DNA of 64,000 bases from Akkermansiaceae bacterium (GCA_043758615.1 JAYVNE010000199.1:5-64004); one strand, 5' to 3'. Positions 1-64,000 are shown, numbered from the stretch's first letter. Program-made: numbers and translations. The notes: generated by a model not told the origin, from the letters alone.

Positions 1-16
1 CACCGCAGTCGCGTAA

Positions 17-565
17 GTGACATCGACCAGAGCATTTTTGCCAGAGATGCCAAAGCTATGGCAAAAATGCCAGAGGTGCTCTGTTGATCGCTTACTAAGC
101 ATCGCAAAAGCCCGCGGGCTCCTGCTCACCGACCTCCACGTCTGTTATGAAGCCGGTGGCTGCGGCATGTGGATCGCCCGCCAGCTCGCCAAAATCAAAG
201 TCCGCTGCACAGTCGTCGCGCCCTCGCTGATCCCCTCAAAAGCCGGCTGTTAGCCCTGCTCCGCCGCCTCGACCACAACCATGGAGCCAAGACCACCTGG
301 ACCCAGGCACACCTGCGATACGTCCGGGATCTCAAGCTCCCGTTCCCCGCCCACGACATCATCCGCGAAGAACTTCTCCAACAGATAGAACAACTCATCG
401 CCCGCATCGCCCGCATCGAAGGCCACATGGAACTCCTCTGCGCCACCTGGTCCCGCCAACCCCTCGTCGCTGCCATCATGGCCCTCAGAGGGTTCAAACT
501 CATCGCCTCCATGTTAGTCGTTTCCGAAATCGGCGACTTCGTTAGATTCACCCATCCCAGCCGCG
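17..565 (+). pseudogene. IS110-family transposase remnant (internal deletion/frameshift, 3' truncated)
   Basis: The N-part has CYEAGGCGMWIARQL...VVAPSLIPSKAG (DEDD_Tnp_IS110-like). The C-part, in another frame, has RLLALLRR..KTTWTQAHL..LRGFKLIASMLVVSEIGDFVRFTHP (Transposase_20-like). The usual KTDxRDA segment between them is missing (junction ~245), and homology stops at ~565. Confidence 0.85.
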
Positions 566-804
566 TTTTGTTCAACAATTTGGTTCGCTAGGTATTCAGG
601 CGCAAGATCGGCTCCATTCGGCCAGGCAACCGTGCCTCCTTCAAGTCCTGCTGTCGCGAATACTTTGGGATCTTGAAGAGGCTGAAAAATTGGTCCATCG
701 AGTTCCGATGAAAGGTCAATCTCCCCTGCGAAACCGTCATTGAACTCAAGATAGAGCCGGTGATCACCTAGGTGTCGGATGGACTGGATTCTCAAAATAT
801 TCAT
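514..804 (-). CDS. DUF2442-family antitoxin-like protein (integron cassette 3)
   Basis: HRLYLEFNDGFAGEIDL...GPIFQPLQDPKVFATA...GTVAWPNGADLAPEYL pattern; lies directly downstream of the DUF4160 gene. The C-terminus reads through an attC remnant into IS110 sequence. Confidence 0.85.
   Translation of the reverse strand: MNILRIQSIRHLGDHRLYLEFNDGFAGEIDLSSELDGPIFQPLQDPKVFATAGLEGGTVAWPNGADLAPEYLANQIVEQNAAGMGESNEVADFGND
570..576 (-). other. Truncated attC (R''-like GTTGAAC followed by aaaacgcggctggg), cut off by IS110 sequence
   Basis: The minus strand reads GTTGAAC-AAAACGCGGC at the position expected for the attC of cassette 3. The ORF reads through it as EQNAAG; no partner arm is present. Confidence 0.45.
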
Positions 805-808
805 GATG

Positions 809-1066
809 TTACTCTAGTGGTTTGATATGATTTAGAGGCTGTTCGAGTCTAGCCAATCGCCAATCAGCAAGTAAGTCGTCATGGTGGATGTCGGCCCACT
901 CCAAGACGGCTCTCAAGGCGCGCTTCGGAAATTTGCCCTCAACCACGCCACTTTCAATCTCGACGGTTATCTCGTAATCACCGTATTCCGCGTGAAAATG
1001 AGGCGGCGCATAGTCGCGATAGAACATACGGATAATAATTCCAAGAAAGCGGCTAATTTCAGACAT
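809..1066 (-). CDS. DUF4160-family toxin-like protein (integron cassette 3)
   Basis: MSEISRFLGIIIRMFYRDYAPPHFHAEYG...GKFPKRALRAVLEWA..W matches the DUF4160 pattern; paired with DUF2442. Confidence 0.88.
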   Translation of the reverse strand: MSEISRFLGIIIRMFYRDYAPPHFHAEYGDYEITVEIESGVVEGKFPKRALRAVLEWADIHHDDLLADWRLARLEQPLNHIKPLE

Positions 1067-1077
1067 AGTATTTTTCT

Positions 1078-1199
1078 GTCAAAGTGCATACACCGCTACC
1101 TGCGACGGCAAGCGATGAAACGGAGGTAAAACAATGAAACCACGCAAGACTTCGCCGACAGAGGGGCTGGTAGCGGGTGTATGGCACGCCTTGTTAGCC
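1078..1199 (-). other. attC site 2 (degenerate: R' box deleted)
   Basis: Minus strand: GGCTAAC aaggcgtgccatacacccgctacc ... ggtagcggtgtatgcac tTTGACagaaaaat. It is an imperfect hairpin, clearly homologous to attC1 (shared agcccctctgtcggc and gacagaaaaat), but lacks the cgatGTT seen in attC1. Confidence 0.8.
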
Positions 1200-1207
1200 T
1201 TCTGATT

Positions 1208-1501
1208 TTAGCTGGCGTGGAGTGCCTGTAATACCGCCTGTGGCTCTCGATCCACTACTCGGAGTAAAGCCTTCGCAGGCCCTTCAGGCTCACGACGGCC
1301 TTGTTCCCAATTCTGGAGAGTGCGGACACTCACACCGATAATTGATGCAAAGCGGGATTGAGAAAGACCTAAGCGCTCCCGAATCGCCTTGGGATTAGGA
1401 TCCTCAATTACGAATGTTCGCGAAGGCTTACGCACCCCGCGACGAATTTCTCCTGCCTGACGGATGCTCTCACACAGCAAATCAAAATCTTTCTCGTTCA
1501 T
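1208..1501 (-). CDS. HigA-like XRE/HTH antitoxin (integron cassette 2)
   Basis: AIRERLGLSQSRFASIIGVSVRTLQNWEQGRREPEGPAKALL helix-turn-helix; ATGA overlap with the upstream RelE-like gene. Confidence 0.9.
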   Translation of the reverse strand: MNEKDFDLLCESIRQAGEIRRGVRKPSRTFVIEDPNPKAIRERLGLSQSRFASIIGVSVRTLQNWEQGRREPEGPAKALLRVVDREPQAVLQALHAS

Positions 1502-1815
1502 TGTTCTAAATGTTGTTCAACAAGTTCTCTAAGCATCTGTAGGTGGCGCGGACTCAAATCCGATTCCCGATTCTTGGGATACGCGTAAAGCATGAAAATC
1601 TCGTCTTAGCAGACCAGGTAATAAATAACCCGTATGCCGCCGCGCTTGCCGCGCCCGCTCGCCATCCATCGGATCTTACGTAACCCTCTCGTCTTTGGGA
1701 TGAGATCGCCAGCTTCTGGATCGGCGATGAGAACGGCTTGGAGCGTCGAATAGGACTCATCGTCGATAAACTCGACAATTCTGGATGTAAAAACGTCAGT
1801 CTCATAAAAAACCAT
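1498..1815 (-). pseudogene. RelE/HigB-like toxin with in-frame TAA at 1606-1608
   Basis: MVFYETDVF...PEAGDLIPKTRGLRKIRW...GKRGGIRVIYYLVC* continues in the same frame as DEIFMLYAYPKNRESDLS...EQHLEQ* and ends on the antitoxin ATG. Confidence 0.88.
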
Positions 1816-1868
1816 TGGCTTGCGAGGAAGCATACGCCAATGACGCACGGATGCAAAGGGATTTTTCT

Positions 1869-1992
1869 GTCGAACATCGAAGTGATGGCATCCCCACTAG
1901 CGAGAGCCGACTCAGAAACGGGAGGTGAAGGATGAAATCACGCATGACCTTGCCGACAGAGGGGCTAGTGGGGGTTGCCATCCTTGTTAGCC
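1869..1992 (-). other. attC site 1 (integron recombination site, 124 bp)
   Basis: Minus strand: R'' GGCTAAC (RYYYAAC), arm aaggatggcaacccccactagc, arm gctagtggggatgccatcactt, R' GTTCGAC. It starts just after the stop codon of the preceding gene. Confidence 0.88.
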
Positions 1993-1999
1993 TCTTGGA

Positions 2000-2428
2000 T
2001 TACTTTGATGGCGCTTCTTGTAGTTCATTCTGGTAGATAGTAAATGACCTAGTATTGTGTTTAATTTCACCGCCGAGTGATCTTGTATCGATCACTTCTT
2101 CTATCGTATATTGACCGGGAGAATCTTTGATAGAAGTGATAATAAGGGTATGACCTCTCGATTTGAAAGTTGCTTTCAAAAATCCAGCCTTCAGTCGAAT
2201 AACTTCATTATATTCGAGAACTCTAGGCTTTGAATCATCAGTCGAAAAGAGGTAGCGCTGACCCTCATTCTTCATGGTGATTACGAGGTCCTTATCAACT
2301 ACTTCGGTTGTCTTGGAAATCGTTTGGATAATATCTGCGGTTTTTCTTTCCTCAGCGTATGTCAAAGCCATCGTTGAAATAAACAGTATTGTTGAACAGA
2401 AGGTGAGTATATAATTACTAGTTTTCAT
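2000..2428 (-). CDS. Small secreted hypothetical protein, low GC (candidate immunity/inhibitor partner), cassette 1 gene 3
   Basis: Signal-peptide-like MKTSNYILTFCSTILFISTMALTYA; ~38-40% GC in sampled lines; starts 4 bp after the stop of the upstream gene. Confidence 0.7.
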   Translation of the reverse strand: MKTSNYILTFCSTILFISTMALTYAEERKTADIIQTISKTTEVVDKDLVITMKNEGQRYLFSTDDSKPRVLEYNEVIRLKAGFLKATFKSRGHTLIITSIKDSPGQYTIEEVIDTRSLGGEIKHNTRSFTIYQNELQEAPSK

Positions 2429-2432
2429 ATTT

Positions 2433-4817
2433 TTATGGCGTTGGTCCAAATTGATTTTTTGACTGTGAGCCAGGATTGGCCCAGTCTGCGGTTGCATTCA
2501 CAGTTATTCCCGGCATCAGTTCCTTCTTGCGGCAGCGAATCTCATCATCCCCATATGCAGAATATCCACCACCCATGTTGAAAGTGTCCGCATCTGCTGG
2601 ATCACTGTTGACTCCATCGAGCGTAGGTTCGTTCGTATCACCAATTCCATCGCCGTCCCCATCACTTCCACCAGCAAGCAATGTATGGAGGGTGAGATGA
2701 TACAATTCGTGTGCGACCGTTTCGGCAACGCATTGCGTTCCTAGACCTTGTCCAGTTACAGTTAAAGAGCCGTATGTTGCTGCTCCTGTGTAAGTCTCAG
2801 GACCAGTGTTAGTAGTTGGCGCATCTGGCCCTAGTCGAAGGATCGTATCAACGCCAGGCTTTGTGTAGCCGAAACTTGCACTTGCATCATATTCAGCACT
2901 GGCAGGAATTCCACACACTCCACCTTCACGCCAATAGAAAAACCAGTTCGGTGTAGTCCCAGCTCCAACTCCCGGGTGATTCTTCTCATCTTTAGGGAAG
3001 AATACCTCGAAATCTCCCTTCGCCAGCGTGTCCGTGTGACCGTCGCACTCGAACTCGGCCTGTTTCAGGCCGAAGTCGGTGTTGGCTGCGGGCAGGTTCG
3101 TGTAGGTCGCCTTTGCGGTTAAATGCTCGCCCGAGGTGGCGGACTTGCCGCCAGTATTGGCGGCATCCCATGCGAAGGTTGAGCCGTTGATGGTCGGCAG
3201 CTTGTAAAAGCAACGATCCGAGAACTTCACTCCGTCATGCCCGGTGATACCCGCCGTGCCGGTGGGCTTGACCAAGACCTTCATGTCGATTGTCAGCACG
3301 CCTTGGGCTGCGGCACTGTAGGTGAATTCATTCTGACCGTCTCCGGTGTCATCTGGTGCGCTCACTGGGGACGCCTTCGGGGTGATCCACTCGAAGAGCG
3401 GCACGCGAAGCGTGGCGTCCTTGCCTTCGGCAAAGAACTCTTCGCTGTCGCCATTGAATGCCGTGATGATGCCATCGGGATCTTCCAGAACAAGGCAGTC
3501 GGCACCCGTATCGATCTCTAACTGGTAATCATAATCGGGGCTTGGATCACCATCATATTCAGGATCTGTGGCGATCCACTCGAGTGTGACCTTATACTTG
3601 GCTCCCTTGGGCAGTTGGAATGTGTCGGTCTGCGGCTCTCCGTAGTCTCGGTTGGTGCGGAATCGCTCACCATTGCCGCTCGTGTCGCCTTCAAGCGGGG
3701 TGAGCTTCACCCGATATTTTTCGGAGTTGCTGCCGCTGGGATCGCCAAAGGTAACGTTCACCGGAACGGTGCCGTTTGGAGGCGGCTGGCTATCGTTCGG
3801 ATCGTTGGGATTGCTCCCTTGCCCAACCTCGGTGCCATCGTCCACGCCGTCCCCATCGCTATCAGCGTTCTTTGCTTTGGTCTCGTTATCCGCTTCCTGC
3901 GAGTTGTTCAGGCCGTCTCCGTCTGGATCAGCAGTCGCATCATTGGTTGCATCGCCATCAGTGCCATTGTGAATGGTAGGATCAAATCCATTGGCAAGTT
4001 CCCAGCCATCGGGGAGCGTGTCCATGTCTGTATCTGGCTGGCTCGGATCGGTGTTGTGGGTAGTGAGTTCCGCTAGATTAGCGAGGCCATCCAGTTCCCT
4101 GTCTTCCAGCGCGTCGCTGATTCCGTTACTGTTTGAATCCGTAAGCTGCGGATTAAGTCCCAGCTTGAATTCCCACAAATTATTCAGACCGTCGCTGTCT
4201 TGGTCGTCGGTGGCGTCAGCCGCATTCAGTGGGTCGAGCGAATGAATTACCTCAAATCCGTCCTTCATACCGTCCCCGTCAGTGTCGGAATCATAGGGTT
4301 CTGTGGCAGCGTTGTATTCCGCCAAATTCGTCAGGCCGTCGCCGTCGTAATCATAGCCACCTTCATCGAAATTCAGGTCGAAGTAGTAGGTGACTTCGTA
4401 ACCATCCGGCATTCCATCGTTGTCCGTATCGGAATCTAGCGGATCGCTATTGTAATAGCTCACCTCGTCGATATTGCTGATGGAATCTCCATCGAAATCG
4501 TCGTTGTCAGGATTGGTCGTGGGCTGGTCAGTGTATTTGAGGCGGAAAAAACCCTTGTCCGCCGTGCCGTCCACCTCATAGCTGATGTCTTCATCATTGC
4601 CACTCTCGATGATCGGCGCCCATGTCCACCTGTTGAGGTGGTCATTCGGGTCGGAGACCTGAATGAAATAGGTGCGGTCAGCATGACCATACCAACGAAG
4701 GAACTTGTCAGGTCCGACAGTTACCAATTCAGAAGCTTGCTCAATGCCACTGCCTTGCGCCGAAAGCTGAGGAATCGCGCTCAACAGCGAGAAAATCAAA
4801 ATCAGGAAAAATCTCAT
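2433..4817 (-). CDS. Secreted TSP3-like Ca-binding repeat protein with C-terminal HExxH (putative Zn-metallopeptidase) domain, cassette 1 gene 2
   Basis: Signal peptide MRFFLILIFSLLSAIPQLSA; many DxDxDG(L/M)xD/N repeats (DSDTDNDGMPDGYE, DSDTDGDGMKDGFE, DSDGDGVDDGTE); AETVAHELYH at 2697-2711 with downstream GDDE; AGGAGG RBS and ATGA coupling to gene 1. Confidence 0.8.
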   Translation of the reverse strand: MRFFLILIFSLLSAIPQLSAQGSGIEQASELVTVGPDKFLRWYGHADRTYFIQVSDPNDHLNRWTWAPIIESGNDEDISYEVDGTADKGFFRLKYTDQPTTNPDNDDFDGDSISNIDEVSYYNSDPLDSDTDNDGMPDGYEVTYYFDLNFDEGGYDYDGDGLTNLAEYNAATEPYDSDTDGDGMKDGFEVIHSLDPLNAADATDDQDSDGLNNLWEFKLGLNPQLTDSNSNGISDALEDRELDGLANLAELTTHNTDPSQPDTDMDTLPDGWELANGFDPTIHNGTDGDATNDATADPDGDGLNNSQEADNETKAKNADSDGDGVDDGTEVGQGSNPNDPNDSQPPPNGTVPVNVTFGDPSGSNSEKYRVKLTPLEGDTSGNGERFRTNRDYGEPQTDTFQLPKGAKYKVTLEWIATDPEYDGDPSPDYDYQLEIDTGADCLVLEDPDGIITAFNGDSEEFFAEGKDATLRVPLFEWITPKASPVSAPDDTGDGQNEFTYSAAAQGVLTIDMKVLVKPTGTAGITGHDGVKFSDRCFYKLPTINGSTFAWDAANTGGKSATSGEHLTAKATYTNLPAANTDFGLKQAEFECDGHTDTLAKGDFEVFFPKDEKNHPGVGAGTTPNWFFYWREGGVCGIPASAEYDASASFGYTKPGVDTILRLGPDAPTTNTGPETYTGAATYGSLTVTGQGLGTQCVAETVAHELYHLTLHTLLAGGSDGDGDGIGDTNEPTLDGVNSDPADADTFNMGGGYSAYGDDEIRCRKKELMPGITVNATADWANPGSQSKNQFGPTP

Positions 4818-5672
4818 CGTCCGCCCTCCTGTTTGAGATAGCGGCTGCCGCGATGAGGCTTGAGCCAAAACGTATGGTTCTCCGGTTTGGGAGGGTGGGC
4901 GGTGTGCCAGGCGGCAGCAGCCGCCTGATACTCTTCCCTCGCCTTCTGAATCAGGACGAGCCGATCCTTGTGTTTGATGTAGTAGTCGCGAAGCGTGCTG
5001 AGAATGCGGATCGCTTCCGCGTCGTTGGTGTCGCCCTTGGTGATCGCAAAAGCGTTCTCATCAAGCTTAGGATGCTCCGGCATCTCCCATTCCCTTCCAA
5101 AACGCAAACGCCTGTCTGTATCGATGTTGGACGCGAAGAGGTGAAACGAACTGACGTGCTCGCCGATCTTGATCTCGGGAAACGGTAAAAGGAGCGTCCA
5201 GTCCCACGCGCACCACGCCTCGAGGTTCTCCTTGGTTCTCCTTGGTTCGTGGGTCATACCACGTCACATGGCTGAGGCGGTGGTCATAGACAGTCGCACC
5301 GAAGGAAAGCAGATAGTGCGGCTCGCCAATCAGACCTTGCACAAAAGGCTTCGGTTCAGGCGGAGAAGGAATATCCGGCAAGGTCGAAGCATCACTGCGA
5401 ATCACTGTGATCTGATGCGTCGGCAGCTTGCGCGTTGTCGCCGCCTCTACCTTCATCGGCGGCACCTCCTTGGGCGGTGGCGGCGGGATGAAAACCGTGC
5501 TTGGAATCGGAAGCTCCTTCTCGATGTCGGGTTCAGGTTGCGGCCGCTCTTGTGCTTGCAAGGGAAGCCCGCAAAGCAAGGAGAACGCTGCGAATGCGGC
5601 ATGTTTCATTGGCGCGTTAGATACGCCTGAAACGCTCCGCTTACAAGGTGGATGTTGTGTTGATGTCTTCAT
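4814..5672 (-). pseudogene. Pro-rich hypothetical exported protein, frameshifted by a 10-bp tandem duplication (cassette 1 gene 1)
   Basis: ORFs 5067-5672 and 4814-5257 fuse into one 282-aa frame (…DPRTKENLEAWCAW…) when one copy of tctccttggt (5227-5236/5237-5246) is removed. Confidence 0.8.
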
Positions 5673-5678
5673 TTTCTT

Positions 5679-5685
5679 GGCTAAC
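5679..5685 (-). other. attI-like core/crossover site GTTAGCC
   Basis: GTTRRRY consensus between the integrase and the first cassette gene (ATG a few bp downstream); exact complement of the GGCTAAC R'' of attC1. Confidence 0.65.
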
Positions 5686-5753
5686 AGATATTATCGAGGA
5701 AGGAGCGCTGGTGGCGGGAAGCTGAAGACGGGGAAAGGGCGGGGTTCCTGGTA

Positions 5754-6841
5754 TTGTTGGAATGGTTTGAGAATTTCCGTTTGCGCTGCGAACTAGCAGC
5801 TTGCAGGGAAGCGGCGAGGGCGTTCTGGCGTTCTGAAGTTTTGCGTGAGGGTTGTATCCGGGAAGACTGGCAGTTAGAGCAATGGAAGTCTGCCATTCAG
5901 TGGTATTTGAAATGGCTGGCAGCCAGTGCGGAAGTAGGAGCAGATCACCGAAGTCTGGCAGAGCGGGTGCGGGCGGCCGTGTCCTCGGCGGGGAACGGGA
6001 GGCGATGCAGGTGGAGACGGCGACGAGGTTTTTGACCTCGGTGGTGGAAGATGAAGACTGTGCCTATTCAACGCAAAAGCAGGCACTGAATGCGGTGGCG
6101 TTCTTTTTCAAGTATGTGCGTGGGATCGAGGAGCCGGTATTTCAGGTAAAGTTGCGGAAAACGGGCACGCGAGTGCCAGTGGTGCTCTCGAAGGCGGAGA
6201 CGCAACGGCTTTTCGAGAAGCTGGAAGCGCCGGGCGGGCGACACAAGCTGGCGGCGATGCTCCAATATGGCGCGGGCTTGCGGCTTACGGAGTTGATGCG
6301 GCTGCGGATCAAGGGTGTGGATCTGGAGCGTGGGACAGTCACGGTGCGGGGCGGAAAGGGCGATAAAGATCGCATGACGGTGCTGCCGAAGAGCCTGCGA
6401 GAAGAACTGGCAAAACAGGTGGAGCGGGCGCGAGAGCAATGGCAGAGGGATCGCGACGCAGGGCTGGCGGGAGTGTGGCTGCCGGGAGCTTTGGCACGCA
6501 AGTTCAGCAGGGCGGCAAAGAATTTCGAGTGGTTTTGGTTGTTTCCGGCACGGCAGGTTTCGGTGGACCCTGAGTGTGGGCTTGCACGGCGTCATCATTT
6601 GCACGGCAAGGTTTACAACGAGGCGATCAAGCGCGCTGCGGCAACGGCGGGGATCGAGAAGCGGGCGACGAGTCATGCTCTCAGGCATTCCTTTGCCACG
6701 CATTTACTGGAAGGCGGCGCGGACTTGCGGACGATCCAAGAGCTGCTAGGGCACGAAGACATTACCACGACGGAAATCTATCTGCATGTGGCAACGGGGG
6801 AGAATGGATTGGGAGTGGTGAGCCCGCTGGATAGGGGTTGA
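5754..6841 (+). pseudogene. intI: Integron integrase (IntI-type tyrosine recombinase), frameshifted by internal deletion near 5990
   Basis: Catalytic set GAGLR / GGKGDKDR / HALRHSFATHLL / LGH / TTEIY is intact. The IntI-specific insertion WFWLFPARQVSVDPECGLARRHHLH is present, as is STQKQALNAV. The N-terminal part (LEWFENFRL…RVRAAVSSAG) is in a different frame, and the SAM-like helix expected between the two parts is absent. Confidence 0.88.
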
Positions 6842-6882
6842 AGAGGGGTTGAAGAGTTGAGAGTTAGAAGTTAGTAGTTGGG
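6841..6882 (+). repeat. Degenerate heptamer tandem repeat (gttgaaga gttgaga gttagaa gttagta)
   Basis: Read directly from the sequence downstream of intI. Confidence 0.6.
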
Positions 6883-6979
6883 AGCTGGAAAGCCTTGCGG
6901 CAGTCAGGCTCTGCCGGTGGGGAGGGGGCGAGGGGACTTCGGTTTCCGGTGAGGTTTCATCCGTCCTGTATCGACGCGG

Positions 6980-7028
6980 TCTTCGGCGAGGGCGCCGAGG
7001 ACGACACGCGAGGGCGCGTGTGCTCCCC
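6980..7028. repeat. REP-like double hairpin (tcttcggcgagggcgccgagga…cacgcgagggcgcgtg)
   Basis: Two adjacent GC-rich palindromes with aggg loops, in the intergenic space between convergent genes. Confidence 0.55.
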
Positions 7029-7143
7029 TTTAAAAGACCGCGCCGCGCGGGAATTCACAAACTACGCTGCGCGCGCGTCGGCACCAAAAAACGATTAGAT
7101 CGTTCAAAATAGCCGTTTACTTGCTTGAGCGTGACGGATCTTT

Positions 7144-9027
7144 TTAAGGAGCTGTTTTGGGTTGGTTCGGATCGTAGAAAATCCGGATGTCCGCTTTATC
7201 CGTGCCCAGAAGTTGTTGAGCACGCTTAAGGGCGGCGCGAGTGGATAGATTCGGGTTCTGGGGATTACTTAGGAAAATATTGCTCTGCCCCTCGCGCCGC
7301 ATACAGCCCTCTTGCAAGGTGATGAGAACGCCGGATTTTTTGAGGACTCGATAGACTTCTCGCGTCGCCCCCGAGACGATCAAATGAAGGTCCCTGCCCC
7401 GCATAAATAGGATCAAATCCTCGAGTGCCATCACACTGGTTGCATCGAGATGCCGCGCGTTTTTTAAACGCAGGATGATCACTTGGATCGCGGGATCGGA
7501 AGCGGTGCGCTGGATTTGCGTCCGGAAAAGCTCGGCAGCCCCGAAAAACAAATCGCCCTCCACATGCACGATTGAGATTGCCGGAATCGGGCGCTGGCGT
7601 GTTTCACCCATTTCACGAAGTTCACCGGCCTCATTGAAATCATATTCCACCAAATGGGGCCGACTCGCCTTGCGCAAAAACAAAGTGATGGAAATGGCGA
7701 CGCCAATAAAAATCGCGACATGCAAGGGGGCCAGCAACGTGGCGATGAAGGTGATGATTAGCACCGACGCATCATCGGAAGTGGAACGCAGGCAGATCCG
7801 AATGTGGCGTAAGTTAAAAAGCGAAAATGAGAGAGCGATGACCAAAGCTGCTAGGGCGGGCTTCGGCACAAAATCAATCAGTGGCACGCCCCAGCCGACA
7901 GAGGCGGCGATCAATATCGCGAATATCATGGTGTAGATCCCGGAAAACAGAGAAGAAAACCGCGTGCGAGCGCCGGACTCGTGATTGAGCATGGAGCGTG
8001 TTAGTGAACCAGAAGCAGGCATTCCGCCCGCGATGGCGCTGGCGAAGTTCGCCATGCCCACGGCGAGCATGTCTTGGTTTCCATCGGTCCGGTCGCCGGT
8101 TTTGGATGCTAGCGTTTTCGCCATCAGCGAGTTTTCCAGTGAGGCGAGGAACGCAAGAGCGAACGCGATACTTATCAGCGCGGAAATGTCCCCAAAAAAG
8201 TCAGCCGTGATCAAATGCGGGAATTTCGGCATCAGCTCTTTCATGCCAAAAGTCGCGAACGTTTTCACCTCCGCAAACGGGCCAATTTTCTCATGGATCA
8301 GCACCCCGAAAAGCGCGGAGGAAATCACCAGCACGATCCCAAATGCTGGCCACGTGGGACGCCAGCGACGGAACACGAGGAAAATTAATAACGTCGCCAC
8401 TCCGACCGAAAGTGAGATCCAACTCGTATGCGGCACCGCCCTCACCAATCCCACCAGCAAGCCCGCCAGCGTCCCGGACTTATCGTCACGCAGATAGGCC
8501 TCCACGCCTAACAGTGACTTCAGTTGATTCGCCACGATCAGCACGGCCGCGCCGGAAATATAACCAACTAACACGCTGCGTGAAACATATTGCAGCAGGT
8601 CCGCCACGCGGAAAATAGCACCCGCCGTCGCGATCAGCCCGACGAGAAAAACCAGCAGCGGCATCAACTCAGTCGCCCGCTCTGCTAGATTGGGATGCAG
8701 CGAGAAAAAACTGAACAGCACCGCCGCCGTCGCATTCGTAGGCCCGAGAATGGTATGCCGCGATCCCGCGAACAAAGGCGCAATGAACGCCGCCACCGCC
8801 GTGCAGATGATGCCATAAACGACCGGCAATCCGGCGATCGCCGCGAAGGCGATGCCTTGCGCAATCGCCAGGACGGTTACGTTCGCGGCAGCCCATGCAT
8901 CGCTGCGGAGTTTAGGGAAACTGTAGCGCTTCAGATCCCTGGTAAATGGAGCCAAAGAAACGTGTTCGGATGCGAAAAAATCCCGCACGTCACGGGTTGC
9001 TTTAGTGATCGGACCGAAAAATTTCAT
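7144..9027 (-). CDS. SulP-family anion permease with STAS domain
   Basis: AQGIAFAAIAGLPVVYGI, GPTNA, ASGSLTRS motifs; C-terminal STAS (VEGDLFFGAAE…LRLKNARHLDATSV). Confidence 0.93.
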   Translation of the reverse strand: MKFFGPITKATRDVRDFFASEHVSLAPFTRDLKRYSFPKLRSDAWAAANVTVLAIAQGIAFAAIAGLPVVYGIICTAVAAFIAPLFAGSRHTILGPTNATAAVLFSFFSLHPNLAERATELMPLLVFLVGLIATAGAIFRVADLLQYVSRSVLVGYISGAAVLIVANQLKSLLGVEAYLRDDKSGTLAGLLVGLVRAVPHTSWISLSVGVATLLIFLVFRRWRPTWPAFGIVLVISSALFGVLIHEKIGPFAEVKTFATFGMKELMPKFPHLITADFFGDISALISIAFALAFLASLENSLMAKTLASKTGDRTDGNQDMLAVGMANFASAIAGGMPASGSLTRSMLNHESGARTRFSSLFSGIYTMIFAILIAASVGWGVPLIDFVPKPALAALVIALSFSLFNLRHIRICLRSTSDDASVLIITFIATLLAPLHVAIFIGVAISITLFLRKASRPHLVEYDFNEAGELREMGETRQRPIPAISIVHVEGDLFFGAAELFRTQIQRTASDPAIQVIILRLKNARHLDATSVMALEDLILFMRGRDLHLIVSGATREVYRVLKKSGVLITLQEGCMRREGQSNIFLSNPQNPNLSTRAALKRAQQLLGTDKADIRIFYDPNQPKTAP

Positions 9028-9042
9028 CGGATCATTTGCCTC

Positions 9043-10152
9043 TTACTTGAATCGCGCTCTACGGAAAAGAAATAAACCTAACAACACACAAACAATATTA
9101 GGTGTCCACAGCATCATGGTCGCACCAGCGTCTGTTTTAAATTGGTTCGCCAGCAGCGTGATCATAAAATATCCGGTGCCTATCAGCAGGCTGATGATCA
9201 AACCACCGGAAGTATCACGGCGGCGCGCGTTTAACCCGAGAGGCACCGCCACAAATGCAAACGCGAGGCAGGCCATCGAAAAAGAATAACGCCGGGTGAT
9301 TTCCGAGCGAAATAGCACCTTCTTGCTTTTGGAAAGGTTCGGATTTGTTTCAACTTGATAGAGAATCTCTTCATTAGTCATTGCGGACTGCCTCAGTTTT
9401 TTCATCTTGGAATCCTTCAAGTCAATCAACAGTGGCTCGGCCTGCGCCGCATAGGCAGTCGAGATCTCGCCCTTTTCATTGCGCGTCTCGAAATAGGCAT
9501 CTTCAAGTTTGACGCGTAATTGACTCTTCACCGGATCCACGCTCAGAGCTGCGCGCCGTGCATGTACATAAGTCATGTCCGCTTTTTGATCCGGAGTTTT
9601 CGATGTTTGATAGAAGTGAAATCCTTTCACCCAATCATCGGATTTCCCTTCGATGAGTACTTTCTGAAGATTGTCATCATCTGCTTTGAAATTCCCTTGG
9701 ACCACCCCGGGCTTCAACAGTGAATCAGGATCACGCGATGCTTGTTCGTATAACAACTGCACCGAAGATGCCTTGGAGAAAGGCACCACATAAATGTTCA
9801 AATATAAACTTGCTAATGAAAGGAGGAAACCGATCACAAATACCGGCGCCGACAACCTTGCCAAGCTCAATCCAGCCACCCGGAAACTCGTGATTTCCTG
9901 GTTCGTTGAGAGTTTCCCAAAAACCAATAGCACTGCTGATAGGAAACCCCAAGGCACGGTGTACATCAGCGACAAAGGCAAAACTAACATCACAAAGCGC
10001 AGCACGAGGCTCATGGGTGCCTTCTGGTCCACTAAGAGCGGCCGGATCTGCTGGAAAAGATTACCCAACACCAACACGATCCCCAATACCACGACGGCAT
10101 ACAGTGTCCCGAGGAGCACCTGTTTTCCGATGTAGCGGTCTGAAATACGCAT
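9043..10152 (-). CDS. LptF/LptG-family LPS export permease
   Basis: MRISDRYI…; LSTNQEITSFRVAGLSL; RRYSFSMACLAFAFVAVPLG; WTPN. Confidence 0.9.
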   Translation of the reverse strand: MRISDRYIGKQVLLGTLYAVVVLGIVLVLGNLFQQIRPLLVDQKAPMSLVLRFVMLVLPLSLMYTVPWGFLSAVLLVFGKLSTNQEITSFRVAGLSLARLSAPVFVIGFLLSLASLYLNIYVVPFSKASSVQLLYEQASRDPDSLLKPGVVQGNFKADDDNLQKVLIEGKSDDWVKGFHFYQTSKTPDQKADMTYVHARRAALSVDPVKSQLRVKLEDAYFETRNEKGEISTAYAAQAEPLLIDLKDSKMKKLRQSAMTNEEILYQVETNPNLSKSKKVLFRSEITRRYSFSMACLAFAFVAVPLGLNARRRDTSGGLIISLLIGTGYFMITLLANQFKTDAGATMMLWTPNIVCVLLGLFLFRRARFK

Positions 10153-10274
10153 GAACTTGCCGCACTCTGGAGAAGCTGCTTCCGGCTGTCCAGAAAAGAG
10201 AAAACCGTTGATGTTCCTTGCCGCCGTGACAGATCCACCACAGATTCTTGCATGGAATTTTTTCTGGCTACCGA

Positions 10275-10955
10275 ATGATCACCCCGAGATCCAAAAGCCC
10301 GGGGTGGTTTTACGAATTTTGCCGGGTCCTCTGGCGCGGGGTTTTCGGCTGCACCATGCGGATGAAATCCAGCGGGCTCGATCTCGCTGAAACCACCGAC
10401 GGGATATTGATCGCCGTTAGCCATGTCAGTCATCTCGACCCGATCGTCGTCAGCGCGCTGATTCGGCGGAAAATCAGTTGGATGTCCCGGGTGGAATTCC
10501 ACAAGCAATGGCTGATGCGGAATGTCCTCTATCACGGCGGGGCATTTCAAGTGGATCGTTCAGGCGCAGCACTGCCAGCTATCCGCGAGGGCTTACGACG
10601 CCTAAAACGCGGCGAGGCTGTTGGAATTTTCCCCGAAGGAGAGCTCGTCAAAGGTCCAGACTCCGTGCTGCGGGGAGCCTCTATCAAACGTGGCGTCTGC
10701 TTGTTAGCGGCTCGCTCGGGTCGGCCAGTTCTGCCCGTCATTGTTCTGGGCACCGACCAGTTAGGGCGCGTCGGTCCTTGGTTACCCGCGAAACGTGGGC
10801 GGCTTTGGGTATCGGTCGGCAAGCCCATGCACGCCACTCCGGAAAGTAACACCCGTGCCGGTAGAGCTGCATTCGCCGCTCGATTGGAAGAGGAATACGT
10901 CCGCCTTTACCAAGAAATGAGAATCATGTTTGATCTATCAGACATCGCGCCTTGA
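10275..10955 (+). CDS. plsC: 1-acyl-sn-glycerol-3-phosphate (lysophospholipid) acyltransferase
   Basis: SHVSHLD (HxxxxD) and FPEG motifs; start codon uncertain. Confidence 0.85.
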   Translation: MITPRSKSPGWFYEFCRVLWRGVFGCTMRMKSSGLDLAETTDGILIAVSHVSHLDPIVVSALIRRKISWMSRVEFHKQWLMRNVLYHGGAFQVDRSGAALPAIREGLRRLKRGEAVGIFPEGELVKGPDSVLRGASIKRGVCLLAARSGRPVLPVIVLGTDQLGRVGPWLPAKRGRLWVSVGKPMHATPESNTRAGRAAFAARLEEEYVRLYQEMRIMFDLSDIAP

Positions 10956-10983
10956 TCTCTCTATCTGGGTGCCATCCACAAAA

Positions 10984-11013
10984 ACGCCCGTCAACTTTTC
11001 AGTCAACGGGCGT
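10984..11013. terminator. Hairpin between convergent plsC and desaturase
   Basis: acgcccgt…acgggcgt inverted repeat preceded by an A-run. Confidence 0.45.
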
Positions 11014-11040
11014 CGGTGAATTTTCGCAGGCTTAGTAAAA

Positions 11041-12165
11041 TCAAGCCACTGCCGCTGCGGACATGCGCCGGATCTCCCGCATCATGTTGCGCGTTTCTTC
11101 TTGCCAGTGATCGAGCTTTTCCTTGGAAAGCTGGACGCGATCCGACACGGCTTTTTCGAGTTCGTGGTAATTCGCGGACATCTCTTCCACCAGTTCGTGC
11201 AGGGTGTCCAAAACGGTGTGTGCATGGGCATTTCCCTGTTCGCGGACTTCCTCAAGATGCTTCTCTGCTTTACGCCGCGCCTCACCCATTTCAGCGAGAA
11301 GAATCCGGCTGTCCGGCACTTTCCGCAGCCCATCCGCGAGGCCGAGTTTCGAAAGCGTCCAGATCGCCCACTTACTCGGATCCCACTGCCACGGCTTTAC
11401 GCCATTGCGGTAGTCGTGTTGGAACTCGTGATGATAATTGTGATAGCCTTCGCCAAACGTGAGGAAAGCCATGACCGCGCTGTCACGGGCACTGTGGGTG
11501 GTGGAGTAGGGCTGCGTGCCGACGGTGTGGCAAAGCGAGTTGATGAAAAACGTGCAATGTTGCGCGACCACAATCCGGGCGATCCCTGCAAGCATGAAGG
11601 CACCGAGCGCGCCGTCCCATGCATTCATGCCATGGAAGTGATTCCAGAAATAGCCGAGAGACATTGGAATAAAGATTCCGACGACGAGGGCGATCCAATG
11701 CACATAATTGTGCTGCCACATCACGAGCTTGTCCTTGCGGAGATCAGCCACGTTATCCATCGGCGGCACGGGATTGAGTTTGAAAAGCAGCCAGCCGATG
11801 TGCGCCCAGAAGAAACCTTTGGAAATGTCATAAGGGTCCTCATCGTGATCCACGTGCTTGTGGTGGCGGCGATGGTCGGCTGCCCAGTTCAGACAGGAAT
11901 TTTCAAACGCACAGGCGCCGAAAATGAGGGTGAAAAATTTAACAGGTAACTTGGCTTTGAAGGAAAGATGCGAGAACAAGCGGTGATATCCTACGGTGAT
12001 GCTCATCATCGTCGCAGTGACATAGAAGAAAAACATGGCGAACTGAAACCAGTTGATGCCAAATTTCACGAGATAGATGGGAACCCCGATCAGCGCGATC
12101 AGGGCGGTGCCAATGAGGAATGAACTGGTGAGCCAGTCCACACGATTGAATGGAATTCGATACAT
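11041..12165 (-). CDS. Delta-9-type membrane fatty acid desaturase
   Basis: His boxes GYHRLFSH, HRRHHKH, GEGYHNYHH. Confidence 0.93.
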   Translation of the reverse strand: MYRIPFNRVDWLTSSFLIGTALIALIGVPIYLVKFGINWFQFAMFFFYVTATMMSITVGYHRLFSHLSFKAKLPVKFFTLIFGACAFENSCLNWAADHRRHHKHVDHDEDPYDISKGFFWAHIGWLLFKLNPVPPMDNVADLRKDKLVMWQHNYVHWIALVVGIFIPMSLGYFWNHFHGMNAWDGALGAFMLAGIARIVVAQHCTFFINSLCHTVGTQPYSTTHSARDSAVMAFLTFGEGYHNYHHEFQHDYRNGVKPWQWDPSKWAIWTLSKLGLADGLRKVPDSRILLAEMGEARRKAEKHLEEVREQGNAHAHTVLDTLHELVEEMSANYHELEKAVSDRVQLSKEKLDHWQEETRNMMREIRRMSAAAVA

Positions 12166-12395
12166 AATGTGTTGGTTTTACAAGCTTCAGCAGCCGGATG
12201 TTTAACCGAACGGACGACGCAATTGCGCGCCGATAGCTGAAGGACGTGGTTAGCTACACGAAATGGAGCCCCTAAGCAAGCCCCCCTTTTTTCAAATTCC
12301 TGTCGGGTTCTGTCTTGACAAGCCCCAGCCAATCCCCCAATTACCCCGCCCCGACAAAACAGCGGAACCAACCAAACCAAAACAACAATCATCGC

Positions 12396-12623
12396 ATGCG
12401 TGGAGTGATCATGAAGAAAGGCGAGCCCGTTGACCGTGCTCTTAAACGCCTCAAGACGAAGCTTGATTCCGAGGGAATCCTCGAAGAAATGCGCCGCCGC
12501 CGCGCATTTGAGACCCCCACCGAGCGCAAGCAACGCAAGCTGCGTTCCGCTTCCAAGCGCAACAAAATCCGCTGGCGCTACTCGAACGCTCCGGCAGCCC
12601 CGTCTGCTGATTCCGCTGAGTAA
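12396..12623 (+). CDS. rpsU: 30S ribosomal protein S21
   Basis: KKGEPVDRALKRLKTKLDSEGILEEMRRRRAFETPTERK. Confidence 0.95.
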   Translation: MRGVIMKKGEPVDRALKRLKTKLDSEGILEEMRRRRAFETPTERKQRKLRSASKRNKIRWRYSNAPAAPSADSAE

Positions 12624-12651
12624 TCTTTCCGGTTCCGCCATCGGGGAATTG

Positions 12652-12727
12652 AACGGGTGCCAAATGGCATCCGTTTTTTTTGGCATCCGTTTTTTTTGGC
12701 ATCCGTTTTTTTGGCATCCGTTTTTTT
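12652..12727 (+). terminator. Intrinsic terminator whose 3' arm plus U-tract is repeated four times
   Basis: Stem aacgggtgcc-aaat-ggcatccgtt, then GGCATCCG(T)7-8 x4 at 12666, 12682, 12698 and 12713. Confidence 0.85.
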
Positions 12728-12784
12728 ATGCCCGCGTGGAAATTATGATTTCCACCGCTGGGCTAGCGGATGAAGCTCGCATCA

Positions 12785-15508
12785 ATGATCGAGCGCGTAT
12801 TTCTCGGGTGGGATGAGCCGTTTCTCAAGCTAGCCGTGGCCTGGCTGCTAGGACAGCGGGATGAACTGCCGCACCTGATCGTCATCGTGCCCACCGCGCA
12901 AAGTGGCAGAAGACTCCGCGAATCACTCGCCGAATGTGCGGGTGCTTTACTGGCACCCACAGTGGTGACGCCGGGTTCATTTTTAAAAATCGAGGATGCC
13001 GAAATCGCCGCAGATTGGATCGATCACGTGGCTTGGGTGGAGGTGTTAGAAAGCGTGACCGACTGGACGGAATACACCGCTCTATTTTCTGAAAAACCTG
13101 GCGATGGCCGCGACTGGGCAGACGGCCTGGCGCGAGAAATGGTCAAACTCCGGCGCTCATTGCAGGAAAACGGCCTCACCCTCGCCGCCGCCGCGCGCAA
13201 GCTTAGCGAGAGCGTAGAGACGGAGCGCTGGGCGGCTCTTGGCAGACTGGAGGACCTCGTCGAACAGCAGTTAAAATCCTGGGGCTACAAAAGCCGAAGC
13301 CGGGCGCTCGCGGAGGGCGTCAAGATCCCAGCAGAAATCACCCACATCGTACTCGCCGGCGTGGCGGAAATGCCGCCCTTAGTCGAGCGGGCGTGCTTGG
13401 CGGGGAGCGTCAAAGTCACCGCTTTGATCGGTGCGCCAGAAAACGAAGCGGGTGCATTCTCACTGATCGGTCGTCCGCTGGCCACTTGGGCGGAGCGCGC
13501 ATTGCCTTGGCCGGATTCCGCGCAAGTCACCGCTGATCCAAGGCAGCAGGCGGTGGAGGCGTTGAAAATTTTGGCGGAAATAAAAACCGCTTCTAACGAT
13601 CTTGCCCTCGGCTCGGCGGACGCGGAGGTGGGCGCTGAGCTGGCGCGAGCCTTCACCCGCGAGGGCTGGCCAGCGTTTCATCCGGCAGAAAAAAATGTGA
13701 GTTCCGGTCTATCATGCTGGTTCAAGGTCTGGTGCGTATGGCTAGCAGACCCCACGCTCGCAACGATGGGCGACCTGCTATCTATGCCGGAAACCGGAAT
13801 TCTCGTGAATGGAAAACGTGCCCAAAAAGCCAAGCGCCTCTCCGAATTGCGAAACCGCTGGATGGTGGTGCGCACCGAGGATTTGCAACGACGAGTCACT
13901 GCAGAAAATTTTCAAAACGATTGGGAAAAACAATCTGCTGAAGAACTTTGTGCCGCCGCTGATGCACTCGAGCGCTGGCGCAGCAGTTTCCTGCGAGACG
14001 ATTTCAGCGGCGTGATGCTGCGTTTGTTAGAAATACTCGGCCGCACCGGACCCACCACGGAGGAAGCCTCACTCACCATGACCGAGTGGATGGCAGCAGC
14101 AAAGCCGATGATGGCGCGGGTCGAACGTGGCGCGAGATTTTGGATCGAGCTGATGCTCTCTGAACTCCCCACCCCTACCCAGCTGCCGCCGGAGGGACGC
14201 GTGATCGACGTGCAAGGCTGGATGGAACTTTTTCATGAGCCCGGTAGCCACCTCGTGCTTTGCGGCATGAATGAAGGCAAGGTCCCCGCAAGGAGCGGCG
14301 GTGAGCCGTGGCTGAGCGAGGCAAGTCGCGAGCGCTTAGGTCTAATCATGGATGCCGACCGCGCCGCACGGGACGCATTCCTCTATCAGTCCATGATCCT
14401 CGCCCGCCGCCAACACGGTCGCACCGATGTGATCTGTGGAAAATCCGGCGCGGGGGGCGAGTCGCTGCTGCCCTCACGGGTTCTTCTAGCAGCCGAGCGT
14501 GCGCACTTACCGGAGCGGGTGAAAACCCTCTTCCGCGAGATCGAGCCGCCTGAAGCAGGCCTGCGCTGGGAGCCGGATTGGAAGTGGAAGCCGCGCAAGG
14601 TCGAGCCACCCACGCGCCTCAACGTCACTTCCCTAACCGACTATCTAAACTGCCCGTTTCGTTATTATTTAAAACACGCCGTCCGCATGCAGCGCACGGA
14701 AACCGAGCGTGGCGAGTGGAATGCGCGGGACTTCGGAAATGTTGCCCACGAAGTGCTCGAGCGCTGGGGCCGCGATGTTACAGCCCGCATTCTGGATGAT
14801 GCAAAAACCCTCCACCAGTGGCTATCCGCAGAGCTCGACGGCGTGGTGACGGAGTGGTTTGACAAACGCCCGCCGCTCTCTATCAGAATTCAAACCGAGG
14901 CGCTGCGGCAGCGCTTTCTCTGGCTCTCACAGATTCAGGCTCAGCAGCGGAGCGCGGGTTGGGAAATTGTCGATGTCGAGCGCAAGGTGGAAATCCCCGT
15001 GGGAAACGCCTTGATCGTCGCCAAAATCGACCGAATCGACCGCCACCGCGAGACCGGCAAGCTGCGGGTGATCGATTACAAAACCGGTGAAGTGAAAGGG
15101 GTGGAGCAGGCGCACCGGAAAAAAGTCATCGCCTCCACCGTGCTGCCCGCGCACTACACAATGGAAGATCCGGTGATTTATCTCGGTGAGGAAAAAGGCA
15201 AATCCGTGAATTACCGCTGGCATAACCTCCAACTCCCTCTCTACGCCGCTGCCGTAAACGACCGCGAGCAAACGCTGCCAATTCCTTGTTATTTCACCCT
15301 CGGCTCCACCGAGTCCGAGGTCGCCGTCCACGAATGGTCGGATTTCGAAACCACCGATCTCGCCGCTGCCCAAGCTTGCGCTCACTGGATTGCGGAAAAA
15401 ATCGCCGCCGGCATCTTCTGGCCACCTGCGGAAAAAGTAATGCATGACGACTACGCGATCCTAGCAGCAGGGCGGAGCTTACAGGAGATGGTCAACTTTC
15501 CAAGCTAG
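12785..15508 (+). CDS. AddB-like PD-(D/E)XK nuclease (helicase-nuclease subunit B)
   Basis: N-terminal IVPTAQSGRRLRESL; C-terminal LNVTSLTDYLNCPFRYYL, FGNVAHEVLE, AKIDRID…VIDYKTG, LQLPLYA. Confidence 0.85.
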   Translation: MIERVFLGWDEPFLKLAVAWLLGQRDELPHLIVIVPTAQSGRRLRESLAECAGALLAPTVVTPGSFLKIEDAEIAADWIDHVAWVEVLESVTDWTEYTALFSEKPGDGRDWADGLAREMVKLRRSLQENGLTLAAAARKLSESVETERWAALGRLEDLVEQQLKSWGYKSRSRALAEGVKIPAEITHIVLAGVAEMPPLVERACLAGSVKVTALIGAPENEAGAFSLIGRPLATWAERALPWPDSAQVTADPRQQAVEALKILAEIKTASNDLALGSADAEVGAELARAFTREGWPAFHPAEKNVSSGLSCWFKVWCVWLADPTLATMGDLLSMPETGILVNGKRAQKAKRLSELRNRWMVVRTEDLQRRVTAENFQNDWEKQSAEELCAAADALERWRSSFLRDDFSGVMLRLLEILGRTGPTTEEASLTMTEWMAAAKPMMARVERGARFWIELMLSELPTPTQLPPEGRVIDVQGWMELFHEPGSHLVLCGMNEGKVPARSGGEPWLSEASRERLGLIMDADRAARDAFLYQSMILARRQHGRTDVICGKSGAGGESLLPSRVLLAAERAHLPERVKTLFREIEPPEAGLRWEPDWKWKPRKVEPPTRLNVTSLTDYLNCPFRYYLKHAVRMQRTETERGEWNARDFGNVAHEVLERWGRDVTARILDDAKTLHQWLSAELDGVVTEWFDKRPPLSIRIQTEALRQRFLWLSQIQAQQRSAGWEIVDVERKVEIPVGNALIVAKIDRIDRHRETGKLRVIDYKTGEVKGVEQAHRKKVIASTVLPAHYTMEDPVIYLGEEKGKSVNYRWHNLQLPLYAAAVNDREQTLPIPCYFTLGSTESEVAVHEWSDFETTDLAAAQACAHWIAEKIAAGIFWPPAEKVMHDDYAILAAGRSLQEMVNFPS

Positions 15509-15536
15509 CAGATTCGATTACTAAGCTGATCCCCAG

Positions 15537-18098
15537 CTATTTGAACTTCGCGTCCTGTTGATTTCCGCCGGAGAGCATGTAGGCGAAAAGATCTAGCAGT
15601 TCATCTTTGTTAAGGGCGGTGAGCAAGCCAGGAGGCATTATGGAAATGTTAGATCGCTGGCGGCTCTTCACATTCGCGACATCCACGGTGGTGAGACTAT
15701 TAGGGGCGAGGGCGCTGGTCATGACGAAAAGCTTGCCATTTTCCTCAACGACGACACGGCCGACGACGATGTTGCCGTCCTTGAAATTGAGCTGCTCACT
15801 GGGGTATTGATCGCTGATGACATTGGAGGGATTGACGATGTTTTCCGCCAGGCCCCTAACAGTATATCGCCTGCCGGATTCAGTTAAATCAGGACCACTG
15901 TTCCCACCAGCGCCACCGAAGTGATGGCAGTTGATACAAAGCTGTGAGGTGAACATGGCTTTGCCTTGTTCAAAGTTACGTCCTTTGAGTCCGTCTTTGG
16001 CGAGGGTAGCGATTTCCTCGGCGGTGTAGTCCTTGCCGGGGCCTTTGGGCATGATAATGTTAGGTGGCGCTGCAATAGGAGCTTTTTTAGAAAGCTGTTC
16101 GAGGGCGGTGCGTTCGGTTTCATCGGTGACGCAGTTCTTTAAGGATTCCTTGCGGATGACCTCAAGGAAGCCTCTGAAGCTGTTGCCGCCGTGCCACTTG
16201 GCCGTGTGAGGGAACCAGCCAAAGTAGGATTTACGCAGCTCGGGGCTCCAGCCAACCTTGGCCTCGCGGAGGGCGTAGGCGTAGGCAATAGCCTGACGGT
16301 TCGGGTGGCTTTCGTGCATGCCCTCGATGGCTTTGGAGTAATGATCGTTACGGGAGAGCACAGCATCGGTGGTAATACTGATGTCAGTGTCCTGGACGGT
16401 ATCAAGCTGGGGCACGGTTTTGGCGACGATACTGCGGGAGTCCAGATAGACGAGGAGGCTAACAAGCTCGCGGTTCACAAGCGGATTAGTGTTAGGAAAA
16501 AGCGGATCGAAGCGAGTGACAAGTTTCTCGCAGATTTCTGGAGCAGGCTTGCCCATGCGGGTAAAAACGAGCTGCCACGCGCGGAGGTAGGGAAGCTGAA
16601 GTTCTGCGGGGAGATTGGCGAAATCAAACCTCTCGAGGGAGACGACAAGTTTCGGCTGGAGCGCCTTATCACCCACGCGGGCGAGGGCGATGAGTGCCTC
16701 GATGGCGGCTTGAGGATGGGTTTCGGCGAGGGCTTTTTCCGCCCATGCGTCCGAGGGCTGGCGCTCGATGGCTTCGCGGGCGGCATAGCGGAGGAACCGA
16801 TCCTTGCTCGCAAGGGATGGCCAAGCTTGGGCGGTGGCATCCAGACCGGTGCCGGGTTCCTGTAGTGTTTCCAGATGGTGACGGAGTTTCGACTCAGGAG
16901 TGGGCGCGACTTTCGCGGCGGGGGCAGTGCTTTCTGAGCCGATGTAGGTCACCCGATAGAGTGCGGATTGGCTCTTGCGTCCGCCGATGGTGAAATACAT
17001 GGCGCCGTCCTCACGGCGGATAATGGCATCGGTGAATGGCATGGGTTTGCCGCTGACAAATTCCTCCTTCTCGGCCTTAAAGCTCGCGCCATCAGGATTT
17101 AAATGGATCGCCCAGAGCGTCCCGAAGGTCCAATCTAGGGCGAAGAGCGCGCGTTGGTATTTCGCAGGAAACTTCGCGCCGGTGCCAAAAATGGTGCCCG
17201 TGGGCGAGCCTGGGCCGATGTCGATCACGGCAGGTAGGGAGTCGGCATAATAGGCGGGCCAACGGCCTGCACCGGAGCGCCAACCATAGTCACCGCCGCT
17301 GACGATGTGGTTGATGCGTGTGGGCATATACCAAGGGGTGCCCATGTCCCACTCCATGTCGGAGTCGTCGGTAAACAGCTCGCCATTTGCATCGAAGGCG
17401 ATGTCATACGAGTTCCGGAATCCACCGGCGAAGAGTTCGACGCGTTTGCCGTCCGGGTCCATTTTACAAACATATCCGCCGGGCGCGAGGATCCCCCTGC
17501 CGTGGCCGTTAGGATCCCAAAGACGGGTGATCAAGTGGTCCTCGCCCATCGAGAAAGGGCGGATCACATCAAGATTTTCCGGAGGTTTAGTATGATTTCC
17601 ATTCACGAAGTAAATCGAGTTTCCATCAGGCCCGAGAACGAGGGCGTGAGTGCCATGCTCGCCGCCGCCGTCGCATTTCCGTAAATACTCGGCCGTGTCG
17701 AACTGGTCATCCCCATCATTATCACGCAAGCGCCAGATCCCTTTGCCCTCCATTTCGTTGACCATCACATAGAGACTATTGAAGGCATAAAGCAGACCGT
17801 GGGCACCGCCGATAGGCTTACCATTACTGCCGTTAGGGATTTTCAAATGCTCCACTTGCGGTACGTCGTTACTGCCAGTGATAGGTAGGGTGACGCGATA
17901 AAGTCCGCCGTATTGGTCGCTAGCGATGAGGCGGCCCTTGTTGTCTTCTGTGAGGGCGACCCATGATCCCTGTTCTCTCGGCACTTCGTAGATGAGCTCT
18001 GCGGCGAATCCGGGAGCTAATTGCATTTTTTCGGTTGCAAGTATGTTAGATAACATTGCAAAACCGAGAGTGCAGACGCAAATCAGGGTGCGGTTCAT
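15537..18098 (-). CDS. PVC-type heme-binding (CxxCH) protein with sorbosone-dehydrogenase-like propeller
   Basis: Signal peptide; GGGEHGTHAL, GFRNSYD, DSDMEWDMG motifs; CINCHH heme site; GPDLT…IVNPS…ISDQY. Confidence 0.85.
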   Translation of the reverse strand: MNRTLICVCTLGFAMLSNILATEKMQLAPGFAAELIYEVPREQGSWVALTEDNKGRLIASDQYGGLYRVTLPITGSNDVPQVEHLKIPNGSNGKPIGGAHGLLYAFNSLYVMVNEMEGKGIWRLRDNDGDDQFDTAEYLRKCDGGGEHGTHALVLGPDGNSIYFVNGNHTKPPENLDVIRPFSMGEDHLITRLWDPNGHGRGILAPGGYVCKMDPDGKRVELFAGGFRNSYDIAFDANGELFTDDSDMEWDMGTPWYMPTRINHIVSGGDYGWRSGAGRWPAYYADSLPAVIDIGPGSPTGTIFGTGAKFPAKYQRALFALDWTFGTLWAIHLNPDGASFKAEKEEFVSGKPMPFTDAIIRREDGAMYFTIGGRKSQSALYRVTYIGSESTAPAAKVAPTPESKLRHHLETLQEPGTGLDATAQAWPSLASKDRFLRYAAREAIERQPSDAWAEKALAETHPQAAIEALIALARVGDKALQPKLVVSLERFDFANLPAELQLPYLRAWQLVFTRMGKPAPEICEKLVTRFDPLFPNTNPLVNRELVSLLVYLDSRSIVAKTVPQLDTVQDTDISITTDAVLSRNDHYSKAIEGMHESHPNRQAIAYAYALREAKVGWSPELRKSYFGWFPHTAKWHGGNSFRGFLEVIRKESLKNCVTDETERTALEQLSKKAPIAAPPNIIMPKGPGKDYTAEEIATLAKDGLKGRNFEQGKAMFTSQLCINCHHFGGAGGNSGPDLTESGRRYTVRGLAENIVNPSNVISDQYPSEQLNFKDGNIVVGRVVVEENGKLFVMTSALAPNSLTTVDVANVKSRQRSNISIMPPGLLTALNKDELLDLFAYMLSGGNQQDAKFK

Positions 18099-18233
18099 GA
18101 GCGCGGAAAATGATGCATGTTTGATAGGACGAATGGTTTAGGTGTTATACGCCAGACCGATCTCATTATTTTCACAATGACAGGAACTTCTTACAAATGC
18201 AGGAATTACCTCCCCATGGGCGAGGCTGATCCG

Positions 18234-19358
18234 TTAGACAAAGAACACGCGCTGGATGACCCAAGCAAAACCGCAGATGGCGACGAAGATGGAGCCATAC
18301 TTCCGGACTTCATTTTTCCATGGTTGCATCGGCAGGAGAAGGATGAAAGCGGCGATGATCACGGTGATCTGCGCAAGCTCGACGCCGACATTGAAGCCGA
18401 TGAGCGGCATGATGAGCTTGCTCTGCGGGATGCCACTGAGCTTTTCACGGAGGCCGCTCGCAAAGCCGAGGCCGTGGATGAGACCAAAGGCGAAAACAAG
18501 GATGTAGCGCTGCTTGCTGATCGTGCGAATGAGTAAGTTTTCGACACCGATCCATGCGATACTCATCGCAACCATGATGTTCACGAAATTCATCGAGACA
18601 TTCGCGAACCCATACACGGAGAGCGCGAGCGTGAGAGAATGGGCAAGGGTGAATAACAGCGATTGTTCGAGAAGAGATTTCCATTTCGGGACTAACAGAA
18701 ACATACCCAAGATGAAAAGAATGTGATCAAAGCCGGTGGGAAGGACGTGGTGAAATCCTGATAGCATCCAGCCGCTGGTCTCAGGTTGTCTAGCAGGCGG
18801 AGGGGCTTCGGCGCTCTGAGGGACGTTCAGCAGCAGAACGGTGCCGCCGGGAAGAGTGCTTGTGATTTTCGGATTGTCCCCCTCTTCGATGAGGATGATG
18901 AGCTCGGTTTCCTGCTCGCCAGACCAGTGGGCGCGCAGCTCGCCGCCGCCGGGCGCGGGATCGAAAATCAATCGGGTGGTGATCAGTGCCACATCGCCAT
19001 CTTCGGGTGGCAAGGCGAGCGGCGTTTTTTGGAAATCCGGAAACTCGACACGCCACGGGATGTCCTTTCCGGCGAAGGTGAAACGCAAGAGTTTGCGGAG
19101 CGTGTTCTCCGTCTCCTTGCGGATGCGGGCGAATTCCTCGGGTGAGGATTTCATCACAGCGGCACGGCTTAGGGGCGGGCCACCGGGAATATTGCGGGTC
19201 TCGGGAAGCATGTAGGCGATGTCCATTTCACCGAGCAAACACCATTGTTTTTCCTCCTGAATGAATTCCAGTTCGACGCTCGGGACCTGATGGGCGTGGA
19301 GATGCGGCGACGAGAAAAGAACTCCTATGAAACAGATGACAACACAGTAAAACTTCAT
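18234..19358 (-). CDS. HupE/UreJ-family membrane protein
   Basis: GFHHVLPTGFDHILF, FTLAHSLTL, FGLIHGLGFA, FNVGVELAQ; start codon inferred. Confidence 0.85.
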   Translation of the reverse strand: MKFYCVVICFIGVLFSSPHLHAHQVPSVELEFIQEEKQWCLLGEMDIAYMLPETRNIPGGPPLSRAAVMKSSPEEFARIRKETENTLRKLLRFTFAGKDIPWRVEFPDFQKTPLALPPEDGDVALITTRLIFDPAPGGGELRAHWSGEQETELIILIEEGDNPKITSTLPGGTVLLLNVPQSAEAPPPARQPETSGWMLSGFHHVLPTGFDHILFILGMFLLVPKWKSLLEQSLLFTLAHSLTLALSVYGFANVSMNFVNIMVAMSIAWIGVENLLIRTISKQRYILVFAFGLIHGLGFASGLREKLSGIPQSKLIMPLIGFNVGVELAQITVIIAAFILLLPMQPWKNEVRKYGSIFVAICGFAWVIQRVFFV

Positions 19359-19517
19359 AGGCATGCAGGAATGATCGCTAGCGTCGCTGGACCGCCTGCG
19401 TTTGCAAGGAAACATCCGGGCCACATCGACGGGGTGAATTGACCGAAAATCACCGCTGAAAAAACCGAAAACTCACTGCTTTACAAGGTCGGAAGTGCCA
19501 CCCATAGTCCCGCGCCC

Positions 19518-20072
19518 ATGACTTTTGCTGCGATTGACTGGCTTTCCATTAGCATAAACCTCCTGTTGGTGATCTTTGTGATCGTCTGCCTTTTGATGAC
19601 TTTGCTGATCCTGATGCAACGTCCAAAACAAGAAGGGCTGGGAGCTGCATTCGGCGGAGGTGTGACGGACCAAGTGTTCGGTGCTCGCACGACCAATGTT
19701 TTGCAACGCGGCACGGTTTACCTCGGCTCAATGTTTTTCATCCTGAGCCTGACGCTCGCCGTATTGATCGGCCATCAGAACAAGCAGAAGAGCATGTTAC
19801 TCCCGAAAACAAGCGCAGCCAAAGTGAAGGCAATCCAGCCCGAGCCACCGAAAGCGCCTGCCACGCCGAAATCGCTCGTCGAAGAACTTCCTGCCGATGT
19901 GCAGACTCCGCCGCAAACCCCTGCGGAAGTCCCGGCCGATGCGCCCGCAACTGCACCTGCTACCCCTCCGGCCCCTACCTTGGAAACGCCTCCCGCCCCA
20001 CCGGCTGAGGTCGTTCCACCCGCTGAGCCAGCGCCTGCACCTGCGGGCACTGATGCTCCGAAAGAAAAATAA
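19518..20072 (+). CDS. secG: Preprotein translocase subunit SecG with Pro-rich tail
   Basis: LILMQRPKQEGLGAAFGGG…FGARTTNVLQRGT. Confidence 0.92.
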   Translation: MTFAAIDWLSISINLLLVIFVIVCLLMTLLILMQRPKQEGLGAAFGGGVTDQVFGARTTNVLQRGTVYLGSMFFILSLTLAVLIGHQNKQKSMLLPKTSAAKVKAIQPEPPKAPATPKSLVEELPADVQTPPQTPAEVPADAPATAPATPPAPTLETPPAPPAEVVPPAEPAPAPAGTDAPKEK

Positions 20073-20096
20073 TCTGGGCCTTGGCGCTCTCACCCA

Positions 20097-21392
20097 GTGA
20101 TGGCGACGCTTCAAGACAAACCCGACGTCCCCATTTGGGCACGGGACGATGCTTTTCCGGAAGCCCCACGAGGATGGGGTTGGGTGGATGCGAAACGCAA
20201 AACTCATCCCTGCGATTCTCGGGAAAAATTAGCCGCTGCGATCCGCGAGGACCGCGATAGCAGCGTGACTCTGGTATGGACTCCAGAAAACCCGCGAATG
20301 ATTCTGCCAGAAGAACTCACGGGGATGGGCGACGCGCTTCGAACCGCCCGTGCACGCTGGGCGCGGGATGACCTCGATGACGCAAAACACAAGATCCGCT
20401 GGTTTGGAACGGTGCTGCTTGGTCTCGGGGCATACACGTTTTACCGGGGATTCATCCATGCCGGGCAGGTCACGGCGGGCACCGGTGACACGCTCGGTTT
20501 CGCCCAACGCATCAAATTTGCCACGAGCTACATTTTGGATTCCGGTGAGTCGGGATTGGCGCTGCTGTTATTTCTGATTTTCGCTTTCATCCCGTGGTAT
20601 CAGGCGCAAAAACGCCTCAAAAAACTTCATCGATGGGATGACGCCGGAATCGCCGCTGCCGTGCCTGCGATGCGATTTGAAACATGGCTGGAACGACAAC
20701 CGGCACCCCTAACAACGGTCTTGCTCGGCTTGATGGTCTTGGTCGGATTGGCACAATTGTTTTGCCATGTCAAAAGCTCCGGTTGGGGATCGCTGATGGC
20801 GGTTTTCCACAACTGGGATGGGATCACCCAGGCCGGACTGATGAAGGATCGCTACGCCCACGGTGAATGGTGGCGGCTATTCACCGCGCCACTTCTTCAT
20901 GGAAATGTGGTGCATTTCCTGATGAATGCATCGGCCCTCGCTTATCTCGGAAAACGGTTAGAAGTGTTTGCCCGCTGGCCGCATTTGACCATGGTTTTCC
21001 TATTTTCCGCATGCGCCGGTGGCGTGGCTTCGGCGCGTTTCGTGGCAGCACCGACGGTGGGAGCATCCGGCGGGCTGATGGGCTGGCTTGGATTTTTGTT
21101 AGTATTTGAAACACTCCACAAGTCCTTGGTGCCATTGAGCGCAAGACGCCGCCTCGCAGCCGGGGTATTTCTAACGGCGCTGATCGGACTCGTCGGCTAC
21201 CGCTATGTGGACAACGCGGCGCACGCCGGCGGCCTGCTGGCGGGCATGCTTTACGCGGTGGTCGTTTTCCCGAAATCCTCCTCCACCCAGCGGCCTAACT
21301 CGACCGCTACCGACCGGATCGTGGGCGGAGCCTGCCTGGCCGTGCTGGCAGCGTCGGCCTTCCTAGCAGCCTCGCGGATTATCGGCGGGTGA
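20097..21392 (+). CDS. Rhomboid-family intramembrane serine protease
   Basis: WWRLFTAPLLHGNVVHFLMN, GASGG, DNAAHAGG. Confidence 0.9.
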   Translation: MMATLQDKPDVPIWARDDAFPEAPRGWGWVDAKRKTHPCDSREKLAAAIREDRDSSVTLVWTPENPRMILPEELTGMGDALRTARARWARDDLDDAKHKIRWFGTVLLGLGAYTFYRGFIHAGQVTAGTGDTLGFAQRIKFATSYILDSGESGLALLLFLIFAFIPWYQAQKRLKKLHRWDDAGIAAAVPAMRFETWLERQPAPLTTVLLGLMVLVGLAQLFCHVKSSGWGSLMAVFHNWDGITQAGLMKDRYAHGEWWRLFTAPLLHGNVVHFLMNASALAYLGKRLEVFARWPHLTMVFLFSACAGGVASARFVAAPTVGASGGLMGWLGFLLVFETLHKSLVPLSARRRLAAGVFLTALIGLVGYRYVDNAAHAGGLLAGMLYAVVVFPKSSSTQRPNSTATDRIVGGACLAVLAASAFLAASRIIGG

Positions 21393-22481
21393 AATGGCTT
21401 TGCGGGCGAGCACGGGTTTCTCAATCAGATGCCAACTTAGGAGACCCAGCACGGCCGTAGTTAGAAAAACGATTGGTATGGCATTGAGCGTTTTAAGATA
21501 TCCCATTTCGACAAGAGCATTGATGACCAATGAATGATAGATATAAATTCCGTAGGAGATATCCGTGCCGCAGAGCAGGCGGCGCGTTAGCGACTTGGCG
21601 CTATAGGCCCCAGAGATCGTTGCAAATCCCAAGAGAATGCGAGCTGGCAGCAGCAGGAGATAGAATAGCACTGAGAATTCAGGGGCAAAGTATCCGATGA
21701 CCGTTGCCAATAGCAGATAAGCGCCAATATAATAAAAGAATTTACCCTCCAGAAAACTCCGCAGACGCTCAAAATAGCGGTGGATGAAAATCCCCACCAT
21801 AAACATCCAAAGATGGGGAAATAGGGTATTGTAAAGCAGCTTGAAAGCGAAGGGGGCACCGGTAAATCCTCCCGGACCGTTCACTTTGACATTCATGACG
21901 CAGTAGGCGGCGTAGGAGGCGAGAAAGAGGGACGAGAGTAATAACCTTGTTAGTTTCTTCCACGTTCTCGAACGGTAAACCACAGCGTATAGGAGCGGAA
22001 CAAACAGATAGAATTGCAACTCCACCGTGATCGTCCATAACGCGCCGTTAGCGACTCCGATCCCGAAGCCTCGGAATTGATCTGGATTGAAAAACTGGAG
22101 AAAGCTCACCTGCCCTAGCAGCCAGGCCACAAACGTCCCGGATTTCAGAAAAGAAACCGGAAGAAATCCAAAACTCCCGAGGAGCATCAATGTCACCCCC
22201 AGACAAACCCAGAGCGCCGGGAAAATCCGCAGCGATCGATTCCGAAAATATCCCGCAAGGTCCCCGCCGCATCGTTCATAAGAGCGAGCGATGAGAAATC
22301 CGCTGATCACGAAAAAGATCGGCACACCCGGCAACCACGCCATGAGGCTGAAAACATGCCTCTGCCACTCCGGCAGTGTTTCGCGCAGCCCCGTATGCTC
22401 CACCGCATGCAACAGCACCACTTGTGTGGCAGCCACAAGGCGGATGAGATCGAAATTATTACTCCGGTGATCGGAAGGCAC
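21363..22481 (-). CDS. Acyltransferase-3 (OafA-like) polysaccharide O-acyltransferase
   Basis: NNFDLIRLVAA, GVPIFFVISGFLI, RSLRIFPAL, NGALWTITVELQFY, ISYGIYIYH, SWHLIEKP. Confidence 0.9.
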   Translation of the reverse strand: MPSDHRSNNFDLIRLVAATQVVLLHAVEHTGLRETLPEWQRHVFSLMAWLPGVPIFFVISGFLIARSYERCGGDLAGYFRNRSLRIFPALWVCLGVTLMLLGSFGFLPVSFLKSGTFVAWLLGQVSFLQFFNPDQFRGFGIGVANGALWTITVELQFYLFVPLLYAVVYRSRTWKKLTRLLLSSLFLASYAAYCVMNVKVNGPGGFTGAPFAFKLLYNTLFPHLWMFMVGIFIHRYFERLRSFLEGKFFYYIGAYLLLATVIGYFAPEFSVLFYLLLLPARILLGFATISGAYSAKSLTRRLLCGTDISYGIYIYHSLVINALVEMGYLKTLNAIPIVFLTTAVLGLLSWHLIEKPVLARKAISPADNPRGC

Positions 22482-22919
22482 GATCTTGTTTAATTTGGTG
22501 AAACGGTGGTGCCGTGTGAGGTGAACCCGAAAGTATGGTGGCGAGGTGCTCCAAAGTGATAAAAGATCATGGATTGGGAATCAAGAATGGAGTGGCATGG
22601 GACTCGAATTGGGCAGCCGCAGTGGAGTGCGGAGCTTGGAGCGGAGGCTGCTCAAATTCGCCGCGCCCGGGGATGCGGCTTCCGGGGTGGTCACGTAGGG
22701 GGGGGCGTTCTGCGGGCTTCGCGGGGTGGCAGTGTATCTAGCAGAAAATTCTATCGAGCTTACGCTAAAAAGACACTCTGCCTGATATTTTTCTCTATCA
22801 GAGGGCGGAGTTGCGTGACGGTAGTGTCACCTGAGTTTTTTGGAGAAAAACCGTGCTTGTGCGCGAAGACTCGCTGTAGCGCTTGAATTCTTTCTGCGGA
22901 TGGTAAAGGTTCTTGCCGC

Positions 22920-24017
22920 ATGAATTCCCCCCAACTGCGACCCGCGCCCGATAGGTTTCAAAAGCTCGACTATGTGGATGCCTTGCGGGGAATCGCCATC
23001 TTGCTGGTCATCTTCGTTCACACGGGCGGCAGGACACCCATAGGATCGTTGTTTGAGATCTGTTCGCGATACGGCCAATACGGGGTGCAGCTTTTCTTTG
23101 TGATGTCGGCCTTCACTTTGGCACTGTCGCTGGATCGGCTGCCTTCGCTGGGGCGGCGTGAATATGGGGATTTCATGCTGCGGCGGTTTTTTCGGATCGC
23201 GCCACTCTACTATCTTGGGATTTTGTTTTATGGCACATTCACGTTCATCTCATTCCGCTTGTTTCACTACACGCCCTTCACGCAGCCAAGCGACTACAGC
23301 GCGGTCAAAGTGTTCGCCAATTTTCTTTTCCTCCATGGGCTGATGCCGGAAGGGAATTCCGATGTCGTCCCCGGCGGATGGTCGATCGGGTGCGAGATGT
23401 TGTTTTACACAGTGGTGCCATTTCTATTTCTCGCTGCTAGGAAATGGCGCTGGGTGCTCGTGTGGGCGCTGGTTCTGGCCTTTGGGCTTACCTTGGCGCT
23501 TCATCATCTCGCCGCGCAGGTGCTCCACTTTCCGACAGGGCTGAACTCTTCTACCTATTTTTCCATCGTGTGCCAATTTCCGACATTTGTCGCCGGCATC
23601 TGTTACTTTTTCTATCATGGGAATCCCAATTTCAGGAGGGCCATACTGCTGCTCGGTCTGCCGAGTACCGCGTTGCTCGTACTCGCGCATGATCACCCGT
23701 GGGGCTGAATCGTGGCTCCTTATCTAGCAGGTCTGGCATCGGTGGCTCTCGCCTGTGCGTTGGAGCATTGTAGAATCCCCGTGGTTTTGAGAAGGATCGG
23801 TCAGATTTCGTTCTCTATGTATCTATGGCATTTTGTGGTGATTTGGATGCTGAACTTCGTGATCAAGAAGTTTCCGCCTCCGCCTTCGGAAATCACTAAC
23901 TGCCTCCAATATGCCGTAGTCCTGGCCCTAACGGTGGGCGTTTCGATGCTGTCTTACCGCTGGGTGGAAAAGCCCGGAATTAGACTGGGTCATGCCGTGA
24001 TCGCTCGTCGAGGCTGA
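22920..24017 (+). pseudogene. Acyltransferase-3 with in-frame TGA at 23706-23708
   Basis: VDALRGIAILLV, GVQLFFVMS, RRFFRIAPLY, WSIGCEMLFY; ORF 23712-24017 continues in the same frame (GQISFSMYLWH…SYRWVEKP). Confidence 0.88.
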
Positions 24018-24033
24018 CCTAACGGAGCGGTTT

Positions 24034-25380
24034 TCAATTTATGGATGTCGATAGCGGTCGCGAAGTCGCGTGGATCCACGATGACCGCACGATAAAGGCC
24101 TGCGGCAAGCCCACCATGAGGCCATAGAGCACTCCAACGAGCCTTTCCTGAAAAGGATTTGAAGTTAGAGTCTCACTCAGTAGGCAGCAGGTCGCGACGA
24201 ATGGTAGGAAGGCGAGCCACTGGTCCGGCCCGGGGTCCGATGCGTTCATCTTTGCCGCAATCAGGCTCAGGCTGGAGGCGGTTCCGAAAAGCACCAAATA
24301 AGAAACCAGCGCGATCACCCCGCCTGATAGAAGGCTATAGGTCCAGATGGAATGACCCGCAAACCACATGCCATCGAAATTGTCATCGTCGCTAGGAATC
24401 ACGAGATTGATTTCCGATAGGTAGGCGCGGTCCCAGTAGTAGCTGGAACCAATGCCTTTTCCATTGATGAAATGCACGGGGTCTTCGCGGAGAATTTTCA
24501 TCATCGCGTCTGCCTCTGCCATGCGCGTGAGGTAAGAAATATCCGCGCTGAGATTCTGCGTCGCTGTATTATGAAACAAGCGCTCGCCCCAGCGTTCCAG
24601 CACCACTGGCTGGAAGACCGCAACGCCCGCGATGGCCACTACGACTAACATCCCTGCTGCTGCGACGGGGATAAGACGCTTCCAAATACTCGTCCACGCG
24701 AACTGCCCCCACCTAACACAAAGCACAAAGCAGATCATCGCAGCAAACCCCGCCATGAGCACTGGGAAGAATAGCGAGCGTGTAATAGTGATTAAGATGC
24801 CGGAGAAAATAATCCCGCTTGCCACCAAGATCCCCCAGTGAAATCGCGTTCGTAGCAACATGGCACAAGCGATCCACGCTGCGATCCAGCCATTCGCCGG
24901 ACTCAACACTTCCAGCCGCGCCGTTTCCAAAGTGACGCCCGTGACGAATAGCCCGTAAAAGATTTTCCAAATGACATTCACACATGCCGCAATGAGCAAG
25001 GGCCTAACAATCCGCGTTGGCGATAGCCCTGCACACCCAGCGATGTGCGAATTCATCATGCTGAACAAACAAAGGATCAAAGGTAAAATCACGCGGACCG
25101 AGCGGGCTAGCGGCACTCCCTGAAGCGTTGCATTTGCCAGCATGAAGGCGATGAACATGGCCCAAAATCCAATCACCCAAGCTCCAGGTCTCACTAACAG
25201 AAATCGACGCCCGATGATCACCATCGCGAAAGTCGAACAGACGCTCAGTATCAGGAAAATCACTTGGTCCAGCCCCGTGCTACCACCGCTCGTTCCGGAA
25301 ATTTCGTTCCGATGATCCAGCGCGAAGGAAAGCACGAAAACCCACAGCAGACGTTCGATCCAAACGGCGTTTTGCGCCAT
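24034..25380 (-). CDS. Wzy/O-antigen ligase-like polytopic membrane protein
   Basis: About 10-12 hydrophobic segments, LITITRS, a periplasmic loop with TRMAE…GKGIG and GHSIWTY; adjacent to acyltransferases. Family assignment is inferred. Confidence 0.6.
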   Translation of the reverse strand: MAQNAVWIERLLWVFVLSFALDHRNEISGTSGGSTGLDQVIFLILSVCSTFAMVIIGRRFLLVRPGAWVIGFWAMFIAFMLANATLQGVPLARSVRVILPLILCLFSMMNSHIAGCAGLSPTRIVRPLLIAACVNVIWKIFYGLFVTGVTLETARLEVLSPANGWIAAWIACAMLLRTRFHWGILVASGIIFSGILITITRSLFFPVLMAGFAAMICFVLCVRWGQFAWTSIWKRLIPVAAAGMLVVVAIAGVAVFQPVVLERWGERLFHNTATQNLSADISYLTRMAEADAMMKILREDPVHFINGKGIGSSYYWDRAYLSEINLVIPSDDDNFDGMWFAGHSIWTYSLLSGGVIALVSYLVLFGTASSLSLIAAKMNASDPGPDQWLAFLPFVATCCLLSETLTSNPFQERLVGVLYGLMVGLPQAFIVRSSWIHATSRPLSTSIN

Positions 25381-25722
25381 AGGAATGAATATGTGGTCGG
25401 GGGGATCTGGTTTAAAAAAAATCACGGAGTCCGGAAATGCCGGGTAAGTGAGCAGGGAGGTGGAATCGCTTAGGCTTGACGAATATGGCAAAGCACTACC
25501 GATTTGATGTTATGCGCCCCCCAAAAACTGTCAATGCCGTCACCACACGTGATCGCGGAGGCGTGTTGCCTCATTGAAGCTCTGGCATTTTTGGCAATAC
25601 GGGGAAAGACTCGCAAAAAGGATACCGTCGAACTTATTGACCGCACGAATGAGCGTAGCCGCAGCGCAGCCTCTGGTTCTGCCGCAAAATGGAACGTCTC
25701 CCTTGAAGCGCAAACTTTCTAA

Positions 25723-26316
25723 TCACCTCCCCCGTAGAAGATTCCTTGATCCCCACAAATAATTCCAGCCGGAGATTACGGTTAGAGCGACCGCAGCCCA
25801 TAGGAAAATCGGTTGTAGCCAACCCCCTTCCGCATACGGGCGGGCGATGTGTTTTAGGGAATCTACCACGGGAAACATTTCTTTCGCTTTTTCACCCGTC
25901 AGCCAAATGAGGCCGGTGATGAGATAGGCGAGTTGAAAGGTGGTTTTCCATTTCCCCAAATTGTCTGCCGCCAGCACATGCCCCGCCTCGATGGCGATGG
26001 TGCGCAGACCGGTGACAAGGAATTCCCGCCCGATGATCAAGGCCGTCACCCACACCGGGCAAAGTCCGCGTTCGGTGAAAAAAATGAATGCCGCGCTTAC
26101 GAGGATTTTGTCCGCCAGCGGATCCATCAATTTTCCCAGCGGTGTGACGAGGCCCATTTTCCGCGCCAAGTAGCCGTCCAGCCAATCGCTCGCCGCCGCG
26201 ATGATGAAAAGCGTGAGGCCAATACCGTATCCAGGCAGATTGCGCTGAGACACCGCCACCACGAAGGCCGCAGTCATGATTAAACGCGAAAATGTGATGG
26301 CATTCGGTAAGTTCAC
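25723..26316 (-). CDS. pgsA: CDP-diacylglycerol--glycerol-3-phosphate 3-phosphatidyltransferase
   Basis: NLPNAITFSR; SDWLDGYLARK…TPLGKLMDPLADK CDP-alcohol phosphotransferase motif; GTG start inferred. Confidence 0.93.
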   Translation of the reverse strand: MNLPNAITFSRLIMTAAFVVAVSQRNLPGYGIGLTLFIIAAASDWLDGYLARKMGLVTPLGKLMDPLADKILVSAAFIFFTERGLCPVWVTALIIGREFLVTGLRTIAIEAGHVLAADNLGKWKTTFQLAYLITGLIWLTGEKAKEMFPVVDSLKHIARPYAEGGWLQPIFLWAAVALTVISGWNYLWGSRNLLRGR

Positions 26317-26418
26317 CCCCGCAATGTGCGAAATGCATGGAGAATTGGCAACAAGGGGTTGCACGAATGCACCTTTGCCCGTTACACCACGCTCCTCCCT
26401 ATTTAGAAACACTACATC

Positions 26419-27837
26419 ATGAGCAATAGCGATTTCGGACTTATTGGTCTGGCCGTCATGGGTCAGAATCTCGTTCTCAACGTGGAATCCCGTGGCTTCC
26501 AGGTCTCGGTTTACAACCGCACGACCACCGTCACGGATGAATTCGTCGGTAAACATCCTGACAAAAAAATCGTCGGCGAGCATACGTTAGAAGGCTTCGT
26601 CCAGTCCCTCGCCTCCCCGCGCAAGGTCATGATCATGGTCAAAGCCGGTGGCCCCGTGGATGCCGTCATCGAGTCGCTTATCCCGCTGCTAGATAAAGGT
26701 GATATCATCATCGACGGCGGAAACTCCCTCTACACCGACACCGAGCGCCGCGACAAATGGCTGGGCGATCTCGGCTTCCGCTTCATCGGCGCTGGCGTGT
26801 CCGGCGGTGAAGAAGGCGCCCGCAAAGGCCCATCGATCATGCCTGGTGGCCCGGCCTCCACCTGGGAAGTCATGAAGCCGATTTTTGAATCCATTGCCGC
26901 GAAAGTCGATGGCGAGCCCTGCGTTTTCCACATCGGACCCGGCGGCGCTGGCCATTATGTGAAGATGATTCATAACGGCATCGAATACGGCGACATGCAG
27001 CTCATTTGCGAAGCCTATAACATCTTCAAAGCTGCGGGCTTCACCCCCGCCGAACTCGCGACCGTTTTCACCGATTGGAACGAAGGCGACCTCGAAAGTT
27101 ATCTCATCCAAATCACCTCGAAAATTTTCGAACAAATTGATCCTGAAACCGGCAAGCCACTGGTCGATCTCATCCTCGACACCGCTGGCCAAAAAGGCAC
27201 CGGCAAGTGGACGCTCATCAACGCGGTCGAAAACGCCGTCGTCATTTCCACCATCAACGCCGCCGTCGAAGCCCGCATCCTTTCCTCGATGAAAGACAAA
27301 CGCGTGGCCGCAAGCAGCGTGCTTCACGGCCCGAAGGCCGAAATCACCGGCGACAAAGCCGCGCTCGTGAAAAAAGTCCACGACGCGCTCTTCGCCTCCA
27401 AGATCATTTCCTACGCTCAAGGCCTGGACCTCATCGCCGCCATGGGTGCGGAAAAAGGCTGGGATCTCGATCTCGCGAAGATCGCTGCCATCTGGCGCGG
27501 CGGCTGCATCATCCGTGCCCGCTTCCTCAATGACATCACTGAAGCCTATCGCGCCGATGCGAAACTGAGCAACCTGATGCTCGCCCCGTTCTTCACGAAT
27601 CTGCTCAATGGATTCCAACAAAACTGGCGCGAAGTCATCTCACTCGCCACCCTCGCAGGAATTCCCGTTCCAGCGTTCAGCGCCTCCCTCGGCTATTACG
27701 ATAGTTACCGTAGCGCCGTTCTCCCCGCAAACCTGCTGCAAGCCCAACGCGACTTCTTCGGTGCCCACACCTATGAGCGCACCGACAAGCCACGCGGCGT
27801 GATGTCCCACACCGACTGGCCCGAAGTCATCGGCTGA
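26419..27837 (+). CDS. gnd: NADP-dependent 6-phosphogluconate dehydrogenase
   Basis: GLIGLAVMGQNL, GVSGGEEGARKGP, VKMIHNGIEYGDMQ, QKGTGKW, QAQRDFFGAHTYER. Confidence 0.97.
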   Translation: MSNSDFGLIGLAVMGQNLVLNVESRGFQVSVYNRTTTVTDEFVGKHPDKKIVGEHTLEGFVQSLASPRKVMIMVKAGGPVDAVIESLIPLLDKGDIIIDGGNSLYTDTERRDKWLGDLGFRFIGAGVSGGEEGARKGPSIMPGGPASTWEVMKPIFESIAAKVDGEPCVFHIGPGGAGHYVKMIHNGIEYGDMQLICEAYNIFKAAGFTPAELATVFTDWNEGDLESYLIQITSKIFEQIDPETGKPLVDLILDTAGQKGTGKWTLINAVENAVVISTINAAVEARILSSMKDKRVAASSVLHGPKAEITGDKAALVKKVHDALFASKIISYAQGLDLIAAMGAEKGWDLDLAKIAAIWRGGCIIRARFLNDITEAYRADAKLSNLMLAPFFTNLLNGFQQNWREVISLATLAGIPVPAFSASLGYYDSYRSAVLPANLLQAQRDFFGAHTYERTDKPRGVMSHTDWPEVIG

Positions 27838-27855
27838 GCGCTCACAAAGATCATC

Positions 27856-27887
27856 ACGGCCGGTGGAGAAATCCTCCGGCCGTTTTT
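27856..27887 (+). terminator. Intrinsic terminator after gnd
   Basis: acggccgg…ccggccgt followed by a T-run. Confidence 0.75.
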
Positions 27888-28107
27888 CATTCGTGGCCGC
27901 GCTTTCCAAGCGCAAAGCCCATCTTCCCCAGACTGCCGCGACTCGTCACCGCTAACCAGATCCAAACACTTGAAATTCGGGACTGCCCAACATGTAACTC
28001 CCAACAGGATCTTGTCGGACCAAAAACACCCAAAATTCAAGATCCTCACTACTGAGTAGTTTTTTGCTAGCCACCGACAGTAGCAATTAGATATAAATCC
28101 ATCGCTC

Positions 28108-29094
28108 ATGGAACTAAAACCTGACCACGACAAAATTCTCAAAACACTTGAAGCTGCAATTGCCGCTCAGGCCCAAGGGGATGAGAAATACTCAATTGAC
28201 ATTGCGTCACTCAATCTCCGGGTTCACATCAAAGGGAAAAAATGGAGTGGTCTTGTTGATAAACCCGTGGCGAAATTCATTGTAGATTTTGATGGGAAAG
28301 TCAGACAGGAACTAAAAAACGTCGGGATTGATCTGCCCAAAACTGATCACGGTGTAATCGCCCTAGACGTGAGAAATGGCTCCATGGATGGTTGGCTTCA
28401 ATTAACCAAGGAATTTGTAACACTCTATAAATCAGTGCCACTAGAATCACAAATTGCATTATTGACAGCGATCATCGCTGGTCTTGGCATCTACAAATTG
28501 CCAGTAATCATCGCAGCGGTTCAGGCAGCCCGGTTGAAGCGGGCTGAGTCAGAAGGTGACACTGCTTTGGAGAGAGCACGTGGAGAAACGATGGAAAGGA
28601 TGCTCAAGAGTGTCGAAGGGGTGGTGGCAGCATCGCGAGAATTGCAAGGTCCTCTGAGAACAAATCTCATCGGGAAGATGGGAGACGATGACGTGATCGA
28701 GCTTCCGGAATCGCCGAAGCCATTGACGAAGATAGAGGCAGGAAAAAGCCTGTCGAAGTCCTCCAGATCAAAACCTTTGTCCTACTACGTGGACCATGTT
28801 TACTTGATTCAATCGGTGAACATGAAACGGTCACCATATGAGGTTTCGTTAGAATATGGAAACGTTTCGTTCAATGCAAAGTTGATTCTCTCGGAGGAGG
28901 ACTCACAAAAGCTTTGGGAGGAATTTAAGACCGCACACGCTAAGGGCTCTGTTGCAGCTCTCAACCTTCAGGTGACTGCAAGGATCAACCTTAAGAAGGA
29001 GGTAATCGACGGGGAAGTCGTTGGTATCGGCAAACCCCGCGAGCAATCAAAAATGCTAAGCGATCTGGTTCAGAGAGCATTACACGAAGAGTAG
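28108..29094 (+). CDS. Hypothetical protein with one central TM helix (accessory, lower GC)
   Basis: 328-aa ORF with hydrophobic QIALLTAIIAGLGIYKLPVIIAAV; composition is more AT-rich than gnd; no family recognised. Confidence 0.7.
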   Translation: MELKPDHDKILKTLEAAIAAQAQGDEKYSIDIASLNLRVHIKGKKWSGLVDKPVAKFIVDFDGKVRQELKNVGIDLPKTDHGVIALDVRNGSMDGWLQLTKEFVTLYKSVPLESQIALLTAIIAGLGIYKLPVIIAAVQAARLKRAESEGDTALERARGETMERMLKSVEGVVAASRELQGPLRTNLIGKMGDDDVIELPESPKPLTKIEAGKSLSKSSRSKPLSYYVDHVYLIQSVNMKRSPYEVSLEYGNVSFNAKLILSEEDSQKLWEEFKTAHAKGSVAALNLQVTARINLKKEVIDGEVVGIGKPREQSKMLSDLVQRALHEE

Positions 29095-29139
29095 AGACCG
29101 ACGCATCCATGAGGCTCTATTGCTTCGGGGTCTGTCTTC

Positions 29140-29470
29140 GGGGTACCAGTCCAGAATAACAGACATTGACTGGTAACTCGTTAGAGTTAGGCATTGCTCA
29201 TGGCGAGACCATTGCGATATGAAGCGGCGGGTGCGGTGTATCATGCGGGGTGACGGCGGGAAAAACATGTTTGAGGACGACAAGAATCGCTTTGTTTGGA
29301 CGGATTTGCTAGAAAGGGCAAACGAGCGCTTTGGTTGGCGGGTGCATTCGTTCAGATGATAGATACCCAATTATACAACCAGCTGTCCGCCCCATTAAAA
29401 ACCACCAGATGCGGTCAAATGTCTGTTATTTGGGACCGACCCCGCCAAGACCCCGCCAAGACCCCGCCGA
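29140..29470. mobile_element. RAYT (REP-associated Y1 transposase) 5' remnant between two inverted REP-like elements
   Basis: From 29200: MARPLRYEAAGAVYH / RGDGGKNMFEDD..R…ERFGWRVH (frameshifted, stops before the HUH motif). aataacagacatt (29155-29167) and its reverse complement (29418-29430) each lie in a ggggt-initiated hairpin; gaccccgccaa x3 at 29438-29470. Confidence 0.7.
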
Positions 29471-29521
29471 TGGTCCTGCAAGATCATAACCCGGTGATAG
29501 TCCCTCCCCCGGTCGTTCAGC

Positions 29522-30631
29522 TTACCATTTCCCTGTCTCGGCCCACGTGCGGAAATGGACCAGACGCTCGGGTTTCTTCCAGACGCTTTCGAGAAATCGA
29601 TCGCCAATTTCAGCGAAGGCGGATTTGGCGAGCACTTGATCATCTCCCATGGTGGCAAGCCGGGCGATCTGGCTGGGAAATTCCAAGGACGCTGGAAATT
29701 TTGTCTTGAGGATGGCCAGTCCGGTTTTGGTCTTCGGCCAGGATGCTTTGGATTCCCGGAACGTGTTTCCATAATGTGAGTTCATGCTCATCACGATGCG
29801 GGCATAAGCTTCATCGCCAAGTCCGCCGCTTTGCTGTGAAGCCTTCTCGGCATACGCTTCCCACTCTCCCTCCTCGCCATACCATCTGGGAAGGAGCGAG
29901 TAACACCGCATGGGATGGATATGCCAGAAGGTGGGATCGAGGGCGGTCGCCTCCGTGAGAAGGGCGTCAAACCTAGCTTTCGACCAGCCTTGTCCGAGGG
30001 CGATCGTCATGGCGGCGAGTTGGCAGCAAGGATCTTTTTCCGGCAGGTCACGGGTCTCAGCGAAGACTTTTGCCGCCATTTCAAGGCGCACCTGGAATAA
30101 CCGGTGGTTCTCCTCAGTGACATCTCTTGCGTACCCGCTGCCTCGCGCATACCATGCGTAAGCGGTTAGGAGCTTGATAGAACCGATTCTCCGCGCCAGG
30201 GAGTGAGGGTAGGACTTTTCCCATGCCTCATAAGTCTTGATATCAGTTAGCCAAAAATCCTGTCCTTGGTTAAAGCGTTCCTCAAGCGCATCGTAGAAAA
30301 TCTTGAGCTTCCACGATCCTTCGCCGAACAGGGCTTTTGACTGGCGCAGCTCGGCGGCTGTTTTTTCCAACAGGTCGAATTTCCTTTCATCGAATGCGCC
30401 GCGGATTTCCGCCTTGAAGATTCGGATGTCATTCTGGACCGGATCCAGGGTTGGGACCAGTTTGGCGGCTGCGACTCGTTCGGCAGCGTCGATGTGTTCG
30501 ACTGGCCCGGGATCTCCGGAGGTGGCGGGATCTTGAGTGCCCTTAGAAGCGTTTTTTTCGCATGAAACGGCAAGCAGGACAAATGTGATGGAGGCCAGGT
30601 GTGCGGAGATGCGTCGAAAATAGTAATTCAT
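29522..30631 (-). CDS. DUF4034-like lipoprotein
   Basis: Lipobox LLAVSC; AYAWYARGSGYARDV…F..RLE, ALDPTFWHIH…LLPRWYGEEGE pattern typical of DUF4034. Confidence 0.7.
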   Translation of the reverse strand: MNYYFRRISAHLASITFVLLAVSCEKNASKGTQDPATSGDPGPVEHIDAAERVAAAKLVPTLDPVQNDIRIFKAEIRGAFDERKFDLLEKTAAELRQSKALFGEGSWKLKIFYDALEERFNQGQDFWLTDIKTYEAWEKSYPHSLARRIGSIKLLTAYAWYARGSGYARDVTEENHRLFQVRLEMAAKVFAETRDLPEKDPCCQLAAMTIALGQGWSKARFDALLTEATALDPTFWHIHPMRCYSLLPRWYGEEGEWEAYAEKASQQSGGLGDEAYARIVMSMNSHYGNTFRESKASWPKTKTGLAILKTKFPASLEFPSQIARLATMGDDQVLAKSAFAEIGDRFLESVWKKPERLVHFRTWAETGKW

Positions 30632-30833
30632 TGTTAAACCCGGTTTAGGGACGTTTGAGCAGTTCGGAAGTGGAGTCTTCCATAACAACAGAATCTCGTC
30701 TATCATCATTCTTTCCGAATCGGTATTAGAAATTCGTGGCGGAAGAGATCCCGGATGAATTTAAAGCTCGCTGCGGAATTTTTCCTTCGACCTGGACTTG
30801 CCCTCGGCAAAAAGCCCGGACGTGCGGAAGGCC

Positions 30834-32465
30834 AGCGACGGTCACAGACCACTTCTGTTTCTCCTTTTCGAATGCGGGTTGTTAGTTAATGTGACGAAAC
30901 TGTCACTTGTACTTTTCCCGGCAATAGGTTGAATGCCCTTGTGCCCAAGCCAACCTCCGTCAAATCCTCGGCATCGTCACCAATCGAGACACCCAGTGCC
31001 GTTGATTTCAACCTTATCGACAGGGCCAGAATCCTCTTCGAAGCAGCGTTTCCCACCGCCGAGATCCCGGCAACATGGAGTCATGGCAATCGGACCTTCT
31101 CGATTCAGGACTATCTCGGATTCATGCTGTTAGGCCTTTATGTCCCCACCTGCGACTCGTTGCGCGGCCTTTGCCGTGCCTCCGAAATCGAAGAGTTCAG
31201 GCAGCGCTACCGCTGCTTCGCGATGGATCTCGCCAGTGTTTCAAAGGCACAGGCCCATGTGCCCGAGGAAATGTTACTGCCCATCATCGCGCAACTCAGC
31301 GGCGAAGCTCGCGCGCAGGTCCGGCAGGCCGCTCGACAAGCGGGTGACTTCGATTCTCAAGCCCCATGTCCCGATGCCGCCCAACTCGGCAAGTTCGCCC
31401 TGAGAGTGGTGGACAGCAGCGTATTCGCCGCCTTGCCGAGAATGACCTGGGCCCTTTTCGGTGCCGGCATGGCTAGAAAAGATGGCAGGAAAACCGCCTC
31501 CGTGCGCTTCCATGTCAGCTTCGATCCCATCGCCCTATGTCCACTCGCGTGTGCGGTCACCTCCGCGAGGGTCGATGAAAAGAAGAAGTGGCAAGACCTC
31601 CGTGCCAACTCATCTGCGGCGGAGAATGGAGGTGCCCCGAGCGTCGAAGTCGGTGATAGAAACTTCGGTAGCAATCACAAAAACCTCCACGATCTCACCG
31701 AAGAAGGTGTGAATTTCGTCGTTCGCATCAAGCAGGCCACCCACCTGGAGATCCTTGAGGAAATCGCCGTGAGCGAGGAAGAGAAAGCGTTAGGGATCCA
31801 GCGCCACGCGTGGGTGCGCATGGGCAAGTCAAAGAAAACCCGCGACCATCACCGGGTCCGGATCATCTGGCTGGAGCGACCTGACAAGGTGATCCTACTC
31901 GCCACCAATCTCGACGTTGAGGATGCGGATGCACACGTCGTCGCTGAAATGTATCGCCAGCGCTGGCAGATCGAGCTGTTTTTCTGGTGGTTGAAAAAGA
32001 TCGTGAAAGCGGGTCACTGGTTCGCGGAAAGCGAGAAGGGCGTGAGGATCCAGCTCTATCTGGTCATGATCCTAGTGCTGCTATTGCAGCTTTAGACCGG
32101 TCGGCGTCCGAGCAAGCGCATGATCGAGCTTCTTCATTTTTACGCGCAGGGAATGGTTAGCGAAACGGAACTCATCATCGGCCTCAAGGCACGGGCGCGT
32201 GAAGCAGACCTGGCGCGTGAGAGCTCGCGTAAACGCTACTTGGCCAACAAGCAGGCCACCGGAAAATAGAGTCAAGGCAGGCAAAGCCACCCATTGTCCT
32301 CAAGACAGCGGGACATTTTGCGTGCCCGGATGCAAAGGACCCCGAGAGACGTCATTGGGCAAAATACTGAGCAAAAGCCCAATAGCCCTCCCCACAAGCG
32401 CTCTACCCAAATGAATGGCTTGATTGCTAGAAAAGGAGAAACAGAAGTGGTCGCAGACCGCCGCT
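30834..32465. mobile_element. IS4-like element bounded by 23-bp perfect inverted repeats
   Basis: gaccacttctgtttctccttttc (30847-30869) and gaaaaggagaaacagaagtggtc (32430-32452), extendable outward by 9/13 matches; no target duplication seen. Confidence 0.6.
30929..32269 (+). pseudogene. IS4-family transposase with in-frame TAG at 32093-32095
   Basis: DDE residues VVDSSV / VGDRNF / YRQRWQIELFFWWLKK (YREK signature); the frame continues after LLQL* as TGRRPSKRMIELL…. Confidence 0.88.
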
Positions 32466-32500
32466 ACAGTTTGGAAATGACTTCTGCCAAACGGTCTAGC

Positions 32501-33097
32501 TCACGCCTGATTTAACGACTGATAGACCATGAGCGCTGCATAAGCATCATTCGCAGCATATACTAATTGTCCGTCTGATAGCTTGTGGCTGGCCCAGTTC
32601 GAGGTGGTCACGCTCTTCGACTTCATCAACCGCCGCTGGAACAGCATCGCGACCGCAGACTTCGCTCCGACCGCATTGCGATAGCCTAGCTTTCGAAACG
32701 AGCGATCCAGATCAACAATCCCGCCGGGTCGGATTCCGAATCGCCTCCAAATATGAGTTAGATCCCCTCGTAAATCGAATCCGATCTTCTGAATCTCTTC
32801 GGACTCTAATAGCCTAACAATCACCGCCCGTGACTCGGTGATATGGGATTGAAAAATATAAGCCCGCTCGGAAGTCGCGAATTGCAGCACATGCGGTCCC
32901 TCGGATTGCTGCCCTTTGAGGAAAGTTGGCTTGGATTCTGTATCAAACCCGACATCCCTTGCCTGCGCAAGATCGCGAAACGCCGCTTCCGCTTCATCTT
33001 CCGTCGAGACCAGCACAATGCGCTCCATTCCGAGGCCTGCAAAAGGCTCAAGTTCTGCGATCACGGATTTGGTAGGCACAATTTTTGGATCAAACAT
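32501..33097 (-). CDS. 3'-5' exonuclease (RNase D/DEDDy-like)
   Basis: VGFDTESKP, KIGFDLRGD, SNWASHKLSDGQLVYAANDAY. Confidence 0.9.
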   Translation of the reverse strand: MFDPKIVPTKSVIAELEPFAGLGMERIVLVSTEDEAEAAFRDLAQARDVGFDTESKPTFLKGQQSEGPHVLQFATSERAYIFQSHITESRAVIVRLLESEEIQKIGFDLRGDLTHIWRRFGIRPGGIVDLDRSFRKLGYRNAVGAKSAVAMLFQRRLMKSKSVTTSNWASHKLSDGQLVYAANDAYAALMVYQSLNQA

Positions 33098-33342
33098 TTC
33101 GCTGGGATTTTCTCTTTGCCCTCAAGTTTCACTTCTCTATCCGCCGAAATCAAGATCGGGTTAGCGAAAATCAGGGGCGCCCATTGCCTCACAAAAAAAG
33201 ACGCCATGGAGCCAATGTCACCGTCAGGTTGCATGTAAGTAGCCGGACAAACGCGGAATTTCCCCCACGCGAATGGAATTTCGGCAGGAAGATTGTCCCC
33301 ACGTTCCCCTAACCGCTAGCCTCCGGGGAACGCCACGAAATC

Positions 33343-33669
33343 TCAGTGACCGTGGTAACAATGACTTTGTTGGTAGTATTCCTCCTCTTCGGCTTGGCGG
33401 GCATGCCGGCGAGCCTCGGCAGCGTGGCGGGCCGCCTCATCCGCACGCCTCGCGTCAGCGGCTGCGTGGGCATAGTCGATAGCGGCATGGTAGTAATCAC
33501 CATGCCTTGCTACGTAATCGGCATGGGCGTGGGCAGCATCCGCATGGCGGGCCGCGTCATACGCTTCGTCACTATCATGATCGGAGTGGTTTCGGTCGGC
33601 TTCTGCGTGGTCATGTGCAAAGGCGGAAGCTGCGAAGACAAATGAAGCAAGGGCAAGTATCGTTTTCAT
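33343..33669 (-). CDS. Small secreted His/Ala/Asp-rich protein
   Basis: Signal peptide MKTILALASFVFAASAFA; 15 His in the 90-aa mature part. Confidence 0.75.
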   Translation of the reverse strand: MKTILALASFVFAASAFAHDHAEADRNHSDHDSDEAYDAARHADAAHAHADYVARHGDYYHAAIDYAHAAADARRADEAARHAAEARRHARQAEEEEYYQQSHCYHGH

Positions 33670-33836
33670 AGGTTGAATAATTCAGTAACTCCGACGCAGC
33701 GATGTCGGTGCTTATTCGGTGATCCTCGGATATTTTTTTGGCTAGGCGAGTTTTTCTGAGTCCAAAAACGACCGCTCCAAGTGCAGGAAGTGCTGTTTAC
33801 TCTTGGGAAGCGGCACGAGGCAGATAACATCGGCGA

Positions 33837-35255
33837 ATGAACTCGCCGACGCCTTCTCCGGCTTTCCCCGGTGCCGTCTGGCCGGCGATACCACAAGCGC
33901 CCGCCGCTGCATTGCTCGCTGTCCTCGGGCAGCTTGCGGAAAGCCAATTTATGATTGATGAGCAACTGGCCATGGCACGGCGTCCACAGGCTGAGGCACT
34001 CATGGACCACGCAGGTGCGCAATTGCCCTTCTGGCGCGATCGACTGCGAGCCGCGGGCCTCGATCCGGAGACACGGAATCAAGCACCGCTCTCCATGCCG
34101 GAATGGAACGAACGTTGGGCCACGCTACCCATTCTATCACGTGCCGAGGTTCAATCACTGGGGGACCAGCTGCGCGTAACCGATCTTCCTAACGGACATG
34201 GGGTCGTGGGGGAAAGTGTCACTTCCGGCTCTTCTGGACGCCCCGTGCGTATCGCCCGCAGCACCCTCGATTATTTCTATTGGCAGGCATTTCAATTGCG
34301 CGAGCATGTCTGGCGTGGTCGCGATCTATCAGGAAAATTTCTATCAATCCTGCGGGATGATCGCCGAGAGCTGATAGATGAGAACATTCACCTGCGCTCC
34401 ATGGCGGATTGGGGACCTCCCGCCTCAGTGATCTGGCCTACAGGACCGAGTTTCCTGTTGGATTACCGCTCGCCTATCCGGGCACTGATCGCGACCATTT
34501 GCGAGCTCAAGCCCGACTACCTCTGCACGTTTCCATCGCTACTGCTAGAAATCCTCCGTCACGCGCGCGGCGAAGGGATCACACTGCCGCCTCTGATAGA
34601 AGCCATCGGTGTGGGCGAGGCGAGCCCACCGGAACTCGCGGGGCTTTGTCGTGAAGTTTGGGGTGCCCCGCTGGCAAGCACCTATACCGCTGCGGAAACG
34701 GGAGCGATGGCCTATCAGTGCCTCGAAGGTGGCCGCTGGCATCTCCAGTCCGAAAAATCGATCATCGAGGTGCTGGATTCGGACGGACATCCCTGCGCTG
34801 CGGGCGAGACAGGCAGAGTCATCGTGACACCACTCCACAATTTTGCCATGCCCCTGCTCCGTTATGAAATCGGGGATCTCGCCACCGTGGGAGAAGGCCC
34901 CTGCCCTTGTGGTCGCAGCTTGCCCATCCTCGAAGCGATTCCAGGGCGTGCGCGCGATCTTCTCATGCTTCCATCCGGAGACCTGCGCCCACCGTACTAT
35001 GGTCACGCTGCGGTCATGAAAGTCCGCTCCATCCGCCAGCATCAGGTCATCCAGACCTCGCGGAATCATGTGTGCTTCCGACTGGTAGTCGCCCAACCGC
35101 TGACCTGTGAAGAGGTGGACCATGTCATCAAGAGCGCAACCGACGCGCTTGGCGGCGCTTTCGGTGTCAGCATCGAATATGTGGAAGAAATCTTCCGTAG
35201 CCCTAACGGAAAATTCGCCGAGTTCGAACGACGCTTTGATTTCTCCAATGACTGA
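33837..35255 (+). CDS. Phenylacetate-CoA ligase-like (PaaK/F390-type adenylating enzyme)
   Basis: TSGSSGRP, YTAAETG, MPLLRYEIGDLA, CPCGRSLP..GRARD. Confidence 0.8.
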   Translation: MNSPTPSPAFPGAVWPAIPQAPAAALLAVLGQLAESQFMIDEQLAMARRPQAEALMDHAGAQLPFWRDRLRAAGLDPETRNQAPLSMPEWNERWATLPILSRAEVQSLGDQLRVTDLPNGHGVVGESVTSGSSGRPVRIARSTLDYFYWQAFQLREHVWRGRDLSGKFLSILRDDRRELIDENIHLRSMADWGPPASVIWPTGPSFLLDYRSPIRALIATICELKPDYLCTFPSLLLEILRHARGEGITLPPLIEAIGVGEASPPELAGLCREVWGAPLASTYTAAETGAMAYQCLEGGRWHLQSEKSIIEVLDSDGHPCAAGETGRVIVTPLHNFAMPLLRYEIGDLATVGEGPCPCGRSLPILEAIPGRARDLLMLPSGDLRPPYYGHAAVMKVRSIRQHQVIQTSRNHVCFRLVVAQPLTCEEVDHVIKSATDALGGAFGVSIEYVEEIFRSPNGKFAEFERRFDFSND

Positions 35256-35342
35256 GTTTCGCGGCCAAACGTATTATCAGATCGGCTTGCAAATCTATCA
35301 GATTTGTGACTGTTCGATTAGAACAATGTTATCCACGCGAAC

Positions 35343-35852
35343 TCAAGCGATCTTCCTGCGGTGGCGGACCGCCAGAAAAATCAATCCCAGTAGCATCATG
35401 ATGGCGGCTGCAGGCTCGGGCACGACAGCAAACGTGAGCACGGTCAAAGCGGGAAAGGCGAACGTTCCCAGTGCAGCAGATCCGGTTGACGTGAACCGCA
35501 AGCCTTTAACCGACTGCGGAGTGGCGAAAGGAGAAAACACATTTCCTGTGATCGTGCTGAGTGAAACATTTTGAAACGGACTTGAGACTTTTGAAAACAA
35601 CTGCACTAGCGAGTCATCAGAAAGAATTCCGCTGATGCTCATCGTCGCGCCCTCACCTGTATTCACGGAGCCGTCACTAATTGAAACAAGCTGCTCGACA
35701 GTCGTAAGAGGAGTGGAAAAAAGAAGATCAAAGTTACTGGCGGCAGCATGCGGCCCAACGGTAGTCTGCACGGTCGTAGATCCTTGGCCCACGTTGGCGC
35801 ATGCAGTTAGGATCAATCCGGCTGAAGCAGCGGCGCGATAATTGGCTTTCAT
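35343..35852 (-). CDS. PEP-CTERM sorting-domain protein
   Basis: C-terminal VVPEPAAAIMMLLGLIFLAVRHRRK; N-terminal signal peptide. Confidence 0.88.
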   Translation of the reverse strand: MKANYRAAASAGLILTACANVGQGSTTVQTTVGPHAAASNFDLLFSTPLTTVEQLVSISDGSVNTGEGATMSISGILSDDSLVQLFSKVSSPFQNVSLSTITGNVFSPFATPQSVKGLRFTSTGSAALGTFAFPALTVLTFAVVPEPAAAIMMLLGLIFLAVRHRRKIA

Positions 35853-36130
35853 GAGATTTTTCCATTAAGAATTGAGCCGTCTTGGAATCTTCACGGCAAA
35901 GTCCAAAAGCACTTTGGTTCTTAATCGTTGTGAGGCGCAAGACAAGTAAATTCAAGGAAACGGTGCGAAGCGCCATTGCCAACTCCCCATCGCATTTCTC
36001 AGACTCCGCCGACATCACTTGAACAATGGAAAAACTCCCATCAGGAGCGCATGGCCGCCTTCTCAAAATAAAAGCCGAACGCGTTTTCAGTGCGTCCGGC
36101 TTTCTAAGCTATCGTGAAACAGTGGAGCGA

Positions 36131-36343
36131 CTACTTCTTCTCGGTCGTTTCCGTCTTTTCGGTGGTGGTGCCATCTGGCGTGGTGGTCGATTTGGTTTCC
36201 GTCTTCTTCTCGGTCTTAGAAGCAGCTGCGGGCACCACAATGGTTGTTTCTTTCGTTTCCCCCGGTGGGTTGATTGTCACTTCCTTCCGCTCACAAGAGA
36301 AACTGAGCAATGCCACTGTTGTGGTAATTAAGTAGATTTTCAT
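36131..36343 (-). CDS. Small Thr/Lys/Glu-rich lipoprotein
   Basis: MKIYLITTTVALLSFSC lipobox followed by a low-complexity tail. Confidence 0.65.
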   Translation of the reverse strand: MKIYLITTTVALLSFSCERKEVTINPPGETKETTIVVPAAASKTEKKTETKSTTTPDGTTTEKTETTEKK

Positions 36344-36980
36344 GGTATATTTCGGATTAGACTAACACACTGCTGGGAAAATTGTTTTCCAAGCGTTAAT
36401 GATCTATAACGCAGATCGGGAAACATGTCCAATAGCTTTTTGCCTTCAAAAAATCAAGGGTCGTGGGCGCACCGCCTCAGCCCACAAATTAGGCTGATCG
36501 CGAGGGCCCGAACCGTGAGTTCGATAGTTTGCGGGGAAATGCAGTTTGCTACAAAAATCATATCGATTTTATTTCGTAGAAGCGAAATCTGAACAAGACT
36601 CTTTGACTAACAGCCCGCATCACTCGTGTCCACGATCTTTCGCTTGGCCGTGCGCTTATGGATCCACACCTAGCCGAAAGAATCGCTTCGTGAAGCCGGG
36701 CGACCCGATGGTTTGCTAAATGTCTGCGAACCCTGATGAGGTAAATAGAGCAGGGGTGGAAAATGCCTGTAAAGGAGTCCAGTCGACTAGATTGCTGCTG
36801 CTCGTCAGTTGCACGATTTGAGTGAGACGGCCGGGAGCCTTCGGATACTGCAAAGTCACGACGCCTCCCTCATATTTCAAAATCAGCGGGTTGGCCGTTA
36901 GAGACTAACGGATCGGTGCCGTCATCCAGCGCGAGGCGAGTGTCGCGTAAAATTCAAAGTGACGGACAGGTTGGCATAAC

Positions 36981-37071
36981 GTGGATGCGGCGTCTCGCCG
37001 CAACGGAATCACCCTTGAAGACGGAACACCGACCAACGCATCGACCCGTTGCTGCGAGACGCAGCAACCAC
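36981..37071. repeat. REPIN-like pair of inverted 22-bp REPs
   Basis: gtggatgcggcgtctcgccgca (36981-37002) versus the reverse complement of tgctgcgagacgcagcaaccac (37050-37071); each copy is itself a hairpin. Confidence 0.7.
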
Positions 37072-37171
37072 GACCATCACTCCACCCGGCATATTGAATT
37101 TTAAGCGACACTAGAATGCCAAATCGAGCCCGTGTTCACACACATAAGTCACAGTTCTCTCATCCGTCAAA

Positions 37172-37633
37172 TCACGCAATCATCCGTGAGGAAATGGCGC
37201 GCTTCGTGTGCTCCACGGTTTCCGCCTCCTCCTCGTCCATCGAGGAGAGAATGCCCACCAGATCGGTCGCGATTTCTTTACGCATGTGGGAGACGAATTC
37301 TACACCCTTCGGAGTGATGCGCACCATGATCTTCCGCCGATCTTCCGAAGCATGGACACGTTCCACGTAACCTAACTTCTCAATGCGATCCACTAGGCCG
37401 GTTGCCGCTGCCGTCGAGTGACCCATTTTCCCGGCGATGTCCGTCATGGTTAGATATTCTTCGCTGGAAAGATAAGTCAGCAGAAAGAATTGTGGATACG
37501 ACAAGTTGCCGCGATTCAACTCTTTCGAGAGGTTCAGGATGCAGCCGCGCTGAGTGAACAGGACGAAGTCTGCGAGACGGCCGGCATCGGCCTTGACCGA
37601 AGCACTCGGGGTGCTTGATAAGCTCATTTTCAT
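37172..37633 (-). CDS. MarR-family transcriptional regulator
   Basis: LSYPQFFLL…TMTDIAGKMGHSTAAATGLVDRIEKLGYVER….DRRKIMVRIT. Confidence 0.92.
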   Translation of the reverse strand: MKMSLSSTPSASVKADAGRLADFVLFTQRGCILNLSKELNRGNLSYPQFFLLTYLSSEEYLTMTDIAGKMGHSTAAATGLVDRIEKLGYVERVHASEDRRKIMVRITPKGVEFVSHMRKEIATDLVGILSSMDEEEAETVEHTKRAISSRMIA

Positions 37634-37885
37634 GGGGGGATGTTTGGGGGGTAAGCCCTCCTCGGGGTGAGGAGGGGAAAGCAAATTGCTTGCTGACGGT
37701 CAGACTCTGCCAGAATTCCGGACTCAGCGATATTACGTAATCGCGTGGCATTTCAAATTCCTGCTCCATTGCAAATTTCAAGCGCTAACAGTGAAACTAT
37801 CGCACACGGCTTAGTCGTTAGATTGATCCCGATAATTCACATTCTCATGCTCTCAAGAATGCGAGAATGATGGTTCCACCAAATT

Positions 37886-37919
37886 AAAAAAGCCTCCCGT
37901 TTTCACGAGAGGCTTTTTT
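37886..37919. terminator. Bidirectional intrinsic terminator downstream of typA
   Basis: aaaaaagcctc…gaggctttttt. Confidence 0.8.
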
Positions 37920-37956
37920 AAATGAGACTTGCGGAATGAATTCCGCGCTCCCGGTG

Positions 37957-39792
37957 TTAGCGCACAGCGCGGTCTTCGGTGCCTTTTTGAGCCCGCTTGC
38001 GGACGTTAGCGTCGAGGATGCGTTTGCGTAAACGGATGTTGAGCGGGGTGGCTTCGACGAGTTCGTCAGCATCGATGTATTCGATCGCACGCTCTAACGA
38101 GAACCGCAGGGCCGGAGTGAGCTTGGAGGTTTTGTCCTTACCCGACGAACGCATGTTATCGAGGTGTTTCTCTTTCACTGGGTTCACAGGAAGATCGCCG
38201 ACGCGTGGGTTTTCACCTACTAACATGCCGCCGTAAACCGCATCGCCAGGAGCGACGAAGAGGATGCCGCGGTCTTCGAGTGTTTGCAGGGAGAACGGGG
38301 TGGCGGTGCCGGAATCCATGGAAACGAGCGTGCCCGTGGTGCGGTTTTGGATTTCACCGGCGTGCAGACCGTATTCCTTGAAGAGGTGGGACATGATGCC
38401 GTGACCGGATGTTAGATTGACCAACTCGGTTTCGAAGCCGATCAGGCCGCGAGTCGGGATGGTCGCTTGAATGAAGACGCGGCCGGATGCCTCGGTGTCC
38501 ATGTGTTCCATCAGGCCCTTGCGGTTCATGAGGATTTTCAGGATGCCTTGGGTGTAGTCGCCAGGAGCTTCGACATAGAGTGTCTCGAAAGGCTCTAGCA
38601 GCTTGCCGTTGTCGTCGCGGCGATAGATCACGACCGGGCGGGAAACGAGGACTTCGAAGCCTTCGCGGCGCATTTGCTCTACGAGCACGGCGATCTGCAT
38701 GGCTCCACGGGCGGAAACGTTGAAGACACCCGACATATCGGTGTCCTCGACGGTGATAGAGATATTCGTTTTCAATTCGCGCATCAAGCGCTCGCGGATG
38801 GCGCGGGAGGTGACGTGTTTGCCTTCCTTGCCGGCGAGCGGGCCGTCATTGATAGAAAACTGCATCGACACGGTTGGCGGGTCGATGGCGACGAATGGAA
38901 GCGGTTCTTGTTCAGCGCTACCGGCGATGGTTTCGCCGATGTCGATGTTTTCAATACCAGCGGCGATGCCGACGATGCCGCCCGCGCCGCAACCATCGGA
39001 GTCGGCGGTGGCGAGGCCCGAGTAGGTGAAGGTTTTGAGGACCTTGGATTGCACCTTGGTGCCGTCTTGGCGAAGGAGGAAAATGGTGTCGCCCTTTTTC
39101 ACGCTGCCGCCGAGGACTTTTCCGACGGCCACACGACCGACGTATTCATCCCACTCGATGTTAGAAACGAGCATTAGGAACGGTGCCTCAGGGTCAGCAA
39201 TCGGCTCTGGGATGAACTCGATGATTTTCTTGAGAAGAGGAATACAATCTTTCCGCTCATCATCGGGATGGTCCATGAAATAGCCGTCGCGGGCGGAACC
39301 ATAGACGAAAGGCGCGTTGAATTGCTCGTCATCGGCGTCGAGGTCGAGGAAGAGTTCGAGCACTTGATCGTGAACCTTGAGCGGAGTGGCGAGCGGGCGG
39401 TCGATTTTGTTGATGACGACGATCGGCTTGAGGCCTTCCTGCATCGCTTTACGCAAAACGAAGCGGGTTTGCGCTTGTGGGCCACCGGAAGCATCGACAA
39501 CGAGGAGCACCCCATCGACCATTTTCATCACGCGTTCCACTTCGGCACCGAAGTCGGCGTGGCCTGGAGTATCGACGATGTTGATCGTGTAGCCTTCCCA
39601 GAGAATGGCGGTGTTTTTCGCCTTGATGGTGATGCCTTTTTCACGTTCGAGATCCATGGAATCCATTGCCCGCTCGGTGGTGGCTTGGTTTTCACGGTAA
39701 GTGCCGCCGGCTTGAAGAAGCTGGTCAACGAGGGTGGTTTTCCCATGGTCAACGTGGGCGATAATGGCGAGATTTCGAATTTTCAAGGACAT
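37957..39792 (-). CDS. typA: Translational GTPase TypA/BipA
   Basis: [42 protein letters not shown]-like [20 protein letters not shown]. Confidence 0.97.
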
Positions 39793-40057
39793 GGGAACAA
39801 GTGGATAAGATACGACCTCTGTGAGAAGGGGGGCGGGCTATGGACGGTTTTGGCGGTGATGGCAAGGCGGGATTCGGGATAAAAACAAATCGATGGATGA
39901 ATCATGAAAAAAGTGGATCATTTACTGACCTTGTGTTCTCAGAAGTCGCACATTTCAGTCGGCGATTGATGATTCAAAAGATCATAAGGCTTGAAATTCC
40001 GCATTGATTGAGCATAAACGCATTCGCGAGCCACTATCGCCCGCAATTTCACCCCTC

Positions 40058-41794
40058 ATGAGCGATTTGCACGCATCTGCCGGCTTTCTGGCACCTGACC
40101 CTGCCGAGCTGAACGAGCTCTTCCCGGGCTATGAAATCGAGAGCTTGATCGCCACCGGCGGAATGGGTGCCGTGTATTGCGCCGTTCAAAAATCGCTTGA
40201 TCGCACGGTCGCTCTTAAAATTTTGCCAAAGGAATTCAGCAAGGACGCCGCATTCTGTGAGGCCTTTGAGGCTGAAGCAAAGGCAATGGCGCGTCTCAAT
40301 CACCCGAATCTGGTTGGCGTTTACGATTTTGGCGAAGTGAATGACATGCTCTTCATCATCATGGAGTATGTGCCTGGAAAATCGATTTACCACTCCGCCC
40401 ACGGCCAAGCAATCGACCCAGGAGAAGTCAATCGGCTTGTCACGGATATCTGTAACGGCCTTGCCCATGCCCACGAGAACGGAATCATCCATCGCGATAT
40501 CAAGCCGTCGAATATTCTGCTAGATTTAAATGCCCGGCCGAAAATTGGAGACTTCGGCCTCGCACGTCCGATAGAACGCAAAGTACAGGAAGGTGAGGAA
40601 ATTTTCGGAACTCCACACTACACCGCTCCGGAGGTCGTGAATGACCCGCAATCCGTGGACTACCGCTCGGATATTTATTCCGTCGGAGTCCTCTTGCACG
40701 AGCTTCTCACAGGAAAGCTGCCTGCTGACGATCCGCGTCCTCCATCGGTGATTTCCCGATGTGATCCGCGTTATGATGTGATTGTCCGGCGAGCGACTCA
40801 TGTCGCCCCGGCAGGGCGCTATTCCAGCGCGGCTGAGATGGCAAAAGACCTCGCAATCATTGCCGCAGTATCAGGATCGCGAGGTGTCCACCCAGGAGTC
40901 GCCGCGAGCCATGGCCCAGGCGGTCCGCGCGTTGCAGGACCGATTCAAGCGCGGCGTCCGGTGAAAATTAAAAAATCATCGCACGCCCCGATGATTGTTA
41001 GGGTCCTGCTTTTGTTAGCGATTGGAGTCGGGGCCTACGTTTACCTCACCAAGCAGCAAGCCCCTGTGGTCGATGCTCCTGCGAAGCCCCAAAGCGCTGC
41101 CCCCGTGGAGCCAAGCGAGACAATCAAACCGCCGGTCGCTCCCGAACCCGCACCCGAAACGCAACTCGAAGCACCGCCACAAAAAGTCGAACCCAGCCCG
41201 ACTACCGAATGCACCATCGAGCCACTACGGCCAGAGCCCGAAGTCCCTGAGAAAGCAAGCACCCAGGCACTCCCTAAATTCGACGTCACTGGTTTTTTTG
41301 CAAAAGCTCGGAAAATCATGCAGGACCGCGCGAAACCTTACCTCACAGCGCATGAAACCGATCTGAAAACTAATTTTTCGTCGTTTGAAAGAACCCTCAA
41401 ACGCCAGGTTCGCAAACTTAAAGATGGGCGAGTCACAATGGAGTATAAGCTCGATATTGAAATCGCAAGTTGGGAGAAAAATGGTCCTACAATACCCCAA
41501 AAACTTGATGCCCTTCTCGCGAACATTCCTGACGCTGAGGAGGAATTGACCAAGCACCTTGAGAAAGAATCCGCCATCGAAGAAGCGTTCCAAAAATCGC
41601 TGATACCGCTCTCATCGACCTACAATTTAGGCCTCGAAAAGCAGATCGAACGGCTGAAGCTTGAAAACGACACTGCTGCTATCGTGCTCATCGAAGGGGA
41701 AATCCAGATGAACAAGCAATCTCCTGAACATTTCGCCGAGCTTATGATGGAGCTCCAGCCGAAAGTCCGTAATACATCCCGCAAAGCTCCGTAA
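40058..41794 (+). CDS. Hanks-type Ser/Thr protein kinase with TM helix and extracytoplasmic domain
   Basis: GGMGAVY, VALKIL, HRDIKPSN, DFGLAR, GTPHYTAPE, DIYSVG. Confidence 0.93.
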   Translation: MSDLHASAGFLAPDPAELNELFPGYEIESLIATGGMGAVYCAVQKSLDRTVALKILPKEFSKDAAFCEAFEAEAKAMARLNHPNLVGVYDFGEVNDMLFIIMEYVPGKSIYHSAHGQAIDPGEVNRLVTDICNGLAHAHENGIIHRDIKPSNILLDLNARPKIGDFGLARPIERKVQEGEEIFGTPHYTAPEVVNDPQSVDYRSDIYSVGVLLHELLTGKLPADDPRPPSVISRCDPRYDVIVRRATHVAPAGRYSSAAEMAKDLAIIAAVSGSRGVHPGVAASHGPGGPRVAGPIQARRPVKIKKSSHAPMIVRVLLLLAIGVGAYVYLTKQQAPVVDAPAKPQSAAPVEPSETIKPPVAPEPAPETQLEAPPQKVEPSPTTECTIEPLRPEPEVPEKASTQALPKFDVTGFFAKARKIMQDRAKPYLTAHETDLKTNFSSFERTLKRQVRKLKDGRVTMEYKLDIEIASWEKNGPTIPQKLDALLANIPDAEEELTKHLEKESAIEEAFQKSLIPLSSTYNLGLEKQIERLKLENDTAAIVLIEGEIQMNKQSPEHFAELMMELQPKVRNTSRKAP

Positions 41795-41862
41795 CTCGCT
41801 TTTTTTAGCCATCGAGGCCATACTTCCACTGGCGCACCGACTATTTCCATCTATCCTCGGGC

Positions 41863-44800
41863 GTGCCCCGAGTGAATAAGAACAACACCTCCCCTCCCAC
41901 ACCATCTGCCATTGTTTTACGAGGATGCCGCCAGCATAACCTGCAAAATCTCGACCTCGATATCCCTCTCGGGAAACTCACCGTAGTCACCGGCCCCTCA
42001 GGCTCCGGCAAATCCTCACTCGCCTTCCACACGCTCTATGCAGAGGGCCAAAGGCGTTATGTCGAAACATTCTCACCCTATGTCCGGCAGTTTTTCGACC
42101 GCATGGACAAACCTGCCGTCGATCACATCGATGGCATCCCCCCGGCAATTGCCATTGAGCAAAAAAATCACGTCCGCACGACGCGATCGACAGTGGGAAC
42201 GCTAACGGAAATTAACGATTATCTCAAACTTCTCTTCGCCCGTCTCGCCACCGGCCACGATCCTAACACGGGTGAAATCATCCGGCCTGATTCGCCCGAA
42301 TCCGCATCCATCTGGGCACGAGAAAATCTAGCAAAACAGGCGGTCCTCATCACTTTCCCGATCCCCGTTCCTGCCGATGCCAAACGCTCGGAACTCTTCC
42401 CATTCTTGAACTCTCAGGGCTACCTGCGTGTGCTTATCGCCGGAAAAATCCTGCGCACCGATGATGCAGCGGGATCAGAATTTATCCCGCCCGTCATTCA
42501 AGTCATCCAAGATCGGCTCGTCATCGCTCCTGAAAACGACTCCCGTTTACTCGAAGCATTCGAAGCTGCATTTCTCCTCGGTAAAGGCCACGCCACGATC
42601 TCGACCAGCGAACCCGCAGCGACTTCCCGCACCTTCAGCAGCACTTGGAGCAATCCGAAAACCGGCTTCACGCTGCGTCCGCCTACACCCGGACTCTTCT
42701 CATTTAATAGTCCGTTAGGCGCTTGTCCAAAATGCCGTGGCTTCGGCCGTGTGATCGGCATCGATCTTGAAAAAGCCGTTCCAGACCCATCTCTATCCAT
42801 CGCCAAAGGAGCCATCAAACCCTTCCTCGGTGAGCGCGGCGGCGAGTGCCAACAAGACCTCATCCGAAACTGCAGGGAACGTGGAATCGACACCAAAACG
42901 GCGTGGGAAGACCTATCCGAAGATGAGCGAGATTGGATTTACTACGGAGACCGTAGTACCGAAAACCTCTCTCCCGAAGCGCTTGAAGAACTATGGCACT
43001 CAGGTGAATGGTATGGGGTGAAAGGCTTTTTCGACTGGATGGAAACCAAAGCTTATAAGATGCACGTCCGCGTCTTTCTCAGCCGTTATCGTTCCTACAC
43101 CACCTGCGGTGCCTGCCGTGGCAAACGCCTGCAACCCGAGTCCCTCTGCTTCAAAGTCAGCGGCCGGTCCCTCCCTGATCTATGGGCTCTATCCATCACC
43201 GATCTCCTTCCTCTCATTTCCCTCCTCAAAGGTGAAATTGCGAATCGCCCGGTGGATGCCACGTTAGATCTTGTCGTGACCGAAATTGAATCAAGACTAG
43301 GATACCTCGATCAAGTCGGACTCGGCTATCTAACACTTGACCGCGCGACCCGCACCCTTTCCGGCGGCGAGGTGGAGCGGGTCAATCTAACCACCTGCCT
43401 CGGTGCCGCACTCACTGGCACACTCTTTGTTCTGGATGAGCCAACCGTTGGCCTCCACCCGCGCGATATTGATCGCTTGGTTGGAATCATGCATGACTTG
43501 CGCGACAAAGGGAATACCTTAGTCGTCGTCGAGCATGAGCAAACCGTGATGCTCGCAGCAGATCACCTGGTAGACCTCGGTCCCGGCGCAGGTTCGTTCG
43601 GTGGCAACCTCATCTATCAAGGCTCTCCCACGCATAAAGAATCTCAAATCTCAAATCTCAAATCTCAAATTCAAGCTGGCACCCTCCCGTGGCTTAACGG
43701 CACCAAATCTATCGCCACCCCCGCAAAGCGCCGCAAACCCGGAAAACAAACCCTTACCATCAAAGGTGCGACACGGCATAACCTGAAAAAACTCAATGTC
43801 GAAATCCCTCTCGGCCTTTTCGTCTGTCTCACGGGCGTTTCCGGTTCAGGCAAATCAACACTCGCCCATGATGTTCTCTATCTCAACCTTGCCCGCAAAC
43901 TCGCGCAGCAAGTCGATGGTGATCCCGCATCGATTAAGGATCTGCTAGGTTCACAACATTTGCACGGTGTAGAACTCGTCGATCAAACTGCCGTCGCACG
44001 CACTCCGCGTTCCACTCCTGCGGTTTTCCTCGGCGCTTTTGATCCGATCCGCCAACTTTTTGCGGTCACTCCAGAGGCCAAGGCCCGGGATCTAACCGCT
44101 GGATTCTTCTCATTCAACTCGGGCGATGGCCGCTGCGACCGCTGCGCCGGTAACGGCTTTGAAAAAGTAGAAATGCAGTTTCTATCCGACCTCTACGTCA
44201 CTTGTCCAGACTGCAGCGGACGCCGCTATAAATCCTCCACACTCGATTTACTCTATCTCGGCAAATCCGTTGCCGACATCCTTGATCTCACCGTGGTGGA
44301 GTCCATCACCTTTTACACCGCGACGACAGGCTTACCTCCGGCTCACACAAAGCGCCATCAGCAAATCATTAGATTGCTCTCACCGCTCGTCGAAGTCGGT
44401 CTCGGTTATCTCAAACTCGGCCAACCCCTCAACACTCTCTCCGGTGGCGAATCCCAACGCCTCAAACTCTGCCAGCTTCTCTCTTCAGCTGGAACGCAGG
44501 ATTCATCCCGCCCGAAGCTCCTCATCCTAGACGAGCCCACCACTGGACTCCATTTCTCGGACATCGAAAACCTGTTAGCCGTCTTCCAAAAGCTCGTCGA
44601 TTCTGGCCACTCGCTTCTCGTAATCGAGCACAACCTCGATGTTATTAAATCCGCAGATTGGATTCTCGACCTCGGTCCCGAAGCGGGACAACACGGAGGA
44701 CAACTCGTCGCCCAAGGCCCACCAGAAATCGTGGCGAACGCAAAAACCCCCACCGCCCAATTCCTCAAAAAAGCACTCTCCGGGACCGCGTGTCTTCAGA

Positions 44801-47484
44801 CTCGCTCTTCCTCTTCTCCATCAACTCTCAACTCTCCACTTTCCTCTAACTCCATCACCCTCCGCGGCGCACGCCACCATAACCTGAAAAATATTTCGCT
44901 AGATATTCCGCGTGATCAACTTGTCGTCATCTCCGGTCTATCAGGATCAGGCAAATCCACACTCGCATTCGATATCCTATTCGCCGAGGGCCAGCGCCGC
45001 TTCCTCGACTCCATGTCTGCCTACGCCCGCCAATTCGCTGAGCAATTAGAAAAACCTGAAATCGACCAACTCACAGGCCTTCCTCCCACCGTCGCCATCG
45101 AGCAACGCGTCTCCCAAGGCGGCGGAAAATCTACCGTGGCGACCGTCACCGAACTGTGGAATTTCATCCGACTGCTGTATTCAAAACTCGGCACACCCTA
45201 CTGCCCGGATTGTCATGTCCCCGTCGAAAAACAATCGATTTCTGCGATTGAGAACACCATCCGCGGTCAACTGAAAAAAGGCCCGGTCACCCTCCTTGCG
45301 CCACTCATCCGCAGCCGCAAAGGCTACCATACTGAAGTCGCCGAATGGGCCCTCAAGCAAGGTTTCACAAGACTCCTGGTAGATAAACAATTCAGGGACG
45401 CCGAGGGATTCACTCGTCTCGAACGTTTCAAGGAACACGATATCGACGTGGTTGTGGCAGCGGTTCCTAACCGCCAATCCCCCGATCTTCCTCTCTCCAT
45501 CGAGCGTGCTCTAACGATCGGTAAAGGACTCATCAAACTCTTCACGGCGGAAAAAAAGTTCGTTCTTCTCTCCACCAAATCAAGCTGCCCGAGTTGTAAC
45601 AGATCGTTTGAGGAGCTCGACCCACGGCTTTTCTCCTTCAACTCACCTCACGGATGGTGCCTCGAATGCCGTGGCCACGGTCGGGTTCCAAAACGCCGCC
45701 GAGCACTCGACGCGGCGCGTTTCGATTCCGTGTTAGAGGCCGAACTGGATGCCGACCGCGCACTTGAACGCATGGACGAGGTCGAACTTATCGTGTGCCC
45801 GCAGTGTCAGGGCTCCCGCCTCAATGATATCGCCTCCGCCGTTAGGCTAAGTGGCTGGGGAGTCTCGCCCCAGCCATCCACCGCCATCTCCGAACTAGGC
45901 CACCTTTCCATTGACGCCGCATCCGCCCATTTCTCCCAACTCAACTTCACCGAATCCCGCGAAACTCTGATCGCCCGCGACATCATCCCGGAAATCCGCC
46001 AGCGACTTTCGTTTCTACAGGAAGTAGGGCTAGGCTATCTACAGTTAGATCGCTCGGGTAACACACTCTCCGGCGGGGAGAGCCAGCGCATCCGGCTTGC
46101 TGCACAGCTCGGATCGAACCTGCGCGGTGTGCTCTACGTGCTCGATGAACCAACAATCGGCCTCCACCCACGCGACAACGCGGCTTTGCTCAAAACCCTC
46201 ATCGCCCTGCGCGACCAAGGGAATTCACTCATCATCGTCGAGCACGACGAGGATACTATCGCCGCCGCGGATCACCTCATCGACCTCGGTCCCGGAGCTG
46301 GCAGGCTGGGCGGTGAAATCGTCTATCAGGGCAAGCCGCCCACAAGTAAAAAGCCCGCCGCGAGATTCGCAAACTCCCCCACCTACCGCGCCCTCTCCGC
46401 CGTCATTCAACATCCGATCCGCGGTGCCCGCCGTCCCGTAAAAAAGGATCATCCTTTTCTTACTCTATCGGATTGCACGGCGAACAACCTCAAAAATGTG
46501 CAGGCGGCATTTCCGCTAGGGCGCTTGACGGTCCTAACTGGGATCTCGGGTTCGGGTAAATCCTCGCTCATGCATTCCTGCGTGGCAGCGCTTTTTAAGA
46601 ATGAAGCGAAGACAACGCGGATCAAGAAAACACAGCTTCCATTTGGAAAAACCAGCGGGGAAAAGACAATCAAAGCGTGCTATGAAGTGGACCAAAGCCC
46701 GATCGGCAAAACCTCCCGTTCCTGCCCTGCAACTTACGTGAAAGTTTTCGATCACATTCGCGCGCTCTTCGCTCAACTACCAGAAGCCCGCATGCGAGGC
46801 TTCGACGCCTCAAGGTTTTCCTTCAATACCGATGGCGGGCGCTGCCCAGAGTGCAAGGGCAATGGCCGCGTCAAGTTAGAAATGGATTTCCTCCCGAGCA
46901 CTTGGGTTCATTGTGAAACCTGCAATGGTCAACGCTACAATCCGGCAACGTTAGAAGTCACCTTTCGCCAGAAAAACATCGGCCAAGTCCTTGCCATGAC
47001 CATCGACGAAGCCTCCGCCTTTTTCGAATCCCAACCACGCATTGCTCACCCGCTCAAACTGATGGCGGATACCGGCCTCGGTTACCTGCAACTCGGTCAG
47101 GCTTCACCTACTCTATCAGGTGGCGAGGCCCAGCGCATCAAGCTCGTCTCCGAGCTCACCAAAGGGCGCGGCACCCGGGCCACGCTGAACAACGCCGCGC
47201 TCACCCAGCGCAATCTCTATCTGATCGAAGAACCCACCGTCGGCCTCCATTTGGAAGATGTCCAGCGGCTCATTGATGTGCTGCACCGCCTCGTCGATGA
47301 GGGCCACACCGTCATTGTCATTGAGCACCACATGGCCGTCGCCGCCGAAGCGGACTGGATCCTCGATATCGGTCCAGAAGCAGGTGAGGCCGGGGGAAGG
47401 ATCGTCGCCCAAGGCACACCGGAACAAATCGCAAAATCCCCAAAATCCCGGACCGCGCCCTTTTTGAAAATAGCGCTTGGATGA
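41863..47484 (+). CDS. uvrA: Double-length (tandem-fused) excinuclease ABC subunit A, 1873 aa
   Basis: Four Walker A motifs ([32 protein letters not shown]), four LSGGE signatures and the Zn-finger CxxC pairs of two UvrA units in one frame. Confidence 0.93.
43641..43668 (+). repeat. (ATCTCAA)x4 heptamer repeat, in frame inside uvrA
   Basis: Encodes [13 protein letters not shown]. Confidence 0.9.
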
Positions 47485-47649
47485 TTGCTGGGCGCGAAGG
47501 TGTGCCTAATACAACCAAGTTCGAACAAGTGATAGAATGCTTAGCAGAATGCCGTCAATGATCACCCCAAGGCCATAGGGACGATCCGGCCCGTCATCCA
47601 CCCAAGGCATCGCTTCGAGGACTTCAATCACCGTATCCCTACCAGCGGC

Positions 47650-47820
47650 AGTTTCCAATACGGCTACGTTCCCAATTCCACCCTCGGCGGCTACCAAGTC
47701 CTTAAAAAGTGGCTCAGCTACCGCGAGTCCGCCCTCCTAAGCTGCCCTCTCACCGCCGACGAAGCCCAACAATTCACCCACCACGTCCGCTGTGACGGGC
47801 AGGCGGACATCGTGGAATAG
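47650..47820 (+). pseudogene. Remnant of a type ISP-like restriction-modification enzyme C-terminus
   Basis: Translates TLGGYQVLKKWLSYRESALL..PLT.DEAQ, matching the GGYQVLKKWLSYR motif I recall for this family; no upstream gene body. Confidence 0.6.
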
Positions 47821-47947
47821 AGAGGCGCGGCTTTTGGGAGGCAAGGTCAGGCAGGAATGCGTGTGTCGCGGGGATTGTGGGAACGAGGGGATGGCGGGGA
47901 TAGACTGGCGTGATTGGGATCGGACCGATCACGGCCGGAGTGAATTC

Positions 47948-49408
47948 TCAAAGTGTCCGAAGGAAGAGGAGGCTGGGGGCGAAGAAGTATTCGCCGCCTT
48001 TCATGTGGACGAAGCCGTTGAAGTCGAAGGGCGCTGTTGGGCTGGCTGGATTGTCCCATTCCTTGGCGTACGTTTGGCCACCGGGCGCGGAGTGGGGTAG
48101 GCCTATGACGCCATCAAGGCCGGTGCCGGCGTTGGGGAAGGTGGGGTTGTTTGCCCACGTGTTCTGGGTGAAGACAAATTGGTCATCGAGCTTGGAGTTG
48201 TAGGCCATAAAGAGGAGGCCGATGCCGCCGGTGGGAAGGAGGGGGAGGACTTTTTCGATGAACTCGGCCTGGGTTTTTACATCGGGAAGGTCGTTGGGGT
48301 GGACGCGGTCCACCTCGGTGAAAGGAATGCCACGGCGGGGCATGATGTGGGCGCGCTCGCCTTGGTTGAGGGGGACGGCGGGCGGTGGTAATGGGGCTGG
48401 ATGACGGGGATTGACCTTGCGGATGTGGGCGTGGAAGGGGCAGCGGGAGGCGGCTGCATCGCTGCCTTGGTAGCTGAAGTCGTTCGGGGGTTCTTTGCCT
48501 TTGGCCTCGTCTGACATCGTGACAGGGGTGCCGTCTTCAAAGCGGCCAACGACGAGCGCTCCAGCACGCTCACGGTCTTCTCCATGGAGACCCAGAGCGG
48601 TGGCGAGCTCTTGTTCGCGGGATTTGAATCCAGCGACGTCTTGCTCAAGCTTGCGGAAGATGAAGAAGCTGCCAAATGCGAGGGGGTGAATCAGGCCGGG
48701 ATCTGGCACGAGGGCGCTGGCGAGGGGAAAGGCTGGGTCCCAGTGGGCGTTTCCAGCTTCATTGATTTCGTCGTCTATATCTTCGGTGAGGAGGAGTGGT
48801 TGGCTGCGGCCATCGACGTAGCCGAAGTGCTCGATCCCTTTACCGACTTTGTTTTTAACTGCTCCGCCGACTTGGATGTGGTGGATGGTGGCATCGGCGG
48901 CTTCGAGAAGAGCGCAGATTTCTGATACGATGGTTTCACCGCGTTCCTGATCGGCATCGCCGACGAGGATCATGCCGTCGATTTGCTTGCTGAAGGGGGT
49001 TTCCCAATTGGCAATAGGTGGGTCCTGGACGGCGGTGCTGGTTTTCATACCGGTGGTGAAGACGCTATTACCAGCAGGTGTGTTGAAAGGGATGCCAAGG
49101 GAAGTGTAGCCAGTCTGGCTGAGGAAGGCGGCGGCGAAGGTGCCGCCGTCGAACTTGGGATCTTTTTTGCTAGCCTTGAATGCCTCGGTCGTGAGGAGCT
49201 GCGTGAGGGCGTCCGTGACGTGGTAATTTGCTATTTCCCGTAAGGCGCGCTTTGAAGCGAGGGGGTCTGTGCCGAACTGGAAGAAGATGTTCCAAGTGTG
49301 TTCGCGGCCATGGCCTTTGAGGATGTTGCCTTGGAGGTTACGGAGCATTTTTCGCTCGTCTGGTGTGGCATTTTTCCAACTGAGGGATTTCTGAAGGTTG
49401 ATGGGCAT
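47948..49408 (-). CDS. Dyp-type peroxidase
   Basis: EHFGYVDGRSQP (GxxDG), CPFHAHIRKVNPR, RRGIPF, GLLFMAY, MKGGEYFFAPS. Confidence 0.92.
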   Translation of the reverse strand: MPINLQKSLSWKNATPDERKMLRNLQGNILKGHGREHTWNIFFQFGTDPLASKRALREIANYHVTDALTQLLTTEAFKASKKDPKFDGGTFAAAFLSQTGYTSLGIPFNTPAGNSVFTTGMKTSTAVQDPPIANWETPFSKQIDGMILVGDADQERGETIVSEICALLEAADATIHHIQVGGAVKNKVGKGIEHFGYVDGRSQPLLLTEDIDDEINEAGNAHWDPAFPLASALVPDPGLIHPLAFGSFFIFRKLEQDVAGFKSREQELATALGLHGEDRERAGALVVGRFEDGTPVTMSDEAKGKEPPNDFSYQGSDAAASRCPFHAHIRKVNPRHPAPLPPPAVPLNQGERAHIMPRRGIPFTEVDRVHPNDLPDVKTQAEFIEKVLPLLPTGGIGLLFMAYNSKLDDQFVFTQNTWANNPTFPNAGTGLDGVIGLPHSAPGGQTYAKEWDNPASPTAPFDFNGFVHMKGGEYFFAPSLLFLRTL

Positions 49409-49581
49409 GAGTTGATGAGGTTAATATTGTGTTAGTTTAGGGGTGGTTTCAAAAAATAGATTCAATCGTTGTGGATGAAAAAGCGGAGTCGAAGGGAGCT
49501 GGAGGAAGTCAGTGCGGAGAGGGGGGCTGTGAGAGTTGAAGACCAGGCAGGAATGCCTGTATCACGCGTGGAATGCTGGTG

Positions 49582-50337
49582 TCATTTTGGGGGGAGTTGT
49601 TTGGCGAGGGCTTCGAGGACGGTGGTGGTTTTCAGGCCGCCGCTGTCTTTTGGATTGATGGATTTGCCGGTGAGCCAGGTGGTGAATTTTTTCTCGTCGT
49701 TGGTAGGGTCCTTGGAGGTGGCTTTGTAGGAAAGTTCCAGGATCTCGCCGCCGGGGTATTTCCATTCTTCGGCGGTGAGGTTGGCGGAATCGGGGAGTTT
49801 CCAGCGGCGGGCTTCGATTTTGGGAAAGGTGCGCACTGCGTCCCATGGGATTTGGTCGAGGCGTTCCTTGAGGAAATCTCGTTGGGGAAGGGAGAGCATT
49901 CCTCGGATCGAGTGCTGTTCGATGGCGGCCCTAACGGAAGCCATGGAGGGGCTACAGTCGATGGAATAGGCGGGAACTTTTTCTTCGCTGCCGATGGCGA
50001 CGTCGGTTTCCAGAGTGCCTGGGTATCTATCGGATTCGGGCGGCTGAGTAGTGGGGCGTTCCTTGACGGTGAAGGTCCAAGTCTCGCTTTTTTTACGTAG
50101 GCGCAGGATGAGGTGTTGGTCCTTGAGCAGGGTGAGCGACGGGGTGTCAAAAAAGTAGATCTCCATCGTGTCTTGCGGCGGAGTGGCATTGAGAGCGAGG
50201 GTGTTCCGAAGCTGCCCGGCGGTGGCGGTGTCCGGCGCTAGGTAGTGGAGCTCGACTTTCTGCCCCGCGGCGAGTGAGGCCGCTGCTAGACTGAGAGAAA
50301 CAAGGCGCGTTAGTAGGTGTTGTCCTGTTATATTCAC
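49582..50337 (-). CDS. Secreted CYTH-like (triphosphate tunnel) protein
   Basis: KVEL…IYFFDTPSLTL…LILRLRKK…TVKERP…ETD…LELSYK…KTTTVLE pattern; hydrophobic N-terminus; start codon inferred. Confidence 0.6.
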   Translation of the reverse strand: MNITGQHLLTRLVSLSLAAASLAAGQKVELHYLAPDTATAGQLRNTLALNATPPQDTMEIYFFDTPSLTLLKDQHLILRLRKKSETWTFTVKERPTTQPPESDRYPGTLETDVAIGSEEKVPAYSIDCSPSMASVRAAIEQHSIRGMLSLPQRDFLKERLDQIPWDAVRTFPKIEARRWKLPDSANLTAEEWKYPGGEILELSYKATSKDPTNDEKKFTTWLTGKSINPKDSGGLKTTTVLEALAKQLPPK

Positions 50338-50661
50338 GGATGGAGATGGAGGGGGCTGGGAGTGAATGGCGTGAAATACCACAAGGGCTCTTCCACATTT
50401 GATGTCTGATAGTGAATTCAAAACAAAAGCTTCGGAGGAACGCAAGGGGAAGAAATCATCAAATTCGGAGGTGTTGTTAGCTTTTGTTAAGTGTTAGTTA
50501 TAATTGGATGCACCGGCGCGAAATGCGGACTGTGGTGTGACGGAATTGTCACTTTTCCAGCAGAGCCGAAAAAGTTTCCGCAGAATCACGCATTGTCTTG
50601 CGGACGCGGGCGGGATTGGTTAGTCGATTGTCGGAGTGAGAATTGTCCGGCCCGAATTGAC

Positions 50662-51006
50662 ATGGCGCATCCTGTTTCCCGAACAGAGGGGCTCGGTTTG
50701 TTTGCAACAGCTGGCGCTCAGGTGTGGGTATCGCATCAGTGAGCTGTGCAGGGAGCTCGGCTGTTCTGAGGATATCTGCGGGAGGTTTTCGCACGGGACA
50801 TTGGACTGAGCCCGAAGGAATGGATGCGGCAGGAGCGCATGGTGGTGGCGCGGCGAATGCTGGCGGGCGGGAGAGCTCCGGACGAGGTGGCAGAAAGTTT
50901 GGGATTTGCGGTTGCGGATAATTTCCGGCGGGAATTCCGGGAGTTCTATCAGGTGCGGCCGGTGGAGTTCCAGCGGGAGAGGTGGCGGGGGGGATTTGGA
51001 GGGTAG
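50662..51006 (+). pseudogene. AraC-type HTH regulator, frameshifted
   Basis: CLQQLALRCGYRISELCRELGCSE / YLREVFARDIGLSPKEWMRQERM…VAESLGF…NFRREFREFY is split by a frameshift at ~50771. Confidence 0.7.
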
Positions 51007-51281
51007 GAGAGTTGAGAAGAGTTTACCGTAGTGGCGCAAAGGTCGCGAAGGGACGCAGAGGAAGACGTGGACTGGGGAAGAGGTTGATGGTTGATGCGGG
51101 AGGGCCTCGCAGATTTCCCAATGACTGCGATCGAAGGGTCTGGTGCCGCGATGATGGATAACTATTGATCATCATTTTAGGTGAGTGACCGGACGACGCC
51201 ATCGAATTGGGAAATTAGAGTTTTGTAATATAAATTGGACCGGGCCGCATCATAACTGCACAAGCTTTGAATCGAGGCTGA

Positions 51282-53750
51282 TTAATGAAAACCTGGAGCG
51301 TCAGAAATCCTGAACTCGCATCTGGCCACCGGCTTTTTTGTATTTTCGTCAAATTCCACCGTCATCCAACGTGCTCCGTCTTTTGCGACGATCAAAACTC
51401 GCCCGTAAGTGCGATGCTCGGCGAGAACTTTGGGTGCCTCTCTGCTTGTCTCGAAACGATCTTTTGGATCAGCCAGCAAGGCTCCGAACTCCGTCTTCCG
51501 TCCCTCAATGCCAATTACGAAATCCGGATAAAACCCTCTCCCGTTCTCCATCAGAACATTAACGGACCAAGGCTTGTCTGACGGATTCCGATGCCACCAA
51601 TTGACGAGGTTGTTAGGATCGCGGTCCAGCATCTGCGCGAAATCCCTCTCCCATCCGTTCATCTGTGGTGGTATGACACCGTAGATGTTCCTTGGCGAGT
51701 TAGGCAGGTAGTCAGGCGAAACCAGCTCAGTTGGAAGCTCGGCGGCTTCAATGATCTCAGCCGCTTCTGCCAGAGCCTTCTTCTGTGCTTCCCATAGCAG
51801 CTCAGGATGGGTGGCTAGGATCACGTCCAGGAAGTGAGCAACCTTCTCTCTATCATCTGCCTCAGACATGGACTCCTCGCGCATCACCATCTCCATCTTT
51901 CTCAGCAGTGACCGGCGTAATTCACGAGGATCCAGAGCCTTGTTCTTCAGTAGAGCCTTCTCGGCGGATAATGCGGCTTGAGTTGGGGATAGATCCGCCG
52001 CGAAGTTGAACTCTTGCTGAATCACATGGGTGAAAACGTCCAAAGTGCGCTTCTCCACTGGTATCCTGTTTCTCATCACCTCAAACAATTCCCGGGTCGA
52101 AACCATGAAGCGGTTTGCACAGTCCTCCTCTGTCACTTCGTTTTGAGCGGATACGACTTGAGTCTTGAATCCACGCGGCATCCCGGAGCGTAAGGCATAA
52201 CGTTGAATCCCTGTGGGACCGACCGCGTGTCTCGGAGGCTGATCCGGTGAATCCCCGCTGCCAGTTGCGTTGTCACCTCCGAAAAATTCGCTGAAATCAA
52301 AAGATGTAGTCGGTTCAAACTCCGGCGCATTCGGCTCATCGTCTGCTGCATCAAGACTTGGCGCTCCGCCTGTTTCCTGGCTCTCGAGTCCGAAGAGTTC
52401 GATTTGTCCGCGTTTGTCCACTCGCCCAACGCCGGACAGGCTTTCGCCAAACCGGAGGACAACCGTCGCAGTGCTGGCTTTGGCATACTCGGTTTGGATC
52501 GCATTGATCTTCTGGCCTGCAATGTCCAAGCCTGTCTGGGTTTCAGCGGATGCGAGAAAGACCAATCCATGTGTCAGTTCTTCTGGCAGGTTTTTGGCCT
52601 GTGCCCTACCTTGAAGAAGCCGATGCACACGAAGGATTCTGCCGACTAACTGAATGCCGAAGTCGGCGTCTCGACTCGCTCTCATGGAGACCAGTGTGAA
52701 AGCCCGTGGAGCGTCAAATCCGAGAGCGACTGCCATTTTGAAAATCAAAACCTCGCGGCGTGGTTCATTCGCCAGTGCCAGCAATCCGCTATCAGGTTCT
52801 TCCGCCGTATGAATTGCCACTTGCTCATCGGTGAAACCCATCCGCAATAGCCGTGCCTTCAAACGCTCCACGCTCTTTTCCTGAGAGTCCGCCTGCACCA
52901 GAAGCAGGGGCACCAGTGGCACCTTCATTTCCTCCAGCTTCCGCTTGATCCTGCGGTGTGCCGCCACTCCATCCCGGAGAGCGGTGCCTTCCAGATCCAC
53001 CAGTGCCTTCTTGTCGGCATCCACGAAATAGGCCGCGCATTTCACTCCTGTCTTGATTAAGCCCGCATCCACCGCATCCGGGCGGCTGACTCCGATCCGG
53101 TGAAGTTCGGCGATGCCCATGGCCTTCTCAAATGCCTTGATGTCCGAGTCATTCGGCGTGGCCGTGATCAGGATCGTATATTCGGGTTGCAAGACTTCGC
53201 GGAAAAACTTCGCTGCCAGCGTAGTCTCGCCGAATCCGAGGTGAGCTTCATCCACCACTACGCCGATGCGCTTACCCTGAGCACGCAGTTGGGTGATGAG
53301 AATGTCGATAGATGGGTTGAGATCGCCGCCCTTGCGGATGTTCCGCTTGTCCTTCACGCGCGTTGCTACTGCTCCCCATGTCGTGACAAAGACATCGCCC
53401 CTGCGGCTCATGCCGGGTTCACGGTCATCTGCTAGATCCCGCAACCTGAGGCCGCTGAACTCCTCCCGCAAAAACGCCTCCGTTTGGCCGACCACTCCCT
53501 TAAATGGTGCGAACCAGAACCAAACGACATCTTCCACATGGCTGAATTTCTCTACCATCGTCCCGGCGATCAACGTTTTTCCAGATCCCGTGGGTGCTTC
53601 GATTAACAGATATCCGTTATGATTGATCGCTCTTGCCCGGCTAACCGCATCCTCTCCCGCAGCTTCTAATAGCTCCCGAGTTGCCACGAAAAGATCGAAC
53701 CCGCTTTCTACCGCAGTCTCCTGAAATCCCTTGAGTGTCTTCTTGCTCAT
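51282..53750 (-). CDS. Type III restriction enzyme Res-like subunit (SF2 helicase + PD-(D/E)XK nuclease)
   Basis: APTGSGKT, VVDEAH, ITATP, IQLVGRILRV; C-terminal FYPDF…LADPK; starts 5 bp downstream of mod. Confidence 0.85.
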   Translation of the reverse strand: MSKKTLKGFQETAVESGFDLFVATRELLEAAGEDAVSRARAINHNGYLLIEAPTGSGKTLIAGTMVEKFSHVEDVVWFWFAPFKGVVGQTEAFLREEFSGLRLRDLADDREPGMSRRGDVFVTTWGAVATRVKDKRNIRKGGDLNPSIDILITQLRAQGKRIGVVVDEAHLGFGETTLAAKFFREVLQPEYTILITATPNDSDIKAFEKAMGIAELHRIGVSRPDAVDAGLIKTGVKCAAYFVDADKKALVDLEGTALRDGVAAHRRIKRKLEEMKVPLVPLLLVQADSQEKSVERLKARLLRMGFTDEQVAIHTAEEPDSGLLALANEPRREVLIFKMAVALGFDAPRAFTLVSMRASRDADFGIQLVGRILRVHRLLQGRAQAKNLPEELTHGLVFLASAETQTGLDIAGQKINAIQTEYAKASTATVVLRFGESLSGVGRVDKRGQIELFGLESQETGGAPSLDAADDEPNAPEFEPTTSFDFSEFFGGDNATGSGDSPDQPPRHAVGPTGIQRYALRSGMPRGFKTQVVSAQNEVTEEDCANRFMVSTRELFEVMRNRIPVEKRTLDVFTHVIQQEFNFAADLSPTQAALSAEKALLKNKALDPRELRRSLLRKMEMVMREESMSEADDREKVAHFLDVILATHPELLWEAQKKALAEAAEIIEAAELPTELVSPDYLPNSPRNIYGVIPPQMNGWERDFAQMLDRDPNNLVNWWHRNPSDKPWSVNVLMENGRGFYPDFVIGIEGRKTEFGALLADPKDRFETSREAPKVLAEHRTYGRVLIVAKDGARWMTVEFDENTKKPVARCEFRISDAPGFH

Positions 53751-53755
53751 ATCGA

Positions 53756-55636
53756 TCAGCCTTTCATTCCGAATCTCCGGGCCAGAACTTCCGGGATGGC
53801 TTCATGTTGGACGTTCCCAGCCCGGATGTGCTGGCGCAGCGCCTCCGGCTGCCACGAATAAATCAGCGCCTCGGTGAAATCCTTGACCGCTTTCCTCACG
53901 GCGGGAACCAGCTCCTTGGAAAAGCGCGGGACATAAACCAGTGCTGAATCCCCATTTGCCGATATGAGGAAATCTCCATCCCGGTAAGGCTCTAAAACGT
54001 CGCGATGAATCAGTTGGAGTGTCGTCCATACTTGCTCATGCTCGATATCTAGCAGTCTTCCTGGTGAAATGCGCTGGCACCTGAGGTAGGCGAAATCTCC
54101 ATCGAGAGCTTCGACATCCTTGGCTCCTTTGCGAGTCCGCACGCTGTAGCCGTCTATCAATCCTCTGACTCGGCGTGCGCAAACATCGCGACAGACGTTT
54201 TTCTCAGGTTCATCTTTGTTAGTTTCTGTGCTGGAAACCAGAATGAAGCGTCGTTCTCCATCATCCTCTTGATTCTGAGCCAAGACAGCTTGAGCAGTCG
54301 TTCCAGAGCCTGCAAAGAAATCTAACACCAAATCATCATCACTGGTCGTTTGCCGGATGAAGGCTTGAATCAGCGACAAGGGCTTGGGATAGTCAAAGTC
54401 CTTGTTGCCGAGAATTTCCTGCACGAGGGAAGTCCCTTCCGAAGTGCCGCCGACAATTGCGATTTCAATTCCTTCCGTGTCCAATTCTTCTCTCTCATCT
54501 TTCTTCAATGATGCGGGCATCAACCATGAGGAAAATGGCTTTTCAGATCGCTTGACCTCGGAAAGGTGCCGCTTGTAGCGCGGCTTGCCGTATCCAATTT
54601 TTTTGCCTACCCAAAAATCGAGTTCTTGATTCCAGAATTGTTGCTCCTCCCCTGTATTTCCAAATCGCAGATTCCGCGGAGCCGTTCCTTCTTTGATTGC
54701 GGCAATGAGTTCTTCTTTGGTTTGATAGCTGACGACTCTCTCCTCTTTTGGCCACAGCACTTTGTCCGCTTGGATAATTTGCTCCATCGTCAAACTTCTC
54801 AATTGTTGGCCGGGCTTAACCCTTTCGTTAGATGAAAATCGCCAGACATTATCCGGGTCACATGCATACCAAGTTTGAGATTTCGCATTAAAAATCGGAT
54901 AGAAGGTATTCGGGCGTTGCTTGTAGTTTTTATTTTGAACCAAGTTATCATTGTTCCAAGCTCCACGAGGATCATCATCTTCATTCGAGTAGGCTTCTGT
55001 AGTCTTTGTCTTCCCAGCGAAAGTGAATTCTGGATTCGCATAGCACAGCACGTATTCGTGATCCACGCTTCGGAAATACTCTTTGGAGTCATTCGCTCCA
55101 CTTCTTGTTCTCCATACAAAACTTCCCACACGCCGTCCCGGCATCACCTTATCGAGAAGCATTTCTAACTTAGCCCGACTTTGGTCATTGATGCAGACCA
55201 GCATGACCCCATCCTCCCGGAGCAAGTCACGGGCGATGACGAGACGTTGATAGAGAAACTCGATCCAGGTGGAGAAGCGCCACGAATCGTTTTCTCCGAC
55301 GAAGCTGTCGTTATAGACGAAATCCTTTTTCCCAGTGTTGTAGGGCGGATCAATCAGGATGCATTTCACGCGTCCCGCATAGGCCATGCGAAGATAGCGA
55401 AGGGCGTCGAAGTTGTCGCCCTCCACGATGAGATTCCTCCATCCGCCGGACGGCGCTTCTTGAGGCACGCACAGGTTCGGGACAAGATCGAGAGCTACGA
55501 AGTCGGCATTGATCGCCTTATCGCGGTCGATCTCGTTGGCTTCCCATACCAGACCGAAGCGGGTGCTGTCCCGACCGTCGCGGGTTTCTAAAAGGCGGAC
55601 AAGCTCGTCCTTGGAGAGGTGATCGTATTTGGACAT
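53756..55636 (-). CDS. Type III Mod-like N6-adenine DNA methyltransferase
   Basis: LIVEGDNFDAL, DPPYNTG, PKPLSLI, VLDFFAGSGTTAQAV. Confidence 0.92.
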   Translation of the reverse strand: MSKYDHLSKDELVRLLETRDGRDSTRFGLVWEANEIDRDKAINADFVALDLVPNLCVPQEAPSGGWRNLIVEGDNFDALRYLRMAYAGRVKCILIDPPYNTGKKDFVYNDSFVGENDSWRFSTWIEFLYQRLVIARDLLREDGVMLVCINDQSRAKLEMLLDKVMPGRRVGSFVWRTRSGANDSKEYFRSVDHEYVLCYANPEFTFAGKTKTTEAYSNEDDDPRGAWNNDNLVQNKNYKQRPNTFYPIFNAKSQTWYACDPDNVWRFSSNERVKPGQQLRSLTMEQIIQADKVLWPKEERVVSYQTKEELIAAIKEGTAPRNLRFGNTGEEQQFWNQELDFWVGKKIGYGKPRYKRHLSEVKRSEKPFSSWLMPASLKKDEREELDTEGIEIAIVGGTSEGTSLVQEILGNKDFDYPKPLSLIQAFIRQTTSDDDLVLDFFAGSGTTAQAVLAQNQEDDGERRFILVSSTETNKDEPEKNVCRDVCARRVRGLIDGYSVRTRKGAKDVEALDGDFAYLRCQRISPGRLLDIEHEQVWTTLQLIHRDVLEPYRDGDFLISANGDSALVYVPRFSKELVPAVRKAVKDFTEALIYSWQPEALRQHIRAGNVQHEAIPEVLARRFGMKG

Positions 55637-56040
55637 TCCTGGCAGGGGACGGGTCCTGCCAGGTGGACGGGGAGTGATAAAGTCGAGCTACGCCGACCGC
55701 AACGGCCTTTAGCCGTTCCCCGTAGGAGACGACCTGGACATGCGCCGCCGCCTCCCCGGCCTTTCGGTCGAGTTGGCGGCAATGTTGCGGTCATTGCCTA
55801 CCGCGTAGCTGGAGGTTTATCAGGCCTCGTCCGCCGAGGCGGACACGCCAAGTCAACCGGGACGAGGGGAGGCGAGCAAGGAAAGAATTCCCGGAGGCTG
55901 TTTGCAAAAAAAAGGGGACAAGCTTCCAGCCTGTCTCAGAGGGTCGGCATCCAGGCCGGAAGCCCGGATTCCAAAACAGCCAAGAGGGCCAATCTCCAAT
56001 TTTTAAAAAGCCTCGAAACATCGCCAAACCTTCGTTTAGC

Positions 56041-56454
56041 TCATTTGAAAGGATTCACCACCCGGACACCGCCGTAATCTTGGCCGCTATTGAGGTCTTC
56101 CGAATACAACGTGTGACAACCCAGTTCCTTGGCCGCAGAAATGATGGCTGCGTCCCAGTAGGAGATTTGATAGCGTGTGGCGATCCGGGTGGCTCGGACC
56201 ACGAGACCGGGAGTGATTGGCAACGTGGTGCGGAGTGCTAGCAATTCCAGATTCTCCATAGCCACCTCCAACGAAATCCCGAGCCGTGCCTTGGTGTAGG
56301 CAACACTGAAATACTCCTGCATCACCTGAGCCGAAAAACCCAAGCCGGGCTTGCGTAGCAGATCCAAGGCGATCTTCCGTTTTACTTGATCGTCCGGATG
56401 CTGCGACCCCGCGTAAAGCAGCACGTTAGAGTCGATGAAAAATTGGGCGATCAT
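56041..56454 (-). CDS. PIN-domain (VapC-like) toxin
   Basis: FIDSNVLLY, SAQVMQEY, SYWDAAII..A…C.TLYSEDL…VVNPF. Confidence 0.9.
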   Translation of the reverse strand: MIAQFFIDSNVLLYAGSQHPDDQVKRKIALDLLRKPGLGFSAQVMQEYFSVAYTKARLGISLEVAMENLELLALRTTLPITPGLVVRATRIATRYQISYWDAAIISAAKELGCHTLYSEDLNSGQDYGGVRVVNPFK

Positions 56455-56671
56455 AAATTTCGTGACGATGGACTTTGCCAACGGGGGAATCGGTGTTGCT
56501 GCCGCGGGAGAATGCTGCGACAAATGCCTCGGTATCGTCGGCAGGTGCGTCCTCCCGCAAGACAGTCTCTAAACCCTCAATGATGAGATTCTTGATGGTG
56601 GTGCGGCGGCGCGCGGCGGCGATTTTCGTCCGCTCCAAAATGCTGTCAGGTAAATCAACGGTAGTTTTCAC
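56426..56671 (-). CDS. VapB-like RHH antitoxin
   Basis: MKTTVDLPDSILERTKIAAARRRTTIKNLIIEGL; overlaps the toxin start. Confidence 0.8.
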   Translation of the reverse strand: MKTTVDLPDSILERTKIAAARRRTTIKNLIIEGLETVLREDAPADDTEAFVAAFSRGSNTDSPVGKVHRHEIYDRPIFHRL

Positions 56672-56846
56672 AAGAGGAATAAATGCGTGAATATAGTTTT
56701 ATGTCAAATCCTGTGTTGGATTTGTCCAAAGCTGATGCTCTCTGTGACGGCTCGGATGACGATAAGTTTGAAGTCGCCCAAGAGGATGAGTCTTGCGCTC
56801 TAGATTGGGGCTTGGAAGTTTTTCCCGTGGCGATTCTTCTTAGGGC

Positions 56847-59609
56847 GTGGCGGCGAAGAAGAAGGGCGATGAGAAAGGTGCGAAGAGCGACGGTCGCAGA
56901 CCGACGTTAGAGGGGGACGTGATCCGGATTCGAGGGGCGAGGCAGCATCATTTGAAAAATCTCGATGTGGCAATTCCTCGCGGGAAATTGGTGGTGGTGA
57001 CGGGGCCGAGTGGATCGGGGAAATCGTCGCTGGCGTTTGACACGTTGTATGCGGAGGGACAGCGGCGGTATGTGGAGTCTCTATCAGTTTATGCGCGGCA
57101 GTTTTTGGATCAGTTAGAAAAGCCGGATGTGGATTCAATCGAGGGGCTCAGCCCGGCAATCGCAATCGAGCAGCGGGGCGGGGGACTGAATCCGCGTTCG
57201 ACGGTGGCGACGGCGACGGAGATTTATGATTACCTGCGGGTGCTGTGGGCGGCGGCGGGGATTCCCCATGATCCGGCGACGGGTGAGCGACTGGAGCGGA
57301 TGAGTGCGGCGGACATTGTGAATGTGCTGGCGGCGATGGCAGAGGGGACAAAGGTGGTATTGTTAGCGCCGCTGCCGAAGGAAGAGCTGGGGGAGCCGGC
57401 GAGGTTGTTAGGAGACTTGCAGCGGCAGGGATACATCCGGGTGCGGGTGGATGGGGAGGTGTTGGAGATCGAAGAAGCGGCGGCGAAATGGCCGGAGTTT
57501 CCGGGGGCGGTGGAGATCGTGGTGGATCGGTTTGTGATCCGTGCGGGGGTGGAATCACGTTTGGCGGATTCGGTGGAAACGGCGTTGCGTCTATGCGGCG
57601 CGGAAGCACGGGCGGCGGTGCAGGGGCCGGGTGAAGAGGAGTGGCGGGATTTGGTTTTTCAAACGAGCTATCGCAATCCGCAGACGGGGTTCATGGTGGA
57701 GGATCTATCGCCGAAACATTTTTCCTTCAACTCGCACATCGGGGCTTGTGAGGCATGTGAGGGGCTGGGGACGGAGATGTTTTGTGATCCCGATTTGCTA
57801 GAGGAGGGCGTGGATGCGGAGGGGACTTTAAAGAGATATCGGGAGGCGAAGTCTGAGATTACGCGGCGGAAGTTAGGGAAGTTCATGGCGCATCGGCCTT
57901 GTCGGGTTTGTGGAGGGAAGCGGTTGAAGCCGGAGTGGTTGGCGGTGAAGATTGAGGGGAAGAATTTTGATAGTGGATGGTTGATAGTTGATAGAAAAGA
58001 GGGGATTATGAGAAACGCGGAGAACCCTTCTTCGCTATCAACTATCAACTCTCAACCATCAACCTCTTGGATGGGTATTCAGGATTTTTGTGCGCTGGGG
58101 GTGGCGGATGCGATGCGGTGGATCGAGGGGATCACATTTGAGCCGGGGAAGGCGGAGGTTTGTAGGCGCTTAGCGGACGATGTTTGCAAGCGGCTGGCGT
58201 TTCTGGAAGAGGTAGGGTTAGATTATCTAACGTTGGAGCGGACGAGTGGGACTCTATCGGGTGGCGAGGCGCAGCGAATTCGGTTAGCGACGCAGTTGGG
58301 TGCGGGGCTTTCGGGCGTGATCTATGTTTTGGATGAGCCGAGTATCGGGCTGCATGCCGCAGACACGGGGCGCTTGATCGGGGCGCTGCTGAGGTTGCGG
58401 GATTTGGGAAATACGGTGGTCGTCGTAGAACATGATGAGGAAATCATTCGGGCGGCGGATTGGGTGATCGATCTGGGGCCGGGGGCGGGCGCGGCGGGTG
58501 GTTATGTGATGGGGGAGGGGACGCCGTTAGAGATTATTTCACCGACGGGGGAGTGGTTGAGAGGGGGAGTCCAGAGGCAAGAATCTAGAATCAAGAAAGA
58601 TGGTGGAAGAGGGGAGTTAGTGATCCGGGGGGCGCGGGAGCATAATTTAAAAAATCTGGATGTAGCGATTCCGTTAGGGCAGTTGGTGTGTTTAAGCGGG
58701 CCGAGTGGGAGTGGGAAATCGACGCTGGCGGATTCGATTTTGCGGCGGGCATTGGCGCGGCATTTCAATGGGTCAGGTGAAACTCCGGGGAAGTTTGATC
58801 GGATCGAGGGACTGGAGCTGATCGAGAAATGCGTGGTGGCAGATCAGTCGGCGATTGGCCGCAGTCCGCGCTCGAATCCGGCGACGTTTACCGGCGTGTT
58901 TGACCAAGTGCGCGATCTTTTTACGAAGCTGAAGCTCTCGAAGCAGCGTGGCTACGGGGCGAGCCGTTTCAGTTTCAATGCGGCGGGCGGGCGCTGCGAG
59001 CGCTGCCAAGGGAACGGGCGCTTAAAAATAGAGATGCATTTTCTGCCGGACGCGTGGGTGGCTTGTCCCGCGTGTGGCGGGCGGCGCTTTAACCGCGAGA
59101 CGCTTGAGGTGACGTTCAAGGGGAAGTCGATCGCGGATGTTTTGGAAATGTCCGTGAGTGATGCGGCGGTGTTTTTCCGAGTGATTCCAAAAATTTTCCA
59201 CATCGTGCACATCCTCGAGGAGCTCGGGCTCGGCTACCTGAAACTTGGCCAAGCCGCGAACACTCTCTCCGGTGGCGAGGCGCAGCGGCTCAAGCTAGCG
59301 GTCGAAATGGCGCGACCGCAGGCAGCGCACACGCTCTATCTGTTTGATGAGCCCACGACCGGGCTTCACTTCGGCGATGTCGAGCGTTTGCTGGCCGCAT
59401 TCGTGAGGCTGCGGGACGCCGGGCATAGCGTGCTCGTGGTGGAGCATCATTTGGACGTGATCGCAGCGGCGGACTGGGTCATTGAGCTTGGACCGGGCGG
59501 GGGAGTGCACGGGGGAAACCTTGTCGCAGCAGGGCCGCCGGCGGTGATCCGCAAGAATAAGAAGTCGCCAACCGGGCAGGCGCTCGCGCGGCATGAGCGG
59601 AAACTTTGA
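56847..59609 (+). CDS. uvrA: Second, single-length excinuclease ABC subunit A paralogue
   Basis: [18 protein letters not shown] x2, LSGGEAQR x2, [16 protein letters not shown]. Confidence 0.93.
57976..58063. repeat. Inverted heptamer-repeat palindrome inserted in frame in uvrA
   Basis: gatggttgatagttgatag (57976-57994) … ctatcaactatcaactctcaaccatcaac (58035-58063). Confidence 0.8.
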
Positions 59610-59701
59610 GGCATTTTTAAAATTCCGGTGGACAATCCGGTGGGCGAAAGGTAACCCATCCGCCTCTCTGCGGGCGGATTACCACCCCGCGATTGGATTT
59701 A

Positions 59702-59773
59702 GGCAGTATAGCTCAGTGGTAGAGTAGGGGACTCATAAGCCCTTGGTCGGTGGTTCGAGCCCACCTACTGCCA
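59702..59773 (+). tRNA. tRNA with CAT anticodon, probably elongator tRNA-Met (Ile2 not excluded); CCA not encoded
   Basis: Acceptor GGCAGTA/TACTGCC, D-arm GCTC/GAGT, anticodon loop CTCATAA, T-arm GGTGG-TTCGAGC-CCACC. It lacks the C1:A72 mismatch and the three G-C pairs of an initiator tRNA. Confidence 0.93.
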
Positions 59774-59779
59774 CTTGTT

Positions 59780-60359
59780 TTCCTTGTTTGGATCGGGAGT
59801 TGACTACCTGCTGTTAGCATAGGCGCCGACGATCGGCTGGCTCTATCTGGCGCGGATCGTGTCCGGGATCACTGCGGCGAATTTTTCTGCGGCCAGTGCC
59901 TACATCGCAGACGTGACACCGCCGGAGAAGCGGGCGGCGGGATTCGGCATGATCGGGGCGGCGTTCGGATTGGGCTTCATTGCAGGACCGGCCATGGGTG
60001 GTTTGTTAGATCAATACGGCTTGCGCCTTCCATTTCTGGTGGCGGCGGGAATCACGTTGTTGAACTGGCTTTATGGTGCCTTCGTCTTGCCGGAATCCCT
60101 CGCTCCGGAAAACCGACGTCCTTTCAAATGGGCGAGCGCGCATCCGATCAAAGCACTGACCGCACTGAGTCGCTGGCCGCTGGTGATGGGGCTGGCGGGC
60201 ACCCATTTTCTGAGCACTCTTTCTGCTAACATCTATCCATGCCTTTGGGTAATCTATACGGGCAGTCGCTATGGGTGGAATAGCAAACAGGTGGGATTGT
60301 CCCTCGCGCTGGTCGGTGTGATGGCGGCGACCGTGCAAGCGGGGTTAGCAAGCCGGTGA
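59780..60359 (+). pseudogene. TetA-like MFS transporter fragment (both ends missing, in-frame TAG at 59819-59821)
   Basis: [69 protein letters not shown]; ends after about TM8. Confidence 0.85.
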
Positions 60360-60421
60360 CTGTTTGAGTGCCGGAAAATTCGGGATTCCCGCGCAGGTTT
60401 TTTTCCGATAATTGTTTCTGA

Positions 60422-60823
60422 ATGGGTAAAGGCTATGAACAATATCAGGCGCGCGTGCTGGCCCTGCAGGGGCTCGGTAAGGATTTGGCAAGACGGGCAA
60501 AATCCAAGTGCGAACTAACCGGGGCGGCGGGCGTGCCGCTGCGTCCGTATGAAGTGCCGCCCGTGGCGGACGAGCCGGATCTTGAGCGCACCTTGCTGCT
60601 GAGTGAGGCGTGCCATGAAGCATTGGAACGGCCGGAAAAACTCGCGGGCCGCAGTTGGCAGTGTTTGGCGGAAGTGGTTTGGAGCGAAATGCCTGCGGTG
60701 CAGGTGGTGGCGTGGCGGATGCTCGAGCGTTTAGCGCAACGCGAGGACTGGGCGCGTGAGGTGGTTGACGAGGTTTTTCTCGATCCAGACGTCGAAGAGT
60801 GGGCAAAAGCCGAAAAACTCTAA
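60422..60823 (+). CDS. PhnA-like protein
   Basis: LARRAKSKCELTG…YEVPP…W.CL..VVWSEMPAVQVVAWRML pattern. Confidence 0.7.
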   Translation: MGKGYEQYQARVLALQGLGKDLARRAKSKCELTGAAGVPLRPYEVPPVADEPDLERTLLLSEACHEALERPEKLAGRSWQCLAEVVWSEMPAVQVVAWRMLERLAQREDWAREVVDEVFLDPDVEEWAKAEKL

Positions 60824-60917
60824 TGCACCCGAAATTCCACCGCAACTTCCACCGTTTCATAAGGTTGGAAGCGGCATGTTCAGCGCCGACCTCGCCGCGA
60901 CACCCTTATTTTTGAAC

Positions 60918-61517
60918 ATGGAGGCCGATCAATCGCCCACTATCGACGATGCATGCACGATCGACTACGCGTTGATGCTGCGCGTCGGCGAGGGGGATCA
61001 TGCGGCATTCCGGCAGTTAGTAGAACGCCATCAGAACGCGGTGATCGGTACGGTCGCAAAAATGTTAGGGAACGCCTCAGAGTCCGAAGACATCGCCCAA
61101 CAGGTTTTCCTGCGCATCTGGCGCAATGCGAAGCGCTATCGGCCAGACGCGAAATTTACGACCTACCTTTACACGATCACACGCAATCTGGTTTTCAATG
61201 AAACCCGCCGGAAGAGCAGGAAAAAGGAAGTTTCCTCTGATGAACGCGAGGAGAATTCTAACCTCATGACGGAAGCCAGCCCGGACCGTCAGCCGGACGC
61301 TGAAATTCTCCAAGCGGAGCTTCAACAAAAGGTGGATGAAGCGATTGCCGCTCTTCCGGAAGCCCAACGGATGGCAGTGGTGCTGCGCCGTTATGAGCAG
61401 CTATCTTACGAGGAAATCGCCAAGGCGTTAGATCTATCAGTCTTGGCAGTCAAAAGCTTGCTCTTCCGCGCTCGGACCTCCTTGCGCGAGGCGCTGAGTG
61501 CCTACCTTAGTGATTGA
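60918..61517 (+). CDS. ECF sigma-70 factor
   Basis: GDHAAFRQLVERH, EDIAQQVFLRIW, FTTYLYTITRNL, LPEAQRMAVVLRRYEQLSYEEIA; start codon uncertain. Confidence 0.92.
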   Translation: MEADQSPTIDDACTIDYALMLRVGEGDHAAFRQLVERHQNAVIGTVAKMLGNASESEDIAQQVFLRIWRNAKRYRPDAKFTTYLYTITRNLVFNETRRKSRKKEVSSDEREENSNLMTEASPDRQPDAEILQAELQQKVDEAIAALPEAQRMAVVLRRYEQLSYEEIAKALDLSVLAVKSLLFRARTSLREALSAYLSD

Positions 61518-61531
61518 CGGCCTCTTGCTCG

Positions 61532-61972
61532 CTATCGCGCTCCCGCCGCCTTGAGCTTGGAAATCGCTTCGTTCAAACGCTCGCGGGTGGCGCTTAGATC
61601 GGCATTGAGGTGGCGCAGTTCAGCGTCGCGCTCACTGATGGCGGCCTCCCAAGTTTTGATTTGTTGGCGTGCTGCACTGAGTTCTGTTTGAAATTGTTCG
61701 GTTTGGCGGGATTGATCTATCAGCACAACGGCAGCTTGCTCGCTGTCCTTACGGTTGAGTTCGATAGACTCCTTTAACGCGGTGATGTCCTTCTCTAACG
61801 CGGCGGATTGTTTGGACTCCTCGGCAAGCTTTTGTTGAGAAATTACCAGTTGGGATTGAAGCTTTTGAATGTCACCCAGATGGGAACGCTCCTTTGTCCA
61901 TTGGGCGACGACTAGCCCGGTGAGGGCGAGGCAGCCAATGGCGTTGAGGATGGGTAGGATGGGGGATTTCAC
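61532..61972 (-). CDS. Membrane-anchored coiled-coil hypothetical protein
   Basis: N-terminal TM segment followed by a heptad-rich helix; 3 bp downstream of exbD. Confidence 0.7.
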   Translation of the reverse strand: MKSPILPILNAIGCLALTGLVVAQWTKERSHLGDIQKLQSQLVISQQKLAEESKQSAALEKDITALKESIELNRKDSEQAAVVLIDQSRQTEQFQTELSAARQQIKTWEAAISERDAELRHLNADLSATRERLNEAISKLKAAGAR

Positions 61973-61975
61973 GCT

Positions 61976-62401
61976 TCAAGGATGGGGGTTTTTCGATTCA
62001 AAGCTGACTTTCTCGATTCCGGCCGCACGCACGGCGTTGACGACGGCGAGGACGTGCTTGTGGCGCGAGTTTTCATCGGCGGAAATGAGCACGCGAGATT
62101 CCTGCGGCGTGGCCTCGGCGCGGAGGCGGTTAGTGATTTCTGATAGAGTCACAATTTTTTTGTCCCAAGTGGCAAGGCCGCTGGCGTCAATGGCGATCTG
62201 GAACGGCGGGATCTTGGAATCCGCAATGCCGGTGGAGGCAGCGGGCAAGGCGAGGGGAACGCGATGGAGTTGGGTCATGCTCAGGCTGACGAGCATGAAG
62301 GACGCAAGGAGGAAAAACATGATATCGATCAGCGGGATGATCTCGATCCGCGCTTCATCGCCTTCCTCATCGGAATAAGTAGATTTAAGTTGGATGGGCA
62401 T
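61976..62401 (-). CDS. exbD: ExbD/TolR biopolymer transport protein
   Basis: IEIIPLIDIMFFLLASFM; VLISADE…VLAVVNAVRAAGIEKVSF. Confidence 0.92.
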   Translation of the reverse strand: MPIQLKSTYSDEEGDEARIEIIPLIDIMFFLLASFMLVSLSMTQLHRVPLALPAASTGIADSKIPPFQIAIDASGLATWDKKIVTLSEITNRLRAEATPQESRVLISADENSRHKHVLAVVNAVRAAGIEKVSFESKNPHP

Positions 62402-62439
62402 GAGGAGAGTTCAGAAATATGAGGGAAGAGGTGTGAATC

Positions 62440-63123
62440 TTAAGCTGTATCGTGATTCTTGATTCTGGACTCTTGAGTCTTGGAAGCGAAGGCTTCCAAG
62501 TCATATCCGTGTTCCTTTGCGGACTTCACCAGTATTTCGGTGTGGTTAATCCAGCGCTCTAACGAGCCGCGGAGGACGGAGACGCGCTTGCGAAAAAAGT
62601 TATAGGGCAGCAAGGAGAGGATGGCGATGGCGATGCCGCAAGCGGTGGCGATGAGGGCCTCAGAAATTCCGCCGGAAACTTTCGAGGCTGCGAGTTGGTC
62701 CTCACCGATAGAAGAGAACGATCCCATGATGCCGACGACGGTGCCAAACAATCCTAACAATGGAGCAAGTGTGATGAGCGTGCTGATGACCCACATGCGG
62801 GCTTCGGCGTTTTCGATGACACGGGTGGCATGAAGCTGCATGGCGGCGAGCATGGAGGTGTGGGTGTGGCTCATACCTTCGGATAGATTTTGGAGAAAGG
62901 GATCGGGCGTGTCCTGACCAAGTTTCCAAGCGGTGGCGAAATCCCCAGATCCGATGGCGACGCGAGCTTCTTCTTGTTTGTCCAGCTGAAGGATGGAGCG
63001 GTAGCGAAGCCACCAAACGGTGCGATCCAACAGCACGCAGAGGGCAAGAAAAAATACCGCGAGGATCGGCCACATGACCCAGCCGCCTTTGATGAATGTT
63101 TCGATGACGATGTTCGCAAGCAC
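62440..63123 (-). CDS. exbB: MotA/TolQ/ExbB proton channel protein
   Basis: LAPLLGLFGTVVGIMGSF, GISEALIATACGI. Confidence 0.92.
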   Translation of the reverse strand: MLANIVIETFIKGGWVMWPILAVFFLALCVLLDRTVWWLRYRSILQLDKQEEARVAIGSGDFATAWKLGQDTPDPFLQNLSEGMSHTHTSMLAAMQLHATRVIENAEARMWVISTLITLAPLLGLFGTVVGIMGSFSSIGEDQLAASKVSGGISEALIATACGIAIAILSLLPYNFFRKRVSVLRGSLERWINHTEILVKSAKEHGYDLEAFASKTQESRIKNHDTA

Positions 63124-63130
63124 GATGGTG

Positions 63131-63817
63131 TTAGTTTAATTTGAAAGTGATGGAGCGTTCGAGTGTGATAGAGTCTCCCGGGGGGAAACTCCAGCCCAAC
63201 ACCGTGCGAACGGCGGTCTGGTTAAGCAGAGGCCACTGGCAGGACTTTTTGGCAAACGCGGCGGTGACGTGACCGCTGGGATTCACGCTAAACTCGACGA
63301 CGACGGTGCCTTGTTGACGGTTCCGCCGCGCGAAAGATGGATAAGGCGGGGCAGGCATGTGGCCGGCAGCCAAGCGGTTCGACTTGGACATACCGCTGCC
63401 AGAAGTGCCTTTTCCGGGAGTGGTGGCTGAGGTGGGTTTGTCCGAGCTGGAAGACTGCGATTTTCTAGCAGAGGTGGGCTGAGGGGGCTGCCGGGGGGCG
63501 GGGGCCGCCGCAGGAGTATGAGCGAGCGGCAGATCGGGTATTTCTGGGAGCGGTGCAGTGCTAGGGATATCTGGAAGGGCCGGTGGTGCGGGAAAAATTT
63601 CCTGGGGTGAAGGAGCGGGTTCCTCCAGAGAAATGGCAGGGATGTCTGCGCCGATGATGACGTCTGGTGTGATGGTTAGAGTTTCCAGTTTTTCCGTTTG
63701 ATCGCGCTTCGTTACGAGTTTCCAGCCGGGCACAATCAACCCCACGGTGCCGAATCCGGCGACGCTCAGCCAGGCGGCGAGCGTGCCGATATTCAGCGCG
63801 TGGAAAAGAGGATTCAT
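63131..63817 (-). CDS. tonB: TonB-family energy transducer
   Basis: TM anchor, Pro-rich spacer, C-terminal PPYPSFARRNRQQGTVVVEFSV…LLNQTAVRTV..W.F.P. Confidence 0.88.
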   Translation of the reverse strand: MNPLFHALNIGTLAAWLSVAGFGTVGLIVPGWKLVTKRDQTEKLETLTITPDVIIGADIPAISLEEPAPSPQEIFPAPPALPDIPSTAPLPEIPDLPLAHTPAAAPAPRQPPQPTSARKSQSSSSDKPTSATTPGKGTSGSGMSKSNRLAAGHMPAPPYPSFARRNRQQGTVVVEFSVNPSGHVTAAFAKKSCQWPLLNQTAVRTVLGWSFPPGDSITLERSITFKLN

Positions 63818-64000
63818 GTTAGGTTTCCTTGTGAAAAAACACTCGGCGTGATTTTAGATCGGTCACGCCGAGCATACAATTTCAAAAACGCCTTGTTAGC
63901 GATACACCACGGCATTTTCTTTTTGAAGGGAATATCCGCATAGGTTCCTGATTTCGAAAAAATCCTAGACAAACCTCCCCGATTCGACTCTGGTGGGGTT

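Follow-up and report, generated by a model that had tools for sequence, protein, structure and literature searches.

The window, by which we mean the whole 64-kb stretch of DNA that was analysed, comes from a freshwater/sediment Verrucomicrobium. On balance, we favour the view that a fixation bias specific to the lineage, arising from weak selection or from molecular drive, has left its imprint on this DNA in favour of a family of asymmetric double-stranded words. The family is about TCTA[A/T/G]CA(G), or (C)TG[T/A/C]TAGA on the opposite strand, with CTAAC as a flank-tolerant core, and it has the look of a signal for self-marking or uptake that has not been described before. A first-pass annotation had described an over-represented GNTAG/CTANC pentamer at synonymous positions between 37957 and 59609; this observation was confirmed, while its interpretation, an undescribed methylation-directed repair bias or a selected binding site, was partly supported. 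The signal extends beyond that interval, over the entire window. The data comprised the window and loci of ca. 20 kb from relatives.

Results

Under a maximal-order Markov null, GTTAG (93 observed versus 55 expected, z 8.0) and CTAAC (54 versus 25.5, z 7.6) were the top two pentamers of the whole window. Synonymous-codon shuffles of 38 long ORFs gave the same picture: 61 copies of GTTAG were present on the coding strand versus 21.3 expected (z 9.3), and 48 copies of CTAAC versus 20.1 (z 7.0), so the claim of enrichment at synonymous positions holds. The hand counts on which that claim was based proved exact. In the shorter uvrA gene, 10 of 11 TTAG are GTTAG, all of them in-frame G-TTA-G (56906, 57113, 57362, 57407, 57872, 58217, 58283, 58526, 58616 and 58673), and a single CTAAC is found at 58227; in the double-length gene, 9 of 10 CTAA are CTAAC and 8 of 11 TTAG are GTTAG, and these sites occupy the phases G-TTA-G, GTT-AG, CTA-AC and xCT-AAC.

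When TTA was tabulated by its flanking bases, G-TTA-G was found 50 times, while each of the remaining 15 cells held 13 or fewer (odds ratio, OR, 8.7; Fisher p = 1.7e-8). Pairwise junction preferences cannot reproduce this count, because they would give 33.5. We conclude that the GTTAG signal is a true pentamer interaction, for which both flanks are needed at once. The abundance of the 5-mer core is 1.0-1.6 times the base-composition expectation, and that of all other TA words is 0.2-0.5 times. With the core at this level, part of the 5-mer effect could be an exemption from TA avoidance. The best 7-mer and the best 8-mer exceed base composition ca. 7-fold and ca. 12-fold, respectively.

The top 7-mer of the window was TCTATCA (41 observed versus 5.6 expected), and TGATAGA (36 versus 7.0), CTGATAGA (16 versus 1.7) and CTGCTAGA (14 versus 0.8) were likewise in excess. 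GATAG and GCTAG are enriched as the first-pass annotation stated, mainly within such longer words. Its general formula was too broad, since it takes in CTACC/GGTAG (the N = C case of CTANC), which shows no enrichment and falls outside the family, and too short for a word of 7-8 bp with flank preferences. Dependence on the flanks is graded, in the manner of a PWM: P(T) was 0.66 in CC_AACA, 0.43 in TC_AACG, and 0.00 in GC_AACC. No longer or bipartite partner motif was found beyond ca. +/-3 nt, and there was no fixed spacing, pairing, or periodicity. Neither GTTAG/CTAAC nor TCTADCAG is palindromic (self-complementary), and the spacing of TCTADCA sites is exponential, with no pairing. Features of the window are listed in Table 1; an AddB-like nuclease gene is also present in it.

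Table 1. Word sites and genes in the window, by position
Feature	Position	Strand	Details
Signal domain	1..64000	.	147 GTTAG/CTAAC sites (2.3 per kb), across nearly all genes
Long word TCTA[A/T/G]CA	1..64000	34:35 by strand	69 sites, 1.08 per kb
Integron cassette side	1..5850	.	long word scarce: 1 TCTADCA, 0.17 versus 1.08 per kb
Example pair	22737..22800	+	TCTAGCAG at 22737, TCTATCAG at 22794
TCTATCA cluster	34325..34378	34325 +, 34340 +, 34372 -	three copies within one ORF
Interval first flagged	37957..59609	.	33 GTTAG, 17 CTAAC, 31 CTATC, 18 GATAG, 13 GCTAG, 6 CTAGC
typA/bipA	37957..39792	-	coding strand: 2 GTTAG + 3 CTAAC; 5 versus 1.1 expected
Double-length UvrA, 1873 aa	41863..47484	+	8 GTTAG + 9 CTAAC; 17 sites versus 3.9 under synonymous shuffle
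Type III restriction-modification system	51282-55636		inside flagged interval
uvrA paralogue, 920 aa	56847..59609	+	11 sites versus 4.3 under synonymous shuffle

The word was found in all permitted reading frames, on both strands, and in non-ORF DNA. Both orientations were enriched on coding strands, 3.3- and 2.8-fold in plus-strand genes and 2.2- and 2.05-fold in minus-strand genes. The OR was 3.25 (p = 7e-4) in non-ORF DNA of the window; in that of relatives it was 4.7 in signal-positive versus 1.0 in signal-negative genomes, groups which, here and below, were defined by the tested statistic itself and consist of phylogenetically non-independent species. After correction for codon and amino-acid content, the plus-strand enrichment of the two orientations was 2.6- versus 2.5-fold, and with the even split of TCTADCA this reveals no strand polarity in the 64-kb window. 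Given the presence in all permitted frames and in non-ORF DNA and the lack of strand polarity, we conclude that the bias works on DNA and not on translation. It overrides the strong avoidance of TA-containing codons in this genome (TTA, CTA, ATA, AGA, and xCT before A) and installs otherwise avoided rare codons, CCT reaching up to 66% in a Pro-Asn-A context.

Many, but not all, relatives share the over-represented word. The signal is confined to Akkermansiaceae/Luteolibacter-like Verrucomicrobiota: the OR was 3-48 in relatives whose UvrA2 identity was 64% or higher, versus 0.4-2 in ca. 60 more distant loci. It is patchy within one genus-level cluster, and is missing from some close relatives and from all distant ones. 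CTAAC was independently the top pentamer in 11 loci, and no alternative favoured word was found in the negative genomes. Dialects could be observed, with lineages rich either in TCTATCA/TCTAGCA or in TCTAACA; TCTATCA and TCTAACA counts were 41 and 10 in the window versus 3 and 21 in Luteolibacter pohnpeiensis (Fisher p = 2e-8; locus L042).

At four-fold sites, the frequency of the motif-completing base increased five- to ten-fold, from 0.03-0.07 to 0.18-0.25 in pooled data and to 0.31-0.39 in the window. The rise holds for a completing T (xCT|AAC, GTT|AG) as well as for a completing A (CTA|AC, CTA|TC), and the three alternative bases shrink in proportion. We therefore conclude that it is the finished word, and not a single source, on which the force acts. 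Orthologous typA sites, variable across 76 species, agree with this: CCAAC, CGAAC, CAAAC, and CTAAC are found at alignment site 628, and CTGAC, CTCAC, CTTAC, and CTAAC at site 1377. The earlier arguments that the word is reached from several states and that one deamination hotspot does not suffice are thus borne out. No drained neighbour word was clearly seen in comparisons of positive with negative genomes, and we rejected the idea that the word arises from one source or along one deamination path.

Retention was monitored in species pairs. In positive-positive pairs (91% identity), it was 0.74 for GTTAG versus 0.45 for other NTTAN words; in negative pairs the values were 0.49 and 0.52. The loss-rate ratio of ca. 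0.37 in positive pairs (loss ca. 2.7-fold lower) matches the prediction of an odds boost of ca. 6 (S ca. 1.8) under selection or biased fixation. This gain in retention was seen only for the 5-mer core; the 7-mers did not gain significantly (0.56, n = 28, versus 0.49). The four-fold pattern and core retention fit biased fixation of a word that a protein recognises, and not a single deamination path. When close strains were sought for polarising substitutions, identity was at most 82% (amino acids) in the metagenome scan and at most 90% (nucleotides) in the genome scan, and assembled contigs from public runs, nearly identical to the window, yielded no usable SNP spectrum.

Discussion

A fixation bias of this kind would operate through a vertically inherited, evolvable sequence-reading protein, whose activity would raise the chance of fixation of word-bearing alleles or lower their chance of loss. 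In lineages that lost this factor the word would have decayed rapidly, because the underlying TA avoidance erases it. As the specific mechanism we consider most likely a mark of self-DNA that serves in uptake or recombination, similar to USS/DUS and possibly read together with methylation, in the manner of Campylobacter jejuni CtsM/RAATTY. Selection for binding of an abundant protein of the chromosome would produce the same pattern and is inseparable from an uptake mark by these data. More tentatively, Akkermansiaceae/Luteolibacter-like Verrucomicrobiota may possess a previously unknown, sequence-specific self-DNA recognition system, either a third independent invention of uptake signals or a motif-directed gene-conversion/marking system, in which the word TCTA[A/T/G]CA(G) would co-evolve with its reader, giving rise to dialects, and be lost repeatedly. 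We know of no documented competence in this clade and, to our knowledge, no uptake specificity has been documented in Verrucomicrobia. A literature search on these words, on Akkermansia/Luteolibacter methylomes and on Verrucomicrobia uptake sequences returned nothing relevant.

The likeness to lineage-specific iterated words that the first-pass annotation drew, with HIP1 and uptake sequences as examples, was upheld. The USS of Pasteurellaceae and the DUS of Neisseriaceae are, like the present word, short, asymmetric, found about once per kb in both orientations, embedded in coding DNA where the protein permits, scarce in imported DNA, and lineage-restricted, with dialects between related lineages (for DUS, PMC3630211). 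They differ in length (9-12 nt versus 5-8), in degree of over-representation (100-fold or more versus ca. 7-12-fold) and in being concentrated in intergenic inverted-repeat terminators, where the word described here is not (5 of 69 TCTADCA sites are intergenic). In C. jejuni, CtsM/RAATTY forms a short, abundant self mark whose specificity is carried by methylation and not by rarity. By this analogy, a word of 5-7 bp could still serve for discrimination, although RAATTY is palindromic and suits an AT-rich genome. Chi (AGCGG in B. subtilis, GCTGGTGG in E. coli) is also short, asymmetric, over-represented, and species-variable, but is strongly co-oriented with replication, whereas the present word is non-polar in the window. 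VSP repair in E. coli, with gain of CCWGG and loss of CTAG, is likewise a genome-wide shift in short words due to a sequence-specific DNA process; its action is confined to T-to-C changes at a single position in one site, while here the gain is toward T or A, at several positions, and from no single source word. HIP1 (GCGATCGC) and its variants in cyanobacteria, for which a link to methylation or repair has been proposed, are similarly lineage-specific, iterated, located at synonymous positions of genes, and accompanied by variants, but HIP1 is a G+C-rich palindrome of very high copy number, and our word is asymmetric, TA-containing, and moderately enriched.

An origin like that proposed for HIP1, in which a methyltransferase reads the word and very-short-patch-type repair restores mismatched sequences close to the site to its exact form, leading to its accumulation, appears unlikely. 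In favour of it, the signal is patchy, restricted to certain lineages and accompanied by related variants, as is reported for HIP variants (Elhai, 2015), both strands of coding and of non-coding DNA carry it symmetrically, and its 8-mers end in CAG, as do many targets that MmeI/BREX-type enzymes mark with m6A on one strand. However, the word is not palindromic, and the VSP logic predicts specific depletion of T-for-C variants (TTAAC/GTTAA, CTAAT/ATTAG), none of which is singled out; all alternatives, at four-fold sites and at the flanks, fall in proportion. The methylation-directed repair suggested earlier therefore found no support. The sole methyltransferase seen in the window is a Type III Mod of the adenine/N4 class (PF01555), and it does not track the signal: homologues 74-79% identical to it, and 72-80% identical across the target-recognition region, lie on signal-free contigs (L161-L163; OR 1.6, 0.33, and 0.16), and the Mod-bearing island is missing from otherwise identical populations, with approximately zero depth in four metagenomes (X1-X4) whose flanks are at ca. 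100% identity. The same facts rule out the Type III system itself as the cause, the island being strain-variable and the signal clade-wide. Such systems do read asymmetric adenine-containing sites of 5-6 bp, and the genes lie within the interval first flagged, but restriction targets are normally avoided and not enriched, and we regard it as very improbable that the word is the recognition site of this system.

Less likely still than a HIP1-like origin is context-specific mutation, that is, a hot spot that creates the word (e.g., deamination of CCAAC to CTAAC, or GCTAG/GTCAG to GTTAG) or chemical protection from TA erosion. GC>AT transitions are the commonest mutations, and a 5-mer close to its base-composition expectation among depleted TA words can be read as a local escape from erosion. 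Yet two phases are completed by T and two by A, the boost being equal, C shows no preferential loss among the alternatives, and none of the neighbouring words is clearly drained. With a pure hot spot the loss rate should stay unchanged, and pure protection would require a loss ca. 6-fold lower, neither of which corresponds to the retention observed; the excess of the best 7-8-mers over base composition is also contrary to this explanation. Translational codon-context or codon-pair bias, e.g., favouring TTA where the codon before ends in G and the one after starts with G, would account for the 50 of 61 GTTAG copies that are in-frame G-TTA-G, which pair-preserving shuffles would trivially reproduce. 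It is already contradicted by the equal enrichment of the reverse complement on coding strands in two other frames, by the signal in non-ORF DNA, by the simultaneous requirement for both flanks, and by close relatives that lack the signal even though their proteins are the same and their codon usage is similar, and we give it very little credence. Equally improbable is a polar signal of the Chi or KOPS type, read by AddAB/RecBCD or FtsK, a Chi-like site having been among the earlier suggestions. Like Chi, the word is short and asymmetric, rich in G/T, and variable among species; the window has an AddB-like gene, and the raw plus-strand counts of GTTAG and CTAAC are unequal, but the inequality disappears upon correction, and the same-orientation excess of neighbouring sites is weak, as expected from local skew.

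Over-represented words have previously exposed hidden DNA transactions, namely the uptake specificity of USS/DUS and the control of RecBCD by Chi, while HIP1 is still unexplained; a comparable word family is now seen in a phylum where none was known. Close species with and without the word, the dialects of different lineages, and the availability in culture of Luteolibacter pohnpeiensis KCTC 22041, which is positive, make the system tractable and the responsible factor findable by phylogenetic profiling. The installation of rare codons is relevant to codon-usage models, composition-based binning, and detection of horizontal transfer in these abundant freshwater/sediment bacteria.

The attI/attC core GTTRRRY of the integron resembles GTTAGR, but we judged this a coincidence, since housekeeping genes show the enrichment genome-wide; in addition, GATAG and GCTAG words are incompatible with GTTRRRY. 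On the cassette side the long word is scarce, which is what one would expect of imported DNA still free of the host's imprint.

Over-represented words in the window

The first-pass annotation had proposed that GNTAG/CTANC is over-represented in the interval 37957-59609. Its hand counts were matched exactly, position by position: in the 920-aa uvrA, GTTAG makes up 10 of the 11 TTAG, each an in-frame TTA codon, and in the 1873-aa uvrA nine of the ten CTAA are CTAAC and eight of the 11 TTAG are GTTAG. The interval is indeed enriched, but the signal is not confined to it, being present in almost all genes of the window. When all pentamers of the window (55% G+C) were ranked against a maximal-order Markov expectation, GTTAG (93 observed, 55 expected, z 8.0) came first and CTAAC (54 observed, 25.5 expected, z 7.6) second. 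Synonymous-codon shuffles within 38 long ORFs, which preserve protein and codon usage, yielded 21.3 coding-strand GTTAG versus 61 observed (z 9.3), and 20.1 CTAAC versus 48 (z 7.0). The over-representation stands against both nulls. Every frame in which no stop codon is created is occupied (G-TTA-G 50, GTT-AGx 11, CTA-ACx 23, xCT-AAC 25). A pairwise junction effect was ruled out decisively when the flanks of TTA codons were tabulated: none of the 15 combinations other than G-TTA-G exceeds 13 (OR 8.7, p 1.7e-8).

When all 7- and 8-mers of the window were compared with the synonymous shuffle, a single word family came out on top: TCTATCA (36 observed, 7.0 expected), CTAGCAG (24, 4.2), CTATCAG (24, 4.4), ATCTAAC (18, 2.4), CCTAACA (16, 3.0), TCTATCAG (16, 1.7) and TCTAGCAG (14, 0.8). 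The consensus is TCTA[A/T/G]CA(G), or (C)TG[T/A/C]TAGA, and CTAAC is its core, tolerant of varied flanks. The CTANC proposed earlier was therefore nearly right, but too broad, since CTACC/GGTAG is not enriched, and too short. Flanks matter within about three bases of the core; information further out, or a bipartite partner, was looked for and not found. Relative to base composition, the 5-mer reaches only 1.0-1.6-fold and other TA words 0.2-0.5, while the best 7-8-mers stand 7-12-fold above expectation, which argues for a genuine positive drive. TCTATCA is the top 7-mer of the whole window (41 versus 5.6 from base composition). TCTADCA (D is A, T or G) occurs at 69 sites, split 34:35 between strands and found in all frames, with only five intergenic.

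The two orientations of the word are enriched 3.3- and 2.8-fold in plus-strand genes, and 2.2- and 2.05-fold in minus-strand genes. Since both are enriched in genes of either strand, there is no bias relative to transcription or to the plus strand; codon and amino-acid content predict the 93:54 imbalance of the raw counts. The flank interaction is also seen in non-ORF DNA of the window (26/25/32/100, OR 3.25, p 7e-4). Pairing or periodicity of sites was sought in the window and not found, the spacing being exponential.

Distribution among related genomes

The source organism belongs to the Verrucomicrobiota and is Akkermansiaceae/Luteolibacter-like, and sediment metagenomes contain near-identical sequence. 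For comparison between genomes a frame-free statistic was used, OR = GTTAG x HTTAH / (GTTAH x HTTAG), with counts taken from both strands; it is 5.9 in the window. Loci with UvrA2 homologues (a UvrA paralogue) of at least 64-82% protein identity gave OR 3-48, and about 60 more distant ones, a negative control for a generic coding artefact, 0.4-2. The surroundings of typA, sampled from 76 species, showed the signal patchily, even within a cluster of >95% TypA identity. It was strong in loci L010 (24), L014 (23), L001 (6.9) and L058 (35) and in the isolate Luteolibacter pohnpeiensis KCTC 22041 (L042; 11), and absent from L004, L008, L009 and L016 (0.6-1.7). In each of 11 loci CTAAC independently ranks first among pentamers. 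A substitute word was looked for in the negative genomes and not found.

Two dialects could be distinguished. One is rich in TCTATCA/TCTAGCA (41/18 in the window, 25/12 in L083, 10/5 in L001) and the other in TCTAACA (21 in L042, 18 in L044, 14 in L065, 11 in L022); the contrast between the window and L042 gave a Fisher p of 2e-8. The dialects track TypA clusters, which suggests an evolving specificity, inherited vertically and lost repeatedly. In L105 and L106, two mutually related, distant loci (UvrA2 54% identical, 46% G+C), TCTAACA occurs 14 times each versus about 3-4 expected and the 5-mer signal is slight; the range of the long word may accordingly exceed the Akkermansiaceae-like clade.

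CTAG, above all CCTAG and ACTAG, is more depleted in signal-positive than in negative loci (0.16 versus 0.26 of expectation), and CTGCTAGA is enriched in the window despite this depletion. Several palindromes are very strongly avoided in the window and in L001-L080: GTAC (15 versus 71.5), CCWGG (34 versus 61-66), GTCGAC (1 versus 15.7), CGATCG (16 versus 38.7) and likewise GGCC, GGCGCC, CCGCGG and GCCGGC. GTAC avoidance is common to most related loci. The avoidance probably reflects restriction pressure.

Nature of the force

Four-fold degenerate third positions only were analyzed in pooled positive and negative genomes, as grouped by OR. The base completing the word had a frequency of 0.18 (T in C_AAC), 0.24 (A in CT_AC), 0.25 (T in GT_AG) and 0.21 (A in CT_TC) in positive genomes, versus 0.02-0.10 in negative genomes and control contexts. 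For the window by itself, the corresponding frequencies were 0.31-0.39 versus 0.03-0.14. The relative proportions of the three alternative bases were unchanged in each of the four contexts, and a specifically drained neighbour word was sought and not found. We therefore conclude that the force targets the finished word and not one mutational path, which excludes a single deamination hot spot, as the first-pass annotation had argued. The dependence on flanks is graded (P(T) 0.66 in CC_AACA, 0.43 in TC_AACG, 0.00 in GC_AACC) and resembles a binding energy.

In pairs of positive species at 91% identity, 74% of GTTAG were kept versus 45% of other NTTAN words; the corresponding values for negative pairs were 49% versus 52%. 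The loss-rate ratio, ca. 0.37, is that predicted for a roughly 6-fold odds boost (S ~1.8) under biased fixation or selection. A hot spot that only created the word would give a ratio of 1, and protection alone ca. 0.17. Additional retention of 7-mers was not significant (0.56, n = 28, versus 0.49).

Possible readers of the word

What the evidence supports best is a sequence-reading factor that would raise the fixation probability of word-bearing alleles, acting on double-stranded DNA. Such a factor would be passed on within the clade, would vary in specificity and would have been lost from some species. A methylated self-mark, of which C. jejuni CtsM is an example, could give the observed pattern, as could selection for sites of an abundant chromosomal protein. 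A molecular drive of the uptake or recombination type, similar to USS/DUS, could give it equally; DUS dialects are documented (PMC3630211). The Chi-like role raised earlier is contradicted by the absent polarity, and a translational context effect by the enrichment in antisense orientation and in non-ORF DNA. Methylation-directed repair had also been suggested, and VSP-type T-to-C repair gains no support from the four-fold sites.

The Type III R-M system of the window was rejected as the cause. Contigs with 79% and 74% identical Mod lack the signal (OR 1.6, 0.33, 0.16), their Mod homologues being 72-80% identical through the target-recognition region. The R-M island is also missing, at about zero depth, from four sediment metagenomes with flanks at ~100% identity (contigs there match 39.7-49.8 kb), and is thus strain-variable. 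Its host-word density is normal (6 TCTADCA in 5.3 kb).

Full-text literature searches on the words and on the clade's methylomes yielded no earlier description; the finding belongs with lineage-specific over-represented genomic words. As a cultured strain with the signal exists, the mechanism is approachable experimentally.

Gene content of the window

Features of the window
Feature	Position	Strand	Evidence or remark
Region upstream of integrase	1-5850		
Divergent ORFs across from integrase	5067-5672, 2433-4868, 1554-1877, 1208-1501		TSP3 repeat in 2433-4868
Integron integrase	5852-6841	+	TIGR02249, 319.5 bits (cut-off 265)
PD-(D/E)XK nuclease, 912 aa	12770-15508		AddB similarity weak; adjacent AddA absent
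IS-type DDE transposase	30929-32095		PF01609
TypA/BipA	37957-39792	-	Pfam, NCBIfam
Ser/Thr protein kinase	40004-41794		directly upstream of double-length UvrA
Double-length UvrA, 1873 aa	41863-47484	+	Pfam, NCBIfam; two complete UvrA-like halves
R-M island	51257-56576		
res, Type III R-M	51282-53750		PF04851
mod, Type III R-M	53756-55636		PF01555
Second UvrA paralogue, 920 aa	56847-59609	+	Pfam, NCBIfam

The earlier names of typA and both uvrA genes were confirmed. The integrase gene and the region upstream of it are a chromosomal integron. The motif had been noted in the attI core; the likeness of GTTAGR to the integron core GTTRRRY is judged coincidental, and the long word is scarce on the cassette side (1 TCTADCA in 5.85 kb).

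GC skew is opposite between the uvrA paralogues (-0.17 to -0.24 at 42000-46000, +0.25 to +0.27 at 56000-60000), which accounts for the predominance of GTTAG in one and the presence of both orientations in the other. Long-form UvrA homologues are common across metagenomes. Logan contigs link the two paralogues (42676 to 57709) or the halves of the long uvrA (42110 to 45076); these joins most probably arose in assembly, as chimeras between similar ABC-ATPase segments, and do not represent real deletions.
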